Shown here piece by piece: positions 1 through 64,000 of a DNA stretch of 64,000 nt. The notes under the pieces were generated by a model. The model was given only the letters and a program-made list of their open reading frames with translations, was not told where the DNA came from and searched no databases. Location of the stretch: IMG/VR virus record IMGVR_UViG_3300028706_000553; one strand, 5' to 3'. This stretch comes from a virus. Within the stretch, counting starts at the first letter, position 1. Every line of letters begins with the position of its first letter. The position numbers and the translations under genes were made by a program.

Positions 1-1
1 G

Positions 2-745
2 TTCAAAGGATCAGCTCTTGCAGAAAAATTAGCCGCTTCATTAAATGAAGCTTCTATAATGCTTTATGAAGCACCAAAGAAAATGTCGGATGCTACTATT
101 AATAGCATGTGGGATACTATTTGTGAAAAATGCCAAGGAAATCCGGGGAATATTAAATTCAAATGCGTTAAGCAAGGTAAAACAGACGTTAATGATTTTA
201 TGCATACTTGGGTCGCAAATGGGGTAGATGCTTATGCTAAAAAAGAAGGACATAATGTTTTATTTTTATTTGATCCAAAAACATTAATTGCAGGTGTTGT
301 TCAAGATAGTCAAAAATTTTATGATCTACAAAAAGGAAATAATGGACCATTTGATTATGATTGGGATGTATCATGGAAGTTTATGGGATATGAGCAATAT
401 GTACCGAGATTGTCTGTAGCAAAATATAATAAAATTACACCTACGTTAGATATCAAAGATATCAGATCAAGAGCAGAGATAGCGCCTTACATTACAGCTA
501 TTAAAAATTATACAAAAGCAAAACTTCCGGGGGCTTCAAAAGCTGTAGTTGACAAATTATACGATATTACTAAAACTCATTCTGTTAGAACGAATAAAGA
601 TAAAGCGAAAATGATTAATGCTCTAGACAAATATTATACAAAGACTTTAGGTAGATTAAATGACAAAGTTTTACCCAGCGCTGATAAAGATTCAATTCGG
701 GATGGATTAGATAGATTTTTAGATTGGGCCGCGAGTAATAAATGA
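2..745 (+). CDS. Hypothetical phage protein, 5'-truncated at the window edge
   Basis: ORF-track start is 59, but the frame is open back to base 2 (FKGSALAEKLAASLNEASIMLYEAPKK); no recognisable motif. Confidence 0.7.
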   Translation, partial: FKGSALAEKLAASLNEASIMLYEAPKKMSDATINSMWDTICEKCQGNPGNIKFKCVKQGKTDVNDFMHTWVANGVDAYAKKEGHNVLFLFDPKTLIAGVVQDSQKFYDLQKGNNGPFDYDWDVSWKFMGYEQYVPRLSVAKYNKITPTLDIKDIRSRAEIAPYITAIKNYTKAKLPGASKAVVDKLYDITKTHSVRTNKDKAKMINALDKYYTKTLGRLNDKVLPSADKDSIRDGLDRFLDWAASNK

Positions 746-1968
746 AACAATATAAACAATTTCTTGCAGAAGCATCTGGAAAAAATCTTCATATGGAACA
801 TCTCGAAGATGAGGTGTTAAATGGTGGTGTTAATGGTACTAGAGGTGCTATTGATTTTTTAAGATCTTTAAGAAACATGTTAGCTGGTCATAATAAAGAA
901 GCAGTTAATGTTACTGTTAAATGGGATGGCGCTCCTGCTATAGTCGCCGGTGTTCATCCTAATGGAAAATTCTTTGTTGATTATAAGTCAATGAGGCGCC
1001 CATGTTTTATTCAAGCTGATGTTGATGAACATTTCGGTGGCGGCCCTCTTCATGCTAAAATGAGTGCTTTATTAGAACATTTACCTAAGTTAAAGATTCC
1101 AGGTAATATTTTTCAAGGTGATGTTCTTTGGACAGAGGATAAAGATAAGAAGATACAGACAATTGATAAGGAAAGACAGATTACGTTTACACCTAATACG
1201 ATAACTTATGCCGTTCCTTTAAATACAGAATTAGCAAATGCCATAATTAAAGCAAAGATTGGAATTGTTTTTCATACAACATACAGAACAGCAGGACAAG
1301 AAGACTTAGCAGATTTGAAAGCTGAGTTTGGTGCAGATGTAAATCAATGGACATCACATAAGGATGTTTGGGCTGTTAATGCGGACTTTACAGATGTAAG
1401 TGGAACAGCAACATTTACAAAGGCAGATGAAAAGAAAGTAACAGATATGTTGTCTCAGTTAGGAAAAGATTTTAATAAAGTCAATGGTCGTTTTCTTGAT
1501 AGTATCAAAGATGATAATATATTAAAAGTTCATATTAAGACCTATATAAATTCTAAAGTCAGAGAAGGTGAATTTATAGAAGAAAGGTTAGCAAGAGATT
1601 GTGTAAAATTTATTAAAGCTAAGTTAGATAAAGATGTTGCAAAGTTAAAATCAGAAAAAGGTCGTACACGAAAACAAATGACTGTTGATGAATACTTAAA
1701 GAAATTAAATGGGAATATAGATCAGATAGGTACTGTTTTTCGTATAATGGCTTTAATAAATAATATTAAGCTATATATTGTAGAGAAGTTAGAAGAGGTA
1801 AAAGGTTTAACTTCTACCTTTATTAAAACCTCATCCGGGTATAAAGTAACAAAACCAGAAGGGTTTGTTGCTATTGACTCATTTGATTCTGGTAAGGGAT
1901 TAAAATTAGTTAACAGAATGGAATTTAGTAGAATAAATTTTACCGCAGAAAAGGATTGGGACCAATGA
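742..1968 (+). CDS. Conserved T4-like phage protein (DUF6267-like) with ligase-type nucleotidyltransferase motifs and CTS-like N-terminus
   Basis: N-terminus MKQYKQFLAE; VTVKWDGAPA (KxDG motif I-like), IFQGDVL, KPEGFVAID and LKLV (motif III/IV/V-like); DUF name recalled from memory, not searched. Confidence 0.6.
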   Translation: MKQYKQFLAEASGKNLHMEHLEDEVLNGGVNGTRGAIDFLRSLRNMLAGHNKEAVNVTVKWDGAPAIVAGVHPNGKFFVDYKSMRRPCFIQADVDEHFGGGPLHAKMSALLEHLPKLKIPGNIFQGDVLWTEDKDKKIQTIDKERQITFTPNTITYAVPLNTELANAIIKAKIGIVFHTTYRTAGQEDLADLKAEFGADVNQWTSHKDVWAVNADFTDVSGTATFTKADEKKVTDMLSQLGKDFNKVNGRFLDSIKDDNILKVHIKTYINSKVREGEFIEERLARDCVKFIKAKLDKDVAKLKSEKGRTRKQMTVDEYLKKLNGNIDQIGTVFRIMALINNIKLYIVEKLEEVKGLTSTFIKTSSGYKVTKPEGFVAIDSFDSGKGLKLVNRMEFSRINFTAEKDWDQ

Positions 1969-2231
1969 AAAATTACAAAGAATTCTCAAAGCGCGACCTG
2001 AAAGAATCTAAGTATTCTGATCAGTTGATTGATGCATTACGTGATTGCATTGATTCCGCGGCTGATAGAACTAAAAATAAACTAGCACAAGTATATGAGG
2101 ACTATGTTCATAAGTTTATGAGACGTCCACAAAAATTACCATATATGTTACAAGGGTTCTTAGATGCTATCGAAGAAGGTACCGATGCAAGAATAGAATG
2201 GAAGGGTGGCGGAGATAGGAGCGACTGGTGA
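1965..2231 (+). CDS. Small hypothetical protein, possible internal head protein
   Basis: ATG at 1965 overlaps the upstream stop (ATGA); N-terminus MKNYKEF. Confidence 0.65.
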   Translation: MKNYKEFSKRDLKESKYSDQLIDALRDCIDSAADRTKNKLAQVYEDYVHKFMRRPQKLPYMLQGFLDAIEEGTDARIEWKGGGDRSDW

Positions 2232-2594
2232 AAACATATAAAGAATATACAGAATCTCCAGTTAATGAAGTTGATTCATCCGGCATAGATATGTATGATA
2301 ATAAAAGAAAAGAATCAGAGAGAAGGAAGAAGGCTAGAGAAACTCCTTCTTCTCCAGAAACTCAAGCTAAGCTTAAAAGGGCAAGAGCAGGAGAAGTTGA
2401 GATGGAAGAAGCATCAAAGTTACCACCTCACCTTGCAAAGTTTTTTGACAAAAAAGGTGATTTAAAACCAGAAGTCGCAGCTCGTATTGCAAAAGGTAGA
2501 GAAAAACTTAATATTAAAGATGTAACACCTAAAGGATACGGCCCAAAAGAAGAAGCCTCTGATGCAAGAATAGAATGGAAGGGCGGCGGAGATA
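2184..2594 (+). repeat. 34-bp direct repeat (2184-2217 and 2561-2594, 1 mismatch) encoding DARIEWKGGGD in two adjacent ORFs
   Basis: gatgcaagaatagaatggaagggYggcggagata read directly at both positions. Confidence 0.9.
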
Positions 2595-3439
2595 TTAAGA
2601 AGACTTTCGCTGAAATTACAACTGGTCTTTTAAAGCGAGCCGCAAGTGCAGCACACAAAGATATGGAGAAACAAAAAGACCACCATGATTTGGCAGCGTT
2701 TGACGGAGGAAGGACAGAAAGGGAGAAGGCGACAAAGAAGAAGGCAGAGAAGAGAGAGAAACAATCCGCAAAATTCAGTGCGGCAGCTGGCGAAAAGCCG
2801 GCCAAGCCCGAAAGCCAAGATTCCCGTGATAAGAGATTAAGTAGTGTTAAGAGGAATATGTATAACAGTTATACATCTACAGAAGAACCTGTTGATGAAC
2901 TTTCAAAAGGCTTATTACAACGCGCGCAACAATCAGCTAAAGCGAAAGCTGGACAACAAAGAGCCGTATCGGCTAAAGCCGCTTCAAGAGTTGGTGACAC
3001 TAGTCAACCACCAGGACAAAATCTTAAATCGAAACGTGCAGATTTCAAAGCAGCAAAAAAAGATTATCAAGCATTTAAATTTGGTAAAGCTGCTAACAAG
3101 AAAACGGGGAATGTAGAAAAAGAAGAGTGGGAGAAACCAAGAGATAAAGACTTTGAAAAGCTAGGACCTCTCTCCAAGGGTGAAATGAAAGGAAAGAGTA
3201 AGTATTCTGGAAAGAGCGATGAGAAGAAAGAACAAAACGAGAGTCATGATTATTTTGGTAGCGGACCGTTCACAGGACCAAAAAGTGATCTAGCTGCCTC
3301 GGTTTTGAGAATAGCAGAAAAAGCAGCAAAAGACAAAGAGGATGTGGAAGAAGTAAAGGGTTTTGAAAAAATGTCTAACGACAAATTAAACCAGTCTGTT
3401 AAAGACGCATATCTCGATAAGGTTCGAGGGGGAATGTGA
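2228..3439 (+). CDS. Lys/Glu/Ala-rich low-complexity protein, possible internal head (poly)protein
   Basis: GTGA overlap; N-terminus MKTYKEYTE; modular repeats (EITTGLLKRA / ELSKGLLQRA). Confidence 0.7.
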   Translation: MKTYKEYTESPVNEVDSSGIDMYDNKRKESERRKKARETPSSPETQAKLKRARAGEVEMEEASKLPPHLAKFFDKKGDLKPEVAARIAKGREKLNIKDVTPKGYGPKEEASDARIEWKGGGDIKKTFAEITTGLLKRAASAAHKDMEKQKDHHDLAAFDGGRTEREKATKKKAEKREKQSAKFSAAAGEKPAKPESQDSRDKRLSSVKRNMYNSYTSTEEPVDELSKGLLQRAQQSAKAKAGQQRAVSAKAASRVGDTSQPPGQNLKSKRADFKAAKKDYQAFKFGKAANKKTGNVEKEEWEKPRDKDFEKLGPLSKGEMKGKSKYSGKSDEKKEQNESHDYFGSGPFTGPKSDLAASVLRIAEKAAKDKEDVEEVKGFEKMSNDKLNQSVKDAYLDKVRGGM

Positions 3440-4878
3440 TTTCATTTACTCAATTACGGGAAGGGTCGTTAAAGACAGCAGTATTTGCTTTTGGTCGGTT
3501 TAACCCCCCTACAATTGGACACGAGATTTTAGTTAATAAGGTAACCGCAGTTGCTAAACGCAATCGTGGTGATGCTTTTATATTCCCTAGTTCTACACAA
3601 GATTCTAAAAAGAATCCATTAGAATATAAAGAAAAGATTAAATGGATGAAAAAAATGTTTAAACCGAAAGGCGAAGACATTTTTAAGTATTCAGGTGATC
3701 AACCTAAAGATGCATTGAAATCCCTTTCATTATTACATGATGAAGGATATGAAGAAGTTATTATGGTTGTAGGAAGTGATAGAGTAAATCAATTTAAAAA
3801 ATTGTTACCTCAATATAATGGTGTTGATGGCAAAGCTCATGGTTTTTATGATTTTAAAAAAATAGAAATAGAAAGCGCTGGTGAAAGAGATCCAGATGCA
3901 GACGATGCCACAGGAATGTCAGCTTCTAAATTAAGATCACATGCCGTTGATGGTGATTTTGATAATTTTAAAGAAGGTTTACCAGATAATTTATCTGATA
4001 AAGATAAACGTTCATTATATCAATCATTACGAAAAGGTATGAGATTATCTGTTATTGAAGCACAAATAAAAGAAAAATTGGGTCCTGGGAAACCGATTGC
4101 TCCAATGAAGAATACTACTAAGGATCCTAAAGCAGCAATGGGAAAATTTGTATCTAAAACTGCTCCACCAAGAACAAACGATGATGCAGGAATAGATAGT
4201 ATAATGCAAAAAGCAGATTCAGGAGCGAAACCTGCGAGTCCGGTTGTTAAAGTAAAAAATAAGCCAGTGCCGGCAAAAGCACCACCTTCTTCTTCGGTAG
4301 ATAAAGAATCATTATGTATGGATAAGATTCATTATGAGAATAAGACTTATCATGTGGAAGAATATACAAAAGAAGTGTTTCAATATCTACAACAATTTGC
4401 TACAACGAAGCCCAAACAAGAATATTATAAACGTGCTTTAAAAGAAACAGAAGAATTTTGGGAAAAGTATGAAATGGCATTTGGTGGCGCGATTAAAGTA
4501 GCATTATGGGAAGTATCGCGGATGAGAGAGCACACAAAGAAGGCCGCCGATTTTATTACATTGTTAGGTGAAAATGTTGATTATGACATAGCAAATCTTT
4601 CTTATATGAATGAACGAATAGATGAATTGCCTACAAATAACATAGATATTAATAAACCAGTAAGTTCTAAATTACAAAAAATACTTGGTTTAAAGGAATG
4701 GCACAAGGATAGAGCTAAAGAAGGCCGACAGTTAGAAATCGGAACAGATAAATATAGACAGTACCTTGTAGATTTGACTCCGGGAGAGGAGTTTAAATCA
4801 GAACAAAATAAAAAACGCGAACAACAAGCGGAAAGAGTCAGTAAGATGATTTCCAAAATTATTGCCAACAGGAGCTAA
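3436..4878 (+). CDS. HIGH-family nucleotidyltransferase (cytidyltransferase-like) with long C-terminal extension
   Basis: FAFGRFNPPTIGHE (HIGH-like), VVGSDRV, GMSASKLR (KMSKS-like); type commonly seen in T4-like marine phages. Confidence 0.8.
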   Translation: MISFTQLREGSLKTAVFAFGRFNPPTIGHEILVNKVTAVAKRNRGDAFIFPSSTQDSKKNPLEYKEKIKWMKKMFKPKGEDIFKYSGDQPKDALKSLSLLHDEGYEEVIMVVGSDRVNQFKKLLPQYNGVDGKAHGFYDFKKIEIESAGERDPDADDATGMSASKLRSHAVDGDFDNFKEGLPDNLSDKDKRSLYQSLRKGMRLSVIEAQIKEKLGPGKPIAPMKNTTKDPKAAMGKFVSKTAPPRTNDDAGIDSIMQKADSGAKPASPVVKVKNKPVPAKAPPSSSVDKESLCMDKIHYENKTYHVEEYTKEVFQYLQQFATTKPKQEYYKRALKETEEFWEKYEMAFGGAIKVALWEVSRMREHTKKAADFITLLGENVDYDIANLSYMNERIDELPTNNIDINKPVSSKLQKILGLKEWHKDRAKEGRQLEIGTDKYRQYLVDLTPGEEFKSEQNKKREQQAERVSKMISKIIANRS

Positions 4879-4880
4879 TA

Positions 4881-6731
4881 ATGGATTGGTCAAAATATTA
4901 TCCCGCGAATTACTCGGCGATAACAGAAGCAGACATTGAGATGATAAGGGAGAAGAGAAAACTCGCTCCTGTGGACAAAGACGCAGTTAAACAAGATTGG
5001 AAAGATCGTTCAGATGACGAATTTGTAGATATAGATAAAGATGGTGATGAAGACGATTCTGATAAGTTTCTACATAAGAAAAGGAAAGCAATTAGTAAGG
5101 CTGTTGAAGATAAAGGCGAAGGTTGTCCTTGTTGTGATGGTGGGCCTTGTGAATGTCCTGAAGGATGTAAGAATTGTGATTGTTCAGCAAACGTTGATGA
5201 AATGTCTAAGGATGAATATAAAGATGTTAATATGAAAAAGCAACAGAAGAAGAAGAAAAAGAAAGATGATCCAGAAGAGGTTGAGTATTCCCTAAAACAA
5301 GATACAGTTACAAATATGGATGATCAAATATATGGTACTAAAGAATCAGTTTCTCATGGAAAACCTGGAGCGGTGGATATCTACAAAGAAACCATTGCAT
5401 TAGCTAAAGTAACAAGAGGTAGAGATAAGTTGTCTCTTGAAGGCGCTGCAAAGTTAATTAAACAACGCTCTTATGATAAGTTAGCACCTTACTTAGATAG
5501 CATGGAAGAAGAGCCACGTCAATCTGTTCTAATGATCTTAATGAATGATCAAAAGATTGCAGATAAAGTCATGAAGAAGATGAAGACAGAAAAATATCAT
5601 GGCTGGTTGATGTCTGAAATGCATCAGAAGTATGATGGTCTTACATGGGCAGAGATCGGAGAACGTTTAATTAGAACTCCAGAACGCAGATTAGTATCTC
5701 TTGCATATGCCACTAAGATGGGAACAATTGATGCACCTTCACCTGAAGTTCAAAAATTAGCAGATGAGTGTGAGTTGGCAGATTTAGAAAAAGCTGCTGG
5801 TTCAATTATTGGTGAAGATGATGATCTAGATGAAGCAAAATCAGATGCGGAAAAGATTGCTGATAAACAAGCTAGCAATAATAAGATAAAACAAAAGTCA
5901 GGCAATCAAGACAATCAGGCTGATGCAAAAAAAGCAGATAAAGCTCGTGAAACACAAGCCAATGCAAATGATAAGGAACAGGAAAAACGACAGGCTCAAG
6001 CAGATAAAGATAGAGCATTAAGGAAGAAACAAAAAGATGCCGAAAATGCTAGACGGACTGATGATGGAGGTATGAGCGGAATCAAGAAAGACGCTGGAGC
6101 TTCTACAACGCGTTCAAAACTTGCGAATTTAGCGTTTTCTGCATTGGAAGGTACTGAAGAAGAGGTTCCTGAAACTATTGATGCAAGGCGTAGAGTATTT
6201 AAAGAAAAAATTAGAAAGCTTGCTTATGAGAAGGCCAAAGAAATAATTGCAAAGCAACAATCAGCGCCTGATCCAACTTATGATGAAGCTAAAAAAGAAG
6301 AAGAGGATTCTGATGAAATCGGATCCAAAGTAAAAGAGACCGGTAAGGTCGATAACAAAATAAAGATGGAGCCAACAGTGAAAGAAAGTACAGGTGTTTC
6401 CTTCGTACGGAAGTATAAACAGAAAATGGCAGCAGAACAGAAAGACGGAACTCTCGAAAATAATATACTTGAATATCTAGCAGGTGGTAGTTCTTTTGGT
6501 CGTGTAAAAAGGGCAGTACCTGTTGGTGCCGAATTTGCTTCTGATGATTCGCCAGCTTCAGCTACTTCAATTGCTCGTGCATTGAAGTGTAGTCCAATGC
6601 AAGTACAAAAGTTATTGGATGATATGTTAGAAGCAGGACAGATATCACGTGTAGGTGATGCATATTCATATGCTTCTCCTAGACCAGCTGAACCACAGGG
6701 CGAAAAAGAAGATTCCGGACTAGAAGTATAA
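4881..6731 (+). CDS. Large charged multi-module protein (DxDxDG loop, Cys-rich cluster, C-terminal winged-helix-like segment)
   Basis: DIDKDGDEDDSD, CPCCDGGPCECPEGCKNCDC, poly-Lys tract, SIARALKCSPMQVQKLLDDMLEAGQISRVG. Confidence 0.7.
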   Translation: MDWSKYYPANYSAITEADIEMIREKRKLAPVDKDAVKQDWKDRSDDEFVDIDKDGDEDDSDKFLHKKRKAISKAVEDKGEGCPCCDGGPCECPEGCKNCDCSANVDEMSKDEYKDVNMKKQQKKKKKKDDPEEVEYSLKQDTVTNMDDQIYGTKESVSHGKPGAVDIYKETIALAKVTRGRDKLSLEGAAKLIKQRSYDKLAPYLDSMEEEPRQSVLMILMNDQKIADKVMKKMKTEKYHGWLMSEMHQKYDGLTWAEIGERLIRTPERRLVSLAYATKMGTIDAPSPEVQKLADECELADLEKAAGSIIGEDDDLDEAKSDAEKIADKQASNNKIKQKSGNQDNQADAKKADKARETQANANDKEQEKRQAQADKDRALRKKQKDAENARRTDDGGMSGIKKDAGASTTRSKLANLAFSALEGTEEEVPETIDARRRVFKEKIRKLAYEKAKEIIAKQQSAPDPTYDEAKKEEEDSDEIGSKVKETGKVDNKIKMEPTVKESTGVSFVRKYKQKMAAEQKDGTLENNILEYLAGGSSFGRVKRAVPVGAEFASDDSPASATSIARALKCSPMQVQKLLDDMLEAGQISRVGDAYSYASPRPAEPQGEKEDSGLEV

Positions 6732-6734
6732 ACA
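6727..6734 (+). promoter_or_regulatory. Possible T4-type late promoter variant (TATAAACA)
   Basis: One mismatch to TATAAATA; overlaps the upstream stop, 6 nt before ATG 6741. Confidence 0.35.
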
Positions 6735-6740
6735 AACAAT

Positions 6741-7484
6741 ATGAATATAGTGATTGGAAACGGGGAAAGTCGTAAGGCTTTTAATCTCAATTTATTATTG
6801 GATCATACAACATATGGTTGTAATGCGATGTACAGGGATTGGAACCCCACACATCTAATATGTATAGATAATAAGATGTTACATGAAATAGTAATATCAC
6901 AGTATCCAAAATTACATCATTGTTGGTTTAGAAATTTTCAGTTACTGGATCCTGATATGTATCCAGTTTTCAGGTCAACAGTTACACCTGATATTGAGGT
7001 AATAGAGAATAAGAATACAGGATATAAATTCGCCTATTACGGACAAGAAATAAGTAGAGTTTTTCATGATGATACTCATACAATGGATCTGCTAGACAAA
7101 CCGGTTCATTATTTTACATGGTTATCAGAACATGATAAAGTAGATGTGGTAGACGATTTAAAACATATACCAATGTTAGATTCAGGACTACTCGCAACTT
7201 GGCTATGTTGTGAACAAGAAAAACCTGAAACGGTTTATTTAATGGGCTTTGATTTTAACATAAATGATGGAAAAGTAAACAATATATATAAAGATACAGA
7301 TTGTTATGCTCCGAGTTATGCTTTACCAGTTCAGGCTAAGGGATGGATTCACAATTTTGAAGTTATGTTTACGGAACACTTTCCTGAAGTCAATTTTGTA
7401 CATATTCAGGAAGAAGAGTGTTTTAATAAAGAAATTCCAAACATAGATACAATGTCTATGGATGAGTTTAAAGAATTGTTATAA
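6741..7484 (+). CDS. MptE/Maf/GT29-like fold protein (putative glycosyltransferase-related)
   Basis: IVIGNGESR, YGCNAMYRD, DSGLLA, VYLMGFDF motif pattern. Confidence 0.5.
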   Translation: MNIVIGNGESRKAFNLNLLLDHTTYGCNAMYRDWNPTHLICIDNKMLHEIVISQYPKLHHCWFRNFQLLDPDMYPVFRSTVTPDIEVIENKNTGYKFAYYGQEISRVFHDDTHTMDLLDKPVHYFTWLSEHDKVDVVDDLKHIPMLDSGLLATWLCCEQEKPETVYLMGFDFNINDGKVNNIYKDTDCYAPSYALPVQAKGWIHNFEVMFTEHFPEVNFVHIQEEECFNKEIPNIDTMSMDEFKELL

Positions 7485-7487
7485 ATA
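7480..7487 (+). promoter_or_regulatory. T4-type late promoter TATAAATA
   Basis: Exact consensus overlapping the stop of the upstream gene; followed by AGGAG RBS and ATG 7512. Confidence 0.75.
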
Positions 7488-7511
7488 TTTAAAAATTAAT
7501 AGGAGAAATTC

Positions 7512-8081
7512 ATGCCTCTATGGGGAAAAGCCGCTGCTGGTACTCAGGCACAAAAACCAAAATGGGTTGGTACCACAGAAGGTGCAACATACAATAAACA
7601 AGATATCTATGGCGCTGACAATGGTTGGGTTGTTAATACTAAAGCCAGTAAAAATGCTTCAGCGTCCCCTGAGATTCTAGTTGCAATGGGTGGTCTTGGT
7701 ACTTCACTTGCTGCACCAACTGTTACATCAATGAGATTTACAGCTTCTGCAATCACTGGTGGATCGAGAACAGTTTCTGTTCAGATTACTTGGGATGAAA
7801 GAGTTACAGTTACTGGAACACCACAAGTTGCTATTGCAAACGGTAACGAAGGAACTGGATCTGGTCGTGGACCACATACAGCTTCATATGCTTCAGGTTC
7901 TGGAACAAACAGGCTCACTTTCAGCGTAGCAAGTCAAACAGTTGCAACAAGCGATGTTCTTACATTAGGTGGATCTAATGTGGCACTAAATAGTGGTACA
8001 ATTAAAGATACAACTGATGGATCAACTGTAGCATTGTTAGTTCTTTCAGGATTAACTGCGGTAACATTGACAGTAACTTAA
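7512..8081 (+). CDS. Putative virion structural protein
   Basis: MPLWG start, Gly/Ser/Thr/Ala-rich beta-type sequence, late promoter and strong RBS upstream. Confidence 0.65.
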   Translation: MPLWGKAAAGTQAQKPKWVGTTEGATYNKQDIYGADNGWVVNTKASKNASASPEILVAMGGLGTSLAAPTVTSMRFTASAITGGSRTVSVQITWDERVTVTGTPQVAIANGNEGTGSGRGPHTASYASGSGTNRLTFSVASQTVATSDVLTLGGSNVALNSGTIKDTTDGSTVALLVLSGLTAVTLTVT

Positions 8082-8096
8082 TAGTTAAATAATATT

Positions 8097-8321
8097 ATGG
8101 AATATGTGGAAAATATAAATGTTGCTGTAGTATTGCAGCAACTACAGTCATACAAAGCTGAGAAAGAAAAACTTACCCAAAAACTTTCTCAGCTTAATGA
8201 CGAGGTAGAAAATAGTAAACGTGGTATACATAGTTATGATGGCGCTATACAAGCCCTTGATGCATTACTACAAACAGCTGAATCTAAAGAGATTGATGTT
8301 CCTGAATTGGAAGAAAATTAA
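8097..8321 (+). CDS. Short coiled-coil protein (possible fibre chaperone)
   Basis: Heptad pattern ending YDGAIQAL; similar to 10013-10255. Confidence 0.6.
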   Translation: MEYVENINVAVVLQQLQSYKAEKEKLTQKLSQLNDEVENSKRGIHSYDGAIQALDALLQTAESKEIDVPELEEN

Positions 8322-9163
8322 TGGCAGATAAAACGATACCCGCTTTAAATACACATGATAGTCCTACGGCGGAAGACTTATTAATTATAGTTGATGATCC
8401 TTCTGGTAATCCCGTAAATAAGAAAATACGTGTAGACACATTACTATCAGCACTTTCTACAGATACAACAACTAGAAGTGTAGCAAATAAGGTTCAATCT
8501 AGAGCTGATACCAATATTGCAAGAGATTTAAATTTACGAAATTCTAAAACTGTTTTACAGCCAGAAGTATTAAAAGGTGAACAGGATGATTTGACTGTCA
8601 TTTTGGGGACCTTAGATATGGCAGAAAATTCTGTATGGCATGTAGAGATTGATGGAACATCTTCTTCAGCAAATGATACATTTAAATGGTGGAGAGATGG
8701 AAATACATCAACCGGCGCAGCAACTGTCAGTATTGACGGATCTACGCAAGCATTAGCAAATGGTGTAAGTATTAAATTTGATGGTGTTACAGGACACAAA
8801 GTTACAGATAAATGGCAAATTGTCGGTTTAATAGAATCAAGAATTGATTTTCAAGGAAGTATTTTAGTTGAAGATAGTATTCCTGAAAATGGTTCTTTTA
8901 CTAGTACCTTTTCAGAAACTGGTAATTTGCAATTAGAATCTGGAATAGATATGGCATTTGAAGATGGTACAGAAAAAGATATGTACATATCTGCAAATAC
9001 TTCAGTAATAAGATTTGTGGGTGGCCTACAATTAGGTGAAGCCACGGATCCTGTTGGATTTTATGGTGCCACACCGGTATCTCAAAATACAACATTTAGC
9101 GCAGGTGCTAGCACCGCGGCGCATATTATAACCGAATTAGAAAGATTAGGTTTAGTAACATAA
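8321..9163 (+). CDS. MADK-start virion fibre-like structural protein 1
   Basis: N-terminus MADKTIPALN..EDLLIIVDDPSGNPVNKK shared with 9267; C-terminal GFYGATPV motif. Confidence 0.6.
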   Translation: MADKTIPALNTHDSPTAEDLLIIVDDPSGNPVNKKIRVDTLLSALSTDTTTRSVANKVQSRADTNIARDLNLRNSKTVLQPEVLKGEQDDLTVILGTLDMAENSVWHVEIDGTSSSANDTFKWWRDGNTSTGAATVSIDGSTQALANGVSIKFDGVTGHKVTDKWQIVGLIESRIDFQGSILVEDSIPENGSFTSTFSETGNLQLESGIDMAFEDGTEKDMYISANTSVIRFVGGLQLGEATDPVGFYGATPVSQNTTFSAGASTAAHIITELERLGLVT

Positions 9164-9266
9164 ATATTTTTTGGATGTCTGAGGAAAACCCTTCGCAAGA
9201 GTGAGCGATTCTCAGCATGATTTTAACTGGTGATGAGTCCCATCACGACGCCAGCAAGGAGATTAG
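9160..9266 (+). promoter_or_regulatory. Late-promoter-like ATAAATA followed by a structured ~95-nt leader and AAGGAG RBS
   Basis: ATAAATA 9160-9166; stems CTGAG(9179-83)/CTCAG(9211-15) and GTGATG(9230-35)/CATCAC(9241-46). Confidence 0.5.
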
Positions 9267-9992
9267 ATGGCAGATAAGAAAATAACGGCTTTAACTGCAG
9301 CATCAGAAGCAGCAAGTGAAGACCTTTTACACATAATTGATGATCCTTCAGGATCTCCAGTTAACAAAAAGTTAACTGTTAAATCATTTCTCGCTAATGT
9401 AACACATACAATTACCGGGACTGCACAAGCAACATCAGAGATAATTCATAAAACTCTACACACCGCTAACTTAGCTCCATCGTCTGCTAATGTTTTTAAT
9501 AGTATTGTAACATCTGATGTTACCGTCGATGTTAAAGCAACCGGTTTAGCTCAAGGTAATGTTGCTGTATTAACAGCCTCTTCAGGAACAGCAAAGATCC
9601 ATGATGGAAACGTTGCTTTCACTTCAGAAGTATCAGGCGTTAAAGGTATCCTAGATCTTAATACATTTGACAGTACAGATTCATCTGCAGGTAAGTCATA
9701 TTGTATTATCGCATCACACGCAAATAGTGCCGCGGCACCTAGTGCTTCACCAACTGCTTTTCTTAAGTTTGATGTTGCAAGTTCCTTGACTGGAGCATCA
9801 CAGAATGTTGCTTTTGCTTGGGACGCAGCTCCAACTGGTGGATATGGTGCGTCTGCTGGAGCCAATGTTGGTCCATTTTTGACAACAGGTGCAAATACAT
9901 CTGGTTCTTATACTGCCCCTGCAAATGGTGCTATTAAATGTAACATTTCTGGTGTAACTAAGTATGTTTTACTCTGGGATGGAATTGCTTAA
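9267..9992 (+). CDS. MADK-start virion fibre-like structural protein 2
   Basis: [28 protein letters not shown]; Ala/Ser/Thr/Gly-rich; C-terminal [16 protein letters not shown]. Confidence 0.65.
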
Positions 9993-10012
9993 TATATAAT
10001 TAATAGAATATT

Positions 10013-10255
10013 ATGACTAAAGAAAATATTGAAAAACAAATTGAGTTTTTACAAAAAGATGTTATATCTGTAAAGCAAAGATTAGAAGCAGTGAGGGGAG
10101 AAGAACAACAACTTGTCTCCACACTGTCTTCACTTCAAGGCGCTATACAGGTTAGTAATCATTATTTAAGTTTGTTTGAAAAATCAAAGGATTCCGATGA
10201 TGCACCAGTAGAAGAGCCATCTGAAGATCCTGTGAAAAAAGAAAAAAAGAAATAG
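10013..10255 (+). CDS. Short coiled-coil protein (possible fibre chaperone)
   Basis: Heptad pattern with LQGAIQV. Confidence 0.6.
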   Translation: MTKENIEKQIEFLQKDVISVKQRLEAVRGEEQQLVSTLSSLQGAIQVSNHYLSLFEKSKDSDDAPVEEPSEDPVKKEKKK

Positions 10256-10259
10256 ACGC

Positions 10260-10652
10260 ATGAATTTTGATGATATTACCGAAAATAATATCGAACTTTT
10301 CTGCATGCACAAATACAATAATCCTCAATGCATAAGTACAGAGGATTATAGTGATGATATGAAAAGATTTAAGTATTTAAAAAGACACTTAAATCATTAT
10401 CTTGCATCAGGTGAATTGAAAGAAAGGTTGATTCTTAACCATTTGATTATGATATATAATCTATTTGACAATGAATCCGGTACGCGAATATTATTTTACA
10501 AAATTGAAGACAATAGTTGGGCAGTATTAAAACCCTTTTTAATTTATTTAAGAAGAATGCCCAAAATAGTTCGTGGCGTAAAAGGTACGGATATTCGAGA
10601 CGGTGATATTCAATTAGATCAACATGTAGTAAAGCAGTTAAGATGCCTATAG
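10260..10652 (+). CDS. Conserved T4-like phage hypothetical protein
   Basis: YNNPQC..DDMKRFKYLKR..GELKERLILNHLI pattern typical of a widespread marine T4-like family. Confidence 0.7.
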   Translation: MNFDDITENNIELFCMHKYNNPQCISTEDYSDDMKRFKYLKRHLNHYLASGELKERLILNHLIMIYNLFDNESGTRILFYKIEDNSWAVLKPFLIYLRRMPKIVRGVKGTDIRDGDIQLDQHVVKQLRCL

Positions 10653-11440
10653 GATTAAAATCAGTATTAACGCAGGGTTCAGATTTATTCTTCCTATTTT
10701 CCTTTTTAAAGCGCCTGGTAACTCCCTTCGAAAAAACTAAAGCATATGCATTAGGTATTGTTGATAAGAATGGTAAAAATCTTATTAAGAAAAGAAATTT
10801 TACCACACAAGATCAACGTGATGCCTATACAATGATGGATACGCTTATTTTCAATTTGAAAAGGCTTCTAGGAAAAGTGCCTGGTGGTAAGTCAAGAATT
10901 GCGACTTATGCTGCTGCCTTGTTATTGCTTAGAGAAGAGAATCAACTAAAGTTATTACAAGATGAAAAGTTTTTAGAGGAAGAGTTTTCCATTCTTTACG
11001 AAGATATGTGTTGTGAATGGCAATTAGATATGAATGATCCTGATCAAACGTTTTTGAAAGAAGTGAAAGAAGAAGCGATTGATGAGAACCTTGTGAATTT
11101 ATTCAAAGATGTTCATAGAAATATGAATAATAAAAAAGCTCAGCATGCAATAGCAACCGCACAAGCAATGGGATTAGATCCAATTAAAATTCAAATGTAT
11201 TTGTTAGCAATTGTACCTGTAATGACAACTTTAGGGGCAAATTATGAACCTGAAGATGAAGTTATAGAAGATGCACCTGCAATGTCAATGGGAGCAGGTG
11301 GTATTGCGGGTAGTGCTGAAGCAGGTGATGATCCACCTGTTAGAAAGAAAAAGAAAAAAGGTGATGCTATGCCAGTCCTAGCCAGGAAAGGTATTAAAGA
11401 GCATCTAAGAATATTCCCATCACAAAATATAACAGTTTAG
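10643..11440 (+). CDS. Conserved T4-like phage hypothetical protein
   Basis: FLKRLVTPFEKTKAYALGIVDKNGK; C-terminal EDAPAMSMGAGGIAG..PPVRKKKKK. Confidence 0.7.
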   Translation: MPIGLKSVLTQGSDLFFLFSFLKRLVTPFEKTKAYALGIVDKNGKNLIKKRNFTTQDQRDAYTMMDTLIFNLKRLLGKVPGGKSRIATYAAALLLLREENQLKLLQDEKFLEEEFSILYEDMCCEWQLDMNDPDQTFLKEVKEEAIDENLVNLFKDVHRNMNNKKAQHAIATAQAMGLDPIKIQMYLLAIVPVMTTLGANYEPEDEVIEDAPAMSMGAGGIAGSAEAGDDPPVRKKKKKGDAMPVLARKGIKEHLRIFPSQNITV

Positions 11441-11450
11441 AAAGGTAATT

Positions 11451-11780
11451 ATGGCAGGAATACAAGAGACAAAAGACGTTTTAGCTTTTGTGTTTTCACT
11501 TGGAAAAGCAACGGCTTCGGCATTGGAAGACGGTGATATTGGTTGGTCAGATGCAATGGATTTTATTGAACCTTTAAAAAAGTTGGGACCAGCTATCGAC
11601 AATATTGAAGACGTTTTAGTTGAACTACAAGACCTAGACGATGCTGAATTCGCAGAATTGGTACAATATGCCAAGGATGAATTTGGATTAGCTGACTTAG
11701 CTGATGATACCGAAGTAATGGTAGAAGAAGCGATCAATGCAGGGGTTGAAATCGTTAAGATTGTAAGAATGTTTAGCTGA
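11451..11780 (+). CDS. Small acidic hypothetical protein
   Basis: 109-aa ORF with AAAGGT RBS-like upstream sequence. Confidence 0.7.
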   Translation: MAGIQETKDVLAFVFSLGKATASALEDGDIGWSDAMDFIEPLKKLGPAIDNIEDVLVELQDLDDAEFAELVQYAKDEFGLADLADDTEVMVEEAINAGVEIVKIVRMFS

Positions 11781-11822
11781 AGACCATCCTCGGCAAAAAC
11801 TGAAGACCATCCTCGGCAAAAA
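11777..11822 (+). repeat. Exact tandem duplication of a 23-bp unit (ctgaagaccatcctcggcaaaaa)
   Basis: Units at 11777-11799 and 11800-11822 read directly. Confidence 0.95.
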
Positions 11823-11848
11823 AGGGAATCAATTGATTCCCTTTTTTT
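11818..11848. terminator. Rho-independent terminator, potentially bidirectional
   Basis: Perfect 30-bp palindrome aaaaaagggaatcaattgattccctttttt (11818-11847) with A and T runs; ends the late block. Confidence 0.85.
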
Positions 11849-11852
11849 ATCC

Positions 11853-11881
11853 TTGAAATTTATTGTTTATTATGTTATAAT
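11853..11881 (+). promoter_or_regulatory. Sigma70-type early promoter for the primase operon
   Basis: TTGAAA (11853-58), 17-bp spacer, TGnTATAAT (extended -10, TATAAT 11876-81). Confidence 0.8.
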
Positions 11882-11917
11882 ATAATCTTTATATTAAACC
11901 CCGCGCCATTGAGAGAT

Positions 11918-12925
11918 ATGAGTCTTTACATAGATCATAAGTATACAAATTTATTATCATCCCGCCTTCAACGTTTTACAAGAAAATCCAGAGAGCTTTA
12001 CAATTTCAGATGCCCATTATGTGGAGATTCATCTAAGAATCAATTTAAAGCTAGAGGTTATCTTTTCAATAAAAAACAACAATTAATATTTAAATGCCAT
12101 AATTGTGGTTCTGGTGGACCTTTAAAAGTATTATTAGATAAAATTGATCCAACATTATCTAAGCAATATTCTTTTGAAAAATATAGAGAAGATGCTGGAG
12201 ATGATACTCATCCAGAGAGAGAAGAAAAAGTACCAGTCTTTAGAAAACCTCAATTTAAAAAAGTAGGATGTCCTAGTCTAGCTGAACTAGGAGCAAATCA
12301 TCCAGCTGTAAAATTTTGTGATGTAAGAATGCTTCCTAAAATTCGTTATCATGATATGTACTTTGCAGATTGTTTTAAAAGTTGGGTTAGTAAATATGAT
12401 GTAGAAATCGCTGCACGATTAAGACCAAATGATCCCAGAATTATTATCCCATTTTTTGATAAAGAAAAAAGGTTAATAGCCGCACAAGGAAGAAGTTTAG
12501 AGGATTCAACTTTAAGATATTTCACTGTTAAGATTGATAAATCTGCCGGTAAACTTTTTGGATTAGATAGAAATGATCCGAAACAATTAACCTATATTGT
12601 TGAGGGTCCTATTGATAGTATGTTTCTTCCTAATGCTTTAGCTATGGCAGGTAGTGACATGGATGATATGGGTCAATTTTATGCTCGGGACGTTACCTTT
12701 GTGTATGATAATGAACGACGAAATAAAGAAATTGTAGACAAAATGCAAAAAACAGTGAAGAAAGGTTTCGCAATTTGCATCTGGCCTGACACAATTAAAG
12801 TCAAAGATATTAATGATATGGTGCTAGATGGAATGGACATCTTAGACATAGTTGATACCATAAATACAAATACCTTTCGTGGCTTACCTGCAAGGGTAAA
12901 ATTGAATCAGTGGAAAAGAATATGA
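11918..12925 (+). CDS. gp61: DNA primase (T4 gp61-like)
   Basis: Zn finger RCPLCGDS..FKCHNCG, TOPRIM IVEGPIDSMF, KDINDM; ATG 11918 after GAGAG (ORF-track TTG at 11909). Confidence 0.92.
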   Translation: MSLYIDHKYTNLLSSRLQRFTRKSRELYNFRCPLCGDSSKNQFKARGYLFNKKQQLIFKCHNCGSGGPLKVLLDKIDPTLSKQYSFEKYREDAGDDTHPEREEKVPVFRKPQFKKVGCPSLAELGANHPAVKFCDVRMLPKIRYHDMYFADCFKSWVSKYDVEIAARLRPNDPRIIIPFFDKEKRLIAAQGRSLEDSTLRYFTVKIDKSAGKLFGLDRNDPKQLTYIVEGPIDSMFLPNALAMAGSDMDDMGQFYARDVTFVYDNERRNKEIVDKMQKTVKKGFAICIWPDTIKVKDINDMVLDGMDILDIVDTINTNTFRGLPARVKLNQWKRI

Positions 12926-13734
12926 GTGAAGAAGTGAAGGTCCATGAATTTGGATTTGTTAAATTATTAGATATAATGGGTGATGATGAAGAAGTAGAAA
13001 ACGCGGCTCGAATAAGTTATGGACAGGGAACACGAAAGACAAGTCAGACAAGAAATCTTATTCGGTATCTGATGAGACATGAACATACATCACCTTTTGA
13101 GATGTGTGAAGTTAAGTTTCATATGAAGTTACCAATTTTTGTAATGAGACAAATAGTTCGGCATAGGACGGCGAACTTAAATGAGTATTCAGGACGATAC
13201 TCGATTATGAGTAATGATTTTTACGTACCTCATGATGATGATATCCAAAAGCAATCAAAACAGAATAACCAAGGTAGGGGGGAAGAAATTGAAGAAAAAG
13301 ATTTAGTTAAATATGAATTTAACAGAATCTACGACAATGCTTCCTGGGCCTACAAAAATTTATTAGATCTTGATTTAGCTCGCGAGTTATCACGTGCAGT
13401 ACTGCCTGTTGGCAATTATACAGAAGTTATCTGGAAAATAGATTTACATAATTTTTTTAAGTTTTGTAAATTGAGAATGGATGGACACGCACAAAAAGAA
13501 GTTAGAGAGTATGCATCTGCCATGTACGGCATGGTAAAACCAAAATTTCCCCTTTGTTGTGAGGCATTTGAAGATTATCAACAAAACGCGGTTTCATTTT
13601 CTCAAAGAGAATTAAACATTATTAGAGATAATTTAAATGGCAGTTGGGTAATGGCAAAGTACGGATTATCAGAGCACGAATCAACAGAATTTTTAGAAAA
13701 GCTCAAAACGATAGAAGGGGAAGAAGAGAAATGA
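12922..13734 (+). CDS. thyX: Flavin-dependent thymidylate synthase
   Basis: HEHTSPFEM, RHRTANLNEYSGRYS ThyX motif; start at ATGA overlap. Confidence 0.93.
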   Translation: MSEEVKVHEFGFVKLLDIMGDDEEVENAARISYGQGTRKTSQTRNLIRYLMRHEHTSPFEMCEVKFHMKLPIFVMRQIVRHRTANLNEYSGRYSIMSNDFYVPHDDDIQKQSKQNNQGRGEEIEEKDLVKYEFNRIYDNASWAYKNLLDLDLARELSRAVLPVGNYTEVIWKIDLHNFFKFCKLRMDGHAQKEVREYASAMYGMVKPKFPLCCEAFEDYQQNAVSFSQRELNIIRDNLNGSWVMAKYGLSEHESTEFLEKLKTIEGEEEK

Positions 13735-15692
13735 ATTTACCTACAGAATACCAGTCCTTTATTCATCTTTCAAGATACGCAAGATGGAGATATGATGAAG
13801 AGAGGCGAGAAACATGGTCAGAAACAGTTGGCCGATATTTTGATTTTTTTAAAGAAGATTTAAAAGAAAAATGTAATTTTGAATTAAGTAAAGAAGAACG
13901 AGAACAGTTAGAAGAAACAGTATTGGCGATGGAAATTATGCCGTCTATGCGATGTATGATGACAGCTGGTGTTCCTTTAAAAAAAGAAAATGTTGCAGGT
14001 TATAATTGCTCATATATTAAATGTGATCAACCCAGAACATTTGATGAAATTATGTACGTTTTAATGAATGGAACTGGAGTTGGCTTTTCTGTTGAAGAAG
14101 AACATACAAAACAGATGCCAATAATTGCTGAAGAATTTTATCCTACAGATACTATTATTGTAGTTGCTGATAGTAAATTAGGATGGTGTAAAGCATATAA
14201 AGAATTAGTTGCTTTATTATATCAAGGTTTAATACCTAAATGGGATATTAGTAAAGTTCGACCTGCTGGAATGCCTTTAAAAACTTTTGGTGGTAGAGCA
14301 AGTGGTCCACAACCTTTAGTTGATTTATTTAACTTTGTAACGGATATATTTAAACTTGCTGCAGGGAGAAAACTCAAACCAGTTGAATGTCATGATATCA
14401 TTTGTAAAACAGCGGAAGTTGTTGTTGTGGGTGGGGTCAGGCGTAGTGCTCTTATTAGTTTGTCTGATCTCAATGATCGTGAAATGCGATTCGCCAAAGC
14501 AGGTGAATGGTGGAAAAACGATGTCCAACGTGCCCTCGCAAATAATTCGGTTAACTATAAGGAAAGACCAGACATCGGTACTTTCATGCGTGAGTGGTTA
14601 TCTCTCTACGATAGTAAATCCGGGGAACGAGGAATCTATAACAGTATGTCGGCCAAAAAACAAGTACAAAAATTAAATGAAAGAGAACAAGATGGAAGTG
14701 GAAATTACATTCGAAGACGAGTACCCAGAGATGACTTCGGCACAAATCCGTGCAGTGAGATCATTTTACGCTCACGAGAATTCTGCAACTTATCTGAGGT
14801 CGTTGTCAGGGGGGCAGACACTAGAGAGCATCTCAAGAACAAAGTTCGCAGTGCGACCATTCTTGGAACATTTCAATCCACACTTACCGACTTCAAATAT
14901 CTTACAAGAGAGTGGAACAGAAACTGCGCAGAGGAACGATTACTGGGAGTCTCACTTACCGGAATCATGGATAATGGGTTAACAAATGGTAAAGCGGGTA
15001 AAAAGAAAACTGGTGAATTATTGGAAGAACTCCGTGATATTGCCATTAAAACAAATGCAGAATGGGCTGATAAACTTGGCATCCCTAGATCGGCCGCCAT
15101 TACGTGTGTTAAGCCTTCGGGGACTGTTTCTCAGTTGGTTGATTCTGCTAGTGGTATTCATGCCCGTCATAATCCTTATTACATCAGAACAGTGCGAGCA
15201 GATAATAAAGATCCTTTGTGTAAGTTTATGATGCAAGCAGGATTTCCTAATGAACCTGATGTAACAAAACCAGAACATACAACAGTATTTTCATTTCCAC
15301 AGAAGAGTCCAAAAGGTGCTATATGTAGAAATGATATGAATGCTTTAGAACAATTGGAACTTTGGAAAATATATCAAGATCATTGGTGTGAACATAAACC
15401 ATCCGTTACAGTTTCTGTTAAAGAACATGAATGGTTGGGTGTAGGTAATTGGGTATGGGATAATTTTGATAATATCAGTGGTATCTCATTTTTACCATTT
15501 AGTGAACATACTTATAAGCAAGCACCATATCAAGATTGCGATAAAAAAGAACATGATGCACTATCAGCGAAAATGCCTAAGGATGTAGATTGGACGACAT
15601 TAGGAGATTATGAGAAAGAAGATCACACTGCTGGAGCACAATCTGCAGCATGTGCAGCTCCTGGTGGTTGCGAAGTGGTTGATTTAATATAG
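13731..15692 (+). CDS. nrdJ: Class II (adenosylcobalamin-dependent) ribonucleotide reductase, monomeric RTPR type
   Basis: SRYARW..RRETW, MPSMR, YNCSY, GGVRRSA, GTNPCSEI, TCVKPSGT, C-terminal ACAAPGGC; no nrdB alongside. Confidence 0.9.
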   Translation: MNLPTEYQSFIHLSRYARWRYDEERRETWSETVGRYFDFFKEDLKEKCNFELSKEEREQLEETVLAMEIMPSMRCMMTAGVPLKKENVAGYNCSYIKCDQPRTFDEIMYVLMNGTGVGFSVEEEHTKQMPIIAEEFYPTDTIIVVADSKLGWCKAYKELVALLYQGLIPKWDISKVRPAGMPLKTFGGRASGPQPLVDLFNFVTDIFKLAAGRKLKPVECHDIICKTAEVVVVGGVRRSALISLSDLNDREMRFAKAGEWWKNDVQRALANNSVNYKERPDIGTFMREWLSLYDSKSGERGIYNSMSAKKQVQKLNEREQDGSGNYIRRRVPRDDFGTNPCSEIILRSREFCNLSEVVVRGADTREHLKNKVRSATILGTFQSTLTDFKYLTREWNRNCAEERLLGVSLTGIMDNGLTNGKAGKKKTGELLEELRDIAIKTNAEWADKLGIPRSAAITCVKPSGTVSQLVDSASGIHARHNPYYIRTVRADNKDPLCKFMMQAGFPNEPDVTKPEHTTVFSFPQKSPKGAICRNDMNALEQLELWKIYQDHWCEHKPSVTVSVKEHEWLGVGNWVWDNFDNISGISFLPFSEHTYKQAPYQDCDKKEHDALSAKMPKDVDWTTLGDYEKEDHTAGAQSAACAAPGGCEVVDLI

Positions 15693-15703
15693 AAATTTTT
15701 TAC

Positions 15704-15732
15704 TTGATTTTTAAATAACTTTGCCGTATAAT
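15704..15732 (+). promoter_or_regulatory. Sigma70-type early promoter
   Basis: TTGATT (15704-09), 17-bp spacer, TATAAT (15727-32) in the intergenic gap before 15743. Confidence 0.75.
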
Positions 15733-15742
15733 AAAGGGTAAT

Positions 15743-15946
15743 ATGAAAACAGACTTCGAAAAATATGTTGAGGATTGTATGAGCGTTATAAAGGTTTATA
15801 CTGATTCTTTAGATGAACGTACACTTTCGCAGATCTGGAAATCAATCGAGAATTCTTCAGCTGGATCCGGAAAGGTTTGGTTGGAGGATGTTCTCGATAA
15901 AACGTATAGGGAAAGAAACCCGGATACAAATTTTATTTATGATTGA
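15743..15946 (+). CDS. Small hypothetical early protein
   Basis: 67-aa ORF directly behind a promoter, AAGGG RBS. Confidence 0.65.
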   Translation: MKTDFEKYVEDCMSVIKVYTDSLDERTLSQIWKSIENSSAGSGKVWLEDVLDKTYRERNPDTNFIYD

Positions 15947-16413
15947 AGATGATAGTTTTTATAGATATGGATGGTGTTATAGCAGATTTTGATGGCGCCA
16001 TTATTAAACAGTTTGAAAGTAAAAAAATATGGGATAATAGATGGAGTGAAGTTGATCCTGAATTATTCCTCAAGTTAGAAAAAATGCCTGATGCAGATCA
16101 ATTAGTTGATTATGTTCGTGGAATGTTTGATATTCACTTATTGTCAGCTATTCCTAAAAAAGGCAGATTTGAAAAATCAAGGGTTCAAAAATATCAATGG
16201 GCCTTTAACCATTATAAAATATATCCCTCTAAAATACATGTTGTTTACAGAGAAGAAAAGCAGTATTTTGCTGCTGAGGAGAATCTCTCTCCTAATCTCT
16301 TAATAGATGATCATGAAGGTAACATAACCGAATGGAGGGCTAAAGGTGGAATTGCAATTCATCATACTTCATCAGAAAATAGTATAAAAGAATTGCAACA
16401 GTTAGGATTTTAA
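15943..16413 (+). CDS. HAD-superfamily 5'(3')-deoxyribonucleotidase (NT5C-like)
   Basis: IVFIDMDGVIADF (DxD motif I), LLSA, LLIDD. Confidence 0.8.
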   Translation: MKMIVFIDMDGVIADFDGAIIKQFESKKIWDNRWSEVDPELFLKLEKMPDADQLVDYVRGMFDIHLLSAIPKKGRFEKSRVQKYQWAFNHYKIYPSKIHVVYREEKQYFAAEENLSPNLLIDDHEGNITEWRAKGGIAIHHTSSENSIKELQQLGF

Positions 16414-16953
16414 TTGATATGTGCAGGTATTGATTATTCAATGAATAGTCCCGCAGTGTGCATCTATAAAGAAGATGGAATACTTAATCCCAGTAATTGT
16501 TCTTATCATTTTTTTGGTTTGGATAAGTGGAGGCCTCGGTGGTCCGCCCTTCAAAATGTGAATTGTTATAAATTCCCAAAAGATTTAAAAGATCTAGATA
16601 AGTATATGTTTTTGGCAGAATGGACCATAGAGACACTCCGCCACTATAATTATAGAGCGTCCAAAGTTGTTTTGGAAGATTATTCATTTGGATCTACAGG
16701 CAGAGTTTTTCACATTGCGGAAAATGTTGGGATATTAAAATATACATTAAAAAAGAACGGTTTCCGCTATGAAATCGTTCCTCCAACAGTTCTTAAAAAG
16801 TTTGCTACAGGTAAGGGAAATTCTAATAAAGAAGCAATGTTAGAAGCATGGAAAACAGAACCGGACACTTTTGATTTAGTTCAAGAGACTGGTAACCCGG
16901 CTAGTGATATTGTTGATTCCTACTTCCTTTGTAAATATGGAGTTAATCAGTGA
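16414..16953 (+). CDS. RuvC-like (RNase H fold) nuclease/resolvase
   Basis: GIDYSMNSPAV, VVLEDYSFG, VPPTVLKKFATGKGN, DIVDSY. Confidence 0.7.
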   Translation: MICAGIDYSMNSPAVCIYKEDGILNPSNCSYHFFGLDKWRPRWSALQNVNCYKFPKDLKDLDKYMFLAEWTIETLRHYNYRASKVVLEDYSFGSTGRVFHIAENVGILKYTLKKNGFRYEIVPPTVLKKFATGKGNSNKEAMLEAWKTEPDTFDLVQETGNPASDIVDSYFLCKYGVNQ

Positions 16954-17329
16954 ATATATTTACGTCTCGAGTATGTTCTGTAATTTTCTCGATTTGCTTT
17001 TCTAGTATCTCTCGCCTATTTGGCCAATATATGTATTCGTTGGTTGAAGACTTTGCCAAATTGTTCAACAGAGGAACAATCATATCTTCAACTGTTTTCA
17101 TTTTTATTTCATACTCTTTGTTTAATTTGTCTTTATGTTTATCAATATCTTCATAATGATAATCCAACAAACTCCATATTTTATTCACTGTACCTTCAAC
17201 TTCTTTTATTTGTCCAGCTTTAGCTTCTGCAACAGCAGCTTCTACTACTTTTGTTTCCGGTTCTTTAGCTGTGGCAGTAAAATCTGTTTCACTTACCGTA
17301 CTAAAACCAAAATCATTTAATTCGTCCAT
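16943..17329 (-). CDS. Conserved T4-like hypothetical protein; only credible minus-strand gene in the window
   Basis: MDELNDFGFSTV..NLAKSSTNEYIYWPNR; GAGG RBS (plus-strand 17336-39) and CTAAATA late-like motif (plus-strand 17361-67) upstream; fills the + strand gap. Confidence 0.75.
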   Translation of the reverse strand: MDELNDFGFSTVSETDFTATAKEPETKVVEAAVAEAKAGQIKEVEGTVNKIWSLLDYHYEDIDKHKDKLNKEYEIKMKTVEDMIVPLLNNLAKSSTNEYIYWPNRREILEKQIEKITEHTRDVNIFTD

Positions 17330-18208
17330 ATGTACCCTCAAGATTTAAAATTTACTAATATATTTAGGACAGACGAGACTAACATAGGTGACTGGTATAG
17401 TTCACCTGCTAGGTACTTTGATCTACCGGGTAATTCAAAAGATATCTGGAAATTAGACCATGGATATGAACCAGAGTATGAAAATGTCATTTATGGAGGT
17501 GGTGGACTCATAGGACAAATGAGACCTATGGGACATACTATAACAAATCAGAAAAATGGCAATTATAAAGTATTTGGATGGGGATTAGGAGAACACATTT
17601 ATGTTAGTATGGATGAACAAACACAATCTATACCTCCAATAGATATATCATATCCTTTTTATATTAGAAAATTTGATCTATTAGGTATTAGGGATTGGTA
17701 TCCTGGAATATATACTGCAGTACCCTCAGCTAGATGGGTTCCGTGTGCGAGTTGTATGCATGAAGCCTTTGATAAAGAATATGAAGTAAAAAATGATATT
17801 GTTTTCTTTACACATCAATCATTACCAATGTTTGTTATTCATATGATGCCTAAACAAACATGGGACTATCCACATATGAATAATGATAATAAACAAACAT
17901 TTGAAGAAGTAATAGAATTTCTCGGAAGTGCAGATGTAGTTGTCACAAATTCATATCACGGTGCTTATTGGGCAACACTATTAGGAAAAGTTGTGGTTGC
18001 ATTTCCATGGGCTTCTAAATTTCATGGATTGAAACATAAACCACTTCTTTGTCCGGCCCCTGATTGGTGGAAGACTTTAAACAATTCAGAACAACACCAG
18101 TATAACCACGCGCTTGAGGAATGTAGACAAGCAAATAGAGATTTTCATAAAGAAATGATAAATTATATTTTAAATGTACCACAAACATTAAAATTCGAGA
18201 CAACATGA
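17330..18208 (+). CDS. Polysaccharide pyruvyl-transferase-like / GT-B fold protein
   Basis: NIGDW..P, IYGGGGL, ADVVVTNSYHGAYWATLLGK. Confidence 0.65.
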   Translation: MYPQDLKFTNIFRTDETNIGDWYSSPARYFDLPGNSKDIWKLDHGYEPEYENVIYGGGGLIGQMRPMGHTITNQKNGNYKVFGWGLGEHIYVSMDEQTQSIPPIDISYPFYIRKFDLLGIRDWYPGIYTAVPSARWVPCASCMHEAFDKEYEVKNDIVFFTHQSLPMFVIHMMPKQTWDYPHMNNDNKQTFEEVIEFLGSADVVVTNSYHGAYWATLLGKVVVAFPWASKFHGLKHKPLLCPAPDWWKTLNNSEQHQYNHALEECRQANRDFHKEMINYILNVPQTLKFETT

Positions 18209-19194
18209 ATTTAGATATTTACAAAGCAACAGATATTCCACAAAGACGTGAAGGTAATATTGCGAAAAGGTCTTTTGGTGGAACAGAATTAACGACATTA
18301 GAGTTATGGTCTCATTTACCGCAAAAATATAAGACAGACTATCAATGGGTGATATCAAGATTATATGATGATGATATGCAAACCGTTTTACCTAAAATAT
18401 GGTGGTTTCATGATCTAGCAGGTGATCCATGTCATAAGCTTCTTGAGCATAATACTGGCCATGAGAATTTTGAAAAATTTATTTTTTCCAGTCATTGGCA
18501 AATGATGACCTTTATATCAAAATATAATTTGCCCACCACTAAATGTGAGGTAATGAAAACAGCGATCTTCCCTCACGAACAATATGAAAAGCCAAAAGAT
18601 GATAAACTAAATTTAATATATTGTTCTACTCCTCAAAGAGGTCTACATATTTTATGCAATGCTTTACATGAACTCGAAAGGGATGATTGGCATTTACATG
18701 TTTATTCATCTTATAGTGTTTATGGGTGGAAAGAAAATGATCAACCTTATAAAGAGTTATTTGAACATATAGAAGGAAATCCTAATATGACTTTACACAA
18801 TTCTGTTATTGGAAGACCTTTAAGAGAAGAATGGGAAGATATGCATATTTGGACTTATCCTTGTATTTGGGAAGAAACATCTTGTAGAACAGCTATGGAA
18901 GCTATGTCTGCAAGAACTGTTATGTTAACAAATAATTTAGGGGCTTTACCTGAAACATGTTCTGATCATGCAATTATGTATCCTTATGTTAAAGATGAAA
19001 TTCAACATTGTTATAGGTTTGCAGATGAGTTAGATAAGTTGATGGATAATTATTGGGAATCTGAAACTCTAGATATAATTAATAGAGCGAAGAAACATGC
19101 CGACAAATATTATAGCTGGGAGTATAGGGCCCCTAAGTGGATTGAAATGTTGGAGTTAATGGAGATAGAAGATGACCTCGCTGAAACAGATTAG
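18205..19194 (+). CDS. Glycosyltransferase, GT-B (GT4-like)
   Basis: GGTELT, YCSTPQRGL, YPCIWEETSCRTAMEAM (EX7E-like). Confidence 0.8.
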   Translation: MNLDIYKATDIPQRREGNIAKRSFGGTELTTLELWSHLPQKYKTDYQWVISRLYDDDMQTVLPKIWWFHDLAGDPCHKLLEHNTGHENFEKFIFSSHWQMMTFISKYNLPTTKCEVMKTAIFPHEQYEKPKDDKLNLIYCSTPQRGLHILCNALHELERDDWHLHVYSSYSVYGWKENDQPYKELFEHIEGNPNMTLHNSVIGRPLREEWEDMHIWTYPCIWEETSCRTAMEAMSARTVMLTNNLGALPETCSDHAIMYPYVKDEIQHCYRFADELDKLMDNYWESETLDIINRAKKHADKYYSWEYRAPKWIEMLELMEIEDDLAETD

Positions 19195-19609
19195 AGGAAT
19201 AGCATTCTCGTGTTTTGATTTATTACACGCCGGACATATTACAATGTTAGCAGAAGCGAAACAACATTGTGATTATCTTATTGTTGGATTGCATACATCA
19301 CCAGGACATAAAAAGAATGTAGTACAATCATGCTTTGAGCGATGGGTACAATTAAAAGGATGTAAGTATGTGGATGAGATTATCCCATATGAATCAGAAA
19401 AAGATCTTAAGAATATGCTCAAGACAATAACACCTCTTCATATGAGATTTTTAGGTGAAGAATATTTACGTGACAATTTGTTTATAACAGGGTATAATAT
19501 ATGTGAAGATAGAGATATTGAAATACATTATTGTCGAAGATATCATGATTATAGTTCAACTGAGTTAAAGGAGAGAATTGCTAGTTTGTCAAACACCTCT
19601 AAGAGTTAG
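19172..19609 (+). CDS. Cytidylyltransferase family (TagD / HldC-like)
   Basis: FSCFDLLHAGH, LIVGLHT, ERWVQL..CKYVDEI, YSSTELK. Confidence 0.85.
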   Translation: MTSLKQIRGIAFSCFDLLHAGHITMLAEAKQHCDYLIVGLHTSPGHKKNVVQSCFERWVQLKGCKYVDEIIPYESEKDLKNMLKTITPLHMRFLGEEYLRDNLFITGYNICEDRDIEIHYCRRYHDYSSTELKERIASLSNTSKS

Positions 19610-20540
19610 TTTTATTGGTGGCGGAACAGATCTACCAGAATATTATAAAAACGCTGATAAACCAGGAAAAGTAATCAGCGCTGCAATAGACAAATATACA
19701 TATGTTGTAGTAAATAAACTTTACAGGAAACAATGGGTTTGTAATTATTCTAAGAAAGAAATTTGCAATTCTATTGATGAAATCCAGCATGAATATATTC
19801 GTGAAGTACTTAAACATTTTAAGATAGATTTTGGTTTAGAGATTACAACTTTAGCAGATATACCTTCTGAAGGTTCAGGGCTTGCATCATCATCAAGTAT
19901 CTTAGTAGGATTAATACATTCAATTGGAACATTGGTTAAAGCAGATTTAAACCATAACGATATAGCTCATCTAGCATGCCGTATTGAGATAGAAATATTA
20001 AAGAAGCCAATTGGCAAACAAGACCAGTTTGCTGTCAGTTACGGCGGTTTTAACACTCTTTCCTTTAGGAAATCTGGCAAGGTCACGGTTAATGAATTAG
20101 AAATCGATGAAAACTTTGAGGATATGTTCGTTTTAGTTAATACAGGTATTCACAGACAGTCATCAGATATTTTGACAGATCAGAGAAAAAATACCCAGAG
20201 AAAAGTTCAGAAATATGATCGAATGGCTGAATACGTTGAAGAGGGTTTAAGACAACTTAAGAAAAAAGAATATTTTGATTTTGGACTTACAATGCTTAAT
20301 TCAATGAGAATAAAACAAGAATTAGCAAAGGGTATTATAAATGATAAAATAAATCTGTTGATTAATAGATCATTACATGATATAATAGGTTATAAAATTT
20401 GTGGTGCAGGTGGAGGAGGATATTTACTCTTTATGACAGAAAATCCTCAAGGCATACAATCAAAGTATGAAGACCTAGACACTTTCAGAATAAAGTTTGA
20501 TAACCAAGGATCAAGAATAATATTAAATAATGAAAAGTAA
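19578..20540 (+). CDS. hddA: GHMP sugar kinase, D-glycero-D-manno-heptose-7-phosphate kinase-like
   Basis: TPLRVSFIGGGTD, PSEGSGLASSS, IGKQDQ, KICGAGGGGY. Confidence 0.85.
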   Translation: MLVCQTPLRVSFIGGGTDLPEYYKNADKPGKVISAAIDKYTYVVVNKLYRKQWVCNYSKKEICNSIDEIQHEYIREVLKHFKIDFGLEITTLADIPSEGSGLASSSSILVGLIHSIGTLVKADLNHNDIAHLACRIEIEILKKPIGKQDQFAVSYGGFNTLSFRKSGKVTVNELEIDENFEDMFVLVNTGIHRQSSDILTDQRKNTQRKVQKYDRMAEYVEEGLRQLKKKEYFDFGLTMLNSMRIKQELAKGIINDKINLLINRSLHDIIGYKICGAGGGGYLLFMTENPQGIQSKYEDLDTFRIKFDNQGSRIILNNEK

Positions 20541-21132
20541 AACTTGGAAACATTTTGCGGATGATGTAGATGGTATATGCCAAGCAGTACGTGCAGATCA
20601 TATAAATCATCTTATAGAAGGTATTTGGGAGACTTACAAGTCCCAAAAACAATTTTTTATTTGTGGTAATGGTGGGAGTGCATTAAATGCAAGTCACTTT
20701 GCACAGGACTTATCAAAAGGGGTTATTGAAAATGGAAGTTCAAAACCTAGGATTAGGGCTATTTCTCTTAGTAACGACATCGGTTTCATTACTGCTACAT
20801 CTAACGATGATAGCTATGATAACATATTTGTAAATCAGCTTATAACGCTCGCTAATGAAGGTGATTCATTATTTGTTATAAGTGGTAGTGGAAACTCAGA
20901 AAATGTTGTTAGAGCCGTTGATTACGCTGAATTAAACGGGATTAAGACGTATGGTATCTTAGGATATGATGGTGGTGTGTGTAAGTCTAAAGTCCAAAAG
21001 TTTATACATATTAACTATAATCATATGGAAAAGTGTGAAAGCGTAATGTCTATCATATTACATTACGTGATGTGTGAATTAAAAACAAGACATGAAAGTT
21101 ATAGACTTACAGGAATTCAAGAAGAGTCGTAA
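20530..21132 (+). CDS. gmhA: Phosphoheptose isomerase (SIS domain)
   Basis: FICGNGGSALNASHF, ATSND, ISGSGNSENV, LGYDGG. Confidence 0.85.
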   Translation: MKSKTWKHFADDVDGICQAVRADHINHLIEGIWETYKSQKQFFICGNGGSALNASHFAQDLSKGVIENGSSKPRIRAISLSNDIGFITATSNDDSYDNIFVNQLITLANEGDSLFVISGSGNSENVVRAVDYAELNGIKTYGILGYDGGVCKSKVQKFIHINYNHMEKCESVMSIILHYVMCELKTRHESYRLTGIQEES

Positions 21133-21406
21133 TCTTAAAAGGGCAACAGCAGAAACTGATGTGCCTTTAAAAGTGGATAGTTTTTACAAACATAAGGATT
21201 TACCATTATGGATTCATGTTATGGGACAAAGTATTCCTAGCTTATTTGGTGGAGGCCAAGTGATAATAGCGCAAGCGCATGATGGTAAGGTGTTATGTTT
21301 TGAATTCGGAGAAGAGTCGTTATGGGAACCTGTTTCATTTAACGTTTTTGATAGAATAGTAATGGAAACACAAAATAGTCAACCTGATCCTCCAGAAGCG
21401 AGTTAA
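21092..21406 (+). CDS. Hypothetical protein
   Basis: 104-aa ORF in operon context. Confidence 0.6.
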   Translation: MKVIDLQEFKKSRNLKRATAETDVPLKVDSFYKHKDLPLWIHVMGQSIPSLFGGGQVIIAQAHDGKVLCFEFGEESLWEPVSFNVFDRIVMETQNSQPDPPEAS

Positions 21407-21407
21407 T

Positions 21408-22196
21408 ATGGCATTTCAGAAAAGATCGCTCGAAGCGCAGCATATGGGTGAAGAACCAGATCCAAGGGATTGGATGGAATTAGAGGAAGATGTTCTAACA
21501 AATAAAATGTATGACGCATTTAGATGGTATTATAAATTCTATGACTTTAAAGAAACAATGGATTTTGTTTCTGAATACTATAAAAAGAATAAAGTTAAGA
21601 CGACATCACCTAAAAAGATTAAACCAATAGATTTAGAAGCAGTAGGAATGCATGTTGGTTATATTGCGCGGTTAAAAACACGGGGTCTTGATCGGTGCCC
21701 AGAAAAACTTGAAACACTTTTTATTGAGAAACTTAAAAAGATTGAAGAAATTGCTAATAGAAGAAAAAATCAACAAGAAGTGGCACAGCCTAATAAAGTA
21801 AGACCAGATATTCAGCAAAGAATGCATGATATGGCAAAGAAGTTGGCATTTGATGTGGAAGAAGTTGTGGAACAACAAATTGATAGTGGATTTAAGGAAA
21901 AATTTAATTTTAAGACCTTTGTTAAACAAAATAAGATTTCTAAGCCTGTTGCAAAGCATTTAAAAGAAGAAATAAATTTAATGGCGGAGGAGATACGATT
22001 AGCAAAAGATGGAGATCCAGATCTTAAAGAGGCATATAGCCATTTAAATGGAATTATTAAAAACAGATTAATCAAATTTTATGATAATTTGATTGAAGAA
22101 TGCGATAACATTCAAACGGTGAAAAAAGAAAGTAGTAAACCTGTTAAGTTAAATTGGTATAGAAGGAATAAAAACAAAAAGAAAAAGAAAAAATGA
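21408..22196 (+). CDS. Conserved T4-like hypothetical protein
   Basis: 262-aa ORF upstream of rnh; Lys-rich C-terminus. Confidence 0.7.
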   Translation: MAFQKRSLEAQHMGEEPDPRDWMELEEDVLTNKMYDAFRWYYKFYDFKETMDFVSEYYKKNKVKTTSPKKIKPIDLEAVGMHVGYIARLKTRGLDRCPEKLETLFIEKLKKIEEIANRRKNQQEVAQPNKVRPDIQQRMHDMAKKLAFDVEEVVEQQIDSGFKEKFNFKTFVKQNKISKPVAKHLKEEINLMAEEIRLAKDGDPDLKEAYSHLNGIIKNRLIKFYDNLIEECDNIQTVKKESSKPVKLNWYRRNKNKKKKKK

Positions 22197-23044
22197 TACT
22201 CGTTGATTATAATCAGATGATAATTGCTAATTTTATGATATTTCAAAAGCAATTTGAACCTGGAAAAGAAAATGATATGGTTCGCCATATGGTTATGAAT
22301 AACATTAAGATGATTCGTAATCGTTTTTGTGACAAATATGGAAGTGACATGGTTTTCTGTTGCGATAATAAAAATAATTGGAGAAAAGATTATTTTCCAT
22401 TATATAAGGCAAATCGTAAGAAAGCCAGAGAAGAAAATAAACAGAATATAGATTGGAAAGCTTTATTTGGAGTTATTGATGATATTCGTTCTGAATTAGA
22501 AGAATACATGCCTTATAGGGTTGTTACTATGGATGGATGTGAAGCAGATGATATTATAGGCGTTATATGTAAGAATTATAATACAGATCCTATTTTAATT
22601 GTTTCATCAGATAAAGATTTTATCCAACTACAAAAATATAAAAATATTTCACAATGGTCTCCTTTAACAAAGAAATTTTTAAATAACCCTAAACCTGAAG
22701 AACAGCTAAGGGCTTTAATTGTAAAAGGTGATCGTAGTGACGGAGTACCAAATATATTGTCAAATGATAATTGTTTGGTAGAAGGGTTACGTCAAAAACC
22801 ACTTTCAAAGAAGAAAATTGAAAAATGGTTAAGTGGAAATCCAGAAGAATTGTTTGAAGGTGAGCTTTTACGCAATTATAAGAGGAATGAAACTCTTATA
22901 GATTTAGCGTGTATACCAGATTCAATTCAGATAAATATACAAACACGGTATGAAAGTGATCAGTACACCGGCCGTGATAAAATGCTTAATTATTTCATTA
23001 AGTATAGACTTAAAGAATTGACTGAATCCATTCAGGAGTTTTAG
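22193..23044 (+). CDS. rnh: T4-type RNase H / 5'-3' exonuclease
   Basis: MILVDYNQ, YKANRK, EADDIIG, SSDKDFIQL, KGDRSDGVPN. Confidence 0.92.
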   Translation: MILVDYNQMIIANFMIFQKQFEPGKENDMVRHMVMNNIKMIRNRFCDKYGSDMVFCCDNKNNWRKDYFPLYKANRKKAREENKQNIDWKALFGVIDDIRSELEEYMPYRVVTMDGCEADDIIGVICKNYNTDPILIVSSDKDFIQLQKYKNISQWSPLTKKFLNNPKPEEQLRALIVKGDRSDGVPNILSNDNCLVEGLRQKPLSKKKIEKWLSGNPEELFEGELLRNYKRNETLIDLACIPDSIQINIQTRYESDQYTGRDKMLNYFIKYRLKELTESIQEF

Positions 23045-23047
23045 ATT

Positions 23048-23503
23048 ATGACACTTATAGAATTATTTAATTTGATTGATAAAGCAAAAAGTCAGAAAGA
23101 GAGGGGAGAATTACTAACACAAAATAAAAGTCACCATTTGGAGAACTTACTGTGGTACACGTTCCATCCAGATGTAAAATTTTTATTGCCTGAAGGTAAT
23201 CCACCGTATCAAGCCCAAGCAGAAGATCCACAATCGACATTGTTATACGGACAGATTCGTAAATTGAGATATTTTGTGGAGGGCCCAGGCGGAACTGACT
23301 TTTGTGCTGGTAATAATATTAATCCTATAAAAAGAGAAACAATGTTCATCACTATGTTAGAAAGTGTGACACCAACTGAAGCTGAGTTCCTTATTAAAAT
23401 GAGTAAGAAAGATCTCGGTATTCGTGGGTTGACTTATAAGTTAGTGGCGGAGGCGTTTCCTCATCTCATTCCGCCAGTGCCGGAAACTAAAAAAAGCAAG
23501 TAG
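23048..23503 (+). CDS. Conserved T4-like hypothetical protein that follows rnh
   Basis: LPEGNPPY, KRETMFITMLE, AEFLI..K pattern. Confidence 0.7.
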   Translation: MTLIELFNLIDKAKSQKERGELLTQNKSHHLENLLWYTFHPDVKFLLPEGNPPYQAQAEDPQSTLLYGQIRKLRYFVEGPGGTDFCAGNNINPIKRETMFITMLESVTPTEAEFLIKMSKKDLGIRGLTYKLVAEAFPHLIPPVPETKKSK

Positions 23504-23554
23504 TACCATAATAACATATGATGCGTAATGTGAATTAACATTTCGGAGCAATTT

Positions 23555-24187
23555 ATGTTTAAGACAATAGCTGCTATTGCTATCTTATTAGCAATAGTAT
23601 CCTATCCAGTAAAAATCGTGCATCAACAAGCGGATGCTGCTAAAATAGTTGAGTCTACCACCAACGAAAGGTCCGCAGTAACACTAAAACAGCACTTGGA
23701 AACCCCAAGCATTAGTTTGAAGCCGATTCGACAATGGAAAGTTACACAATACAATAATTTTGTAAACCAACAGGATGAAATATCTTGTTTAGCACATAAT
23801 ATCTATTTTGAGGCTGCAATTGAAAGCACTGCCGGGAAACTAGCAGTAGCTCATGTTACACTTAATAGGGTACTAGATAAAAATTACCCGAACTCTTATT
23901 GTAAAGTTGTACATGATGCCCAGCTTCACGCAAGTGGTCACCCCAAACGAGATATGTGCCAATTTTCCTGGTATTGCGATGGTAAACACGACATACCATA
24001 TCCAGGAAAAAATTGGGCCCATATTCAAGGCTTAGCAAAATGGTTTTATCAAAGCAACGAAAGAGATCATTTAAGAGACATAACAGATGGTGCTACTCAT
24101 TACCATGCGGATTATATTGATAATCCAATGTGGTCTAAATACAAAAAAATTACAGTTAAAATTGATAGACATATTTTTTATAGGTGA
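23555..24187 (+). CDS. SleB-like cell wall hydrolase (Hydrolase_2)
   Basis: N-terminal hydrophobic helix; CLAHNIYFEA, VAHVTLNRV, CQFSW, GATHYHADY, HIFYR. Confidence 0.88.
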   Translation: MFKTIAAIAILLAIVSYPVKIVHQQADAAKIVESTTNERSAVTLKQHLETPSISLKPIRQWKVTQYNNFVNQQDEISCLAHNIYFEAAIESTAGKLAVAHVTLNRVLDKNYPNSYCKVVHDAQLHASGHPKRDMCQFSWYCDGKHDIPYPGKNWAHIQGLAKWFYQSNERDHLRDITDGATHYHADYIDNPMWSKYKKITVKIDRHIFYR

Positions 24188-24189
24188 TT

Positions 24190-24462
24190 ATGCCAAGTTA
24201 TGATTATATTTGTAAAAATGAAGAGTGCGGTCACGAGTTTGAGGAGTCGCATAAGATAGTAGATCGACATATACCAGCAAAAGAGCCGTGTCCCTTATGT
24301 AACAAGGACACGGTACAAATGAACGCTCAACGAGCCGGATTTGTTTATGATAATATTTCAGGCACGACTATAAAGGGTCATAAGAAGAAACCAGATGAAG
24401 CCTTTACAGATCACTTGAAACAAATGAAAAGGAATTATCCGGGAAGTAATATGAATGTTTAA
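24190..24462 (+). CDS. FmdB-family zinc-ribbon protein
   Basis: MPSYDYICKNEECGHEFE..PCPLC. Confidence 0.8.
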   Translation: MPSYDYICKNEECGHEFEESHKIVDRHIPAKEPCPLCNKDTVQMNAQRAGFVYDNISGTTIKGHKKKPDEAFTDHLKQMKRNYPGSNMNV

Positions 24463-25099
24463 TCATGTTGAGTTAGATTTTGAAGAATTAGAAACAACTA
24501 ATATAAACGGCCAAAGGGTATATCAAACACCTGATGGTAACTTTCCTTCTATTACAACAGTCTTGGGCCGTAAAAAAGCGCAATTCTTTAAAGAATGGAG
24601 GCAAAGAATTGGTGAAGAAGAAGCAAATAAAATAACTACACAAGCAACTCGTCGAGGCACGAGCATGCATACGGTAGTGGAAAAATATATTGCTAACGAT
24701 ACTGATTACTTTGGAAAAAGTTTACCTAATGTTCGTTCTATGTTTAATACTATCAAACCCTTTATAGACTCCCATCTTAATAATATTGCTGGTATTGAAA
24801 TACCTCTCTGGTCCAAACAATTAGGAATTGCCGGTCGCTGTGATTGTGTTGGTGACTGGAAGGGGGAGAAAGCAATATTGGATTGGAAAACTTCTGGTAA
24901 AATAAAAAAGAAAGCATGGGTTGAAGATTATTTTTTACAAGCAACAGCGTATTCTATAATGTTTGAAGAAAGAACAGGAATACCTATAAATAGTATTGTA
25001 ATAGTTATGGCAGTTGAGAATGAGGAGCCACAAGTTTTCGAAGAAAAGACTCCGGATTATTGGAAACTCTTGGAAACGACATTGAAGGAATGGAAGTGA
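24455..25099 (+). CDS. PD-(D/E)xK exonuclease
   Basis: FPSITTVL, RGTSMH, AGRCDC..ILDWKTS, YFLQATAY. Confidence 0.85.
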   Translation: MFNHVELDFEELETTNINGQRVYQTPDGNFPSITTVLGRKKAQFFKEWRQRIGEEEANKITTQATRRGTSMHTVVEKYIANDTDYFGKSLPNVRSMFNTIKPFIDSHLNNIAGIEIPLWSKQLGIAGRCDCVGDWKGEKAILDWKTSGKIKKKAWVEDYFLQATAYSIMFEERTGIPINSIVIVMAVENEEPQVFEEKTPDYWKLLETTLKEWK

Positions 25100-25860
25100 A
25101 AAACCAAGTCCTGATAACGGGCGTTAAAGGATTCATTGGTCATCATTTATATGACTCATTAATGGACGAAGGCTACAATGTTAAAGGTATAGACGACTGT
25201 TCCGGGTTAGGCTGGGAAGACAGGGAAGTCCCTCATTCTCATTGCGATATTACTAAAGATCCCTTACCATTTTCAAATGCAGAATATGTTATTCATCTAG
25301 CTGCAAAAGCTGGTGTTCGTAAAAGTTGGCAAGAAAAATATTTAAAAGATTATTGTGATACGAATATAAAAGGTACAGCACGTATCTTTAATCATTATAA
25401 AAATTCTAAAATATTATATGCATCAAGTTCTTCCGTTAAAGATATGAAAAGCCCTTATGCAATGACAAAAGCTGCCGGTGAAGCCATGGCTCCTAATAAT
25501 GCTATAGGAATGAGATTCTTTACAGTATGGGGTGAGCGCTCACGTCCTGATATGTTTTATAGACAACTCCAACAAAAAGAAATAGGATATCTAACAACAC
25601 ATACTAGAGATTGGTGTCATGTAGATGATGTTTGTAATGCTATTAAATTATTAATGGAAAATTTTAAAGTTTGGAAAAAGAAACTACCAGTTTATGAGAT
25701 TGGGTATGGAAGCCCAATGTCTGTATATGATTTTGCAAAAGCACAAGGACCAGAAGAATTTGATATTGATGCATTACCGTTTAAAAATGTAACCGGTGAG
25801 TCAGAAGAAACTTGTGCTGATTCTGCTCCATTAAAAGCACTTGGCTGGAATGTTATGTAG
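25096..25860 (+). CDS. NAD-dependent epimerase/dehydratase (extended SDR)
   Basis: VLITGVKGFIG, HLAAKAG, YASSSS, YAMTK (YxxxK), RFFTVWG; GTG start at GTGA overlap (alternative ATG 25090). Confidence 0.85.
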   Translation: MKNQVLITGVKGFIGHHLYDSLMDEGYNVKGIDDCSGLGWEDREVPHSHCDITKDPLPFSNAEYVIHLAAKAGVRKSWQEKYLKDYCDTNIKGTARIFNHYKNSKILYASSSSVKDMKSPYAMTKAAGEAMAPNNAIGMRFFTVWGERSRPDMFYRQLQQKEIGYLTTHTRDWCHVDDVCNAIKLLMENFKVWKKKLPVYEIGYGSPMSVYDFAKAQGPEEFDIDALPFKNVTGESEETCADSAPLKALGWNVM

Positions 25861-26998
25861 TTACCCTTACAAGCAAGTTGCCTTAAAAGATTGGGACGGC
25901 GATAAATTAAAGTGGTCCCATCCTTGCTGTAATATGTCTCGCCCGGAATGGGAAGATCCAATGGGAATGCATGACATAGATAAATTAACCCCCCCTGAAA
26001 TATTTGAATCAGAACAATTTAAGTTGTTGCGAGATGATTTTGATAATAATCGCAAGAATGATTTTTGTAAAACTTGTTGGAATATGGAAGAGAGGAATAT
26101 TGAACCTTTTTATATTCATAATGATGATATAATTCCTAAAGGACAATTAGATTCAATTGATTTTACCTTATCTAATAAATGTAATTTAGCTTGTAGAATG
26201 TGTGATCCACAAACAAGTCATAGGTTAATGGTAGATTGGAAGTTTTTCAAATCCCAAGGGTTAATTAAAGATATTGAAAATATAACAGCTGGTAAATTTA
26301 GAGAAGAATTAAATATACCAAATGTAAAAAATTCGATTCAATATAAATGGCTTTTAAATAATCCAGTAAAGGAATTAAGATTTAGTGGTGGCGAACCATT
26401 TTTTGATTCATTAATAATAGATTTATTGGATAAATATATTAAAGAAGGTTGGGCAAAAGATACCATCTTAGCGTATCATACTAATGGTACCCTATTTAAT
26501 GATGAATTAATTGGCAAGTTAAATCAATTCAAAAAACAGTTTCCAAAAATTAGTATAGATTCAATAGAAGAAGGATATGACTATATACGTCATCCTTCCA
26601 ATTTTGATGATTTAGATAAAACCGTTCGTTTATTTTTAAATAATTCTACTAATTTGGGCAGAATTAATATTGCTGTTGTTATTTCTGCTTTAAATATCTT
26701 AGACCTTCATAATCATTGGTCATGGTGTTGTACCTTACCTAAAAAAGTTTTTGTTTCATATTGTGAAGTATATCCTGATAATAGGGGCATCAGCCCTAAG
26801 AATTTGAGCAGAGCTTTATTAAATGAGTTGCCTTACATAGATTCTAGAAAACATCAGCAAATAATTCAATCTTATAAAATACGAAACGTTGAAAGGAAAG
26901 AATCGGTTAAAAAAGAAATAGAATTATTCGATATGTCTAGATCCCAAAGTTATAAAAATTATTTACATCCTCATTTAGTATCATGGTTAGATTCGTAG
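25850..26998 (+). CDS. Radical SAM protein with N-terminal twitch-like domain (rSAM 1)
   Basis: CNLACRMC, FSGGEPF; N-terminal C..P..PCC..CKTC. Confidence 0.9.
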   Translation: MLCSYPYKQVALKDWDGDKLKWSHPCCNMSRPEWEDPMGMHDIDKLTPPEIFESEQFKLLRDDFDNNRKNDFCKTCWNMEERNIEPFYIHNDDIIPKGQLDSIDFTLSNKCNLACRMCDPQTSHRLMVDWKFFKSQGLIKDIENITAGKFREELNIPNVKNSIQYKWLLNNPVKELRFSGGEPFFDSLIIDLLDKYIKEGWAKDTILAYHTNGTLFNDELIGKLNQFKKQFPKISIDSIEEGYDYIRHPSNFDDLDKTVRLFLNNSTNLGRINIAVVISALNILDLHNHWSWCCTLPKKVFVSYCEVYPDNRGISPKNLSRALLNELPYIDSRKHQQIIQSYKIRNVERKESVKKEIELFDMSRSQSYKNYLHPHLVSWLDS

Positions 26999-28242
26999 TA
27001 GTTGGTGGAGGCGCCGCAGGATGGATTACATCTCATTATCTAAAAAGAAATTTAGATTGTGAATTAACAGTTGTCCATAAAAAAGAAAATGAAATTATAG
27101 GTGTAGGAGAATCAACAACACCTACTATTTTAAAAGTTATAGAAGATGTTAAGTCATGGCAAGAAGATAGTAAAGCCCTTATCAAGTATGGAATAAAATT
27201 TAACGACTGGTTAAGACCTAATAGTGAATGGTATCATTTATTTGAAGATGCTTTTATAAAAGATGGTGTTGACTCTATTGAATTTTTGAAAAACGAACAT
27301 CCTAAAATTGATACTACTACATTTAATTATTATCATGGCGATTTTTTAGTTAGATGTAAAAATAATATAATGGATACTAAAAATAATTCAATTCCAGGAT
27401 ATGGATTTCAAGTACAGGCAGATAAATTGGGGCTTGCTTGTAAAAATGAATTGGAAGGTGAATATAGGTTAATTGAAGAAGATGTTACTACTGTTCTTTC
27501 AGATAAAAATGGAATACGTTCTATCGGAACAGAAAACCATATACTACATGCAGACTATTTTATAGATTGTTCCGGATTTGAAAGAATATTGATTAATAGG
27601 TTATCATCTTTTGAACCTTATGAAGATATGATAGCCAATTCGTATATTGTTGGTAGACTAGATAAACATAAAAAAAGACCTTATACAGTAACAACTGCAT
27701 TAAAAAATGGCTGGCGATGGGAGATAGATACTCAAGATAGAACGAACGCCGGTTATGTTTATTGTGATCATTTAACAAGTCATGAAAAGGCAATGGAGGA
27801 ATCAGGTATAGAAGGAGAAAAGAAAAGTTTTGTATCTGGTAAAATGAAAGATATTGCAATTAAAAATTGTATTAGTAATGGCTTAGCACAAAGCTTTATT
27901 GAACCGTTGGAAGCAACATCATTAATGATGACTTGTTATACAGTTGAAAAATTCGTTGAAATTATTAAGAGAGGTAAAAGAATAGAAACTCTTAATAAAA
28001 TTATGGATAAATTTTTAAAGCACACTAAAGAATTTGTAAAATATCATTATATATTAAGTGAAAGAAAAGATTCAGAATGGTGGGAGTATTGGACAGAACA
28101 GAAAAGTGATATACAAGATTTTTTCGAACGCTCATTAAAGAATAAACGATATTGTAAGAAAAATGATACATTATTAAATCATTATAATATAGCTTCAATG
28201 ATGGTAGGCTATGAATGCTTAACAGAAAGAAAAAGAATATGA
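26983..28242 (+). CDS. Flavin-dependent (tryptophan halogenase family) protein 1
   Basis: VVGGGAAGW, IGVGEST, IKYGIKF (catalytic Lys position), DCSGF, GWRWEI, FIEPLEATS. Confidence 0.85.
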   Translation: MVRFVVVGGGAAGWITSHYLKRNLDCELTVVHKKENEIIGVGESTTPTILKVIEDVKSWQEDSKALIKYGIKFNDWLRPNSEWYHLFEDAFIKDGVDSIEFLKNEHPKIDTTTFNYYHGDFLVRCKNNIMDTKNNSIPGYGFQVQADKLGLACKNELEGEYRLIEEDVTTVLSDKNGIRSIGTENHILHADYFIDCSGFERILINRLSSFEPYEDMIANSYIVGRLDKHKKRPYTVTTALKNGWRWEIDTQDRTNAGYVYCDHLTSHEKAMEESGIEGEKKSFVSGKMKDIAIKNCISNGLAQSFIEPLEATSLMMTCYTVEKFVEIIKRGKRIETLNKIMDKFLKHTKEFVKYHYILSERKDSEWWEYWTEQKSDIQDFFERSLKNKRYCKKNDTLLNHYNIASMMVGYECLTERKRI

Positions 28243-28409
28243 TAATAAACAAGATAGTCAACTATTGGAAAGAAAACTTTGGGAAAGAAGATTTAAAATT
28301 CCCCTGCACTTATAAACCAGGCAAAAATAGCAAAGAATTTGAAGATTCTATAGATGCGATGTTACGAGAAAAGTATCCTGAAAATTGGAAGAAGCACGGC
28401 GGAAAGTAA
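28239..28409 (+). CDS. Small hypothetical protein (56 aa)
   Basis: ATGA overlap with the upstream stop and TAATG overlap with the downstream start. Confidence 0.55.
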   Translation: MIINKIVNYWKENFGKEDLKFPCTYKPGKNSKEFEDSIDAMLREKYPENWKKHGGK

Positions 28410-28918
28410 TGAAAAAATCCATGGAAGAATTTGCTATTACATTACAGACATGGACATGTAGTATGCATAATAATCCTGATAGAGAAGTTTGCCCTGCACC
28501 TAATGGAGAAACATTAGTAGACTATATGAGTGAATATGATTTAACTTCAAGAGTTGATTTTCCGCTCTCTATACCTGAACAAGTAGCGCTGTTTATGTTA
28601 AATGAACATGTTCATTGGAGAGATTTAGTTAGCTATGATATGAATTTGGTTTTAGATGACATGGAAAAAGAATCATTAGATTATACTTATAGATTAAATC
28701 GTACACTTTTAATATCAAAAGGAATATCTAATTCAAATGAACCATGGGCACAACAAAGTAATGATCTTCCTCTGCACCGAATGAAACATATGCTACATCC
28801 GAATATTGGTTTTTTTGATAATATGTCCCGATATCAATTTTTAGATATAGAAACACGAAATGGACATCCTGTATATATTCCATTTAAAGAAACATTATAT
28901 TTGTTTAATCAACTATGA
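28409..28918 (+). CDS. Hypothetical protein
   Basis: ORF translationally coupled on both sides; no recognised motif. Confidence 0.65.
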   Translation: MKKSMEEFAITLQTWTCSMHNNPDREVCPAPNGETLVDYMSEYDLTSRVDFPLSIPEQVALFMLNEHVHWRDLVSYDMNLVLDDMEKESLDYTYRLNRTLLISKGISNSNEPWAQQSNDLPLHRMKHMLHPNIGFFDNMSRYQFLDIETRNGHPVYIPFKETLYLFNQL

Positions 28919-29922
28919 ACATATTAATTTTAGGTGGAGGAAGTGCTGGTTGGTTAGCAGCCGCATATTTATCCCGAACTAATAAAGTTGAAATAAAGCT
29001 TCCTAAAAATTCCAAACCTATAGGTGTTGGAGAAAGTACATTACCTGGACTAGTTAAATTTTTTGATTATTGTGGAATATCTGAAGATGATGTAATTAAT
29101 AAGTGTGACGGTGTAATTAAATATGGTATTAAACATCATGGTTGGCATAAAACTGATTGGGTACACCCGTTTCCCAATAATACTCATGCTTATCATTTAG
29201 ATGCGTTAAAAATGATTATTCTTCTAGAAGAAAAAACGCGCTCCAGATTATGTAAAGTAGATAATCCTGATTTAGTAATAGATTGCACCGGCTTCAATAG
29301 TGATTTTTCTAAAAATAAACAATTTGGTTCTTATAAAACTCTGTCTAATAATATGGCACTCTTCGCGCCCGGTGATTCTAATTGTCAATCTATAACAAAT
29401 ACTTTCGCTATGGATTATGGGTGGATGTGGAATGTAGATTTAAGATCAAGGAGTGGTAATGGGTATGTTTTTAATAATAATTTTATAAGTGTAAATGATG
29501 CCATTGAAGAATTTAAAAATAAAAATGTAGGCAATGTTAAAGCCGAAGACATTCAAGCTATTCCCTTTAATAATAGGTATTGTTTAACCCCGTGGTTGGG
29601 GAATACCGTGTCTGTGGGATTAAGTTGTGGATTTGCAGAACCTCTTGAAGCTACAGGACTTTTTCTAATAACATGGGCGATAGAAACTATTGAAAAATTA
29701 AAATATAAAAAAAATAAAGAGGAAATATTTAATCGTTCATATGTTAGATTGTGTCAGCATGTATATGATTTTTTGGAATTATTTTACACTTCTTCTAAAA
29801 ATGATCATACTGAATATTGGAGATCTTTAAAAAAATATCATACATTGAATAAACCAAAATATAATATTAATTTTTTTAGGGAAAACTATTCTTATAAGTT
29901 TTTAAATGATGCCAGCTTATGA
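28915..29922 (+). CDS. Flavin-dependent (tryptophan halogenase family) protein 2, shortened
   Basis: LGGGSAGW, IGVGEST, IKYGIKH, DCTGF, GWMWNV, FAEPLEATG; 335 aa. Confidence 0.8.
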   Translation: MNILILGGGSAGWLAAAYLSRTNKVEIKLPKNSKPIGVGESTLPGLVKFFDYCGISEDDVINKCDGVIKYGIKHHGWHKTDWVHPFPNNTHAYHLDALKMIILLEEKTRSRLCKVDNPDLVIDCTGFNSDFSKNKQFGSYKTLSNNMALFAPGDSNCQSITNTFAMDYGWMWNVDLRSRSGNGYVFNNNFISVNDAIEEFKNKNVGNVKAEDIQAIPFNNRYCLTPWLGNTVSVGLSCGFAEPLEATGLFLITWAIETIEKLKYKKNKEEIFNRSYVRLCQHVYDFLELFYTSSKNDHTEYWRSLKKYHTLNKPKYNINFFRENYSYKFLNDASL

Positions 29923-31571
29923 AGAACGTTTACTTATTACAATTAACATCTCCTTTATCTGACTCTTCCGTTGGAGTTGAAATGTCGAGTAATAAATCGG
30001 TATTTTTACCATATTCTGTCGGTCTTCTTTGGTCTTATTGTTTACAAAATAAAATAATATCCGATAATTTTATATTAAAGGATTTAGTGTTTAATATAGA
30101 TGATTTAGATCATTATATTGATAACATAGAACAACCAGATATAGTTGCTACTAGTAATTATATGTGGAATTCTAATAAACACCTTTATATATTAAAAAAA
30201 TTAAAAAAAAAGTATCCGGATTGTTTGATTATTTGTGGAGGACCACATGTTCCTAATTCTAATGATGATAAATGGTATGATTCGCATGACTATGTGGATA
30301 TTGGTGCTGTGGGAGAGGGAGAAAAAATCTTTGAACAAATTTTATTAGAATATTTTAATAAAAAAGATTTTTCTGAGATACCAGGAATTATTTTTAGAAA
30401 AAATAATGAAGTTTTTAAAACGAAACAAGCTATTAGAATTAAAGATATTAATACAATCCCTAGTCCATATTTGTCGGGGCTTTTTAATAATCTTATATTA
30501 AAAAATCCTTCAGTTAATTTTCACGCTACCGTTGAGATGGATAGAGGTTGTCCATTTAAATGTACCTTTTGTGATTGGGGTAGTTTAACTCAACAAAAGA
30601 TGATAAAATTTGATGAATGTAGACTATTTAAAGAATTTGAATGGATTAGTCGCAATAAAATAAATTATCTTTGGTTCACAAATAGTAATTTGGGTATATT
30701 TAAAGAAAGAGATTATAATATAATAGATAAGGCAGTAGGGTATCATGAAACTACAGGTTATCCTAAAAAAATAGCACACTCAGGTTATGCAAAAACACCG
30801 GCAAATAAAAATTCTTCATTACAAATACAACAACGATTATTAGAGGGCGTTAAGAATAATAATACTGTTCCTAGAGTAGCTTTACAATCTACCAATCCAG
30901 AAGTTTTATCTAATATTAAAAGAAAAAATATGAGCATTGTTAATGCGGATAAGATGAATTCTAAAGATATAGAGATTGAATTAATATATCCCCTACCAGG
31001 TACTACGTATGATGGATGGGTTAAAGAGCTATCCGGAATGATGCCAATTAAAAAATTAAAAATAAACGTATATCCTTGTTTAATTTTACCGAATGCGGAG
31101 CTTAATGATAAATCTTATAAGAAACGTTTTAAAATGAAAACAAAAACCATTCCCTTTAATGTTGACATGGAAGAATGTGAAATTATTACTTCTATGGAGT
31201 CTATGTCATATGAAGATGTTGTTAAAGGCTGGATGTTTGTATGGATTGTTAAGAATTTTTGGTTTGAACCAATATTAAGATACATATATTATGAATATTT
31301 TAAAGCCGATGTTAAAATAAAAGATTTTTTTGTTAAATTTCAAGATTTTCTAGAAAATAATCCAACATCAACCACAGGCATATTATATAATCGATTAAAA
31401 AATAATATTCATAATACATATGATGATTATGACCAAGTAGTTGATCATAATTATTGCATTGGGTATTTTCGAGAACATGTTAATTTAGTTTTAAAGGACT
31501 TTGAAAAATTCATATACAAATATTTTAATAGGTCTATAGATAATTTAGGTGTGGGTTATGCAATGCAGTAA
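29919..31571 (+). CDS. Cobalamin-binding radical SAM protein (class B methyltransferase-like) (rSAM 2)
   Basis: LPYSVGLL, SNYMWN, IICGGPHV, VGEGE (B12-binding domain); RGCPFKCTFCDW. Confidence 0.9.
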   Translation: MKNVYLLQLTSPLSDSSVGVEMSSNKSVFLPYSVGLLWSYCLQNKIISDNFILKDLVFNIDDLDHYIDNIEQPDIVATSNYMWNSNKHLYILKKLKKKYPDCLIICGGPHVPNSNDDKWYDSHDYVDIGAVGEGEKIFEQILLEYFNKKDFSEIPGIIFRKNNEVFKTKQAIRIKDINTIPSPYLSGLFNNLILKNPSVNFHATVEMDRGCPFKCTFCDWGSLTQQKMIKFDECRLFKEFEWISRNKINYLWFTNSNLGIFKERDYNIIDKAVGYHETTGYPKKIAHSGYAKTPANKNSSLQIQQRLLEGVKNNNTVPRVALQSTNPEVLSNIKRKNMSIVNADKMNSKDIEIELIYPLPGTTYDGWVKELSGMMPIKKLKINVYPCLILPNAELNDKSYKKRFKMKTKTIPFNVDMEECEIITSMESMSYEDVVKGWMFVWIVKNFWFEPILRYIYYEYFKADVKIKDFFVKFQDFLENNPTSTTGILYNRLKNNIHNTYDDYDQVVDHNYCIGYFREHVNLVLKDFEKFIYKYFNRSIDNLGVGYAMQ

Positions 31572-32043
31572 TAGATCATTAAATGACGATGATTTATTGA
31601 TAATATTAGAATTTTTAGTTGAATGCTCATATTTAAGATATAAAAATAATGTGAGTTTAAAAAGTATCAAATATAATGAAGCCAAGTGGGTGGGAACCTT
31701 TATAGATTCATCTTTAATTTCTATGAGTGGTGTTAAATGGGAAGAAGAGTTAAAAGGATATCGTTTATTATTCAGAGGTGTTACTCTTCCTGGACATGTA
31801 AAAAAAGTATCGAGAGATATTATACAAAGTTCATATCAATGGAGCCATATAAACATCCAAAAGGAAATTACAGGTGGAGTCGGACCATATTATTTAACAA
31901 ATAATGTAGATTCTAAAAATGGTGTTAAGAGTTATAAATTTTCAAACATTATGAAAAAGTTATCCCAAAAAGGTATCGTAGATTTAGTGGATGTCAAAAT
32001 GTTTAATAATGTGAAACAAAATATTTGGAAATATAATTTATGA
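31558..32043 (+). CDS. Hypothetical protein, possibly GNAT-like
   Basis: ISMSGV..YRLLFRGVTLPG pattern; weak. Confidence 0.45.
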   Translation: MQCSNRSLNDDDLLIILEFLVECSYLRYKNNVSLKSIKYNEAKWVGTFIDSSLISMSGVKWEEELKGYRLLFRGVTLPGHVKKVSRDIIQSSYQWSHINIQKEITGGVGPYYLTNNVDSKNGVKSYKFSNIMKKLSQKGIVDLVDVKMFNNVKQNIWKYNL

Positions 32044-32660
32044 AAATATCTTTATATACTAGTGGTTCAACAGGAAAACAAAAACTAGTTACACATGCTG
32101 AAAAGGATTTTTATAAAGCCGGTCATTGGTTAGTTGAAAAATGGGGAATAGGATACGATGATGTTATTATAAACCCTTTCCCAACATGGACTATTGCATG
32201 CTGGGCGTTTTGTATAATACCTGCAAAAATTGCCCATTGTAATTTAGTAAATATTAAATTTGAACCTTTGAAATTCTGGGATGTTGTAGAAGAAGTTAAA
32301 CCTACAATTCTTACATTAGCAATTGGAACATGGAGGACCCTTGTTAAAAGAAAAAAACCTAATCTTGAATTTGTTAGGAATTTTTCTACAGGCTCTGCGC
32401 CAGTTACTGATGAAGATATATCACTAATGAAATCAACAGGCGCACAAAATGTTTGGAACATATATGGTTCTACAGAATGTATACCACCTGTAATGATATC
32501 AAATAATAATATTTTTGATTTTCAAGAATCTCCATATTATTTGGAATACAAAGATAATTTATTTGTTGATGGTGTAAGCACAGGTGATACATTTGATCTT
32601 AGTACAGGAAAATTTGAGAGTAGAATAAAACAGATAAAGGCGGATACATGGAAGTCTTAA
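32040..32660 (+). CDS. Truncated AMP-binding (ANL adenylating) enzyme
   Basis: YTSGSTGKQK (A3 motif), TGSAP, YGSTE (A5 motif), TGD (A7 motif); only 206 aa. Confidence 0.75.
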   Translation: MKISLYTSGSTGKQKLVTHAEKDFYKAGHWLVEKWGIGYDDVIINPFPTWTIACWAFCIIPAKIAHCNLVNIKFEPLKFWDVVEEVKPTILTLAIGTWRTLVKRKKPNLEFVRNFSTGSAPVTDEDISLMKSTGAQNVWNIYGSTECIPPVMISNNNIFDFQESPYYLEYKDNLFVDGVSTGDTFDLSTGKFESRIKQIKADTWKS

Positions 32661-33343
32661 CAGAGAAAGAATATTATACATATCATACCGAAAATGCAGT
32701 TCCTACGAAATTAAAAATAGATAGTGAATTGTTTGTAAAGGAAATATCCAGGTTTAATTTTATACCTTGGGGAGATGTTCACTTAGAATTTCCACGGTAT
32801 GCGGTTCCTTTAATTAATGAAGATGGAATTTTTAAAAAAGATGATCCTGCGTGTTATCCATTAGATAGATGGAACTTTTTATTAGAATATCCCCAATTCA
32901 AATATAAAGAATGGACAGATGACCACCTGGTTAAATGGAAAGAATGGAATTCTCGAAAAATTGATATGGATAGTATTGTAAATGAAAAACATTTTAAGGA
33001 ACCAACTGATGCATTAAAAATTTCCAGTCTATCTGTATTAAGTGAAATATTGCCTTATATGTATAGAAGCTGTATATTCAAATGGGATTATTTGGGACAT
33101 TTTAAAAAACATATAGATACTTGGCACCCAACACAGTGGATTAGGTTATGGGGGACCACTAATCCCGACGGCATGGTTTTGCGTTATGAAGAAAATGGTA
33201 CAATGGTAAGAAGGCATAATATAGAACAGGGTAGACTTTATCTACACGATTCAATTAAGCCTCACGAAGCGTTAGCCTTTACCGATGATGTATATCAATT
33301 CTTTATAGCATTAAATCCGCGTGCATTGGAGGTTTTATGGTAG
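32648..33343 (+). CDS. Putative Fe(II)/2OG cupin oxygenase (Asp/Asn hydroxylase-like)
   Basis: FKKHIDTW (HxD), GRLYLHDSIKPH (distal His). Confidence 0.55.
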   Translation: MEVLTEKEYYTYHTENAVPTKLKIDSELFVKEISRFNFIPWGDVHLEFPRYAVPLINEDGIFKKDDPACYPLDRWNFLLEYPQFKYKEWTDDHLVKWKEWNSRKIDMDSIVNEKHFKEPTDALKISSLSVLSEILPYMYRSCIFKWDYLGHFKKHIDTWHPTQWIRLWGTTNPDGMVLRYEENGTMVRRHNIEQGRLYLHDSIKPHEALAFTDDVYQFFIALNPRALEVLW

Positions 33344-34263
33344 AAAGATTAATAGATTCCAGTGAGCATTGGAAAAATGGAAACATTTCAGAAATTAAAG
33401 ATTTTGCAGATGAGTATGGATATCTTTTTTTCAAACAATGTTTAGATGTAGAAGAGAATTTAAACGTTAAACATCAAATAGACGAAGTTTTATTAAAATA
33501 TAATTATATTACTGAAACTGGGGATTTTAATACAGATTTTCAAGATATGTTTTATGCCGGCGGTGTGGGTCCAGATGAATATTTTACTGATATTAATTAT
33601 TTGGAAGATTTGCATTCATATATGCATCAAGATATGTTTTATGCTGTAATGAAAATAATTACCGGCAAAGATTGTATACCTATACCCAGATTAGTTCAAA
33701 GGACAATTTTTCCTAATAATCCCAGATTGACAACATTACCACATCAAGATCATTGGTATGCTGGAATGTCGAATGATTTGTGGACAATGTGGATTCCTTT
33801 TGGTGATGTGTCATCAGATATGGGTTCTATGAGAGTATATCCTAAATCTCAATTACTTGGGATTATACCTCCAGAAAAAAGATATTTTTCTGAAGAAAAC
33901 CAGATGATTGGATTTCACCCAACTAACTTTGAAGAATGGATTTCTGATAATTTTGAAGCAGGAGACTTTTTAATGTTCAATGTCCTCACTCAACATGGAA
34001 ACAATCATAATATATCATCTAAAGTCCGGTGCACCTTAGACGTTAGATACCAACCTACAGATGAGAGATTTTTTGATTTATTTTTTGATACACATTCTAA
34101 AGATTTGGAATGGAAAGATATATATTCAAATTTTAAAGATAAATCAAAATGTTTTTATTGGGACAGATATAATTTAAATATTGTTCAAGATGAATCGTTA
34201 TCCAGAGCTGTTGCTGAAAATCATGCAACTATAAAAATAGATTTCAATGATACATTAAAATGA
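33337..34263 (+). CDS. Phytanoyl-CoA dioxygenase (PhyH) family oxygenase 1
   Basis: DEYGYLFFK, PHQDHWY, WTMWIPFGD, MGSMRVYPKS, AGDFLMF..LTQHG, DVRY. Confidence 0.85.
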   Translation: MVERLIDSSEHWKNGNISEIKDFADEYGYLFFKQCLDVEENLNVKHQIDEVLLKYNYITETGDFNTDFQDMFYAGGVGPDEYFTDINYLEDLHSYMHQDMFYAVMKIITGKDCIPIPRLVQRTIFPNNPRLTTLPHQDHWYAGMSNDLWTMWIPFGDVSSDMGSMRVYPKSQLLGIIPPEKRYFSEENQMIGFHPTNFEEWISDNFEAGDFLMFNVLTQHGNNHNISSKVRCTLDVRYQPTDERFFDLFFDTHSKDLEWKDIYSNFKDKSKCFYWDRYNLNIVQDESLSRAVAENHATIKIDFNDTLK

Positions 34264-36083
34264 GCAAAAATATATACATGTGTCAAATAACCCCAGCTGA
34301 CGAAACTATAGGGGGGATGTCAAAATGTGAATGGGCATTTTTACCCTACACGGCAGGCGTATTATGGGAATATGCTCATCGTAATGAATTGATTAAAGAT
34401 AATTACGTTCTTAAAGACACTATTGTGATGAGGGACCCTTTAGATGATGTATTGAATAAACTAGATCAACCAGACATAGTGGCATTTTGTTGTTATGTTT
34501 GGAATACTAGCTTTCAATGTATTATAGCAGAAAAGATTAAAGAAAAATATCCTAATTGTCTTATTGTTGTTGGTGGCCCTCATATACCAGTTAAACAGGA
34601 TGAATGGTTTAAAGATCGGCCATATATTGATATTGCTGCTGTAAATGAAGGCGAAGAAATTTTTGAAAATATTTTATTAGAAGGAATTAATGATAATCCA
34701 GACTATTCTAAAATAAATGGAATCATATTAAATGATACTAATGGTATCCTGAGAACACCGAAGCATCCTAGAATGAAAGATCTTGATGTAATACCAAGTC
34801 CCTATCTTACTGGGTTTTTTGAAAAAATAATGAAAGAGTATCCTGATGTAAAATTCCATGCTACATGGGAATCTAATAGGGGGTGTCCCTTTAGATGTTC
34901 TTTTTGTGATTGGGGTGGGTTAACTTATCAAAAAGTTAAAATATTTGATATAAATAGATGTAAGGATGAAATTACATACATTGCAGATAAAAAAATGTTT
35001 GCAATGTGGATATCCGATGCAAATTTTGGTATATTTAAAAAAAGAGATGTTGAACTCGTACAACATTTAGTGGATACTTACAAAAAAGAAGGCTATCCTG
35101 AATTTTTTCCTACATTAGGGTATGCCAAGACACCTCCGAAAAGAAATGGCGTCGCTGAAATTCAGAGATTGATCAGGGAGGCATTACCTGATAATAAAAC
35201 ACCATCTCCTAGAGTAGCTATACAAAGTTTTGATCATGATACATTAACTAATATTAGACGTGATAATTTAAGCATAACTGATCTAGATCTAATAGTAGAT
35301 AATCAAAAGCAAAATGATGTACCTTTTGAAGTTGAACTTATAATTCCTTTACCGGGAATGACATATGATAGTTTTGTTGCTGATTGGGAATATTTTTTAC
35401 AAAATGATTCGTCTGATGGAATGATATATCCGGCCATGGTTCTTCCTAATTCCGAATTTGGTACGGCTGAATATCAAAAAAAATATAAAATCAAAGTTAG
35501 AAATATGCCGTACAATTATTTTGTAAGTAAGGATTTTTCTGATAGACGTATATATACCAGTTTAGACAAATATAAAAATGAACATTTGGAATATGCTGAT
35601 ATAATAGTAGAAACCTTTTCAATGTCAGAATCTAATGTTATTAAGTGTTGGATGTTTTATTGGATAATAGAATGTTTTTGGTATCACATTGTTTTAAAAG
35701 ATATTGTAAGTTATATAAGTAAATGTCTTAATATTCCGATAGTTAATGTTTTTAAGAAAATGCAAACATATATTCTCAATTCTTATGGAATCATAAATGA
35801 AAGATATTCTGAATTAGAGTCTTTAGTAAATAAAAGTTATTTTGCATATGATATGAAATCTCAAAAATTTCAAGATATTAAATTTTTCCAGGAACATCAT
35901 GAGTTTTTCTTTCATGATATCACAACATTTATTTCTGATGCGTGCAAAAATGATTTAAATGATGAACAATTCACGGAGACGATTGAAATGATAAAAAGAA
36001 AAGATGATTCGGATTTTTATTATCGAGATGTAACACAAAATATAATTGATGGGAGCGAAGTTGAATTAGGAGGAGCTCCATGA
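34260..36083 (+). CDS. Cobalamin-binding radical SAM protein (rSAM 3)
   Basis: LPYTAGVL, CCYVWN, VVGGPHI, NEGE; ESNRGCPFRCSFCDW. Confidence 0.9.
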   Translation: MSKNIYMCQITPADETIGGMSKCEWAFLPYTAGVLWEYAHRNELIKDNYVLKDTIVMRDPLDDVLNKLDQPDIVAFCCYVWNTSFQCIIAEKIKEKYPNCLIVVGGPHIPVKQDEWFKDRPYIDIAAVNEGEEIFENILLEGINDNPDYSKINGIILNDTNGILRTPKHPRMKDLDVIPSPYLTGFFEKIMKEYPDVKFHATWESNRGCPFRCSFCDWGGLTYQKVKIFDINRCKDEITYIADKKMFAMWISDANFGIFKKRDVELVQHLVDTYKKEGYPEFFPTLGYAKTPPKRNGVAEIQRLIREALPDNKTPSPRVAIQSFDHDTLTNIRRDNLSITDLDLIVDNQKQNDVPFEVELIIPLPGMTYDSFVADWEYFLQNDSSDGMIYPAMVLPNSEFGTAEYQKKYKIKVRNMPYNYFVSKDFSDRRIYTSLDKYKNEHLEYADIIVETFSMSESNVIKCWMFYWIIECFWYHIVLKDIVSYISKCLNIPIVNVFKKMQTYILNSYGIINERYSELESLVNKSYFAYDMKSQKFQDIKFFQEHHEFFFHDITTFISDACKNDLNDEQFTETIEMIKRKDDSDFYYRDVTQNIIDGSEVELGGAP

Positions 36084-37108
36084 GTAATCAACAGGACGTA
36101 GAAAAACGAATTCAACATAATGCTACGGACAGTGCTGTAATGCACGGTTTATATGCAACTGTTCATAATGATTGGTCTGGTGAGATTAAAGATTATGATA
36201 TAACTCCATATACAGATTCAAGTGAGGCATTTCATGATGGTGATTATGACGAGATTAAAAAAAGAGCTAAGTCAGATGGTTACTTATATATAAAAGGAGC
36301 AGTGGATGTAGAAAGAAATATGTCTTTAAGGAATGATGTTTTGCGTATATGTGATGAACAAAATTTATTAATAAAAGATGATATTTTACGAGATGACATA
36401 GATGTTAATTCCGGTTCCGGCCCTCATGTATTTTGGGATAAGTGTGTTAAATTACAATCTTTTAATGAATATTTACATAAAGAACCTGCTGTACTTAAAT
36501 TATTTTCTCATATGTATGGCGAAGAATATGTTTTATTACCCAGAGCACTTTTTAGATTTTTTAAAAATAATGGTGAATTTTCTAAATTACATCAGGATTT
36601 TTGGTATTCCGGAGTTGCGAAAAATATGTGGACTGCATGGGTCCCATTAGGCGATATTCCTATGGATAAGGGTGTTATAGTAACTGCGAAGAATAGTCAT
36701 TTAAATATAGGCATTGTTCCAAATGAAGATAGATTTTATGACCAATCCAATCAGATAACTTATAAACTAAATAAAGATGATCATGAATGGTTGGCTAGCG
36801 ATTTTGAAAGTGGTGATGTATTATTCTTTAATTGTTTGTCTACTCATTTTAGTACAACCAATACAACGAATCATTTAAGACTATCCGCTGATTATAGATT
36901 TATACCCACATCTGATCCTATAGCAGATTATTTTTTTATACCTCATATGACCGAACATACGTGGGATGACATATATGAGGATTGGGACAGCACAGATTAT
37001 CAACGATATTGGTCCCACTTAGAATCAAAGTTTATATCTCCAGATGAAATAGACGACACAACAAACACTATTATGAGCCACACAACTCAATTTCAAAGCA
37101 ATATATGA
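36080..37108 (+). CDS. PhyH family oxygenase 2
   Basis: DGYLYIK, LHQDFWY, WTAWVPLGD, SGDVLFF..STH, DYRF. Confidence 0.85.
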   Translation: MSNQQDVEKRIQHNATDSAVMHGLYATVHNDWSGEIKDYDITPYTDSSEAFHDGDYDEIKKRAKSDGYLYIKGAVDVERNMSLRNDVLRICDEQNLLIKDDILRDDIDVNSGSGPHVFWDKCVKLQSFNEYLHKEPAVLKLFSHMYGEEYVLLPRALFRFFKNNGEFSKLHQDFWYSGVAKNMWTAWVPLGDIPMDKGVIVTAKNSHLNIGIVPNEDRFYDQSNQITYKLNKDDHEWLASDFESGDVLFFNCLSTHFSTTNTTNHLRLSADYRFIPTSDPIADYFFIPHMTEHTWDDIYEDWDSTDYQRYWSHLESKFISPDEIDDTTNTIMSHTTQFQSNI

Positions 37109-38184
37109 AAACAAGTAAAATACCCGGATTAGGAAGATTTGGTCTATTCATAGACGATCTACATTATAAAGATATTACTCCTGAATTATGGAATGAGATT
37201 GCTACTTTATATTTGGATAATTTAGTAGTTATAATACGCGATTGTGATTTTACTTTAGCACAATTCGAAGAGCTAACCCTAAAATGGGGTGATGGCACTA
37301 GTACTTTTTTGGTTAACATTACCAAAAAATATGGGTTCACAGATGTTTTTCAATTTGCTGATAATATGGCAGAATTAGATTTAACTGATGAAGAGAAGCA
37401 ATGGTTCAGGGCAGTGGATAAGGTTAAGGCTACTGATATAGATCCAGAAAAAGCTGCAGCAGTTAGAGTAACATCTAGAAGAGATGAGAATGGTGATTTT
37501 ACAGGAATGTTTCCCGACGGAGAACTGCTTTGGCATGCTAATGAATCTGGTAATTTTTTATTTGCACCCAGCGTAGCTTTTTATGGATTTGCAGATGTCG
37601 TGGGATCTTCTACTGGATTTTTGACAACGACCGATTGGTATGAAGAACAAACAGAATCTTTCAGAAGTGAGCTCGATGATATGATTCTTGTTCATGATTT
37701 TACTAAAAATAGATTTACTCCTGAATTATCTGAAGATGAACAACAAGTAATAATTAAAAATAATATGTGTCCTGAAAGATGTGAATTGCCTATGGTTATG
37801 CAATCCCCAGGTGGAATAAAAGGTTTACATTATACTATTACCAGTACCGTTTCCGGAATTAAAGGTGCAACTGATTCAGAGTTTAAAAAAATAACCGATA
37901 GTATAAATGAAACATTATTAGTAGATAAATATATTTACGATCATTGGTATACTTCTAGAGATTTATGTTTTTTTGATAATGCGATTTCTCTACATAGGCG
38001 CCAAGGCGATTTATCTAAGGGTAGATTAGGATATAGGATTCAACATAATTTAAGATATATACAAAGAGTTGATAGTCTATATTTAAAAGAACCATGGAAA
38101 TCACAATATATAAAAGAAATTAATGAGATGAACGATATTTTAGGATTTAACGATGCAAGATTCCCAGCGTTCAATTCTTATTAA
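37105..38184 (+). CDS. TauD/TfdA family dioxygenase
   Basis: NLVVIIR, WHANES, TGFLTT, YDHWY..DLCFFDNAISLHRR. Confidence 0.8.
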   Translation: MKTSKIPGLGRFGLFIDDLHYKDITPELWNEIATLYLDNLVVIIRDCDFTLAQFEELTLKWGDGTSTFLVNITKKYGFTDVFQFADNMAELDLTDEEKQWFRAVDKVKATDIDPEKAAAVRVTSRRDENGDFTGMFPDGELLWHANESGNFLFAPSVAFYGFADVVGSSTGFLTTTDWYEEQTESFRSELDDMILVHDFTKNRFTPELSEDEQQVIIKNNMCPERCELPMVMQSPGGIKGLHYTITSTVSGIKGATDSEFKKITDSINETLLVDKYIYDHWYTSRDLCFFDNAISLHRRQGDLSKGRLGYRIQHNLRYIQRVDSLYLKEPWKSQYIKEINEMNDILGFNDARFPAFNSY

Positions 38185-38200
38185 ATAAAAGGGTAGTTAA

Positions 38201-39064
38201 ATGATACAAGATAACGGATGGTATAGAAACGAAAGCGATACAGCACTCAGAGATAAACTAGCTGATGATTTTCCCATTGGAACTAACGATGCGTCTTTCA
38301 GTTTTCATCAGAAAATATTAAATGATTTAAGTTTATCTAATACAAGAGTCTCAATAGACATTGGAGCATATACTGGGGCCTGGACATCGGTTTTGAGTGA
38401 TAATTTTAATGCAGTTTATTCATTTGAGCTTTCTGCCGATAATTGTGAATGCATTAACAAAAATACGGAAAGTAAAACCGGCATAACCTTACATAATGTT
38501 ATTATTTCACATCGGACTAGTAAGACTGTTACTCTGTCGGATGGTAAAGAATATGTCGTAGAAATATTTTTGAAAGATGGGGCACAGGTCAAACAGGGTG
38601 AAGTTGGTATCATGGAATTAACTGATGCTGCCGACTATAGTTCTTCCAGATTTGTCAGAGCCGATAGACCAACGGTTGAGGCAGTGTTTTCCGCAGAAAC
38701 TGATAGGTCTTCAGATATTACAATGAAAGAAATTGATGAATACAGTTTTACCGATGTTGATTTAATTAATTTGCATACTAATGGTAGTGAATATCTTGCT
38801 ATTATGGGTGCTATTGATACCATAGCAGCATGCAGACCTGTTATAATATATCAAGCATATGAAGCTGAAATGAGTTATTACGGTCATCAATCAGATACTT
38901 GTAATTTTGATGAAAGTGCCGGAGGTATTAGTAAGGCAGATCGCGAGACAATACAGACTCCAGAAACGATTGACGAATTTGTAACCAGCTTAGGATATTC
39001 TATTACAACAAACACATCATTTGATAAATGGGGCATGACATATAGGATAGCTGTCCCCGATTAA
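38201..39064 (+). CDS. FkbM family SAM-dependent methyltransferase
   Basis: IDIGAYTGAW, VYSFE, DVDLINLHTNGSEYLAIMGA..I..CRPVI. Confidence 0.75.
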   Translation: MIQDNGWYRNESDTALRDKLADDFPIGTNDASFSFHQKILNDLSLSNTRVSIDIGAYTGAWTSVLSDNFNAVYSFELSADNCECINKNTESKTGITLHNVIISHRTSKTVTLSDGKEYVVEIFLKDGAQVKQGEVGIMELTDAADYSSSRFVRADRPTVEAVFSAETDRSSDITMKEIDEYSFTDVDLINLHTNGSEYLAIMGAIDTIAACRPVIIYQAYEAEMSYYGHQSDTCNFDESAGGISKADRETIQTPETIDEFVTSLGYSITTNTSFDKWGMTYRIAVPD

Positions 39065-39065
39065 T

Positions 39066-40133
39066 ATGACTAAAAACTTTACATGTGAATTTCCATATAG
39101 CATGTTAAATATGACCATGGAAGGGGACTATCAAACTTGTTCTTGGTCTAAGGTATATCCAAAATATCATAATTCATCTCCGAATAGTTTTTTTAATAGT
39201 TCTTTATTGAAAAATATTCGATCAGATATGGCTAATGGTATATTTTCTTCTGATATACAAGACATGTGTCGGTTTTGTATAAAATTAGAAAATTCTAATG
39301 AAACGTCTCCTAGAATTCCTTTTATTAAACCCCCCAAAGAAGAATTAACTCATATTAATTTAAATCAAATTGGCAATCGATGCAATCTCCGATGTGCTGG
39401 TTGCGGTCCTGAGAGGTCTTCTAAGTATGGACCGTTAATAGATAATTGGAATTATAATATTGATGAGTTCAGAGATATTAAAAAAATTGGGTTTATAGGT
39501 GGCGAAGCACTATTAATGAAAAGTGTAAAAGATGTTCTATTTAATCTTGATGCAGAATTTGTACTTATAACTAATGCTACTACTTTTCCCAAATGGTTGT
39601 ATAAATTAACTAAGAAGAAAATTAAATTTATAGTTTCAATAGATGGTGTTGGACAATTAGATGATTATATTCGCCAAGGTTCCAATTTTACTAAAAAACA
39701 TTTAAATATAAAAAAATATGCAGAATACTTTGATATAGATTTTATGTGTACTATGCAAATGATGAATTATAGGTATTTAAATGATATTAAAAATTATGTG
39801 TCTGATGAATTTGGAAAAAAGTTAACTTCGGTTAATAGATTGATGGTACCCAGTATTTTAGATGCTATAAATTTACCCATACCATATAAGCTTCAATATA
39901 GTAAAAGTAACCAGTTAACGAAATCTTTTAAAGAAGCTTTTCCAGATTTAGATAAATTTAAATCAGCCATGAGTTTTTTAAAGGCACGCGATATTCAATA
40001 TAATAAATCGTTATTAGATTTTTTACCAGAATTTGAAAATGAATATATGCATGCTGAGCCTTCTGAATATGCCTTAGAGGATATGAGTAAAATGACTGAT
40101 AATGTTCCACCCATTATAATGTATAATATATGA
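39066..40133 (+). CDS. Radical SAM protein with N-terminal twitch-like domain (rSAM 4)
   Basis: CEFPY..CRFC; CNLRCAGC; FIGGEAL; SIDG. Confidence 0.88.
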   Translation: MTKNFTCEFPYSMLNMTMEGDYQTCSWSKVYPKYHNSSPNSFFNSSLLKNIRSDMANGIFSSDIQDMCRFCIKLENSNETSPRIPFIKPPKEELTHINLNQIGNRCNLRCAGCGPERSSKYGPLIDNWNYNIDEFRDIKKIGFIGGEALLMKSVKDVLFNLDAEFVLITNATTFPKWLYKLTKKKIKFIVSIDGVGQLDDYIRQGSNFTKKHLNIKKYAEYFDIDFMCTMQMMNYRYLNDIKNYVSDEFGKKLTSVNRLMVPSILDAINLPIPYKLQYSKSNQLTKSFKEAFPDLDKFKSAMSFLKARDIQYNKSLLDFLPEFENEYMHAEPSEYALEDMSKMTDNVPPIIMYNI

Positions 40134-40870
40134 TATTCGGAACAGTTGAAAAATGGGCCGATGATGGCCACGCTTTAAAGGGTAAAGGTACTGGAATTAA
40201 AAATGCAGTAAAAGCTGGCTTTGATACTTTTGATACTGCACCTGGATATTTAAATGAGAAAGAAGTTGGTAATGATCTTGAGGACATCTTTCAAGTCCAA
40301 TCTAAATTAGATTATTTTAAATGGGGATATGAAAATGTTATTGAGGAGTTTGAAAAATCCAGTGAACATTTAAGTATAACAACATATTTAATACATTGGC
40401 CTGTTTTACCACTAAAAGAATTAAAAGAAACATGGAGAGCATTTGAATATCTTAAAAATGAAGGCCGAGTTGAAAAAATAGGTGTTTGTAATTTTACAAT
40501 AAAACATCTTCATAAATTATTAGATATATGTGAAACACCACCTGATATAAATCAATTTGAATTAAATATATTTTGCCAGAATGATGAATTGGTTAATGAA
40601 TGTAATCGTCACAACATTGAAGCACAGTCTTATTCTTCTATCTGTAGAGGCAAATCTATTTTTGGAGCACCGCCGATCTCATTAAATGTTATGCTTGATT
40701 GGTTATTAACTAAAGGTGTTAATCCAATTGTTAGAAGCACTAAAATTAATCGATTACAAGAAATGATAAAACTCGAAAGCAGTTTAACAGAAAGGTCTTT
40801 AGATCATTATAAGGAATATGATAGGCAATTTCGTTTCTGTCCGGACCCAAACACCATGGGGAATTGGTAA
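40130..40870 (+). CDS. Aldo/keto reductase
   Basis: FDTAPGY, QSK, YLIHWP, IGVCNF, NQFEL. Confidence 0.88.
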   Translation: MIFGTVEKWADDGHALKGKGTGIKNAVKAGFDTFDTAPGYLNEKEVGNDLEDIFQVQSKLDYFKWGYENVIEEFEKSSEHLSITTYLIHWPVLPLKELKETWRAFEYLKNEGRVEKIGVCNFTIKHLHKLLDICETPPDINQFELNIFCQNDELVNECNRHNIEAQSYSSICRGKSIFGAPPISLNVMLDWLLTKGVNPIVRSTKINRLQEMIKLESSLTERSLDHYKEYDRQFRFCPDPNTMGNW

Positions 40871-40878
40871 TATAAATA
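40871..40878 (+). promoter_or_regulatory. T4-type late promoter TATAAATA inside the radical SAM cluster
   Basis: Exact consensus immediately after the stop at 40870, in one of the few real intergenic gaps. Confidence 0.7.
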
Positions 40879-40918
40879 TTGTATTCACTAAACTCAAATG
40901 AAGAAAAAGGATAAAAAA

Positions 40919-41131
40919 ATGCAAAAGGTATTAGTTTGCATTATTATGGTAACATGGATGGTTGTAGGATGTGAAGCAGTAAGACAAGCAGGATGTTATG
41001 GATATTGGGTAGGCGCCGATGGTCATCAGAGAGGCACTAGATGGTCTAATCAAAATAACACTAGACCTTATCGACAATGTGTAGAAAAAGAAGTACCACA
41101 TAAAAATACAGAAAAGAGACCCTATGGTTAA
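40919..41131 (+). CDS. Small predicted lipoprotein
   Basis: AAGG RBS; MQKVLVCIIMVTWMVVG-C lipobox-like. Confidence 0.6.
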   Translation: MQKVLVCIIMVTWMVVGCEAVRQAGCYGYWVGADGHQRGTRWSNQNNTRPYRQCVEKEVPHKNTEKRPYG

Positions 41132-41345
41132 AATAGCATTACTAGTTGTAATGTTATTGATGATTGGTTGTTCAAAAGAAAATAACTGGCCTTATCCATT
41201 GACTCCGTTTTTCGCAGAGTGCGAATATGAAGGAAAAGTTTTTGTAGATTATGAATATCTCAAAAGAAAAAGTGCGGGCGGATGTAAAAACGACGAACCT
41301 TTTAAATATTATCCAAGAGGCGAACCGAATTTGACAAATGATTAA
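41124..41345 (+). CDS. Small predicted lipoprotein
   Basis: MVKIALLVVMLLMIG-C lipobox-like. Confidence 0.65.
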   Translation: MVKIALLVVMLLMIGCSKENNWPYPLTPFFAECEYEGKVFVDYEYLKRKSAGGCKNDEPFKYYPRGEPNLTND

Positions 41346-41354
41346 TAATTATAT

Positions 41355-42467
41355 ATGAAATGCTTGGCACCGTGGGTTACAATTAGACAAGATGAAGATG
41401 GTTCTGTAATGCCTTGTTCTTCTTATTTTATACGCCTTAAAGATGTTAAAATAGGATCTACTCATAGAAATATTCAAGAATTTTTTAATGGATCTGATTA
41501 TAATGATTTTCGTATGCGAATGTGCAATGATGAAGACATTAAAGGGTGTATTGAATGTAAGGTAGATGCTGAAAATGGTAATCCAAGTCATCGCGATTAT
41601 TGGAATACAAAATATGCAAATATTACAGAACCGGCAATAAGAGAATTAGAATTATGTTTAAGTAATAAATGTAATTTTCAATGTATAGCGTGTAATAGCC
41701 ATTTTAGTAATAAGTGGTATAAAGATGATAAAGCATTAAATGAATTAGGAGTAGATAAAACTGGTCAGCTATCACCTCGAAGACATTTAACTTCTCCTGA
41801 TGATATGGTTGGGGTTAATTTAGATAGTTTAGTATTATTGAGAATCCTTGGAGGCGAGCCCTTAATAGAACCCCGATTTTTAAATATCTTTGAAGTACTA
41901 AAAGAACGAAATATTATTCAAAATGTTGAACTGTTTATTAATACAAATAATTCCATCTTTCCAAATAAAGAATGGCAAGAGTATTTACGATTATTTAAAA
42001 AGATTACTATAGTATTAAGTATAGATTCTATAGGTAAGCTGGGTGAATGGAATCGCCGCGGTTTAAATATGAAGAAGTTTGAGATCAATAAAGGTCGATG
42101 GATGAACTTTCCTACTAATGTCGCATATAATTCTGTTGTCCATAATTTTTCTGTATTGGGTTTAAATGATTTAATTCATTGGGTAGATCTTCCGATTCAC
42201 TTTGGCATGGAAGGAAAAGATCACGCTTTAGATTTAACATTGGGACCATCATACCTATGTATTCAAAATTTACCTGAACATACGAAAGAGTTAATCGCGG
42301 ATAAATTGGACAGGAGATTAAATAAGGTAAAGGAATTTATGTTTGCAGAAGAACATAATCCAAGGTATGTAAAACAGTATAAAAAGTTTTATGAATACTT
42401 CGAGAAAAAATGGGGCATGCCACCGGAAAATAAATTAATTTATGAAAGCGTATGCGAGAAATATTAG
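41355..42467 (+). CDS. Radical SAM protein with N-terminal twitch-like domain (rSAM 5)
   Basis: CLAPW..PC..CIEC; CNFQCIAC; LGGEPL. Confidence 0.9.
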   Translation: MKCLAPWVTIRQDEDGSVMPCSSYFIRLKDVKIGSTHRNIQEFFNGSDYNDFRMRMCNDEDIKGCIECKVDAENGNPSHRDYWNTKYANITEPAIRELELCLSNKCNFQCIACNSHFSNKWYKDDKALNELGVDKTGQLSPRRHLTSPDDMVGVNLDSLVLLRILGGEPLIEPRFLNIFEVLKERNIIQNVELFINTNNSIFPNKEWQEYLRLFKKITIVLSIDSIGKLGEWNRRGLNMKKFEINKGRWMNFPTNVAYNSVVHNFSVLGLNDLIHWVDLPIHFGMEGKDHALDLTLGPSYLCIQNLPEHTKELIADKLDRRLNKVKEFMFAEEHNPRYVKQYKKFYEYFEKKWGMPPENKLIYESVCEKY

Positions 42468-42937
42468 TAGTTGCATTAGAAGAAGAGTTGTCAGGTGCTG
42501 ACATATATTGTGGAATAGGACGAAGGAGCGGATATAATTTATCAAGCTTTTTAGAAAACCGCGGACCTTATCCACTACCCAAAAAAGTTATAAATTATGG
42601 TACTTGTGGATCCTTTATACATGGGCTAAGAGGATTACATAAAATAACAACCTTTAGTGATAGTGAAGAAGACCAAGGAGATGGTTTAGGTCTAAAACTT
42701 TTAACACAGGAAAAATTTGTTACAAAAATTGTACCTGGTTATGACTTAGTCGATTGTGAAGCTTTTTATTTAAAACAAATATGTGATAAAAGAGAAATAG
42801 AATTTGAATGTTACAAATATATAACAGATGAAGTTGGTAAAAATACAAAACAAGATTGGGTTAATGGAATGAAGGAAGGTGAGGCATGTTACAGAGAATA
42901 CTTGACGAAGGTTATGTCAAAATCGATTACGAAATAG
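42452..42937 (+). CDS. Nucleoside phosphorylase / MTA-SAH nucleosidase-like protein (short)
   Basis: ILVVALEEE, CGIG, VINYGTCGS, VDCEAF, KYITD. Confidence 0.65.
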   Translation: MREILVVALEEELSGADIYCGIGRRSGYNLSSFLENRGPYPLPKKVINYGTCGSFIHGLRGLHKITTFSDSEEDQGDGLGLKLLTQEKFVTKIVPGYDLVDCEAFYLKQICDKREIEFECYKYITDEVGKNTKQDWVNGMKEGEACYREYLTKVMSKSITK

Positions 42938-43416
42938 ATTTTCCCTACGAAGAATTTAAACTGGAATGGCCAGTTTTTAGAGAAACTCCATATTGGAAAT
43001 TGGAGATGATAGATTGGACTCCATTTGAAGAAATTAAATGTGAAAAATGGTGTTCTGATATGTATCAACTTAATATGGATATTCTTAATGATCCCCTTTA
43101 TGAAGATACAAGAAACTGTAGAGCTTCTATATTAAGATATAATAAAGGGTATATCAAAGAACATACAGATAGAGGAATGTTTACCTTTCTTTATAATATC
43201 TATCCCGGAATATATCTTAAAATAAATGAAAAATGGGAAGAGTTAGATTACGGACTGTTTATTTGGCTTGGTGATATCGGTGCAAAACAATTTAATAGGC
43301 CGGCAATGGAACATAAAGCTAATTGTAATGATATTCGTTGGTCACTTAATTATTTTTCAGCCCCGAGCAATATTGAAAGTCTTTGGACGGCAAATGAAAT
43401 GACCGGTACATTATGA
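42886..43416 (+). CDS. Fe(II)/2OG oxygenase (IPNS-like)
   Basis: ILRY..EHTDRGMFTFL (HxD), EHK (distal His), RWS (RxS). Confidence 0.7.
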   Translation: MLQRILDEGYVKIDYEIDFPYEEFKLEWPVFRETPYWKLEMIDWTPFEEIKCEKWCSDMYQLNMDILNDPLYEDTRNCRASILRYNKGYIKEHTDRGMFTFLYNIYPGIYLKINEKWEELDYGLFIWLGDIGAKQFNRPAMEHKANCNDIRWSLNYFSAPSNIESLWTANEMTGTL

Positions 43417-43742
43417 ACAGATATATTATACAGACTTTAGTGACATGTAAAGGAAAAACCTTCTTATCTAAAGAATCATTTAAAAAATGGTTTGTAGAAA
43501 ATTTGGTTCCTCAAGATTCTGATCCTTTAAGAAAATATAATTTTACTATCATGGAACAACATGGTCATGAGAATTTCTTTTTAACATTTATTGCTCCGAA
43601 TAAAGGGATATTAACACATATATATCAAACAAAAGAAGAATATTATAATAGTATAAAATTAAGAACTGAACAACAAAACTTAATGCATAAATACAATATA
43701 GGATATGCAGTTTCAGATGTGATGAAACAGGTTATCAACTAA
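43413..43742 (+). CDS. Hypothetical protein
   Basis: 109-aa ORF with ATGA overlap. Confidence 0.6.
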   Translation: MNRYIIQTLVTCKGKTFLSKESFKKWFVENLVPQDSDPLRKYNFTIMEQHGHENFFLTFIAPNKGILTHIYQTKEEYYNSIKLRTEQQNLMHKYNIGYAVSDVMKQVIN

Positions 43743-43766
43743 AAGAATTACAGTAAGGAAATTATC

Positions 43767-44438
43767 ATGTTACATGGTTCATTTAATAAGATGCTGAGAG
43801 AAACAATTCATGAATCTCAAAAGTGTCAAAGGAATTGGGATTTAAGTAAAGATATCCCTCAAGAAGATAAAGATTTAATCATCGAGGCCGCAACTAATTC
43901 TCCTTCAAAACAGAATCTTAATTACTTTAATGTTCATGTTATTGAAGATCGAGATGTAATTGAAAAAATTCATTCATATACAGAAGGTTTTGGGCCTATC
44001 TATAAAGATTTTGATACAAATAAAACCCCGCATGAAAGATCTAAAGATGGTCAAGCTCATTATGAGAAAGGAAAAGAGGATGGTAAATATTATACAAATC
44101 CTCAAGTATTAGGACAAATGCTTTTAGCATTTACTCCTAATGAACCCTCTCAAGTACGTGAAGAGAATGATTCTTATGATCAAGACAGAGATATGGCAAT
44201 TGGTATCTCAGCTGGCTATGTTAATGTTATAGCTACTCAAATGGGTTATTCAACCGGTTGTTGTAAGTGCATAAGTGATGTATCGGCAATTAGAGAAATT
44301 TTGGGTGAAGAGCCTATTTTGCTAATGGGAGTTGGTGTTGCTGATGCAAAAAGAGATAGACGAGAACATCACAACGATCCTTCTTTTACGTTTCCATCAT
44401 TAAAGCAGAATAAGAAAATTAGTGTTAATTATGTTTAG
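43767..44438 (+). CDS. Nitroreductase family flavoprotein
   Basis: SQKCQRNW..IIEAATNSPSKQN, AIGISAGY..ATQMGYSTGC, MGVG. Confidence 0.8.
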   Translation: MLHGSFNKMLRETIHESQKCQRNWDLSKDIPQEDKDLIIEAATNSPSKQNLNYFNVHVIEDRDVIEKIHSYTEGFGPIYKDFDTNKTPHERSKDGQAHYEKGKEDGKYYTNPQVLGQMLLAFTPNEPSQVREENDSYDQDRDMAIGISAGYVNVIATQMGYSTGCCKCISDVSAIREILGEEPILLMGVGVADAKRDRREHHNDPSFTFPSLKQNKKISVNYV

Positions 44439-44440
44439 AA

Positions 44441-45616
44441 ATGCCTCTTTGTGATTTACCATTTAAATCTGTTTTTTTTATAAATCGAAAAAAAGACTTT
44501 CCTCTTTTTATGCCTTGTGAGGCTATAACTAAGAATAATGAAAGCCATTGCCCTATTCAAAAAATACCTAATCCTCTTGAATGGCAATCTGATGATTCAG
44601 AATTAAATCCAGAACAGATAATTAATTCTTTAAATTATCAAACCCTACAAGATAATCATCGAAAGGGTATAAAAGACAAAAGGTGTAAATTTTGTTGGGA
44701 CCTAGAAAAAATAGGACCCCACAGTCCTAGATTAAACCCCGACAAAATTGATAAAGACACTGATGGATTAATGGTGCATTTTTTATTAGATAATAAATGT
44801 AATATGGCATGCCGGATGTGTTCTCCGATGGCTTCAAGTTTACTACAAAAAGATTTTAATTATTTTAAACATCATAAAAATGTTGATGATATCACTTCGG
44901 TAACCGATGGTTTTTTTTCTTCCGATGACATATTAAGTTCAGTAGAATTGTCTCAATGGGATTGGGTGATTAATAATATCCACAAAATTGGAGCCTTAAA
45001 AGTAACTGGAGGAGAACCTCTTTTTAATAAACAATTTATTAATGCAATGACCCCATTAAAAAAAGATGGGTTAAATTTAAATGTCACAACGAATGGATCT
45101 TTATTTACCAATAAAATGTGTGATATTCTTAACGAATTTAAAGGATTGTATTTCACAATATCACTTGATTCAATAGGAAAAAATTATGAATACGTGAGAT
45201 ATCCATATAATTTTAAAAAGGTGGAAAAATCAATAGCCAATTTTATTAAAAGATGTTATAATATAAAGGAGATTAAATATAATTGTGTTGTGAGCGCATT
45301 AAACATATTTTATATAGATGAATTGATAAAATGGAATAATGATTCATTTAATATTTATTTTACTGAAGTATATCCCAATCTTAGAGGCATAGGTATAAAA
45401 AACTTGCCTGTGTTTTTATTAAAAGAATTGTATGATATAATTCTTAATGTAGAATTTAGTGATCATATGTTATTAAACATGATTCAAAAAGCTATTGATG
45501 ATAATCAAGAAGATAAACAAAAGATGATTAAAGAAATAAAATTATTTGATTCATCTCGAAATCAAAAGTTTGAAAATTATTTACATCCCAAATTAGTCCA
45601 ATGGTTGCAGTCTTAA
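44441..45616 (+). CDS. Radical SAM protein with N-terminal twitch-like domain (rSAM 6)
   Basis: CDLPF..PC..CKFC; CNMACRMC; TGGEPL; paralog of 25850. Confidence 0.9.
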   Translation: MPLCDLPFKSVFFINRKKDFPLFMPCEAITKNNESHCPIQKIPNPLEWQSDDSELNPEQIINSLNYQTLQDNHRKGIKDKRCKFCWDLEKIGPHSPRLNPDKIDKDTDGLMVHFLLDNKCNMACRMCSPMASSLLQKDFNYFKHHKNVDDITSVTDGFFSSDDILSSVELSQWDWVINNIHKIGALKVTGGEPLFNKQFINAMTPLKKDGLNLNVTTNGSLFTNKMCDILNEFKGLYFTISLDSIGKNYEYVRYPYNFKKVEKSIANFIKRCYNIKEIKYNCVVSALNIFYIDELIKWNNDSFNIYFTEVYPNLRGIGIKNLPVFLLKELYDIILNVEFSDHMLLNMIQKAIDDNQEDKQKMIKEIKLFDSSRNQKFENYLHPKLVQWLQS

Positions 45617-46383
45617 ATTACGGTCATCGGCCACTTGAAAAAGAAAAAAGAGAACAACGAAATAAATTGTTTGAAGGAATGGAACAATTCTATTATGTTT
45701 CTAATTATATTGCATCTCCAAATCATAATACAGTTTATATAATGGAAGAAGATGATAAAGTTTACATAGATGAATTGATTCCGGCGGAAAGCAAACACCT
45801 CATGGGGCTTAAAGATATTAATTATTTTGATTATTTTCGTTTATTAAATAAAGCACAATATTATTTTCCTGAGCCTTTCAAGAAATTGGTAGATGCACCA
45901 AATACTATTAATACACTAACCGCTAATCATAGTGCTCAACAGAGCTTAAACGAACTTATTTATTGGATGGAATTTTGGAATAGAGGTGATAGAGATTTTG
46001 ATAAAATTATCTTTATGTCAAATTCATATTTTTGTGAAGATGAGAAATGGATTGAGGAACAGATTCAGGAAGACAATTGGTTTATACATGATGAAGGTAA
46101 TAATAAACATGCTAAAAGTTTTTGGTCTTGTGGGAGACATATATTTGATAAAATAATAAATCAACTACCAGTGTTGGCTAAAGAACACTGGAAGAATTTT
46201 CATTCTGGAAATCAATTTGATTCCGATTCTGAAACATTTAAATATAAATTATTTTTTGAAAAATTTAAATTAACTCCGGCTCCACCGAACGGAATGACAA
46301 AACGAGGAATACAACTTCCTGAAAATGGTCATCCTATAAGAATAGAAATGGGATGCAAGAAATGGTTAGATGGACATTATTAG
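45601..46383 (+). CDS. Hypothetical protein
   Basis: 260-aa ORF overlapping both neighbours; no motif recognised. Confidence 0.65.
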   Translation: MVAVLNYGHRPLEKEKREQRNKLFEGMEQFYYVSNYIASPNHNTVYIMEEDDKVYIDELIPAESKHLMGLKDINYFDYFRLLNKAQYYFPEPFKKLVDAPNTINTLTANHSAQQSLNELIYWMEFWNRGDRDFDKIIFMSNSYFCEDEKWIEEQIQEDNWFIHDEGNNKHAKSFWSCGRHIFDKIINQLPVLAKEHWKNFHSGNQFDSDSETFKYKLFFEKFKLTPAPPNGMTKRGIQLPENGHPIRIEMGCKKWLDGHY

Positions 46384-47182
46384 AAAAAGAAATCAACATA
46401 ATACTGGAGACAATTTACGTTTACATTTAAATGAATGTATAACCCCTACATGGAAGAACTTTCAACATTATCCTGATCTCGAGAAGTATTATAAAGAGTT
46501 TGAAAATATTTTAGGACATAAATTATTTTTCACTGAGGGCATTTCAGGTGCTGTAAAAGAGATTATGTCTATTTTGAAACCACGTACGGCAGAATGGCAA
46601 GGTACTTGGGCGCTTTATGATATTTTTAAAAAGTTATATAGTTCAGATAATGGACCAGCAGTAATGTTTTGTTTATATCCAGAAACTGATATTGATAGTG
46701 TAGTTAAAGATTATGATCATGTGATTATAGATGATGCATATCAATATTTTCATGCTAGAGATTGGACTCCATTTTTAAAATATAAAAACGTAACTATCAT
46801 GAGAACATTTTCTAAGGCTTTTGGATTAGCAGGTCTTAGAATAGGGTACATTGCAGGTGAATTAGTTGATTTATTAGATATGCATAGAGGTGGATATGAA
46901 GCAAATTCTTTTGCTCTTGAAAGGGCTTTGTTTCATTTAAAAAATGAAAATCAGGTAAAGCAATATGCTAGTGAGGTAAAAAGAGTCAGGGTACATATGC
47001 TTGATAAATATTCTGACATGCGATGGGATGGATATAGCAATTCATTATATACGAAAAGAATTGACATTCATCAAAAAATGCTTGATAATAATATATTGGT
47101 TAAACAATTTGCACGCGAAGCACGGATCACATTAGCACCAATGTCACATATGAAAGAAGTATTCAATATATTAGATGAATGA
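46370..47182 (+). CDS. PLP-dependent aminotransferase class I/II (HisC/CobD-like)
   Basis: LHLNE, IIDDAY, RTFSKAFGLAGLRIGY. Confidence 0.85.
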   Translation: MDIIRKRNQHNTGDNLRLHLNECITPTWKNFQHYPDLEKYYKEFENILGHKLFFTEGISGAVKEIMSILKPRTAEWQGTWALYDIFKKLYSSDNGPAVMFCLYPETDIDSVVKDYDHVIIDDAYQYFHARDWTPFLKYKNVTIMRTFSKAFGLAGLRIGYIAGELVDLLDMHRGGYEANSFALERALFHLKNENQVKQYASEVKRVRVHMLDKYSDMRWDGYSNSLYTKRIDIHQKMLDNNILVKQFAREARITLAPMSHMKEVFNILDE

Positions 47183-47969
47183 ATATTTACAGTATAAAAA
47201 ATCACTTGCAAAATTTAATCCTGAGAACTATGGTTTAGCGACTATAGATTTAAACCCTACGGAGTTATGTAACAGGGTTTGTCATTTTTGTCCGCGAAGC
47301 TCTTTTTATCCTAGTTTAAATTTAAACATGTCACTTGAATCTGCTGATCTATTACAAAGACGTTTAGTAGAGTTTAATTATCAAGGTGCTCTTACAATAG
47401 CAGGAAAAGGTGAACCTCTTCTTAATAAAAACATATATGGAATAATTACAATTTTAAATTCTTGGAATCCTATTTTAATAACAAATGGTGATTCTATTTT
47501 AAAGGATAATTCAATAGCGAAGAGATTGTTTAATTCAGGAGTACATCAAGTAATTATTAGTGAATACGATAGCATGACGAAAACAGAAATTTGGGATGAA
47601 TTATTTGAAGGACGAAATTATAGAGTTAAAGATTTAACAAAAGGAGCTGAACAATATTTTAATAATAGGGGTGGCTCTTTTAATACTATTAATAATTCTT
47701 TAGAACGAACGTGTTATTTTCCTTTTTATAAGATTACTATTAATTATGACTTATCTTTAAATTTTTGTTTAAATGATTGGAAGTATAAAGAAGAGATTGG
47801 TAATTTGACCACGAATACTTTAAAAGATATTTGGATGGGCTCTAAGATGATGGCTTATAGAAAAAAGCTAATTGAAAAAAGAAGGTGTGATATTAACGCT
47901 TGTAAAAAATGTGATACTGATGGTACATTAATGGGCCAGGAGAGTTTTGAATGGTTCCAAACATTATAG
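47175..47969 (+). CDS. Radical SAM / C-terminal SPASM protein (rSAM 7)
   Basis: CNRVCHFC, GKGEPL, CYFPF..CLNDW..GNL..CKKC. Confidence 0.9.
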   Translation: MNEYLQYKKSLAKFNPENYGLATIDLNPTELCNRVCHFCPRSSFYPSLNLNMSLESADLLQRRLVEFNYQGALTIAGKGEPLLNKNIYGIITILNSWNPILITNGDSILKDNSIAKRLFNSGVHQVIISEYDSMTKTEIWDELFEGRNYRVKDLTKGAEQYFNNRGGSFNTINNSLERTCYFPFYKITINYDLSLNFCLNDWKYKEEIGNLTTNTLKDIWMGSKMMAYRKKLIEKRRCDINACKKCDTDGTLMGQESFEWFQTL

Positions 47970-48706
47970 AAATAAATCCAACAGAACTATGTAATCGAAA
48001 ATGTAGTTTTTGTGCTAGATCAGAAGATTATCCAAATCAAAATTTAAATTTAGATTTAAGAGGTGCTTTTATAATAAGGAAAAGGCTTGAAGAAATGGAT
48101 TGGAGAGGAAGTCTCAAATTGACCGGTCAAGGTGAACCAACTCTTAATAAAAAAATAATTAGAATTGCCCAAGCATTACAATCGCATAACTGGGAATTAA
48201 CAACTATTACTAATGGTGATTTTTTACATAATATAGATTCAAAATATTTTAAAGTTTTTGATAAAATTACAATATCTTGTTACGAAAAGGAAAAGTTTGA
48301 AGATTATAAAAAGTTTGATGTCGAAGTTAGAAAACAGTGGCTTCCAGAAAATCAAACCCTATTTAATAATTGTGGTGGAGCCCTTGAAAGCACTAAAAAA
48401 ATACCTATGCAACGGGAGTGTTATACCCCGTTTTACAGAGCTTATATCGATTGGAACTTAGATGTAAGGTTGTGTTGTCATGATTGGAAATATAAACATA
48501 CATTTGGTAATTTAAAAGATAAGACATTCAAAGAGATTTGGTATTGTAAGGAATTTCAAAAATTAAGAAAACAATTAAAAGATGGTAATAGATCATTAGC
48601 ATCATCTGCATGCTCAGAATGTAATGCAAATGGCAAAATGAATGTGCGCACAAATACTACGGATGGTAAATCAATATTTGAGAATTGGAAATATGATAAA
48701 ACATGA
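47951..48706 (+). CDS. Radical SAM / C-terminal SPASM protein (rSAM 8), tandem paralog of rSAM 7
   Basis: CNRKCSFC, GQGEPT, CYTPF..CCHDW..GNL..CSEC. Confidence 0.9.
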   Translation: MVPNIIEINPTELCNRKCSFCARSEDYPNQNLNLDLRGAFIIRKRLEEMDWRGSLKLTGQGEPTLNKKIIRIAQALQSHNWELTTITNGDFLHNIDSKYFKVFDKITISCYEKEKFEDYKKFDVEVRKQWLPENQTLFNNCGGALESTKKIPMQRECYTPFYRAYIDWNLDVRLCCHDWKYKHTFGNLKDKTFKEIWYCKEFQKLRKQLKDGNRSLASSACSECNANGKMNVRTNTTDGKSIFENWKYDKT

Positions 48707-49001
48707 AGATTTAGTTTATTGTGGAGCATGGCATGGAGATAAAAAATGGAAGGAGGTTGAAATTGCATCTGATTTCTCCGTTTATCCCTGTTGTCTACTT
48801 AATGCCGCACATCAACTAAACAATACATATTTTGATAAAAAATTAGATAGCATGGACAAAGATTGGAATAATTTAAAGCATAATAAATTAAAAGATATTT
48901 TAGAAATTTGGCGTCAACATATAAAACCCGAATATTGGAAAGATGAAAAAACCTTGCCGGGTTGTTGTAATAATTTTTGTAGTATAAAATCGGACAAGTA
49001 A
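48693..49001 (+). CDS. Stand-alone SPASM/twitch-like Fe-S domain protein
   Basis: YC..EIASDFSVYPCC..NNLKHNKLKDIL..CCNNFC; no CxxxCxxC. Confidence 0.7.
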   Translation: MIKHEDLVYCGAWHGDKKWKEVEIASDFSVYPCCLLNAAHQLNNTYFDKKLDSMDKDWNNLKHNKLKDILEIWRQHIKPEYWKDEKTLPGCCNNFCSIKSDK

Positions 49002-49729
49002 TGGTAAAAGAAATAGATCATTATTATGAAAAATTGTGGCTAGATTTTGATTTCACTATATCAAGCTATTGTAATGCGGCATGCCCTTCCTGTAAAAGAT
49101 ATGAAGATTTTCTTATTACAGAATATAATCCTAATCAACCATTACATCCGGGACTAAAACAATTACATATGGATTTTGACATCTACAGATCAATTATAGA
49201 AAGAGATATCGAACTGTTCAAAAATAAATATGTGACATTTGAGGGGGAATTAGGGGACGCCCTCACTAATCCAAATATATTAAAATTTATAGATTATAGT
49301 TCTAGCGTATTTAAAAGACTCAGAATAGTTACTAACGGGGGGCTTAGAACATCTAAATTTTTTAATGACTTGGGAAATACATATAATAATTTAGAAATTA
49401 TGTTTTCTATAGATGGATTAGATAATGAGATCAATCAAAAGTATAGAAGACGTGTCAATACGCCAAAAGCATATGAGAACATGATTGCATATAAACAGAG
49501 TAAATATGGTGCCGGCACAACATTTTGGCAATATTTAATTTTTCAGCATAATTGGTTTGAAATTCCAGAAATATTAAACATTGCAAAAAAGTATAAAATT
49601 GTGATTGATATGAAAATTAATAATCGGCCTAAATTTCGAATTGAAGAGAAACTCATACCGAACGTTATGGAGACGTATGAACAAAATAAGTTTGAATGCA
49701 GTTCACTACAACAGATAAAGTCTAGATAG
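49001..49729 (+). CDS. Radical SAM core lacking the C-terminal Fe-S domain (rSAM 9)
   Basis: CNAACPSC, GELGDAL, TNGG, FSIDG, WQYLIFQHN; TAATG overlap with the upstream domain gene. Confidence 0.85.
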   Translation: MVKEIDHYYEKLWLDFDFTISSYCNAACPSCKRYEDFLITEYNPNQPLHPGLKQLHMDFDIYRSIIERDIELFKNKYVTFEGELGDALTNPNILKFIDYSSSVFKRLRIVTNGGLRTSKFFNDLGNTYNNLEIMFSIDGLDNEINQKYRRRVNTPKAYENMIAYKQSKYGAGTTFWQYLIFQHNWFEIPEILNIAKKYKIVIDMKINNRPKFRIEEKLIPNVMETYEQNKFECSSLQQIKSR

Positions 49730-49734
49730 ATATT

Positions 49735-50751
49735 ATGATAAATTCTGAATTTCAACCACTAAAAGAAATGATCGTGGGCGCTTCATATTTAAATCATACA
49801 AGTATGATTGAAGGGTTAGATCAAGTTATAGAAGAAACAAATGAAGACTGTAGGACTTTAGCAGATATATTAACAGAGCTAGGGGTAAAAGTTCTAAGAC
49901 CTAAACAGAAGGCATTTAATAAAAAAGTTCATCATCCTATAATGCCTAGAGATGTATTTGGGTTTTACGGCAATAAAATGATACAAACGTATGGGGCTAT
50001 TCATTCAAGACAAGAAGAATTAATATGTTATGATGAAATAGTAAATACATATAAAGATAAGATTCTTATTAGAATGGGTAAGCCTGATATAGATGAAACA
50101 GAAGAAACTGAATATACTGAAGCCCATTCTAATAAGATTAAAGTACAACAAAGATATGACAAATATAAAGATTTGTGTTTGTGGGAAACAGCTAACATGG
50201 TAAAATGCGGCGAGCATATTTTGCATACTCAATCCGCTGATAAAGATCCAATAAGTGGAAAAGGAACAGAAGTAGGTTTACAGTTTATGAAAGAGATGTT
50301 ACCAGAATTTAAATTTATAGAGCTCCCAGTCGGTGGTCATATTGATGGTAAATTAGCTCTTTTAAGACCAGGACTTTTATTAACATGGCGGAAAGAATTT
50401 ATTCCTGATGCACTCAAAAATTGGGATGCTATTATAGTAAATGATAAGTCCAAGTTACCGGACGAATTTAAAAGTACTCGTAAACAGCGGTTTTATAAAG
50501 ACTATGTGCTAAAGTATTTGAGTGATTGGACAGGATATTGTGAAGAAACATATTTTGATGTTAATTGTATTTCAGTAAATGAAGATACAATAATTACTGC
50601 CGGCAGCGAAAAAGAAAATATTAAACAAATAGAAAAATATGGTATTAATGTTATAAGATGGAAGCATCGTCATAGATACTTCTGGGATGGTGGTGTCCAT
50701 TGTTTTACACAAGATACGGTAAGAAAGGGTTCCTGTGAAAGATACTTATAA
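49735..50751 (+). CDS. Amidinotransferase (glycine / inosamine-phosphate amidinotransferase family)
   Basis: KEMIVG, GVKVLRP, MPRD, GHIDG..LRPGL, FDVN, DGGVHCFTQD (catalytic Cys). Confidence 0.88.
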   Translation: MINSEFQPLKEMIVGASYLNHTSMIEGLDQVIEETNEDCRTLADILTELGVKVLRPKQKAFNKKVHHPIMPRDVFGFYGNKMIQTYGAIHSRQEELICYDEIVNTYKDKILIRMGKPDIDETEETEYTEAHSNKIKVQQRYDKYKDLCLWETANMVKCGEHILHTQSADKDPISGKGTEVGLQFMKEMLPEFKFIELPVGGHIDGKLALLRPGLLLTWRKEFIPDALKNWDAIIVNDKSKLPDEFKSTRKQRFYKDYVLKYLSDWTGYCEETYFDVNCISVNEDTIITAGSEKENIKQIEKYGINVIRWKHRHRYFWDGGVHCFTQDTVRKGSCERYL

Positions 50752-52177
50752 ACAATATATAGATAATGACCCGGAGACGCCTTCTTCAACATTTTGTGCG
50801 TTACCTTGGATGCACATTTCAACTCGCCCATCAGGTCATATGAGGGTATGCTGTACTGCAAATGCTTCTGCAGTACAAGATAAGAATTCAACAAATAAGA
50901 CAATATCAGAAGCGGGTGTTCTCAGAAGAGATGATGGGAAACCTGCTAACCTAGCAACCACACGTTTACTAGATGCATGGAATAATGAGTATATGAAATC
51001 CGTGCGTAGAATGATGCTTAAAGGTGAGCGTCCTGCATCTTGTTTAAAGTGCTTTAAGGAGGAAGATGCCGGACATAGAAGTAAAAGACAATGGGAAACA
51101 TCAAAATGGGTCAACGAACTCGGACTGGAAGATGTTCTTAGCGGAACAGAAGAGGATGGAACCATTCCTCCAAGAGTACGGTATATTGATCTTCGGCTTG
51201 GCAGTAAGTGTAATCTTGCATGCGTTATGTGCAGTCCTCACGATTCATCTAAATGGGTAAAAGAATATAAACAGATTTGGCCTACTCTAGAAAATAAAAG
51301 ACTCAAGTCTAATATGGAGTGGGAAAAGGAATCTGGGAAGTTAGCATGGTCGGGTGGTTCATATGCATGGCATAAAAAGAACCCGGAATTTTGGGAAGAC
51401 TTTTATGAACAGGTACCTACACTAAGACAGTTATATTGGGCAGGTGGTGAAGCACTTATAATGAATGAACATTATGAGGTTCTTGAAAAAATTATTGAAA
51501 TGGGGCATGCTAAAAATATTGAATTGAGATATAATTCAAATGGTATAGAATGGCAACCTAATTTATTTGATCTTTGGAAAGAATTTAAAAATGTTATTAT
51601 GCATTTTAGTATAGATGATTATGGTGAACGTAATCATTATATTAGATATCCTGCACCATGGAAAAGAGTTGTAAAACAATTACACAAAATAGATGATTAT
51701 CCACATGGCAATCTAAGATTAACAACTGCAACATGTGTTACAGCTCTAAATATTTTTTACCTACCTGAATTTATAACTTGGAAATTAGAAGAAGATTGGA
51801 AGTTATTAAATAAATTTCCTGCCGGTGCCGGAATGATAGATTTGCACTTAGCATATTGGCCGCCCCAATTAAATTGTAAAGTATTACCTGATTGGTTTAA
51901 AAAAGAAACAACATTAAAATATAAAGATTTTGGAAAATGGTTAAAGAGTAATTGGAAGAAGTGTAATGGGGTTGATGATTTAACTTGGGATGAATGGAAA
52001 GAGTTACCCTATGGTATAAAGAGATTAGAAGGATTAGTATCATTCATGAACGATGAAGATTGGTCGGAAAGGTTACCAGAAACAGTTGAATGGTGTTATA
52101 CAGTATCAAAAAAAAGAGATTTAGATTTTAATAAAATATTTCCAGATCTTGAATGGTTAGAGTGGTATAATAAATAG
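50735..52177 (+). CDS. Radical SAM protein with N-terminal twitch-like domain (rSAM 10)
   Basis: FCALPW..VCC..CLKC; CNLACVMC; AGGEAL. Confidence 0.92.
   Translation: MKDTYKQYIDNDPETPSSTFCALPWMHISTRPSGHMRVCCTANASAVQDKNSTNKTISEAGVLRRDDGKPANLATTRLLDAWNNEYMKSVRRMMLKGERPASCLKCFKEEDAGHRSKRQWETSKWVNELGLEDVLSGTEEDGTIPPRVRYIDLRLGSKCNLACVMCSPHDSSKWVKEYKQIWPTLENKRLKSNMEWEKESGKLAWSGGSYAWHKKNPEFWEDFYEQVPTLRQLYWAGGEALIMNEHYEVLEKIIEMGHAKNIELRYNSNGIEWQPNLFDLWKEFKNVIMHFSIDDYGERNHYIRYPAPWKRVVKQLHKIDDYPHGNLRLTTATCVTALNIFYLPEFITWKLEEDWKLLNKFPAGAGMIDLHLAYWPPQLNCKVLPDWFKKETTLKYKDFGKWLKSNWKKCNGVDDLTWDEWKELPYGIKRLEGLVSFMNDEDWSERLPETVEWCYTVSKKRDLDFNKIFPDLEWLEWYNK
52170..52176 (+). promoter_or_regulatory. Late-promoter-like ATAAATA upstream of the QueC-like gene
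   Basis: Overlaps the upstream stop, 13 nt before ATG 52190. Confidence 0.4.
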
Positions 52178-52189
52178 TAAAAACATATT

Positions 52190-53002
52190 ATGAAATTGAC
52201 ATATTTAAATAAAACAGTTGAAATTAATATTCCATCAACCACAAAACGGTTAAAGCAACAAGTTCTAGAAGATTTTTTTGATTCATATAAAGATGCAGAT
52301 AAGGAACCATATGAAAATGAAGAATTTTTATTTAAATTGGGTTCGTTTGAAGGTTCTTCAGATATAGAAGAAATTCCTGTTAATGTTATAGGACAATGGA
52401 TGTCTGGTGGGGCAGATAGTTCTTTATTGGCTTATCTATTGTGTAAAAAAATACGTGATGAAGAATTGGATATTAAATTTCAACCTATATCTGTTCGTAG
52501 AGGCAGAGCGAACAATCCTATATATGCCGGAAACGTAATAGACTTTATAGAGGAAGATTTGGGTGTTGATTTCATTTTACCTCACGAGGTTTATTATCCT
52601 CCATTGGATGATGAATATATGAGAGAAATAAAAATATTTTGGGAAAGAGATGATTATAATTTTCGTCATCGTAAATTTGAAATATTATATTCAGGAATCA
52701 CTTCAAATCCACCAGCGGATGATTCAACAATACCTAAGAACAAAGAACGTGTTAGGGATGTCACTGAAGTTGATAAAATTGTTGAACAACGAAATGGATA
52801 TAGACATTATATAAATCCATTTATAAATGTTAATAAAAAATGGGAGGCAGAAGCATATAAAGATAAAGGATTATTAGATTCTTTATTTCCATTGACATAT
52901 AGTTGTGAAGGAAGTATTGAAGCCACAAAACATCATACTCAACATTGTAAAAGGTGTTGGTGGTGTCAGGAACGATATTGGGCATTTGGTAGATATGTAT
53001 AA
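52190..53002 (+). CDS. QueC-like PP-loop ATPase (adenine nucleotide alpha-hydrolase)
   Basis: MSGGADSSLL PP-loop; YSC..HCKRCWWCQER Zn-binding tail. Confidence 0.75.
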   Translation: MKLTYLNKTVEINIPSTTKRLKQQVLEDFFDSYKDADKEPYENEEFLFKLGSFEGSSDIEEIPVNVIGQWMSGGADSSLLAYLLCKKIRDEELDIKFQPISVRRGRANNPIYAGNVIDFIEEDLGVDFILPHEVYYPPLDDEYMREIKIFWERDDYNFRHRKFEILYSGITSNPPADDSTIPKNKERVRDVTEVDKIVEQRNGYRHYINPFINVNKKWEAEAYKDKGLLDSLFPLTYSCEGSIEATKHHTQHCKRCWWCQERYWAFGRYV

Positions 53003-54143
53003 TATAGAAGACAAGTCAAATAGATATCAGATTATTTGGGATTTAGGTCGTAGATGTTCTTATGCATGTACATATTGCCCCCCTCATCGTAATAATAAAA
53101 CTTCTCCGTTTATAGATTTTGAAACATTAAGAAAAACAATGAGTGGTGTTGCAGAGTATGCTCTTCTTTATGATAATTTTAGAAAGAAACCAGCTAAAAA
53201 GAAATTAAGTTTTACAGGAGGCGAACCAACTGTTCATCCGGATTTTTTTAAACTTTTAAAATATATTAAAAACGAATTTCCTGATTTTAGTAGAGGCCTT
53301 ACAACTAATGGTTGGTTTGGAAATAATATATTAGATAAGGTATTGTCTTATACCACCGGTGGCACTATATCATATCATTGTGAATCAACAAAGAAACAAA
53401 AAAATCAAGTAATATCAAATGCAATAGTTTTAAGAGAAAAATATAAATGTAATGTAATGTTTCATAAAGATTACTTTTGGGAATGTGTAGATGTTTGTGA
53501 AAAGTTGGAAAAGAATGGTGTTGATTTTGTGCCCAGAATTATTGGTGATGATAACCCCACCGACAAGAAATCGATTAAATATGGATATACTCATGTCTAT
53601 GGTCGCGAAGAAATGAAATGGTTTCGTAATTATTGGAAACAGAAAGGACAAAATGTTACAGAAGAAGGAGACACACAAAAAGGATTGGGAAGGCCATGTT
53701 GCGGAGGAAGATGTTTCAAAGCAGACGGCGTGGATAGTTATTTTCTCGCTGATACTAACTTTCTTGGTTGGAATTGTATGGTTAATTGGTACTTTCTCTT
53801 TTTAAATTCAGAAGCAAATCGAGTTTGGACTCATCAAACATGTGGTGTTAATTTAGATGGCGAAGTTGCACCACTGGGAAAGATTACAGACTTTGAAAAG
53901 ATTATTGATGAGTTAGAACATGAATTATATGTTCATAATCGTATACCGATGATTACATGTCCTAAAACATTTTGCGGATGCGGAATGTGTGTAACAAAAA
54001 CTAGTCAGAATATTGAACCTATGTTTACTAAACACGTTGTGTCTGGTTTAGACCATTTTATTGTTCCACAAAAAGAAAGTAATTATGAAGTTGATATAAC
54101 AACTAAAAAAGTTTTAAATGAACTTGATTCCTCAAATGTTTAA
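52995..54143 (+). CDS. Radical SAM protein with C-terminal GWxC-type Fe-S domain (rSAM 11)
   Basis: CSYACTYC, FTGGEPT, TTNG; FLGWNC..TC..CPKTFCGCGMC. Confidence 0.9.
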   Translation: MYNIEDKSNRYQIIWDLGRRCSYACTYCPPHRNNKTSPFIDFETLRKTMSGVAEYALLYDNFRKKPAKKKLSFTGGEPTVHPDFFKLLKYIKNEFPDFSRGLTTNGWFGNNILDKVLSYTTGGTISYHCESTKKQKNQVISNAIVLREKYKCNVMFHKDYFWECVDVCEKLEKNGVDFVPRIIGDDNPTDKKSIKYGYTHVYGREEMKWFRNYWKQKGQNVTEEGDTQKGLGRPCCGGRCFKADGVDSYFLADTNFLGWNCMVNWYFLFLNSEANRVWTHQTCGVNLDGEVAPLGKITDFEKIIDELEHELYVHNRIPMITCPKTFCGCGMCVTKTSQNIEPMFTKHVVSGLDHFIVPQKESNYEVDITTKKVLNELDSSNV

Positions 54144-55122
54144 GATAGGTGTTGTTGAAATAGAATTATCTTCTTTATGTAATGCTAAATGTTCAGCATG
54201 CATGAGAACTATTTTGGATGAAAGAGATGAATGGTATTATAAAGGCAATGTATCTTTAGATGATATAATTGATTGGTTCGAGTCTCTTGATATATCTGAT
54301 ACCAAAATAAAGATGTGTGGGGTTCTAGGTGACCCAATGATTAACCCGGAATTATATGAAATAATATTTTATTTTCTATATGAAAAAAATGTCCGGGATA
54401 TTGAAATGTCAACAAATGGCGGCACACGACCAATACAATTTTGGAAAGACTTAGGACTATTATCAAAACAATCCAATAAAAGATTTCATATTCATTGGGC
54501 GGTTGATGGAGTTACAAGAAATGATTATAGAGAAAACGTTATCCTGGATAAAGTATGGGAAAATATTAATGCTTACCATTCTACTGGCGGCCATAGTATC
54601 TGGCAGTATATCATTTTTGATTATAATGAAAGTGAAGTTGAAATGGCTAGAACAAAGGCAAAAGAAAATGGAATGAAATTTGCCACTAGAGTAAGTTGGA
54701 GAAATACATCAGAAAAAGCTAAAGTAACTTCCAAAGCCGCCAATAAAATAGATTCAGATTCTTATGAAGTAGTTGAAAAAAGGGCTAGATCGAAACAATA
54801 TGAAGATGCCAGAATTGTTTGTAGACATAAAGTAAAGGGTGAAATATATATTGGGGCTAATAAAAGATTATGGCCGTGTTGTCATTTATATGATGAATCT
54901 ATATCACATAAATCAAATGATATAAATCACTTATATGGAAAAATCGGACACGACTTTAATGATTTAACAAAATATTCAATATCTAACATTTTAGAGAGCA
55001 ATTGGTTTAAAACCGAATTAGAAGCAAGTTGGAATAAATTACATTCTCTACATTTACCTAGATGTTATTTGACTTGCGGGGATAATGGAAAAAGAGCAGT
55101 AATTAAAAATGTGGAGCCATAA
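54118..55122 (+). CDS. Radical SAM protein with C-terminal SPASM/twitch domain (rSAM 12)
   Basis: CNAKCSAC, CGVLGDP, STNGG, WQYIIFDYN, PCC..CYLTC. Confidence 0.9.
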   Translation: MNLIPQMFKIGVVEIELSSLCNAKCSACMRTILDERDEWYYKGNVSLDDIIDWFESLDISDTKIKMCGVLGDPMINPELYEIIFYFLYEKNVRDIEMSTNGGTRPIQFWKDLGLLSKQSNKRFHIHWAVDGVTRNDYRENVILDKVWENINAYHSTGGHSIWQYIIFDYNESEVEMARTKAKENGMKFATRVSWRNTSEKAKVTSKAANKIDSDSYEVVEKRARSKQYEDARIVCRHKVKGEIYIGANKRLWPCCHLYDESISHKSNDINHLYGKIGHDFNDLTKYSISNILESNWFKTELEASWNKLHSLHLPRCYLTCGDNGKRAVIKNVEP

Positions 55123-55280
55123 TGAAAAAGAAAACTGGTAAACGAAAAAGTAAATCATGGCGCAGACGTATTCCACGATGTACTCTATGTACAACATGGC
55201 GCTGGCTGGGCAATGCGAAAGAACGTATACGATTTAGCGACCGAAGAAGAATGAAAAATGTGGAACCGGAAAACGATTGA
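55122..55280 (+). CDS. 52-aa highly basic CxxC peptide (below the ORF-track cutoff)
   Basis: Manual translation MKKKTGKRKSKSWRRRIPRCTLCTTWRWLGNAKERIRFSDRRRMKNVEPEND; TAATG overlap with rSAM 12; fills the gap before 55258. Confidence 0.6.
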   Translation: MKKKTGKRKSKSWRRRIPRCTLCTTWRWLGNAKERIRFSDRRRMKNVEPEND

Positions 55281-56184
55281 GTGGATAGATGTTGAGTTAA
55301 CATCATTTTGTAATATAGCTTGCCCTGGCTGTCTTAGGCAAGAAAAGAGAGAGCAAGTTGAATCTATTTTAAATAAAAATATTATTGATTTTGAAGATCT
55401 TAAAAGATGGATTACCTCTAAAGAATTTCCTAATCTTAAATTATTAAATTTTTGTGGTTCCGTAGATGAGCCCACCCTTCATCCAGATATATTAGAAATT
55501 GTAAGACATTTTAAATCTTTTACAGATGTTAATATTGCATCTAATGGGTCTACCAAAACAAAAGAATTTTGGAAGGAGTTGGGTGAACTAGGGGCCTCAG
55601 TATTTTTTGGATTAGATGGAACAGATCAGGAATCATTATTAAAATATCGAATCGGTTCTAATTTTAAAAAAGTGCAAGAAAATTGGAGAGCCTTTATAGG
55701 AGCAGGAGGCAACGCAACTTGGCAGTTTATTGTGTTTGACCATAACGAGCACTTATTTGATGATGCAGAAAGAATGTCGGAAGAGGAAGGGTTTAAAAGA
55801 TTCAGAGCAATATTTTCTCATAGAGGAGGAAGTGGTGAAGTAAAAAAAGAAGTAGAAGAGGAAAAGGAGATTCGATGCAAATATGGAAATCAAAAAAGAT
55901 TATTTATAAATCATACCGGAGCAGTGCTGCCTTGTTGTTATTTAAATTCCGAAGCTTTAGAAATAGCTGCTACTAGAAAAGGAAAAACTAAATTTGGAAA
56001 AATTTGGAATGACTCCGGCGGAATTTTAGCAAATAATTTAAAATATAATACTATATCTGAAGTTATAGATGGTGAAATGTTTGACCTTATACAGAAATCT
56101 TGGGAGTGGCCGGATCCGGTAGAGAAATGTTGGAATACTTGTAAAGTTAAAAAAAGAGATATTTTTATAGATAAGGAGATATAA
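55258..56184 (+). CDS. Radical SAM protein with C-terminal SPASM/twitch domain (rSAM 13)
   Basis: CNIACPGC, CGSVDEP, SNG, WQFIVFDHN, LPCC..CWNTC. Confidence 0.9.
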   Translation: MWNRKTIEWIDVELTSFCNIACPGCLRQEKREQVESILNKNIIDFEDLKRWITSKEFPNLKLLNFCGSVDEPTLHPDILEIVRHFKSFTDVNIASNGSTKTKEFWKELGELGASVFFGLDGTDQESLLKYRIGSNFKKVQENWRAFIGAGGNATWQFIVFDHNEHLFDDAERMSEEEGFKRFRAIFSHRGGSGEVKKEVEEEKEIRCKYGNQKRLFINHTGAVLPCCYLNSEALEIAATRKGKTKFGKIWNDSGGILANNLKYNTISEVIDGEMFDLIQKSWEWPDPVEKCWNTCKVKKRDIFIDKEI

Positions 56185-56185
56185 T

Positions 56186-57589
56186 ATGAAGCAATGTTTT
56201 TATGCAATGGGTGGAATCAATTATAAAAACGGAACTGTTTCATGTTGTCCAAGGCAGGCAGATCAATTAGTTTTTCAGAATGATACTTTTTTACCTTCAG
56301 AAATTTTCAATCATGAAAATTTTAAAGAGTTGAGAAGAAAACTTCATAATGATGAATGGCCTAATGGATGCGATACATGTGAATCAATGGAGGAAGTTGG
56401 TGTCGCTTCTATGAGAAATGATTTCACTTTAGAAAAGAATGGAAGCTTTTATAAGGATCAAGGAAAACCACCTGAAGGCGCTAATATATATACTGTTCAA
56501 TTTTATGAAGAATTTCATAAAGAACATTGTCCAGAAGAACATTTTTTAATAAAGTGTTATAATCCAGAAACTCATGAGACGAGGAATGAAGGGCTGAGAC
56601 ACATAGAACTTAGGTTTAGTAATGCTTGCAATTTTGCTTGTAAACATTGTTCTAAAGTATTTTCTTCTGGATGGAAAGGTAAGCTTCAAAATTTTATACC
56701 AGATGAAGAATCAAAGTTATACGATTTAAAACAATTATTGGGGACTGAGCATAGACATGATAAGGATGACGATTATGAAATGGCTTTAACTGTTGAACAA
56801 TCCTTACAAATAGTTGATGATTTAAATGCTAATTTTCCTTATCTAGAACATATTAATTTTGCAGGAGGAGAACTTTTATATCAAAAACAATTCCTTCCGG
56901 TATTAAAAAAATTAGGAGATCATCCTAATGCTTCTAATATACATCTTAGTTTTCATTCTAATTTTAATTCTGATTTTGATGTTGTTAAATTGTCTGAATT
57001 ATTATTACCATTTAGTACTTCCACTATTACAATATCGATTGATGCAGGCCGAACGTTTTATTCTTATTTTAGAAGTGGTGGGACATGGGAACAATTAGAA
57101 AAAAATATTAAAAAGTTTAGAGAATATAATGATTATACCTGGTTGGATATTACATGTACAACTTCAATATATCAAATGCTGGACATTTATGATGTATTTG
57201 AATCTTTTATAAGTTTAGAAGCATCTGTTAATATATCTATAGTGCAATCTCCAAAATATTTAGATCCTTCATTGATATTATTAGATTTTGAAAAAGAAAC
57301 AATGAAAGATATAGAAAAAACAGAGGAGCTAATTAAGTCATTTTTCGATAAACCTATAGAAAGGGTTTCCGAAAAAACTGGACACATGTATTGGGTAAAG
57401 CATGAACAAACTCTGGAAAAACTGCATCGCATAGTTAAATATATTAAAAGTTTTAAACCCAAATATCATGATTATAATAGATTTTTAATTTATAGAAAAA
57501 AATCCGATATGATATGGAATGAAAATTTTAATGACTATTTTCAAAACTATCAAATAGATGAACATAATGAATTGATTCGCGTAAAATGA
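56186..57589 (+). CDS. Radical SAM protein with N-terminal twitch-like domain (rSAM 14)
   Basis: QCFY..SCC..CDTC; CNFACKHC; FAGGELL. Confidence 0.9.
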   Translation: MKQCFYAMGGINYKNGTVSCCPRQADQLVFQNDTFLPSEIFNHENFKELRRKLHNDEWPNGCDTCESMEEVGVASMRNDFTLEKNGSFYKDQGKPPEGANIYTVQFYEEFHKEHCPEEHFLIKCYNPETHETRNEGLRHIELRFSNACNFACKHCSKVFSSGWKGKLQNFIPDEESKLYDLKQLLGTEHRHDKDDDYEMALTVEQSLQIVDDLNANFPYLEHINFAGGELLYQKQFLPVLKKLGDHPNASNIHLSFHSNFNSDFDVVKLSELLLPFSTSTITISIDAGRTFYSYFRSGGTWEQLEKNIKKFREYNDYTWLDITCTTSIYQMLDIYDVFESFISLEASVNISIVQSPKYLDPSLILLDFEKETMKDIEKTEELIKSFFDKPIERVSEKTGHMYWVKHEQTLEKLHRIVKYIKSFKPKYHDYNRFLIYRKKSDMIWNENFNDYFQNYQIDEHNELIRVK

Positions 57590-58608
57590 AACATTTTTGC
57601 ATGGCGCCATTTACTCATATACAAATGAACCCGGCCGGAGAAATAAATCCATGTTGTATTTTTGATAAAAGAATTTATCCAAGATATGATAGTTTAGAAA
57701 TGGCTTTTAATGGTCCAGAAAATTCGGAACTTAGAAGTAAGATGTTAAACGATGAATGGATTAAGGGTTGTGAAAAATGTTATAGGGATGATGAAATAGG
57801 TAAACCAAGTTATCGTAAAAATTTCAATAACAAATATGATAAAAGTTATATTCAAAATCCAAAAATAAAGGAACTAGAATTTTCTGCTTCCAATTTATGT
57901 AATTTTAAATGCATAGGTTGTAATTCTAAATTTAGTTCGGCGATTGGTGGAAAATTATATAAAAATTTATTACCGGATTTAGATTTAAGTGAATTAGAAG
58001 ATTTAAAGATTCTTGGTGGTGAGCCATTTATGGATCCACTGTATTTAGAATTGTTTAACACTCTTAAAATTGAAAATATTAATTTAATGATTGTTACAAA
58101 TAATTCTATTTTTCCAAATGAAAAATGGAGAGAGTATCTTACCAGATTTAAAAGTTTGAATTATAATGTTAGTATTGACGGAATTGGTGAGGTAGCGGAG
58201 TTTGTTAGATATGGAACCAAGTGGTCTCGATTTGAAAAGAATTTTGATAAACAATTAAAACATTTTTTCGTAATACCTCATTACGTCTTTCATACCCTTA
58301 ATAGCACGGACTTAACTGATACGATTAAGTGGATAGAATCAAAAGGGATAACTAATAATACTATATCATATGATTTTTTAGATGGACCGGAATGGTTGAA
58401 TGCATCTTATTTGCCTTCTAATGTAAAAGATATCATAATAAATAATAATGACAATTTTTTACAAAAAGAAATAATAAACTTCTTAAAGTCTAATGAATTT
58501 GATAAAAGTTATTGTATTAAGTTAATTAAGTGGATGAATGAAAGAGATGACCTTCCAGATAAATGTGAAGAGATATATTACGAGGTCTCCAAATGCTTAA
58601 AGTCTTAA
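57586..58608 (+). CDS. Radical SAM protein with N-terminal twitch-like domain (rSAM 15)
   Basis: FCMAPF..PCC..CEKC; CNFKCIGC; LGGEPF. Confidence 0.92.
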   Translation: MKHFCMAPFTHIQMNPAGEINPCCIFDKRIYPRYDSLEMAFNGPENSELRSKMLNDEWIKGCEKCYRDDEIGKPSYRKNFNNKYDKSYIQNPKIKELEFSASNLCNFKCIGCNSKFSSAIGGKLYKNLLPDLDLSELEDLKILGGEPFMDPLYLELFNTLKIENINLMIVTNNSIFPNEKWREYLTRFKSLNYNVSIDGIGEVAEFVRYGTKWSRFEKNFDKQLKHFFVIPHYVFHTLNSTDLTDTIKWIESKGITNNTISYDFLDGPEWLNASYLPSNVKDIIINNNDNFLQKEIINFLKSNEFDKSYCIKLIKWMNERDDLPDKCEEIYYEVSKCLKS

Positions 58609-59507
58609 CCAAAGATGGTTTAAAATATTGTAATGATCAGACTATTAAAACAAGAACAAATTTTAAAGGTTGGCATTGCAGACAAACAAACTATATTATT
58701 GATGCCGGCTGGTGGGAAGTGGGTACTTCAGTTTGCAGAACACCTTATCCCGTTTCAATAGATGATTTTACTGAACCTAAAGAAATAATATGTCCTAATG
58801 AAAATTGTTTCTGTGGTACTGATATAGCTATGCCTAAAGGTAAAACAGAAGATCATATGTTGATGATTCCTGTTTACACCGATGTAAAAGGAAAATTAAA
58901 ACCGGATGATGAGGTTCTTGCTGTTTGGGGTGATGATGGTGTTTCCGTAGATTTTTATACAGATCGCAAATGTAATTTTAGATGTAGTTATTGTGATCCA
59001 CGTAGTCACAATTATAAAGGTGATTTAACGTCATTAGAACGGATGCAAGAAGCTTGGAATAAAGTTAATCCTTTAAATGTTAAAAAAATAATTATCTCAG
59101 GTGGGGAACCAACCCTTATTCCTCGTTATATAGATTTTGTAAAATGGTTAAAAGAAAAAGAACCTGAAGCAATTATTTGGACTTTAACTAATGGAACTAA
59201 ACAGGTATCTTACTTAAGAGAATTAAATAAATTATCATTAATAAACTTTTCAATACATCCAGAGTTTATTAATCATAGATATATTAATAAGTTGGAACGA
59301 TTTTGTGAAGAAGTAAATTTACCTTGCAAGATTAAAATTATGTATCTACCAAAATATGAAGAATTAATAACAGAGATATATTCAATGTTTAAAGGAAGAT
59401 TTGAAAAGGTATATGTAATGACAGTACCTTTATGGGATATGAATAATAACATGAATTTAATGAAATATACACCTGAACAACTTGATTTTATCCATGCGAC
59501 TCAGTGA
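58593..59507 (+). CDS. Radical SAM protein with the GWxC-type Fe-S domain at the N-terminus (rSAM 16)
   Basis: N-terminal NFKGWHC..VC..ICPNENCFCGTD; core CNFRCSYC, SGGEPT, LTNG. Confidence 0.88.
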   Translation: MLKVLTKDGLKYCNDQTIKTRTNFKGWHCRQTNYIIDAGWWEVGTSVCRTPYPVSIDDFTEPKEIICPNENCFCGTDIAMPKGKTEDHMLMIPVYTDVKGKLKPDDEVLAVWGDDGVSVDFYTDRKCNFRCSYCDPRSHNYKGDLTSLERMQEAWNKVNPLNVKKIIISGGEPTLIPRYIDFVKWLKEKEPEAIIWTLTNGTKQVSYLRELNKLSLINFSIHPEFINHRYINKLERFCEEVNLPCKIKIMYLPKYEELITEIYSMFKGRFEKVYVMTVPLWDMNNNMNLMKYTPEQLDFIHATQ

Positions 59508-60519
59508 AGAAGATTTTACTAAGATACCTTGGCATGATATTGTAGCTCTCGGCACTAAGACAATGCTATATCGAGATACATTTACCATATCTTGGTTGTT
59601 AGGTAGATTTTGTAACTATAAATGTTCTTATTGTTGGCCATACGCCCGGGCAGATAAAAAAGATCACAGACCAACGGAACTATGTCTTAAAACTATTGAT
59701 GAAATAAAACGTCAAGCGAGAGATCAGGGATTTAATTCTTTTAACTGGTCTTTGTCTGGAGGTGAACCAACCTTTCATCCAGGTTACTTAGATATACTTC
59801 AGCACTTAGCTGATGACGAGCATGCTAAAAGACAAAGAATACATATGACTTCAAACTGTTCTCGTAAAATAAAATGGTTTGAAACATATATTAAATATGC
59901 ACAAAAATTTGACAAAGCATCAATTACAGCATCTGCTCATTTTGAACATTTAAATACCCAAGACAAGATAGCTGACTTTGCAGATAAGTTAGTTTTTCTT
60001 CAAGATAATGGAATTAGAATAACTATTAATATGGTGATGATCCCAGAGAGATTTTGGGCACTGACAGATCATGTTTTATATTTTAAAGAACGTGGTATTC
60101 ACACTACATTAAAACCACAATCAAATCCAACAGCAACAAAAGTTGTAGAAGGATATACTCAGGGACAATTAGATATTTTACATAATGATTCTAGACCATC
60201 TGATCGAGAGATAGATTTAATAGATTCAAAAGGAAATATATATGAATTGGACCAAGCTGAAAGATTTAACGCGTTTAATTTTAATGAATTCAAAGGCTGG
60301 GACTGCACGTCGGGTTTTCGTAGTATTATTATACGCGAGCCTTGTGGGAGCATTAAGCGGTCATATTCTTGCAGTGATCTACCTTTAGGAAATATAGAAA
60401 CTGGATTCAAATTATTTGATAAACCTATGCCCTGCATAACTGATAATTGTGTAAGTTCAGCAGATAGTAAAATTCCTAAACGAAAGCCAGAAAGTAATTA
60501 TCCATTATGGAAAAATTAA
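59494..60519 (+). CDS. Radical SAM protein with C-terminal GWxC-type Fe-S domain (rSAM 17)
   Basis: CNYKCSYC, SGGEPT; FKGWDC..SC..PCITDNCVSSAD. Confidence 0.92.
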   Translation: MRLSEEDFTKIPWHDIVALGTKTMLYRDTFTISWLLGRFCNYKCSYCWPYARADKKDHRPTELCLKTIDEIKRQARDQGFNSFNWSLSGGEPTFHPGYLDILQHLADDEHAKRQRIHMTSNCSRKIKWFETYIKYAQKFDKASITASAHFEHLNTQDKIADFADKLVFLQDNGIRITINMVMIPERFWALTDHVLYFKERGIHTTLKPQSNPTATKVVEGYTQGQLDILHNDSRPSDREIDLIDSKGNIYELDQAERFNAFNFNEFKGWDCTSGFRSIIIREPCGSIKRSYSCSDLPLGNIETGFKLFDKPMPCITDNCVSSADSKIPKRKPESNYPLWKN

Positions 60520-61619
60520 AACACTTCTGTGCATTACCCTTTACTCAATTTACTGTCTCATCATTTAATGAGTATCAGTTATGTTGTGATAATACGGGTG
60601 AATCAGGAATGTATAGTGATCAACATTCTATCTTAGAATATTTTAACTCTGATTATATTAATAAACAAAGATTATCATTTCTTAAAAATAAAAGATTAGA
60701 TATATGTCAGTCCTGTTGGAAAAGAGAAGATAAAGGTTTAAATTCAAGAAGATTAGAAAGTTTAAAAGGAAATTATAGAGAGCAAGTAAGAAGATATAAA
60801 CAAGGATTACCTTTAATTCCAAATCATCCTGTTTTTAAAATTAAGTTTGGAAATTTATGTAATCTTAGATGTATAATGTGTGGTCCGCAATCATCATCTG
60901 CATGGGCCCAGCATAAAGAAAAACATAGTGAAGGTACATGGCCGATTTATGAAAATACATTCAATGAAGGAACATATGAAGATTTAAAACAAATATTACC
61001 TAATGTAAGTCGTATTATTATATCAGGAGGTGAGCCTTTAATGAATGATAGATATTATGATTTTCTTGAATGGCTTATTGGATATAAGTTCGCAAGTAAA
61101 TTAAAAATAACAACTCTTACTAATGCTACGAAAATACCAGAACATTTGTTTCAATATAAAAAAGCTTTTAAACGATTATCTTTTAATATATCAGTTGATG
61201 GTATAGGAAAGAAAGATGAGTATATTAGAACAGGGCAGGTTTGGGAAAAGAAAAAAGAGAATATTTTCAAACTACAACAAAATTTTATGATTGGATTTGA
61301 AGTAACAGTGCAGGCACTTAATATTGGTTACTTAGATAATATTCAAGGTTATTTAAAAAACAATTTTGGAAGAATGTCTCCATTAACAAACATCTTAGTA
61401 ACTCCAAAATATTTTGATTCCACCAGCTTACCACAAGATATAAAACAACTCTACTTAAATAAAAATACAAAATATATTCCTGAGCGGATTACAAATCTAT
61501 TAAGAACACCTACAAAAGGTAAATCTTTTCAAAAAGGTTTAAGGTTTCTTAAACTGTGTGATAAAAGAAATAATACAAATTTCTTAGAAGAGTGGCCCGA
61601 ATTTAGACCGTATGTATAA
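60507..61619 (+). CDS. Radical SAM protein with N-terminal twitch-like domain (rSAM 18)
   Basis: FCALPF..LCC..CQSC; CNLRCIMC; SGGEPL. Confidence 0.92.
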   Translation: MEKLKHFCALPFTQFTVSSFNEYQLCCDNTGESGMYSDQHSILEYFNSDYINKQRLSFLKNKRLDICQSCWKREDKGLNSRRLESLKGNYREQVRRYKQGLPLIPNHPVFKIKFGNLCNLRCIMCGPQSSSAWAQHKEKHSEGTWPIYENTFNEGTYEDLKQILPNVSRIIISGGEPLMNDRYYDFLEWLIGYKFASKLKITTLTNATKIPEHLFQYKKAFKRLSFNISVDGIGKKDEYIRTGQVWEKKKENIFKLQQNFMIGFEVTVQALNIGYLDNIQGYLKNNFGRMSPLTNILVTPKYFDSTSLPQDIKQLYLNKNTKYIPERITNLLRTPTKGKSFQKGLRFLKLCDKRNNTNFLEEWPEFRPYV

Positions 61620-62652
61620 TCCCGATCAAATAAAACATATTCATTTAGAACCCACCCAAAGATGTCAAGCCGCATGTCCAATGTGCGATAGGACAAATAA
61701 TCCTCGTATAAAAAATGCTGAATTGACCTTAGATAATTTCATGCATATGGTGGATATTGATTTTGTGAAGCAATTAAATTCATTATTAATGTGTGGTAAT
61801 CACGGTGATCCTATTATCTCATTACATGCTCTAGATATTTTAAGATACCTTAGAGTCAACAACCCAGATATACACCTGCAAGTTACTACAAATGGTGGTG
61901 CCAGAGACGAAGACTTTTGGAGAGAATTAGCTTTCATTTTAGGTAGTAGAGGTAAAGTACAATTTAGTGTTGATGGCCTGGAAGATACAAATCATTTATA
62001 TAGAGTAAATGTTAATTGGAAAAAAATTGAAGAAGCAATGGATGTATTTACTCAAGCAGGTGGAAAAGGTGTTTGGGTTTATTTAATATTTGAACATAAT
62101 GAACATCAAGTTGAAGAAGCAGAACAAATGGCCAAGTTATTTGGATTAGACTTTATAAGAAAAAAGACTGGAAGGTGGGTACAGAGCTATAAAGGTAAGA
62201 AGATTGATAAAAAGATAACCAACAAAGGGAATGAGATTAAACCAGCTACAAAACCAGAGCATCAGAATCAAAGCGTAAATAAATATGATAGATTGGTTAA
62301 GACTCATGGTTCCTTTCAAGAGTATTTAGATCAAACATCCATCAAATGCAAATCCCTTATAACTAATGAAATATTTATCAGTGCTGAAGGTCTTGTAACT
62401 CCTTGCTGTTGGACTCATGGACGATTTTATAAAGCATATCAAGAGATTGGTGAAAATCAGATTTGGTCTTTCGTAGATGACGTGAAAAATATAAATGCTC
62501 TTCATACTCCGTTACGAGAAATCATTAAAGGAAACTTTTTCGCACAGCTGGAAAAGAGCTGGAATCTCCCTTCATGTTCTGATGGGAAATCTGTTGTATG
62601 TGCTGAGAAATGCGGTTCAGGGTTTGATGCTTTTAGAGATCAGTGGAAATGA
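61612..62652 (+). CDS. Radical SAM protein with C-terminal SPASM/twitch domain (rSAM 19)
   Basis: CQAACPMC, CGNHGDP, TTNGG, FSVDG, TPCC..CAEKC. Confidence 0.92.
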   Translation: MYNPDQIKHIHLEPTQRCQAACPMCDRTNNPRIKNAELTLDNFMHMVDIDFVKQLNSLLMCGNHGDPIISLHALDILRYLRVNNPDIHLQVTTNGGARDEDFWRELAFILGSRGKVQFSVDGLEDTNHLYRVNVNWKKIEEAMDVFTQAGGKGVWVYLIFEHNEHQVEEAEQMAKLFGLDFIRKKTGRWVQSYKGKKIDKKITNKGNEIKPATKPEHQNQSVNKYDRLVKTHGSFQEYLDQTSIKCKSLITNEIFISAEGLVTPCCWTHGRFYKAYQEIGENQIWSFVDDVKNINALHTPLREIIKGNFFAQLEKSWNLPSCSDGKSVVCAEKCGSGFDAFRDQWK

Positions 62653-63392
62653 CAAATTTTTATTGTTTGAAATGGGGAACAAAATATAATCGCTTTTATG
62701 TTAATAGACTGTTTAATTCTTTAAAGGAGCATTATGACGATCCTTTTAGTTTTACTTGTCTTACTGATAATACTGTGGGTCTTGATAAAGATATTATCGT
62801 AGACCCAATACCAACTGATTTTAGTGAGTTTCCAAGAACACAAATATTTACATCTGAGAAGATGTGTTATTTTAATAGTTATAAACACATCTCGGGACCG
62901 AAGGCTTGGTTTGACTTAGATATATTAATACAAAATAATATAACGGAACTTATTAATAAAAAGAAAAATAAGGTAACATATATTTGGAACTATTGGAGAA
63001 ACGAAGAAGCACATAAAACTAATTATGGTTGGATGACTACTCCAATTAATTCTTCTTTTGTTGCTTGGCAAGATGATTTAGGTTTTGATATGTATGAAAG
63101 ATTAGTTAAAAATAAAGAGAAGGCATTTTTTACTTATCCATCATATGACAAATATCTATTCTATCAAGAACATAGAAAAGGTAATTTAAATTATTGGGAA
63201 CCAGGAATAGTATATAATTATAATATAGGAGTTAAATATCCTGATGATTTAAACCCGACAAAATATAGATCTGATTATAAAGTCTGTTTATTTAATACAT
63301 CACACAAAGCATGGGCGAAACCTAATGAAACACATATAGAGTTACATCAGGCAGAAGGCTGGGCATATGACAAATGGATTAGTTATGAATGA
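62649..63392 (+). CDS. Putative GT-A glycosyltransferase
   Basis: CLKWGTKY, FTCLTD, WFDLDILI (DxD), INSS. Confidence 0.65.
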   Translation: MTNFYCLKWGTKYNRFYVNRLFNSLKEHYDDPFSFTCLTDNTVGLDKDIIVDPIPTDFSEFPRTQIFTSEKMCYFNSYKHISGPKAWFDLDILIQNNITELINKKKNKVTYIWNYWRNEEAHKTNYGWMTTPINSSFVAWQDDLGFDMYERLVKNKEKAFFTYPSYDKYLFYQEHRKGNLNYWEPGIVYNYNIGVKYPDDLNPTKYRSDYKVCLFNTSHKAWAKPNETHIELHQAEGWAYDKWISYE

Positions 63393-63960
63393 GTTTGATT
63401 CGTTTGCTTCTGATATCTTAAAAAATTCGGATTCAAATGCATATGATATTTTGTGGTATACTGTTCCAGAAAATAGACGACATAATGTAGGTGCGGCTAA
63501 TAACCGATATAATAAAACCTTAAATGATAAGATCCATTCTTTAATTACTCAATATTTTGACGAAGACGATTTAAACATGGTATGTTCTTGGTATATGAAT
63601 TATCATGTTGACAAAATAGAAAAATTAGGTTATAATATAACTTATTATGATTCAGATCCTTATGTGTGCGAAGATTGTGATCTTATAAGTGACAATATAC
63701 ATAACGTAGATGTTATATTTGATAGAGTGCGATTTAAAGGTCCTATCATACATAAATTTTGTGAAGATACTTATCCTATTGGTAAAGTTCATAAGGGAAA
63801 ATATATATTAGCAGGTAGTAATAAAAAAAGATTGCATATATGTAACCCTATTGAATCCTCTCAGCAATTAATAGAACAGAATGAAATCAAGTCCGTTATC
63901 TATGAAGAAGAATACGAATTTCAAAAAGTTAAATATTCAATAGTAGTAGGATGTTCATAA
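63385..63960 (+). CDS. Hypothetical protein (possibly a degenerate methyltransferase fold)
   Basis: Coupled ORF at the cluster end; no clear motif. Confidence 0.55.
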   Translation: MNEFDSFASDILKNSDSNAYDILWYTVPENRRHNVGAANNRYNKTLNDKIHSLITQYFDEDDLNMVCSWYMNYHVDKIEKLGYNITYYDSDPYVCEDCDLISDNIHNVDVIFDRVRFKGPIIHKFCEDTYPIGKVHKGKYILAGSNKKRLHICNPIESSQQLIEQNEIKSVIYEEEYEFQKVKYSIVVGCS

Positions 63961-64000
63961 AAAATTTCAAAAGTGCTGAGATTAATTTAAAAATTCTTGA

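Follow-up and report, generated by a model that had tools for sequence, protein, structure and literature searches.

A composite radical-SAM enzyme island in an uncultured marine T4-like myophage and its candidate substrates

Why a phage should devote some 39 kb to radical-SAM and tailoring enzymes, and on what these might act, is the question raised by the 64,000-nucleotide window analysed here (IMG/VR record IMGVR_UViG_3300028706_000553). A first-pass annotation had proposed a single hypermodification supercluster, denser than any characterized pathway known to its author. We find instead a genuine phage island built from three modules, for which a sugar-derived or glycoconjugate substrate is a tentative best guess.

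Phage origin and gene content

The island is a true set of auxiliary genes carried by an uncultured marine T4-like myophage. Genes upstream (ThyX, class II RNR, T4 RNase H and DUF6267) have their best hits in Melnitz and cyanomyoviruses; the site is preceded by T4 rnh and, in a CheckV-complete relative of 177 kb (G001), followed by gp59/gp32. At least nine independent IMG/VR assemblies carry the island, and its flanking by T4-like genes on either side recurs in independent assemblies, G001 among them. All ORFs are intact, strand bias and base composition are uniform, and dN/dS is 0.07–0.46 across every island gene, indicating purifying selection rather than the values near 1 of relaxed selection. 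Close copies have been deposited within bins of bacterial MAGs (Acidimicrobiaceae NP20, Chloroflexota NAT137 and others), which might hint at a cellular source, but these contigs have the same phage gene order and are therefore more likely to be mis-binned viral contigs; the alternative that the stretch is chimeric with cellular DNA, or consists of functionless genes in decay, is refuted for practical purposes.

Nineteen co-oriented ORFs between 25841 and 62652 contain an intact CxxxCxxC motif, as originally counted (Table 1; genes are named by their start positions). Pfam Radical_SAM matches 17 of them at E < 1e-3 (12 exceed the gathering score); the remaining pair (29919 and 34260) have a B12-binding match and align with the KedN5 B12 radical-SAM model over ∼430 and ∼340 residues. 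The uncharacterized N_Twi_rSAM family (NCBIfam NF033640, cut-off 170 bits; that of NF033712 is 700 bits) accounts for seven proteins. The genes are tightly packed, with 34 of 44 junctions overlapping and only three gaps exceeding 20 nt; late-promoter motifs are not conserved. The cluster had been thought perhaps to continue past the window, but the radical-SAM run does not extend far beyond it, because that of G001 stops at the 61612 orthologue.

Profile matches bear out both halogenase-family proteins (PF04820), the FkbM protein, the epimerase, the reductases (aldo-keto reductase and nitroreductase) and, as fragments, the aminotransferase and the adenylating enzyme (206 residues, AMP-binding). 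The amidinotransferase, missed by Pfam and NCBIfam, matches StrB1 (PDB code 1bwd; E = 3e-14). Other assignments stand in part: three of five proposed Fe/2OG oxygenases have profile matches (two PhyH, one TauD), whereas 42886 has an HxD...H...RxS motif and 32648 HxD...H alone; 52190 has SGGADS and C-x13-CxxCxxC motifs and a model nearest Cap9 and QueC, but falls under the Pfam QueC cut-off; the glycosyltransferase 62643 has weak matches (PHROG, E = 1e-4; Atlas clusters); and the free SPASM-like ORF 48642 aligns weakly with the 55258 C-terminus (pairwise E = 8e-5), with no Pfam match. As first reported, the island contains no PKS/NRPS, exporter, RRE or recognizable base-transfer enzyme; searches for a precursor peptide, RRE, DpdA/TGT or riboswitch likewise found none.

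Table 1. Features of the island, with start positions as gene names
Position	Strand	Product	Evidence or remark
25060..25860	+	NAD-dependent epimerase/dehydratase, first island gene	PF01370 E 1.8e-24; GDP_Man_Dehyd E 5e-17; dN/dS 0.26
25841..26998	+	N-terminal-twitch radical SAM (N_Twi_rSAM)	NF033640 175.4 bits; CNLACRMC at residue 114
26983..28242	+	Flavin halogenase-family protein, 419 aa	PF04820 E 1e-64; GxGxxG, WxWxI, EPLE motifs
28385..28918	+	177-aa protein	No family match; kept in relatives; dN/dS 0.4
28915..29922	+	Short halogenase-family protein, 335 aa	PF04820 E 7e-62; motifs retained; relatives 94–97% identical
29919..31571	+	B12-binding radical SAM, KedN5-like	PF02310; NF033712 203 bits (<700); CPFKCTFC
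31549..32043	+	164-aa protein, possibly N-terminal piece of split adenylating enzyme	No family match; 4-nt overlap with AMP-binding ORF; dN/dS 0.15
32040..32660	+	AMP-binding (adenylating) fragment, 206 aa	PF00501 E 7e-20, profile positions 168–330 of 384
32648..33343	+	231-aa protein, conserved HxD...H	No Pfam, PHROG or PDB match; conserved columns
33337..34263	+	PhyH-type Fe/2OG oxygenase	PF05721 E 1.4e-11; HQD motif
34260..36083	+	B12-binding radical SAM, 29919 paralogue (39% identity, blastp)	PF02310; NF033712 226 bits
36080..37108	+	PhyH-type Fe/2OG oxygenase, 33337 paralogue	PF05721 E 7e-12
37105..38184	+	TauD-family protein, H-A-N replacing HxD	PF02668 E 4e-11; sequence
38201..39064	+	FkbM-family methyltransferase	PF05050 E 8.5e-8
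39066..40133	+	N_Twi-like radical SAM, under family cut-off	NF033640 132 bits (<170)
40130..40870	+	Aldo-keto reductase	PF00248 E 1.6e-22
40871..41345	+	Variable mini-cassette: TATAAATA motif, then two small lipoprotein-like ORFs (40898–41131, 41124–41345)	In one relative only; missing in L021
41355..42467	+	N_Twi radical SAM	NF033640 208.9 bits
42452..42937	+	161-aa protein, marginal MTA/SAH-nucleosidase likeness	PDB 4qez E 0.036
42886..43416	+	Small protein, HxD...H...RxS; putative 2OG-Fe(II) oxygenase by motif only	No profile support
43413..43742	+	Conserved 109-aa protein	
43767..44438	+	Nitroreductase-family flavoprotein	PF00881 E 3e-9
44441..45616	+	N_Twi radical SAM	NF033640 176.7 bits
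45601..46383	+	260-aa protein, first cassette gene	No match; missing in G001–G003
46370..47182	+	Class I/II aminotransferase-like protein, 270 aa, SKAFGLAGLRIGY motif	PF00155 E 1.3e-10
47175..47969	+	Short radical SAM, C-terminal SPASM	PF13186 E 4e-9; PF04055 E 3e-5
47951..48706	+	Short radical SAM, C-terminal SPASM, 47175 paralogue (37% identity)	PF13186 E 1.5e-12
48642..49001	+	Free Cys-rich SPASM-like protein, 119 aa	Weak match to 55258 C-terminus; no Pfam match
49001..49729	+	Radical SAM core without accessory domain	PF04055 E 7e-5; kin to 55258, 61612, 54118
49735..50751	+	StrB1-like amidinotransferase, last cassette gene	PDB 1bwd E 3e-14; HsvA, AGAT, SxtG
50735..52177	+	N_Twi radical SAM, core-array anchor	NF033640 408 bits
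52190..53002	+	QueC/Cap9-like PP-loop ATP pyrophosphatase	SGGADS; C-x13-CxxCxxC; model nearest Cap9 and QueC
52905..54143	+	Radical SAM	PF04055 E 5e-10
54118..55122	+	Radical SAM, 61612/55258 group	PF04055 E 3e-8
55258..56184	+	Radical SAM with SPASM	PF04055 E 1e-12; SPASM E 4e-5
56186..57589	+	N_Twi radical SAM	NF033640 204 bits
57586..58608	+	N_Twi radical SAM	NF033640 220.5 bits
58593..59507	+	Radical SAM, Fer4_12 and N-terminal extension	PF04055 E 8e-13; PF13353 E 3e-8
59482..60519	+	Radical SAM	PF04055 E 2e-14; Bdellovibrionales array orthologues ∼52% identical
60507..61619	+	N_Twi radical SAM	NF033640 280 bits
61612..62652	+	Radical SAM, SPASM-like C-terminal region; last in island	PF04055 E 9e-11
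62643..63392	+	GT8-like nucleotide-diphospho-sugar transferase, weak support	PHROG 1962 E 1.3e-4; Atlas nucleotide-diphospho-sugar transferase clusters
63367..63960	+	197-aa protein	No match; G001 orthologue present

Three modules and a widespread core

The single pathway first envisaged gives way to a mosaic: a left module specific to the lineage, a mobile 5 kb cassette and a widespread core array. The left module (25.0–45.6 kb) comprises the epimerase, four N_Twi-type and two B12 radical SAMs, the two halogenase-family proteins, the PhyH/TauD oxygenases, FkbM, the AMP-binding fragment and the reductases; its genes are found in only 1–6 of 45 distant array-bearing loci, save 41355, a generic N_Twi paralogue present in 14 of the 45. 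The cassette (45.6–50.7 kb), with an aminotransferase, two short rSAM-SPASM proteins, a split radical SAM and the StrB1-like amidinotransferase, is missing from the close relatives G001–G003 and is 99–100% identical in another contig. The core array (50.7–63.4 kb) contains ten radical SAMs, the PP-loop enzyme and the GT8-like transferase; among the 45 viral loci the 61612 type is present in 37, the PP-loop gene in 28 and the transferase in 11.

The survey of IMG/VR for similar clusters that had been suggested places the anchor gene 50735 in at least 584 contigs, the core array being common to hundreds of viral contigs, and related viral loci carry a median of 8 and a maximum of 14 CxxxCxxC ORFs per ∼20 kb, so that the density is not unique. 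Bdellovibrionales, predatory Bdellovibrio-like bacteria, have a conserved chromosomal array of ∼10 genes, shared in part with the phage core array (anchor orthologues ∼50% identical) but lacking its PP-loop gene. A 2020 paper on pelagimyophages mentions radical-SAM cassettes in passing only, in a glycosyltransferase-rich region (PMC7029224).

Candidate substrates

Our best guess, a tentative one, is that radical chemistry tailors a substrate that derives from a sugar or is a glycoconjugate of the envelope or virion. The non-radical-SAM enzymes lean towards such chemistry: a PF01370/GDP_Man_Dehyd epimerase opens the island, a GT8-like gene closes it, and genes for SIS/GmhA-like, GHMP kinase, cytidylyltransferase, GT1 and pyruvyl transferase proteins lie 4 kb upstream. 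Amidinotransferase 49735 is nearest to the inosamine-phosphate amidinotransferase StrB1 and neighbours an aminotransferase and BtrN-sized rSAM-SPASM enzymes, and the QueC family takes in N-sugar amidotransferases such as WbpG (PMC13329287). Elsewhere, in two of five mappable Bdellovibrionales chromosomes, the array is bordered or broken up by GT2/GT-C genes, an N_Twi mini-array of Vibrio phage K566 lies near pagP, and the glycosyltransferase-rich setting of the pelagimyophage cassettes argues in the same direction (PMC7029224). Against this, nucleotidyltransferase, flippase and polymerase are absent inside the island, the glycosyltransferase flanks in Bdellovibrionales are not conserved (0–4 of 39 loci), the assignment of 62643 is weak, and the N_Twi model has its nearest solved folds among peptide maturases and viperin/MoaA (each at a low TM of ∼0.3). 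To our knowledge, no sugar pathway requires anything near 19 radical SAMs, and the flavin halogenases and KedN5-like B12 radical SAMs that we know of act on aromatic or peptide substrates, not sugars, the role of KedN5 being that described in the kedarcidin literature.

The main rival, rather unlikely, is modification of proteins or peptides: the radical SAMs, B12 methylases, hydroxylases and halogenases would act post-translationally on structural proteins of the phage, such as tail fibres or capsid, or on a ribosomal peptide that has escaped recognition, with tailoring of the proteusin/polytheonamide type. The PP-loop enzyme would then join a carboxylate to a protein amine in the fashion of Cap9, a protein–nucleobase ligase (bioRxiv 10.1101/2025.04.06.647259) and the top structural match of the 52190 model. 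RiPP C-methyltransferase is the second-best family of the B12 enzymes, and the SPASM/twitch enzymes have peptide or protein maturases (SkfB, CteB, anSME, SuiB, WgkB and PapB) as their closest solved folds and NCBIfam neighbours, although these maturase likenesses are generic core-fold matches (TM ∼0.3). Arrays adjoin tail-fibre-like genes in some other phages only, or sit in the host recognition cluster (PMC7029224), whereas here the island occupies the replication module, away from structural genes. A profile scan of the island turned up neither an RRE/PqqD domain nor a leader peptidase or exporter, and none of its small ORFs is conserved, whether the 52-aa one at 55122 or those resembling lipoproteins.

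Quite doubtful is a non-glycan small molecule, diffusible or intracellular: either a cofactor or a secondary metabolite that is halogenated, methylated and aromatic or aminocyclitol-like. Its production in the course of infection could, for instance, suppress competitors or reprogramme the host. The left module and cassette do resemble natural-product tailoring sets (halogenases, KedN5-like C-methyltransferase, AMP-binding protein, FkbM, aldo-keto reductase, nitroreductase, aminotransferase and amidinotransferase), and a similar aminotransferase/rSAM/amidinotransferase trio in cyanophage S-SCSM2R was labelled 'antibiotic synthesis genes' (PMC12801897). However, scaffold builders (PKS, NRPS, terpene or sugar cyclase) and an exporter are absent, and a lytic phage would gain only within one short infection cycle. 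The core array is nearly all radical SAMs, and an existing abundant substrate therefore fits better than de novo synthesis.

Nucleobase or nucleic acid chemistry, in which the array would make or elaborate a modified nucleotide (7-deazapurine-type or another) that ends up in phage DNA or host tRNA or serves in anti-defence, appears more improbable still. The island does lie within a nucleotide-metabolism/replication module, and the most conserved non-radical-SAM partner of the array is the QueC/Cap9-like enzyme; that enzyme, however, does not have the substrate motifs listed for QueC/Cap9, namely YxQxHxxE, VPxRN and YPDC (PMC13329287), and its absence from the Bdellovibrionales arrays also counts against this chemistry. 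G001 has FolE and a canonical QueC 3–6 kb downstream and QueD elsewhere, with no separate QueE-sized radical SAM seen outside its island; a 290-aa gene lying between those for FolE and QueC points weakly to DpdA (present in 17% of the members of one Atlas cluster), but TGT (PF01702) and DpdA (PF23859) are unmatched in G001–G003 and thymidine-hypermodification genes were not seen.

On the favoured sugar/glycoconjugate reading, the island enzymes would draw on host SAM, Fe–S assembly, reductant and cobalamin during infection to carry out serial radical C–H functionalizations (dehydrogenation, epimerization, C-methylation, C–C or C–X bond formation) on a nucleotide-sugar, an aminocyclitol-like unit or a glycoconjugate. 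Further tailoring of this substrate would fall to the epimerase/dehydratase, aminotransferase, amidinotransferase, reductases, methyltransferase and oxygenases, and 52190 would amidate a carboxylate, with the GT8-like enzyme and the upstream heptose, GT1 and pyruvyl-transferase genes serving attachment to a host-envelope or virion glycan. The three modules may act on one common glycoconjugate or on several, and gain and loss of cassettes would generate product diversity between phages.

Phage origin and composite structure of the island

On the sequence evidence, the island is phage DNA and is functional. The window is AT-rich throughout (27–38% GC) with a constantly positive GC skew, nearly all of its long ORFs lie on the + strand and 34 of 44 gene junctions overlap, in keeping with the co-oriented, translationally coupled layout described in the first-pass annotation. 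Genes upstream of the island (ThyX, class II ribonucleotide reductase, T4-type RNase H, DUF6267 and a cell-wall hydrolase) have their best GenBank relatives in Methylophilales phage Melnitz and cyanomyoviruses (43–48% identity), and the phage backbone is only ∼45–55% identical to cultured relatives. The same island is found in at least nine IMG/VR contigs from different metagenomes (70–99% protein identity). In one relative, G001 (177,419 bp, 100% complete according to CheckV, 17 Radical_SAM matches), it is followed by three genes without assigned function, SNase, FolE, one more such gene, QueC and then gp59 and gp32, which places the island in the rnh–gp59–gp32 interval; the corresponding interval of Synechococcus phage S-CREM1 measures about 5 kb. 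For every island gene, dN/dS in pairwise comparisons with three relatives lies between 0.07 and 0.46. The T4-like flanks, the independent contigs and the complete G001 genome exclude an assembly chimera and the dN/dS values exclude relaxed selection, so that neither of these two objections, both foreseen in the first-pass annotation, holds.

A cyanobacterial host was rejected, as psbA is absent from G001 and two further IMG/VR relatives (G002 and G003). The class II ribonucleotide reductase, together with two B12 radical SAM enzymes, predicts a cobalamin-containing host. The window contains no riboswitch or other Rfam RNA and no tRNA. The late-promoter motif TATAAATA occurs at 24985 and 40871, but it is depleted overall and is not conserved at these positions in relatives; late-promoter control was not supported.

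Coordinates of features in the window and in related sequences
Sequence	Coordinates	Feature
Window	4881–6731	616-residue protein outside the island; CxxxCxxC (CPEGCKNC, residue 92), no Pfam family match
Window	12910–15692	ThyX and class II (B12-dependent) ribonucleotide reductase
Window	17330–21132	Genes for a pyruvyl transferase, GT1, a cytidylyltransferase-like protein, GHMP kinase and a SIS (GmhA-like) protein, all in one orientation, 4 kb 5′ of the island; resembles a module that makes and transfers nucleotide-heptose
Window	31549–33343	AMP-binding ORF and its two neighbours
Window	37105–38184	TauD-family protein
Window	40871–41345	TATAAATA directly 3′ of the AKR stop, then two overlapping ORFs (77 and 73 residues)
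Window	45601–50751	Cassette (genes 45601 to 49735): gene without assigned function, aminotransferase, two short rSAM-SPASM proteins, free SPASM-like ORF, rSAM core, amidinotransferase
G001 (locus L019)	2684–6631	3′ of the island: SNase, FolE, 290-residue protein (phrog_19058), canonical QueC, 203-residue protein
G001	155956	QueD
OZ196521.1 (L170)	158319–177284	Vibrio phage K566, cultured, 255 kb: four N-terminal-twitch radical SAMs
OZ242254.1 (L048)	1407744–1429114	One Bdellovibrionales chromosomal locus of the 39 compared

The island had been read as one fixed ∼39-kb supercluster; it is composite instead. The cassette genes are missing from G001–G003, where the orthologue of 44441 abuts that of 50735, and in another contig they are 99–100% identical while the adjoining genes are merely 70–92% identical. 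The two ORFs at 40871–41345, with lipoprotein-like signal peptides (VVGC and MIGC), are present in one relative only, which is not the closest, and this patchy presence points to a tiny variable cassette within the island. The survey of IMG/VR for similar clusters called for earlier was run with a profile of the 50735 type and gave at least 584 contigs. Among 45 viral loci of at least 15 kb with this type, the 61612 type is found in 37, the PP-loop enzyme in 28, the glycosyltransferase in 11 and other core-array types in 10–23; left-module genes are found in just 1–6, with the exception of the generic N_Twi paralogue 41355 (14 loci). These counts define 50.7–63.4 kb as a widespread core array and the left 20 kb as specific to this phage lineage. 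The loci contain a median of eight CxxxCxxC ORFs (maximum 14). In a 271-kb ENA contig (L017), 21 kb contain 11 or more Radical_SAM genes, plus a nitroreductase and a B12 radical SAM; another array (L168) comes after large, tail-fibre-like genes with collagen repeats and is followed by a ferredoxin gene. Small N_Twi arrays are also found in the cultured Vibrio phages K566 and K567 (four genes), with homologues in Ralstonia phage RsoM2USA. The K566 genes, with CNLxCRxC at residues 110–148, have unannotated neighbours; a NAMPT gene and a pagP-like gene for a lipid A acyltransferase are ∼5 kb away.

In a cellular scan using one genome per species, the 50735 type was found almost only in Bdellovibrionales/Bacteriovoracaceae (∼50% identity), including chromosomes of 1.6–3 Mb. 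Some ten radical SAM genes of three families (the 50735, 59482 and 61612 types) form a block that is kept in 21–39 of 39 Bdellovibrionales loci; no other gene is conserved among them and the flanks are not conserved. The array of one chromosome is flanked by two GT2s, a PMT_2-type GT-C and an amine oxidase, and a GT2 lies inside or beside the array in two of the five chromosomes with mappable coordinates; glycosyltransferases as conserved neighbours were nevertheless rejected over the 39 loci. A literature search found no publication on this block. Phage-type arrays are also present in five GenBank MAG contigs (L021–L023, L026 and L027) binned as Acidimicrobiaceae NP20, Chloroflexota NAT137, Verrucomicrobiales CPC23, Rickettsiales MED657 and Gammaproteobacteria MED685. 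Judging from L021, with phage gene order and 74–99% protein identity, these marine contigs are probably viral and mis-binned.

Enzymes of the island

The cluster motif CxxxCxxC, which in the radical SAM superfamily sits in a partial TIM-barrel core (PF04055), is present in exactly 19 ORFs (25,841–62,652), the number counted previously; 17 match PF04055 at E < 1e-3 (12 above the gathering score) and the other two are B12 radical SAMs. These two, 29919 and 34260, match PF02310 above its cut-off ahead of a CxxxCxxC at residue ∼210, the architecture of class B (cobalamin) radical SAMs, in which an N-terminal B12-binding domain precedes the core. Both align at length with NF033712 (KedN5 C-methyltransferases) and score 203 and 226 bits against a membership cut-off of 700; they are nearest to the KedN5 family without being members of it.

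Seven proteins (25841, 41355, 44441, 50735, 56186, 57586 and 60507) score 175–408 bits against NF033640 (N_Twi_rSAM; cut-off 170 bits), a family with a twitch domain ahead of the core; 39066 falls below the cut-off (132 bits). The seven share with this family an N-terminal Cys-rich twitch/SPASM-like domain, with SPASM Pfam matches at the N-terminal side, followed by the CxxxCxxC core, but differ in that one phage island holds up to eight divergent paralogues (20–34% identity); the eight differ so much that their alignment could not serve to scan genomes. Recent tandem duplication was rejected, the sole repeats being short motif-coding stretches of at most 77% identity. A literature search gave no characterised member of NF033640 and no paper on the family, and GenBank phages gave no close homologue of the island's B12 or N_Twi enzymes. 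The AlphaFold (AF2) model of 50735 has a radical SAM core fold (pLDDT 82). A Foldseek search of solved structures gave SkfB (E 1e-4, TM ∼0.3) followed by CteB, viperin, anSME and MoaA, all of them generic radical SAM resemblances; PDB sequence searches with 50735, 59482 and 61612 gave nothing useful.

Other profile matches include an FkbM methyltransferase, aldo-keto reductase, nitroreductase, NAD epimerase/dehydratase and an aminotransferase fragment. Two PF04820 proteins contain the GxGxxG FAD motif, WxWxI, the catalytic Lys region and the EPLE Glu, as in the flavin-dependent halogenase family, with a putative halogenating activity. Of five proposed Fe/2OG oxygenases, three have profile support: two PhyH proteins with HQD and one TauD protein; 42886 and 32648 have an HxD…H motif, no profile match and no signal in hhalign against the PhyH alignment. 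The TauD-family protein has W-H-A-N-E in place of the family HxD, implying that the carboxylate iron ligand is exchanged for Asn; the site, in a gene 89–93% conserved (dN/dS 0.10–0.15), could be non-canonical or halogenase-like.

The putative amidinotransferase 49735, not detected by Pfam or NCBIfam, matches StrB1 (PDB code 1bwd, E 3e-14) and also HsvA, AGAT and SxtG; the hallmarks of this StrB1/AGAT fold are a sequence relationship along its full length and an Asp-His-Cys catalytic triad. The AMP-binding ORF (206-residue fragment) spans only profile positions 168–330 of 384 and lies between two ORFs without assigned family, with overlaps of 4 and 13 nt. All three are conserved under purifying selection and may represent a naturally split adenylating enzyme. 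The proposed glycosyltransferase, the last-but-one gene 62643, is GT8-like, yet its match is weak. A role for 42452 as an MTA/SAH nucleosidase was rejected (E just 0.036).

The QueC-like description of the PP-loop protein 52190 stands in part. SGGADS and C-x13-CxxCxxC are invariant across 22 homologues, the SGGxDS, PF(x)nK-like and CE…CxxCxxCx[DE] motifs are kept, and the nearest structures to the AlphaFold model (pLDDT 89) are Cap9 (TM 0.64 by target) and QueC. However, its PF06508 score (18.5 bits) is under the Pfam cut-off of 22. Canonical QueC (PF06508 cluster 1) is recognized by SGGxDS, the Zn motif C(x)8CxxCxxC, three substrate motifs and queD/queE neighbours. The deazaguanine-binding motifs listed for QueC/Cap9, YxQxHxxE, VPxRN and YPDC (PMC13329287), are missing from the 52190 family consensus, and 52190 is probably not a canonical QueC. 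Its likeness to the QueC/Cap9/QatC family thus lies in the PP-loop and Cys motifs and in model superposition, whereas the gene conserved next to it encodes a radical SAM rather than QueD/QueE, a CD-NTase or QatAB. Sugar amidotransferases are among the PP-loop relatives of QueC (PMC13329287).

Comparison with known systems

Radical-SAM gene cassettes in the host-recognition cluster of pelagimyophages, among glycosyltransferases, are mentioned in one sentence by Zaragoza-Solas et al. (2020; PMC7029224). The 45.6–50.7 kb cassette likewise suits marine T4-like hypervariable regions that gain and lose such genes, but those cassettes lie between VrlC and gp14 rather than between rnh and gp59/gp32, and are given without content, count or function. 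The three-gene set of aminotransferase, radical SAM and amidinotransferase occurs in cyanophage S-SCSM2R (PMC12801897). No earlier description was found of the island's size and composition, of the core array as a conserved unit or its spread across IMG/VR, of the array's QueC/Cap9-like partner, or of its counterpart in Bdellovibrionales.

Aminoglycoside and aminocyclitol tailoring uses a BtrN-type radical SAM dehydrogenase, an aminotransferase and the StrB1 amidinotransferase. The cassette is similar in its two ∼250-residue (BtrN-sized) rSAM-SPASM proteins, aminotransferase and amidinotransferase with StrB1 as best solved relative; however, identity to StrB1 is low and the island has no inositol/2-DOI synthase, kinase or glycosyltransferase set. 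Proteusin (polytheonamide) tailoring employs B12 radical SAM C-methyltransferases, an Fe/2OG hydroxylase, an N-methyltransferase and the flavin brominase SrpI (PMC10858898). The left module has comparable enzymes (two B12 radical SAMs, PhyH/TauD, a methyltransferase and two flavin halogenase-family proteins), but the island lacks an NHLP/Nif11 precursor, RRE, PoyD-type epimerase, protease and exporter.

In agreement with the first-pass annotation, profile searches found no PKS/NRPS, exporter, RRE or base-transfer enzyme. No PqqD/RRE, protease or transporter profile matched in the island and its small ORFs are not conserved; by its gene content it is unlikely to be a RiPP cluster, which would have a precursor gene, RRE/PqqD and a leader protease or exporter. 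A 52-residue basic ORF at 55122 was rejected as a precursor peptide, as it lacks conservation and the 98%-identical relative has no such gap.

Candidate roles and significance

Apart from the radical SAMs, the enzyme set leans towards the chemistry of sugars because of the epimerase/dehydratase at the start of the island and the GT8-like gene at its end, the heptose-nucleotide/GT1/pyruvyl-transferase set upstream and the StrB1-like amidinotransferase with its aminotransferase and BtrN-sized enzymes. A surface-polysaccharide (LPS/capsule) locus would combine nucleotide-sugar synthesis, glycosyltransferases and flippase, polymerase or export genes; the epimerase/dehydratase, the GT8-like gene and the upstream set are present here, and a flippase, polymerase or exporter was not found. 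This leaning, the QueC-related sugar amidotransferases (PMC13329287) and the pelagimyophage cassettes among glycosyltransferases (PMC7029224) lead us to favour, tentatively, a radical tailoring pathway whose substrate is sugar-derived or a glycoconjugate and is finally placed on the virion or the host envelope.

Protein or peptide modification, to which the peptide-maturase likeness of the radical SAMs, the Cap9 precedent and the tail-fibre neighbours of arrays in other phages point, is conceivable but doubtful. A non-glycan small molecule is an unlikely product. Nucleobase chemistry, suggested by the QueC-like partner of the array, by FolE/QueC/QueD in G001 and by the lack of a separate QueE-sized radical SAM there, seems quite improbable. 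A phage 7-deazaguanine DNA-modification system would comprise DpdA/TGT with FolE, QueD, QueE and QueC; G001 appears not to encode one, with no match to PF01702 (TGT) or PF23859 (DpdA) and just a weak embedding-based lead to DpdA from its 290-residue protein.

The core array, which is radical SAM almost throughout, combines N-terminal-twitch enzymes and two SPASM-type families with, in phages, the QueC/Cap9-like ligase. Speculatively, and with low probability, it might be an undescribed multi-enzyme radical pathway that remodels an existing macromolecule of the cell under attack, for instance a lipid, peptidoglycan or an envelope glycan; phages and predatory bacteria would then share a toolkit with chemistry outside the characterized radical SAM families.

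Radical SAM enzymes are costly, requiring Fe–S clusters and spending SAM at each turnover; nevertheless, a lytic marine phage keeps 19 of them under purifying selection. Since the core array recurs in predatory bacteria and in 584 or more viral contigs, it must have an important role in infection. The cultured phages with small arrays (Vibrio phages K566/K567 and Ralstonia phage RsoM2USA) make experiments tractable. Knowing what N_Twi_rSAM, the dominant family, does would give thousands of metagenomic genes an annotation and would probably uncover new radical chemistry; should the product turn out to be a glycoconjugate of the envelope or the virion, it would matter for the host range of phages and for superinfection exclusion among abundant bacteria of the ocean.
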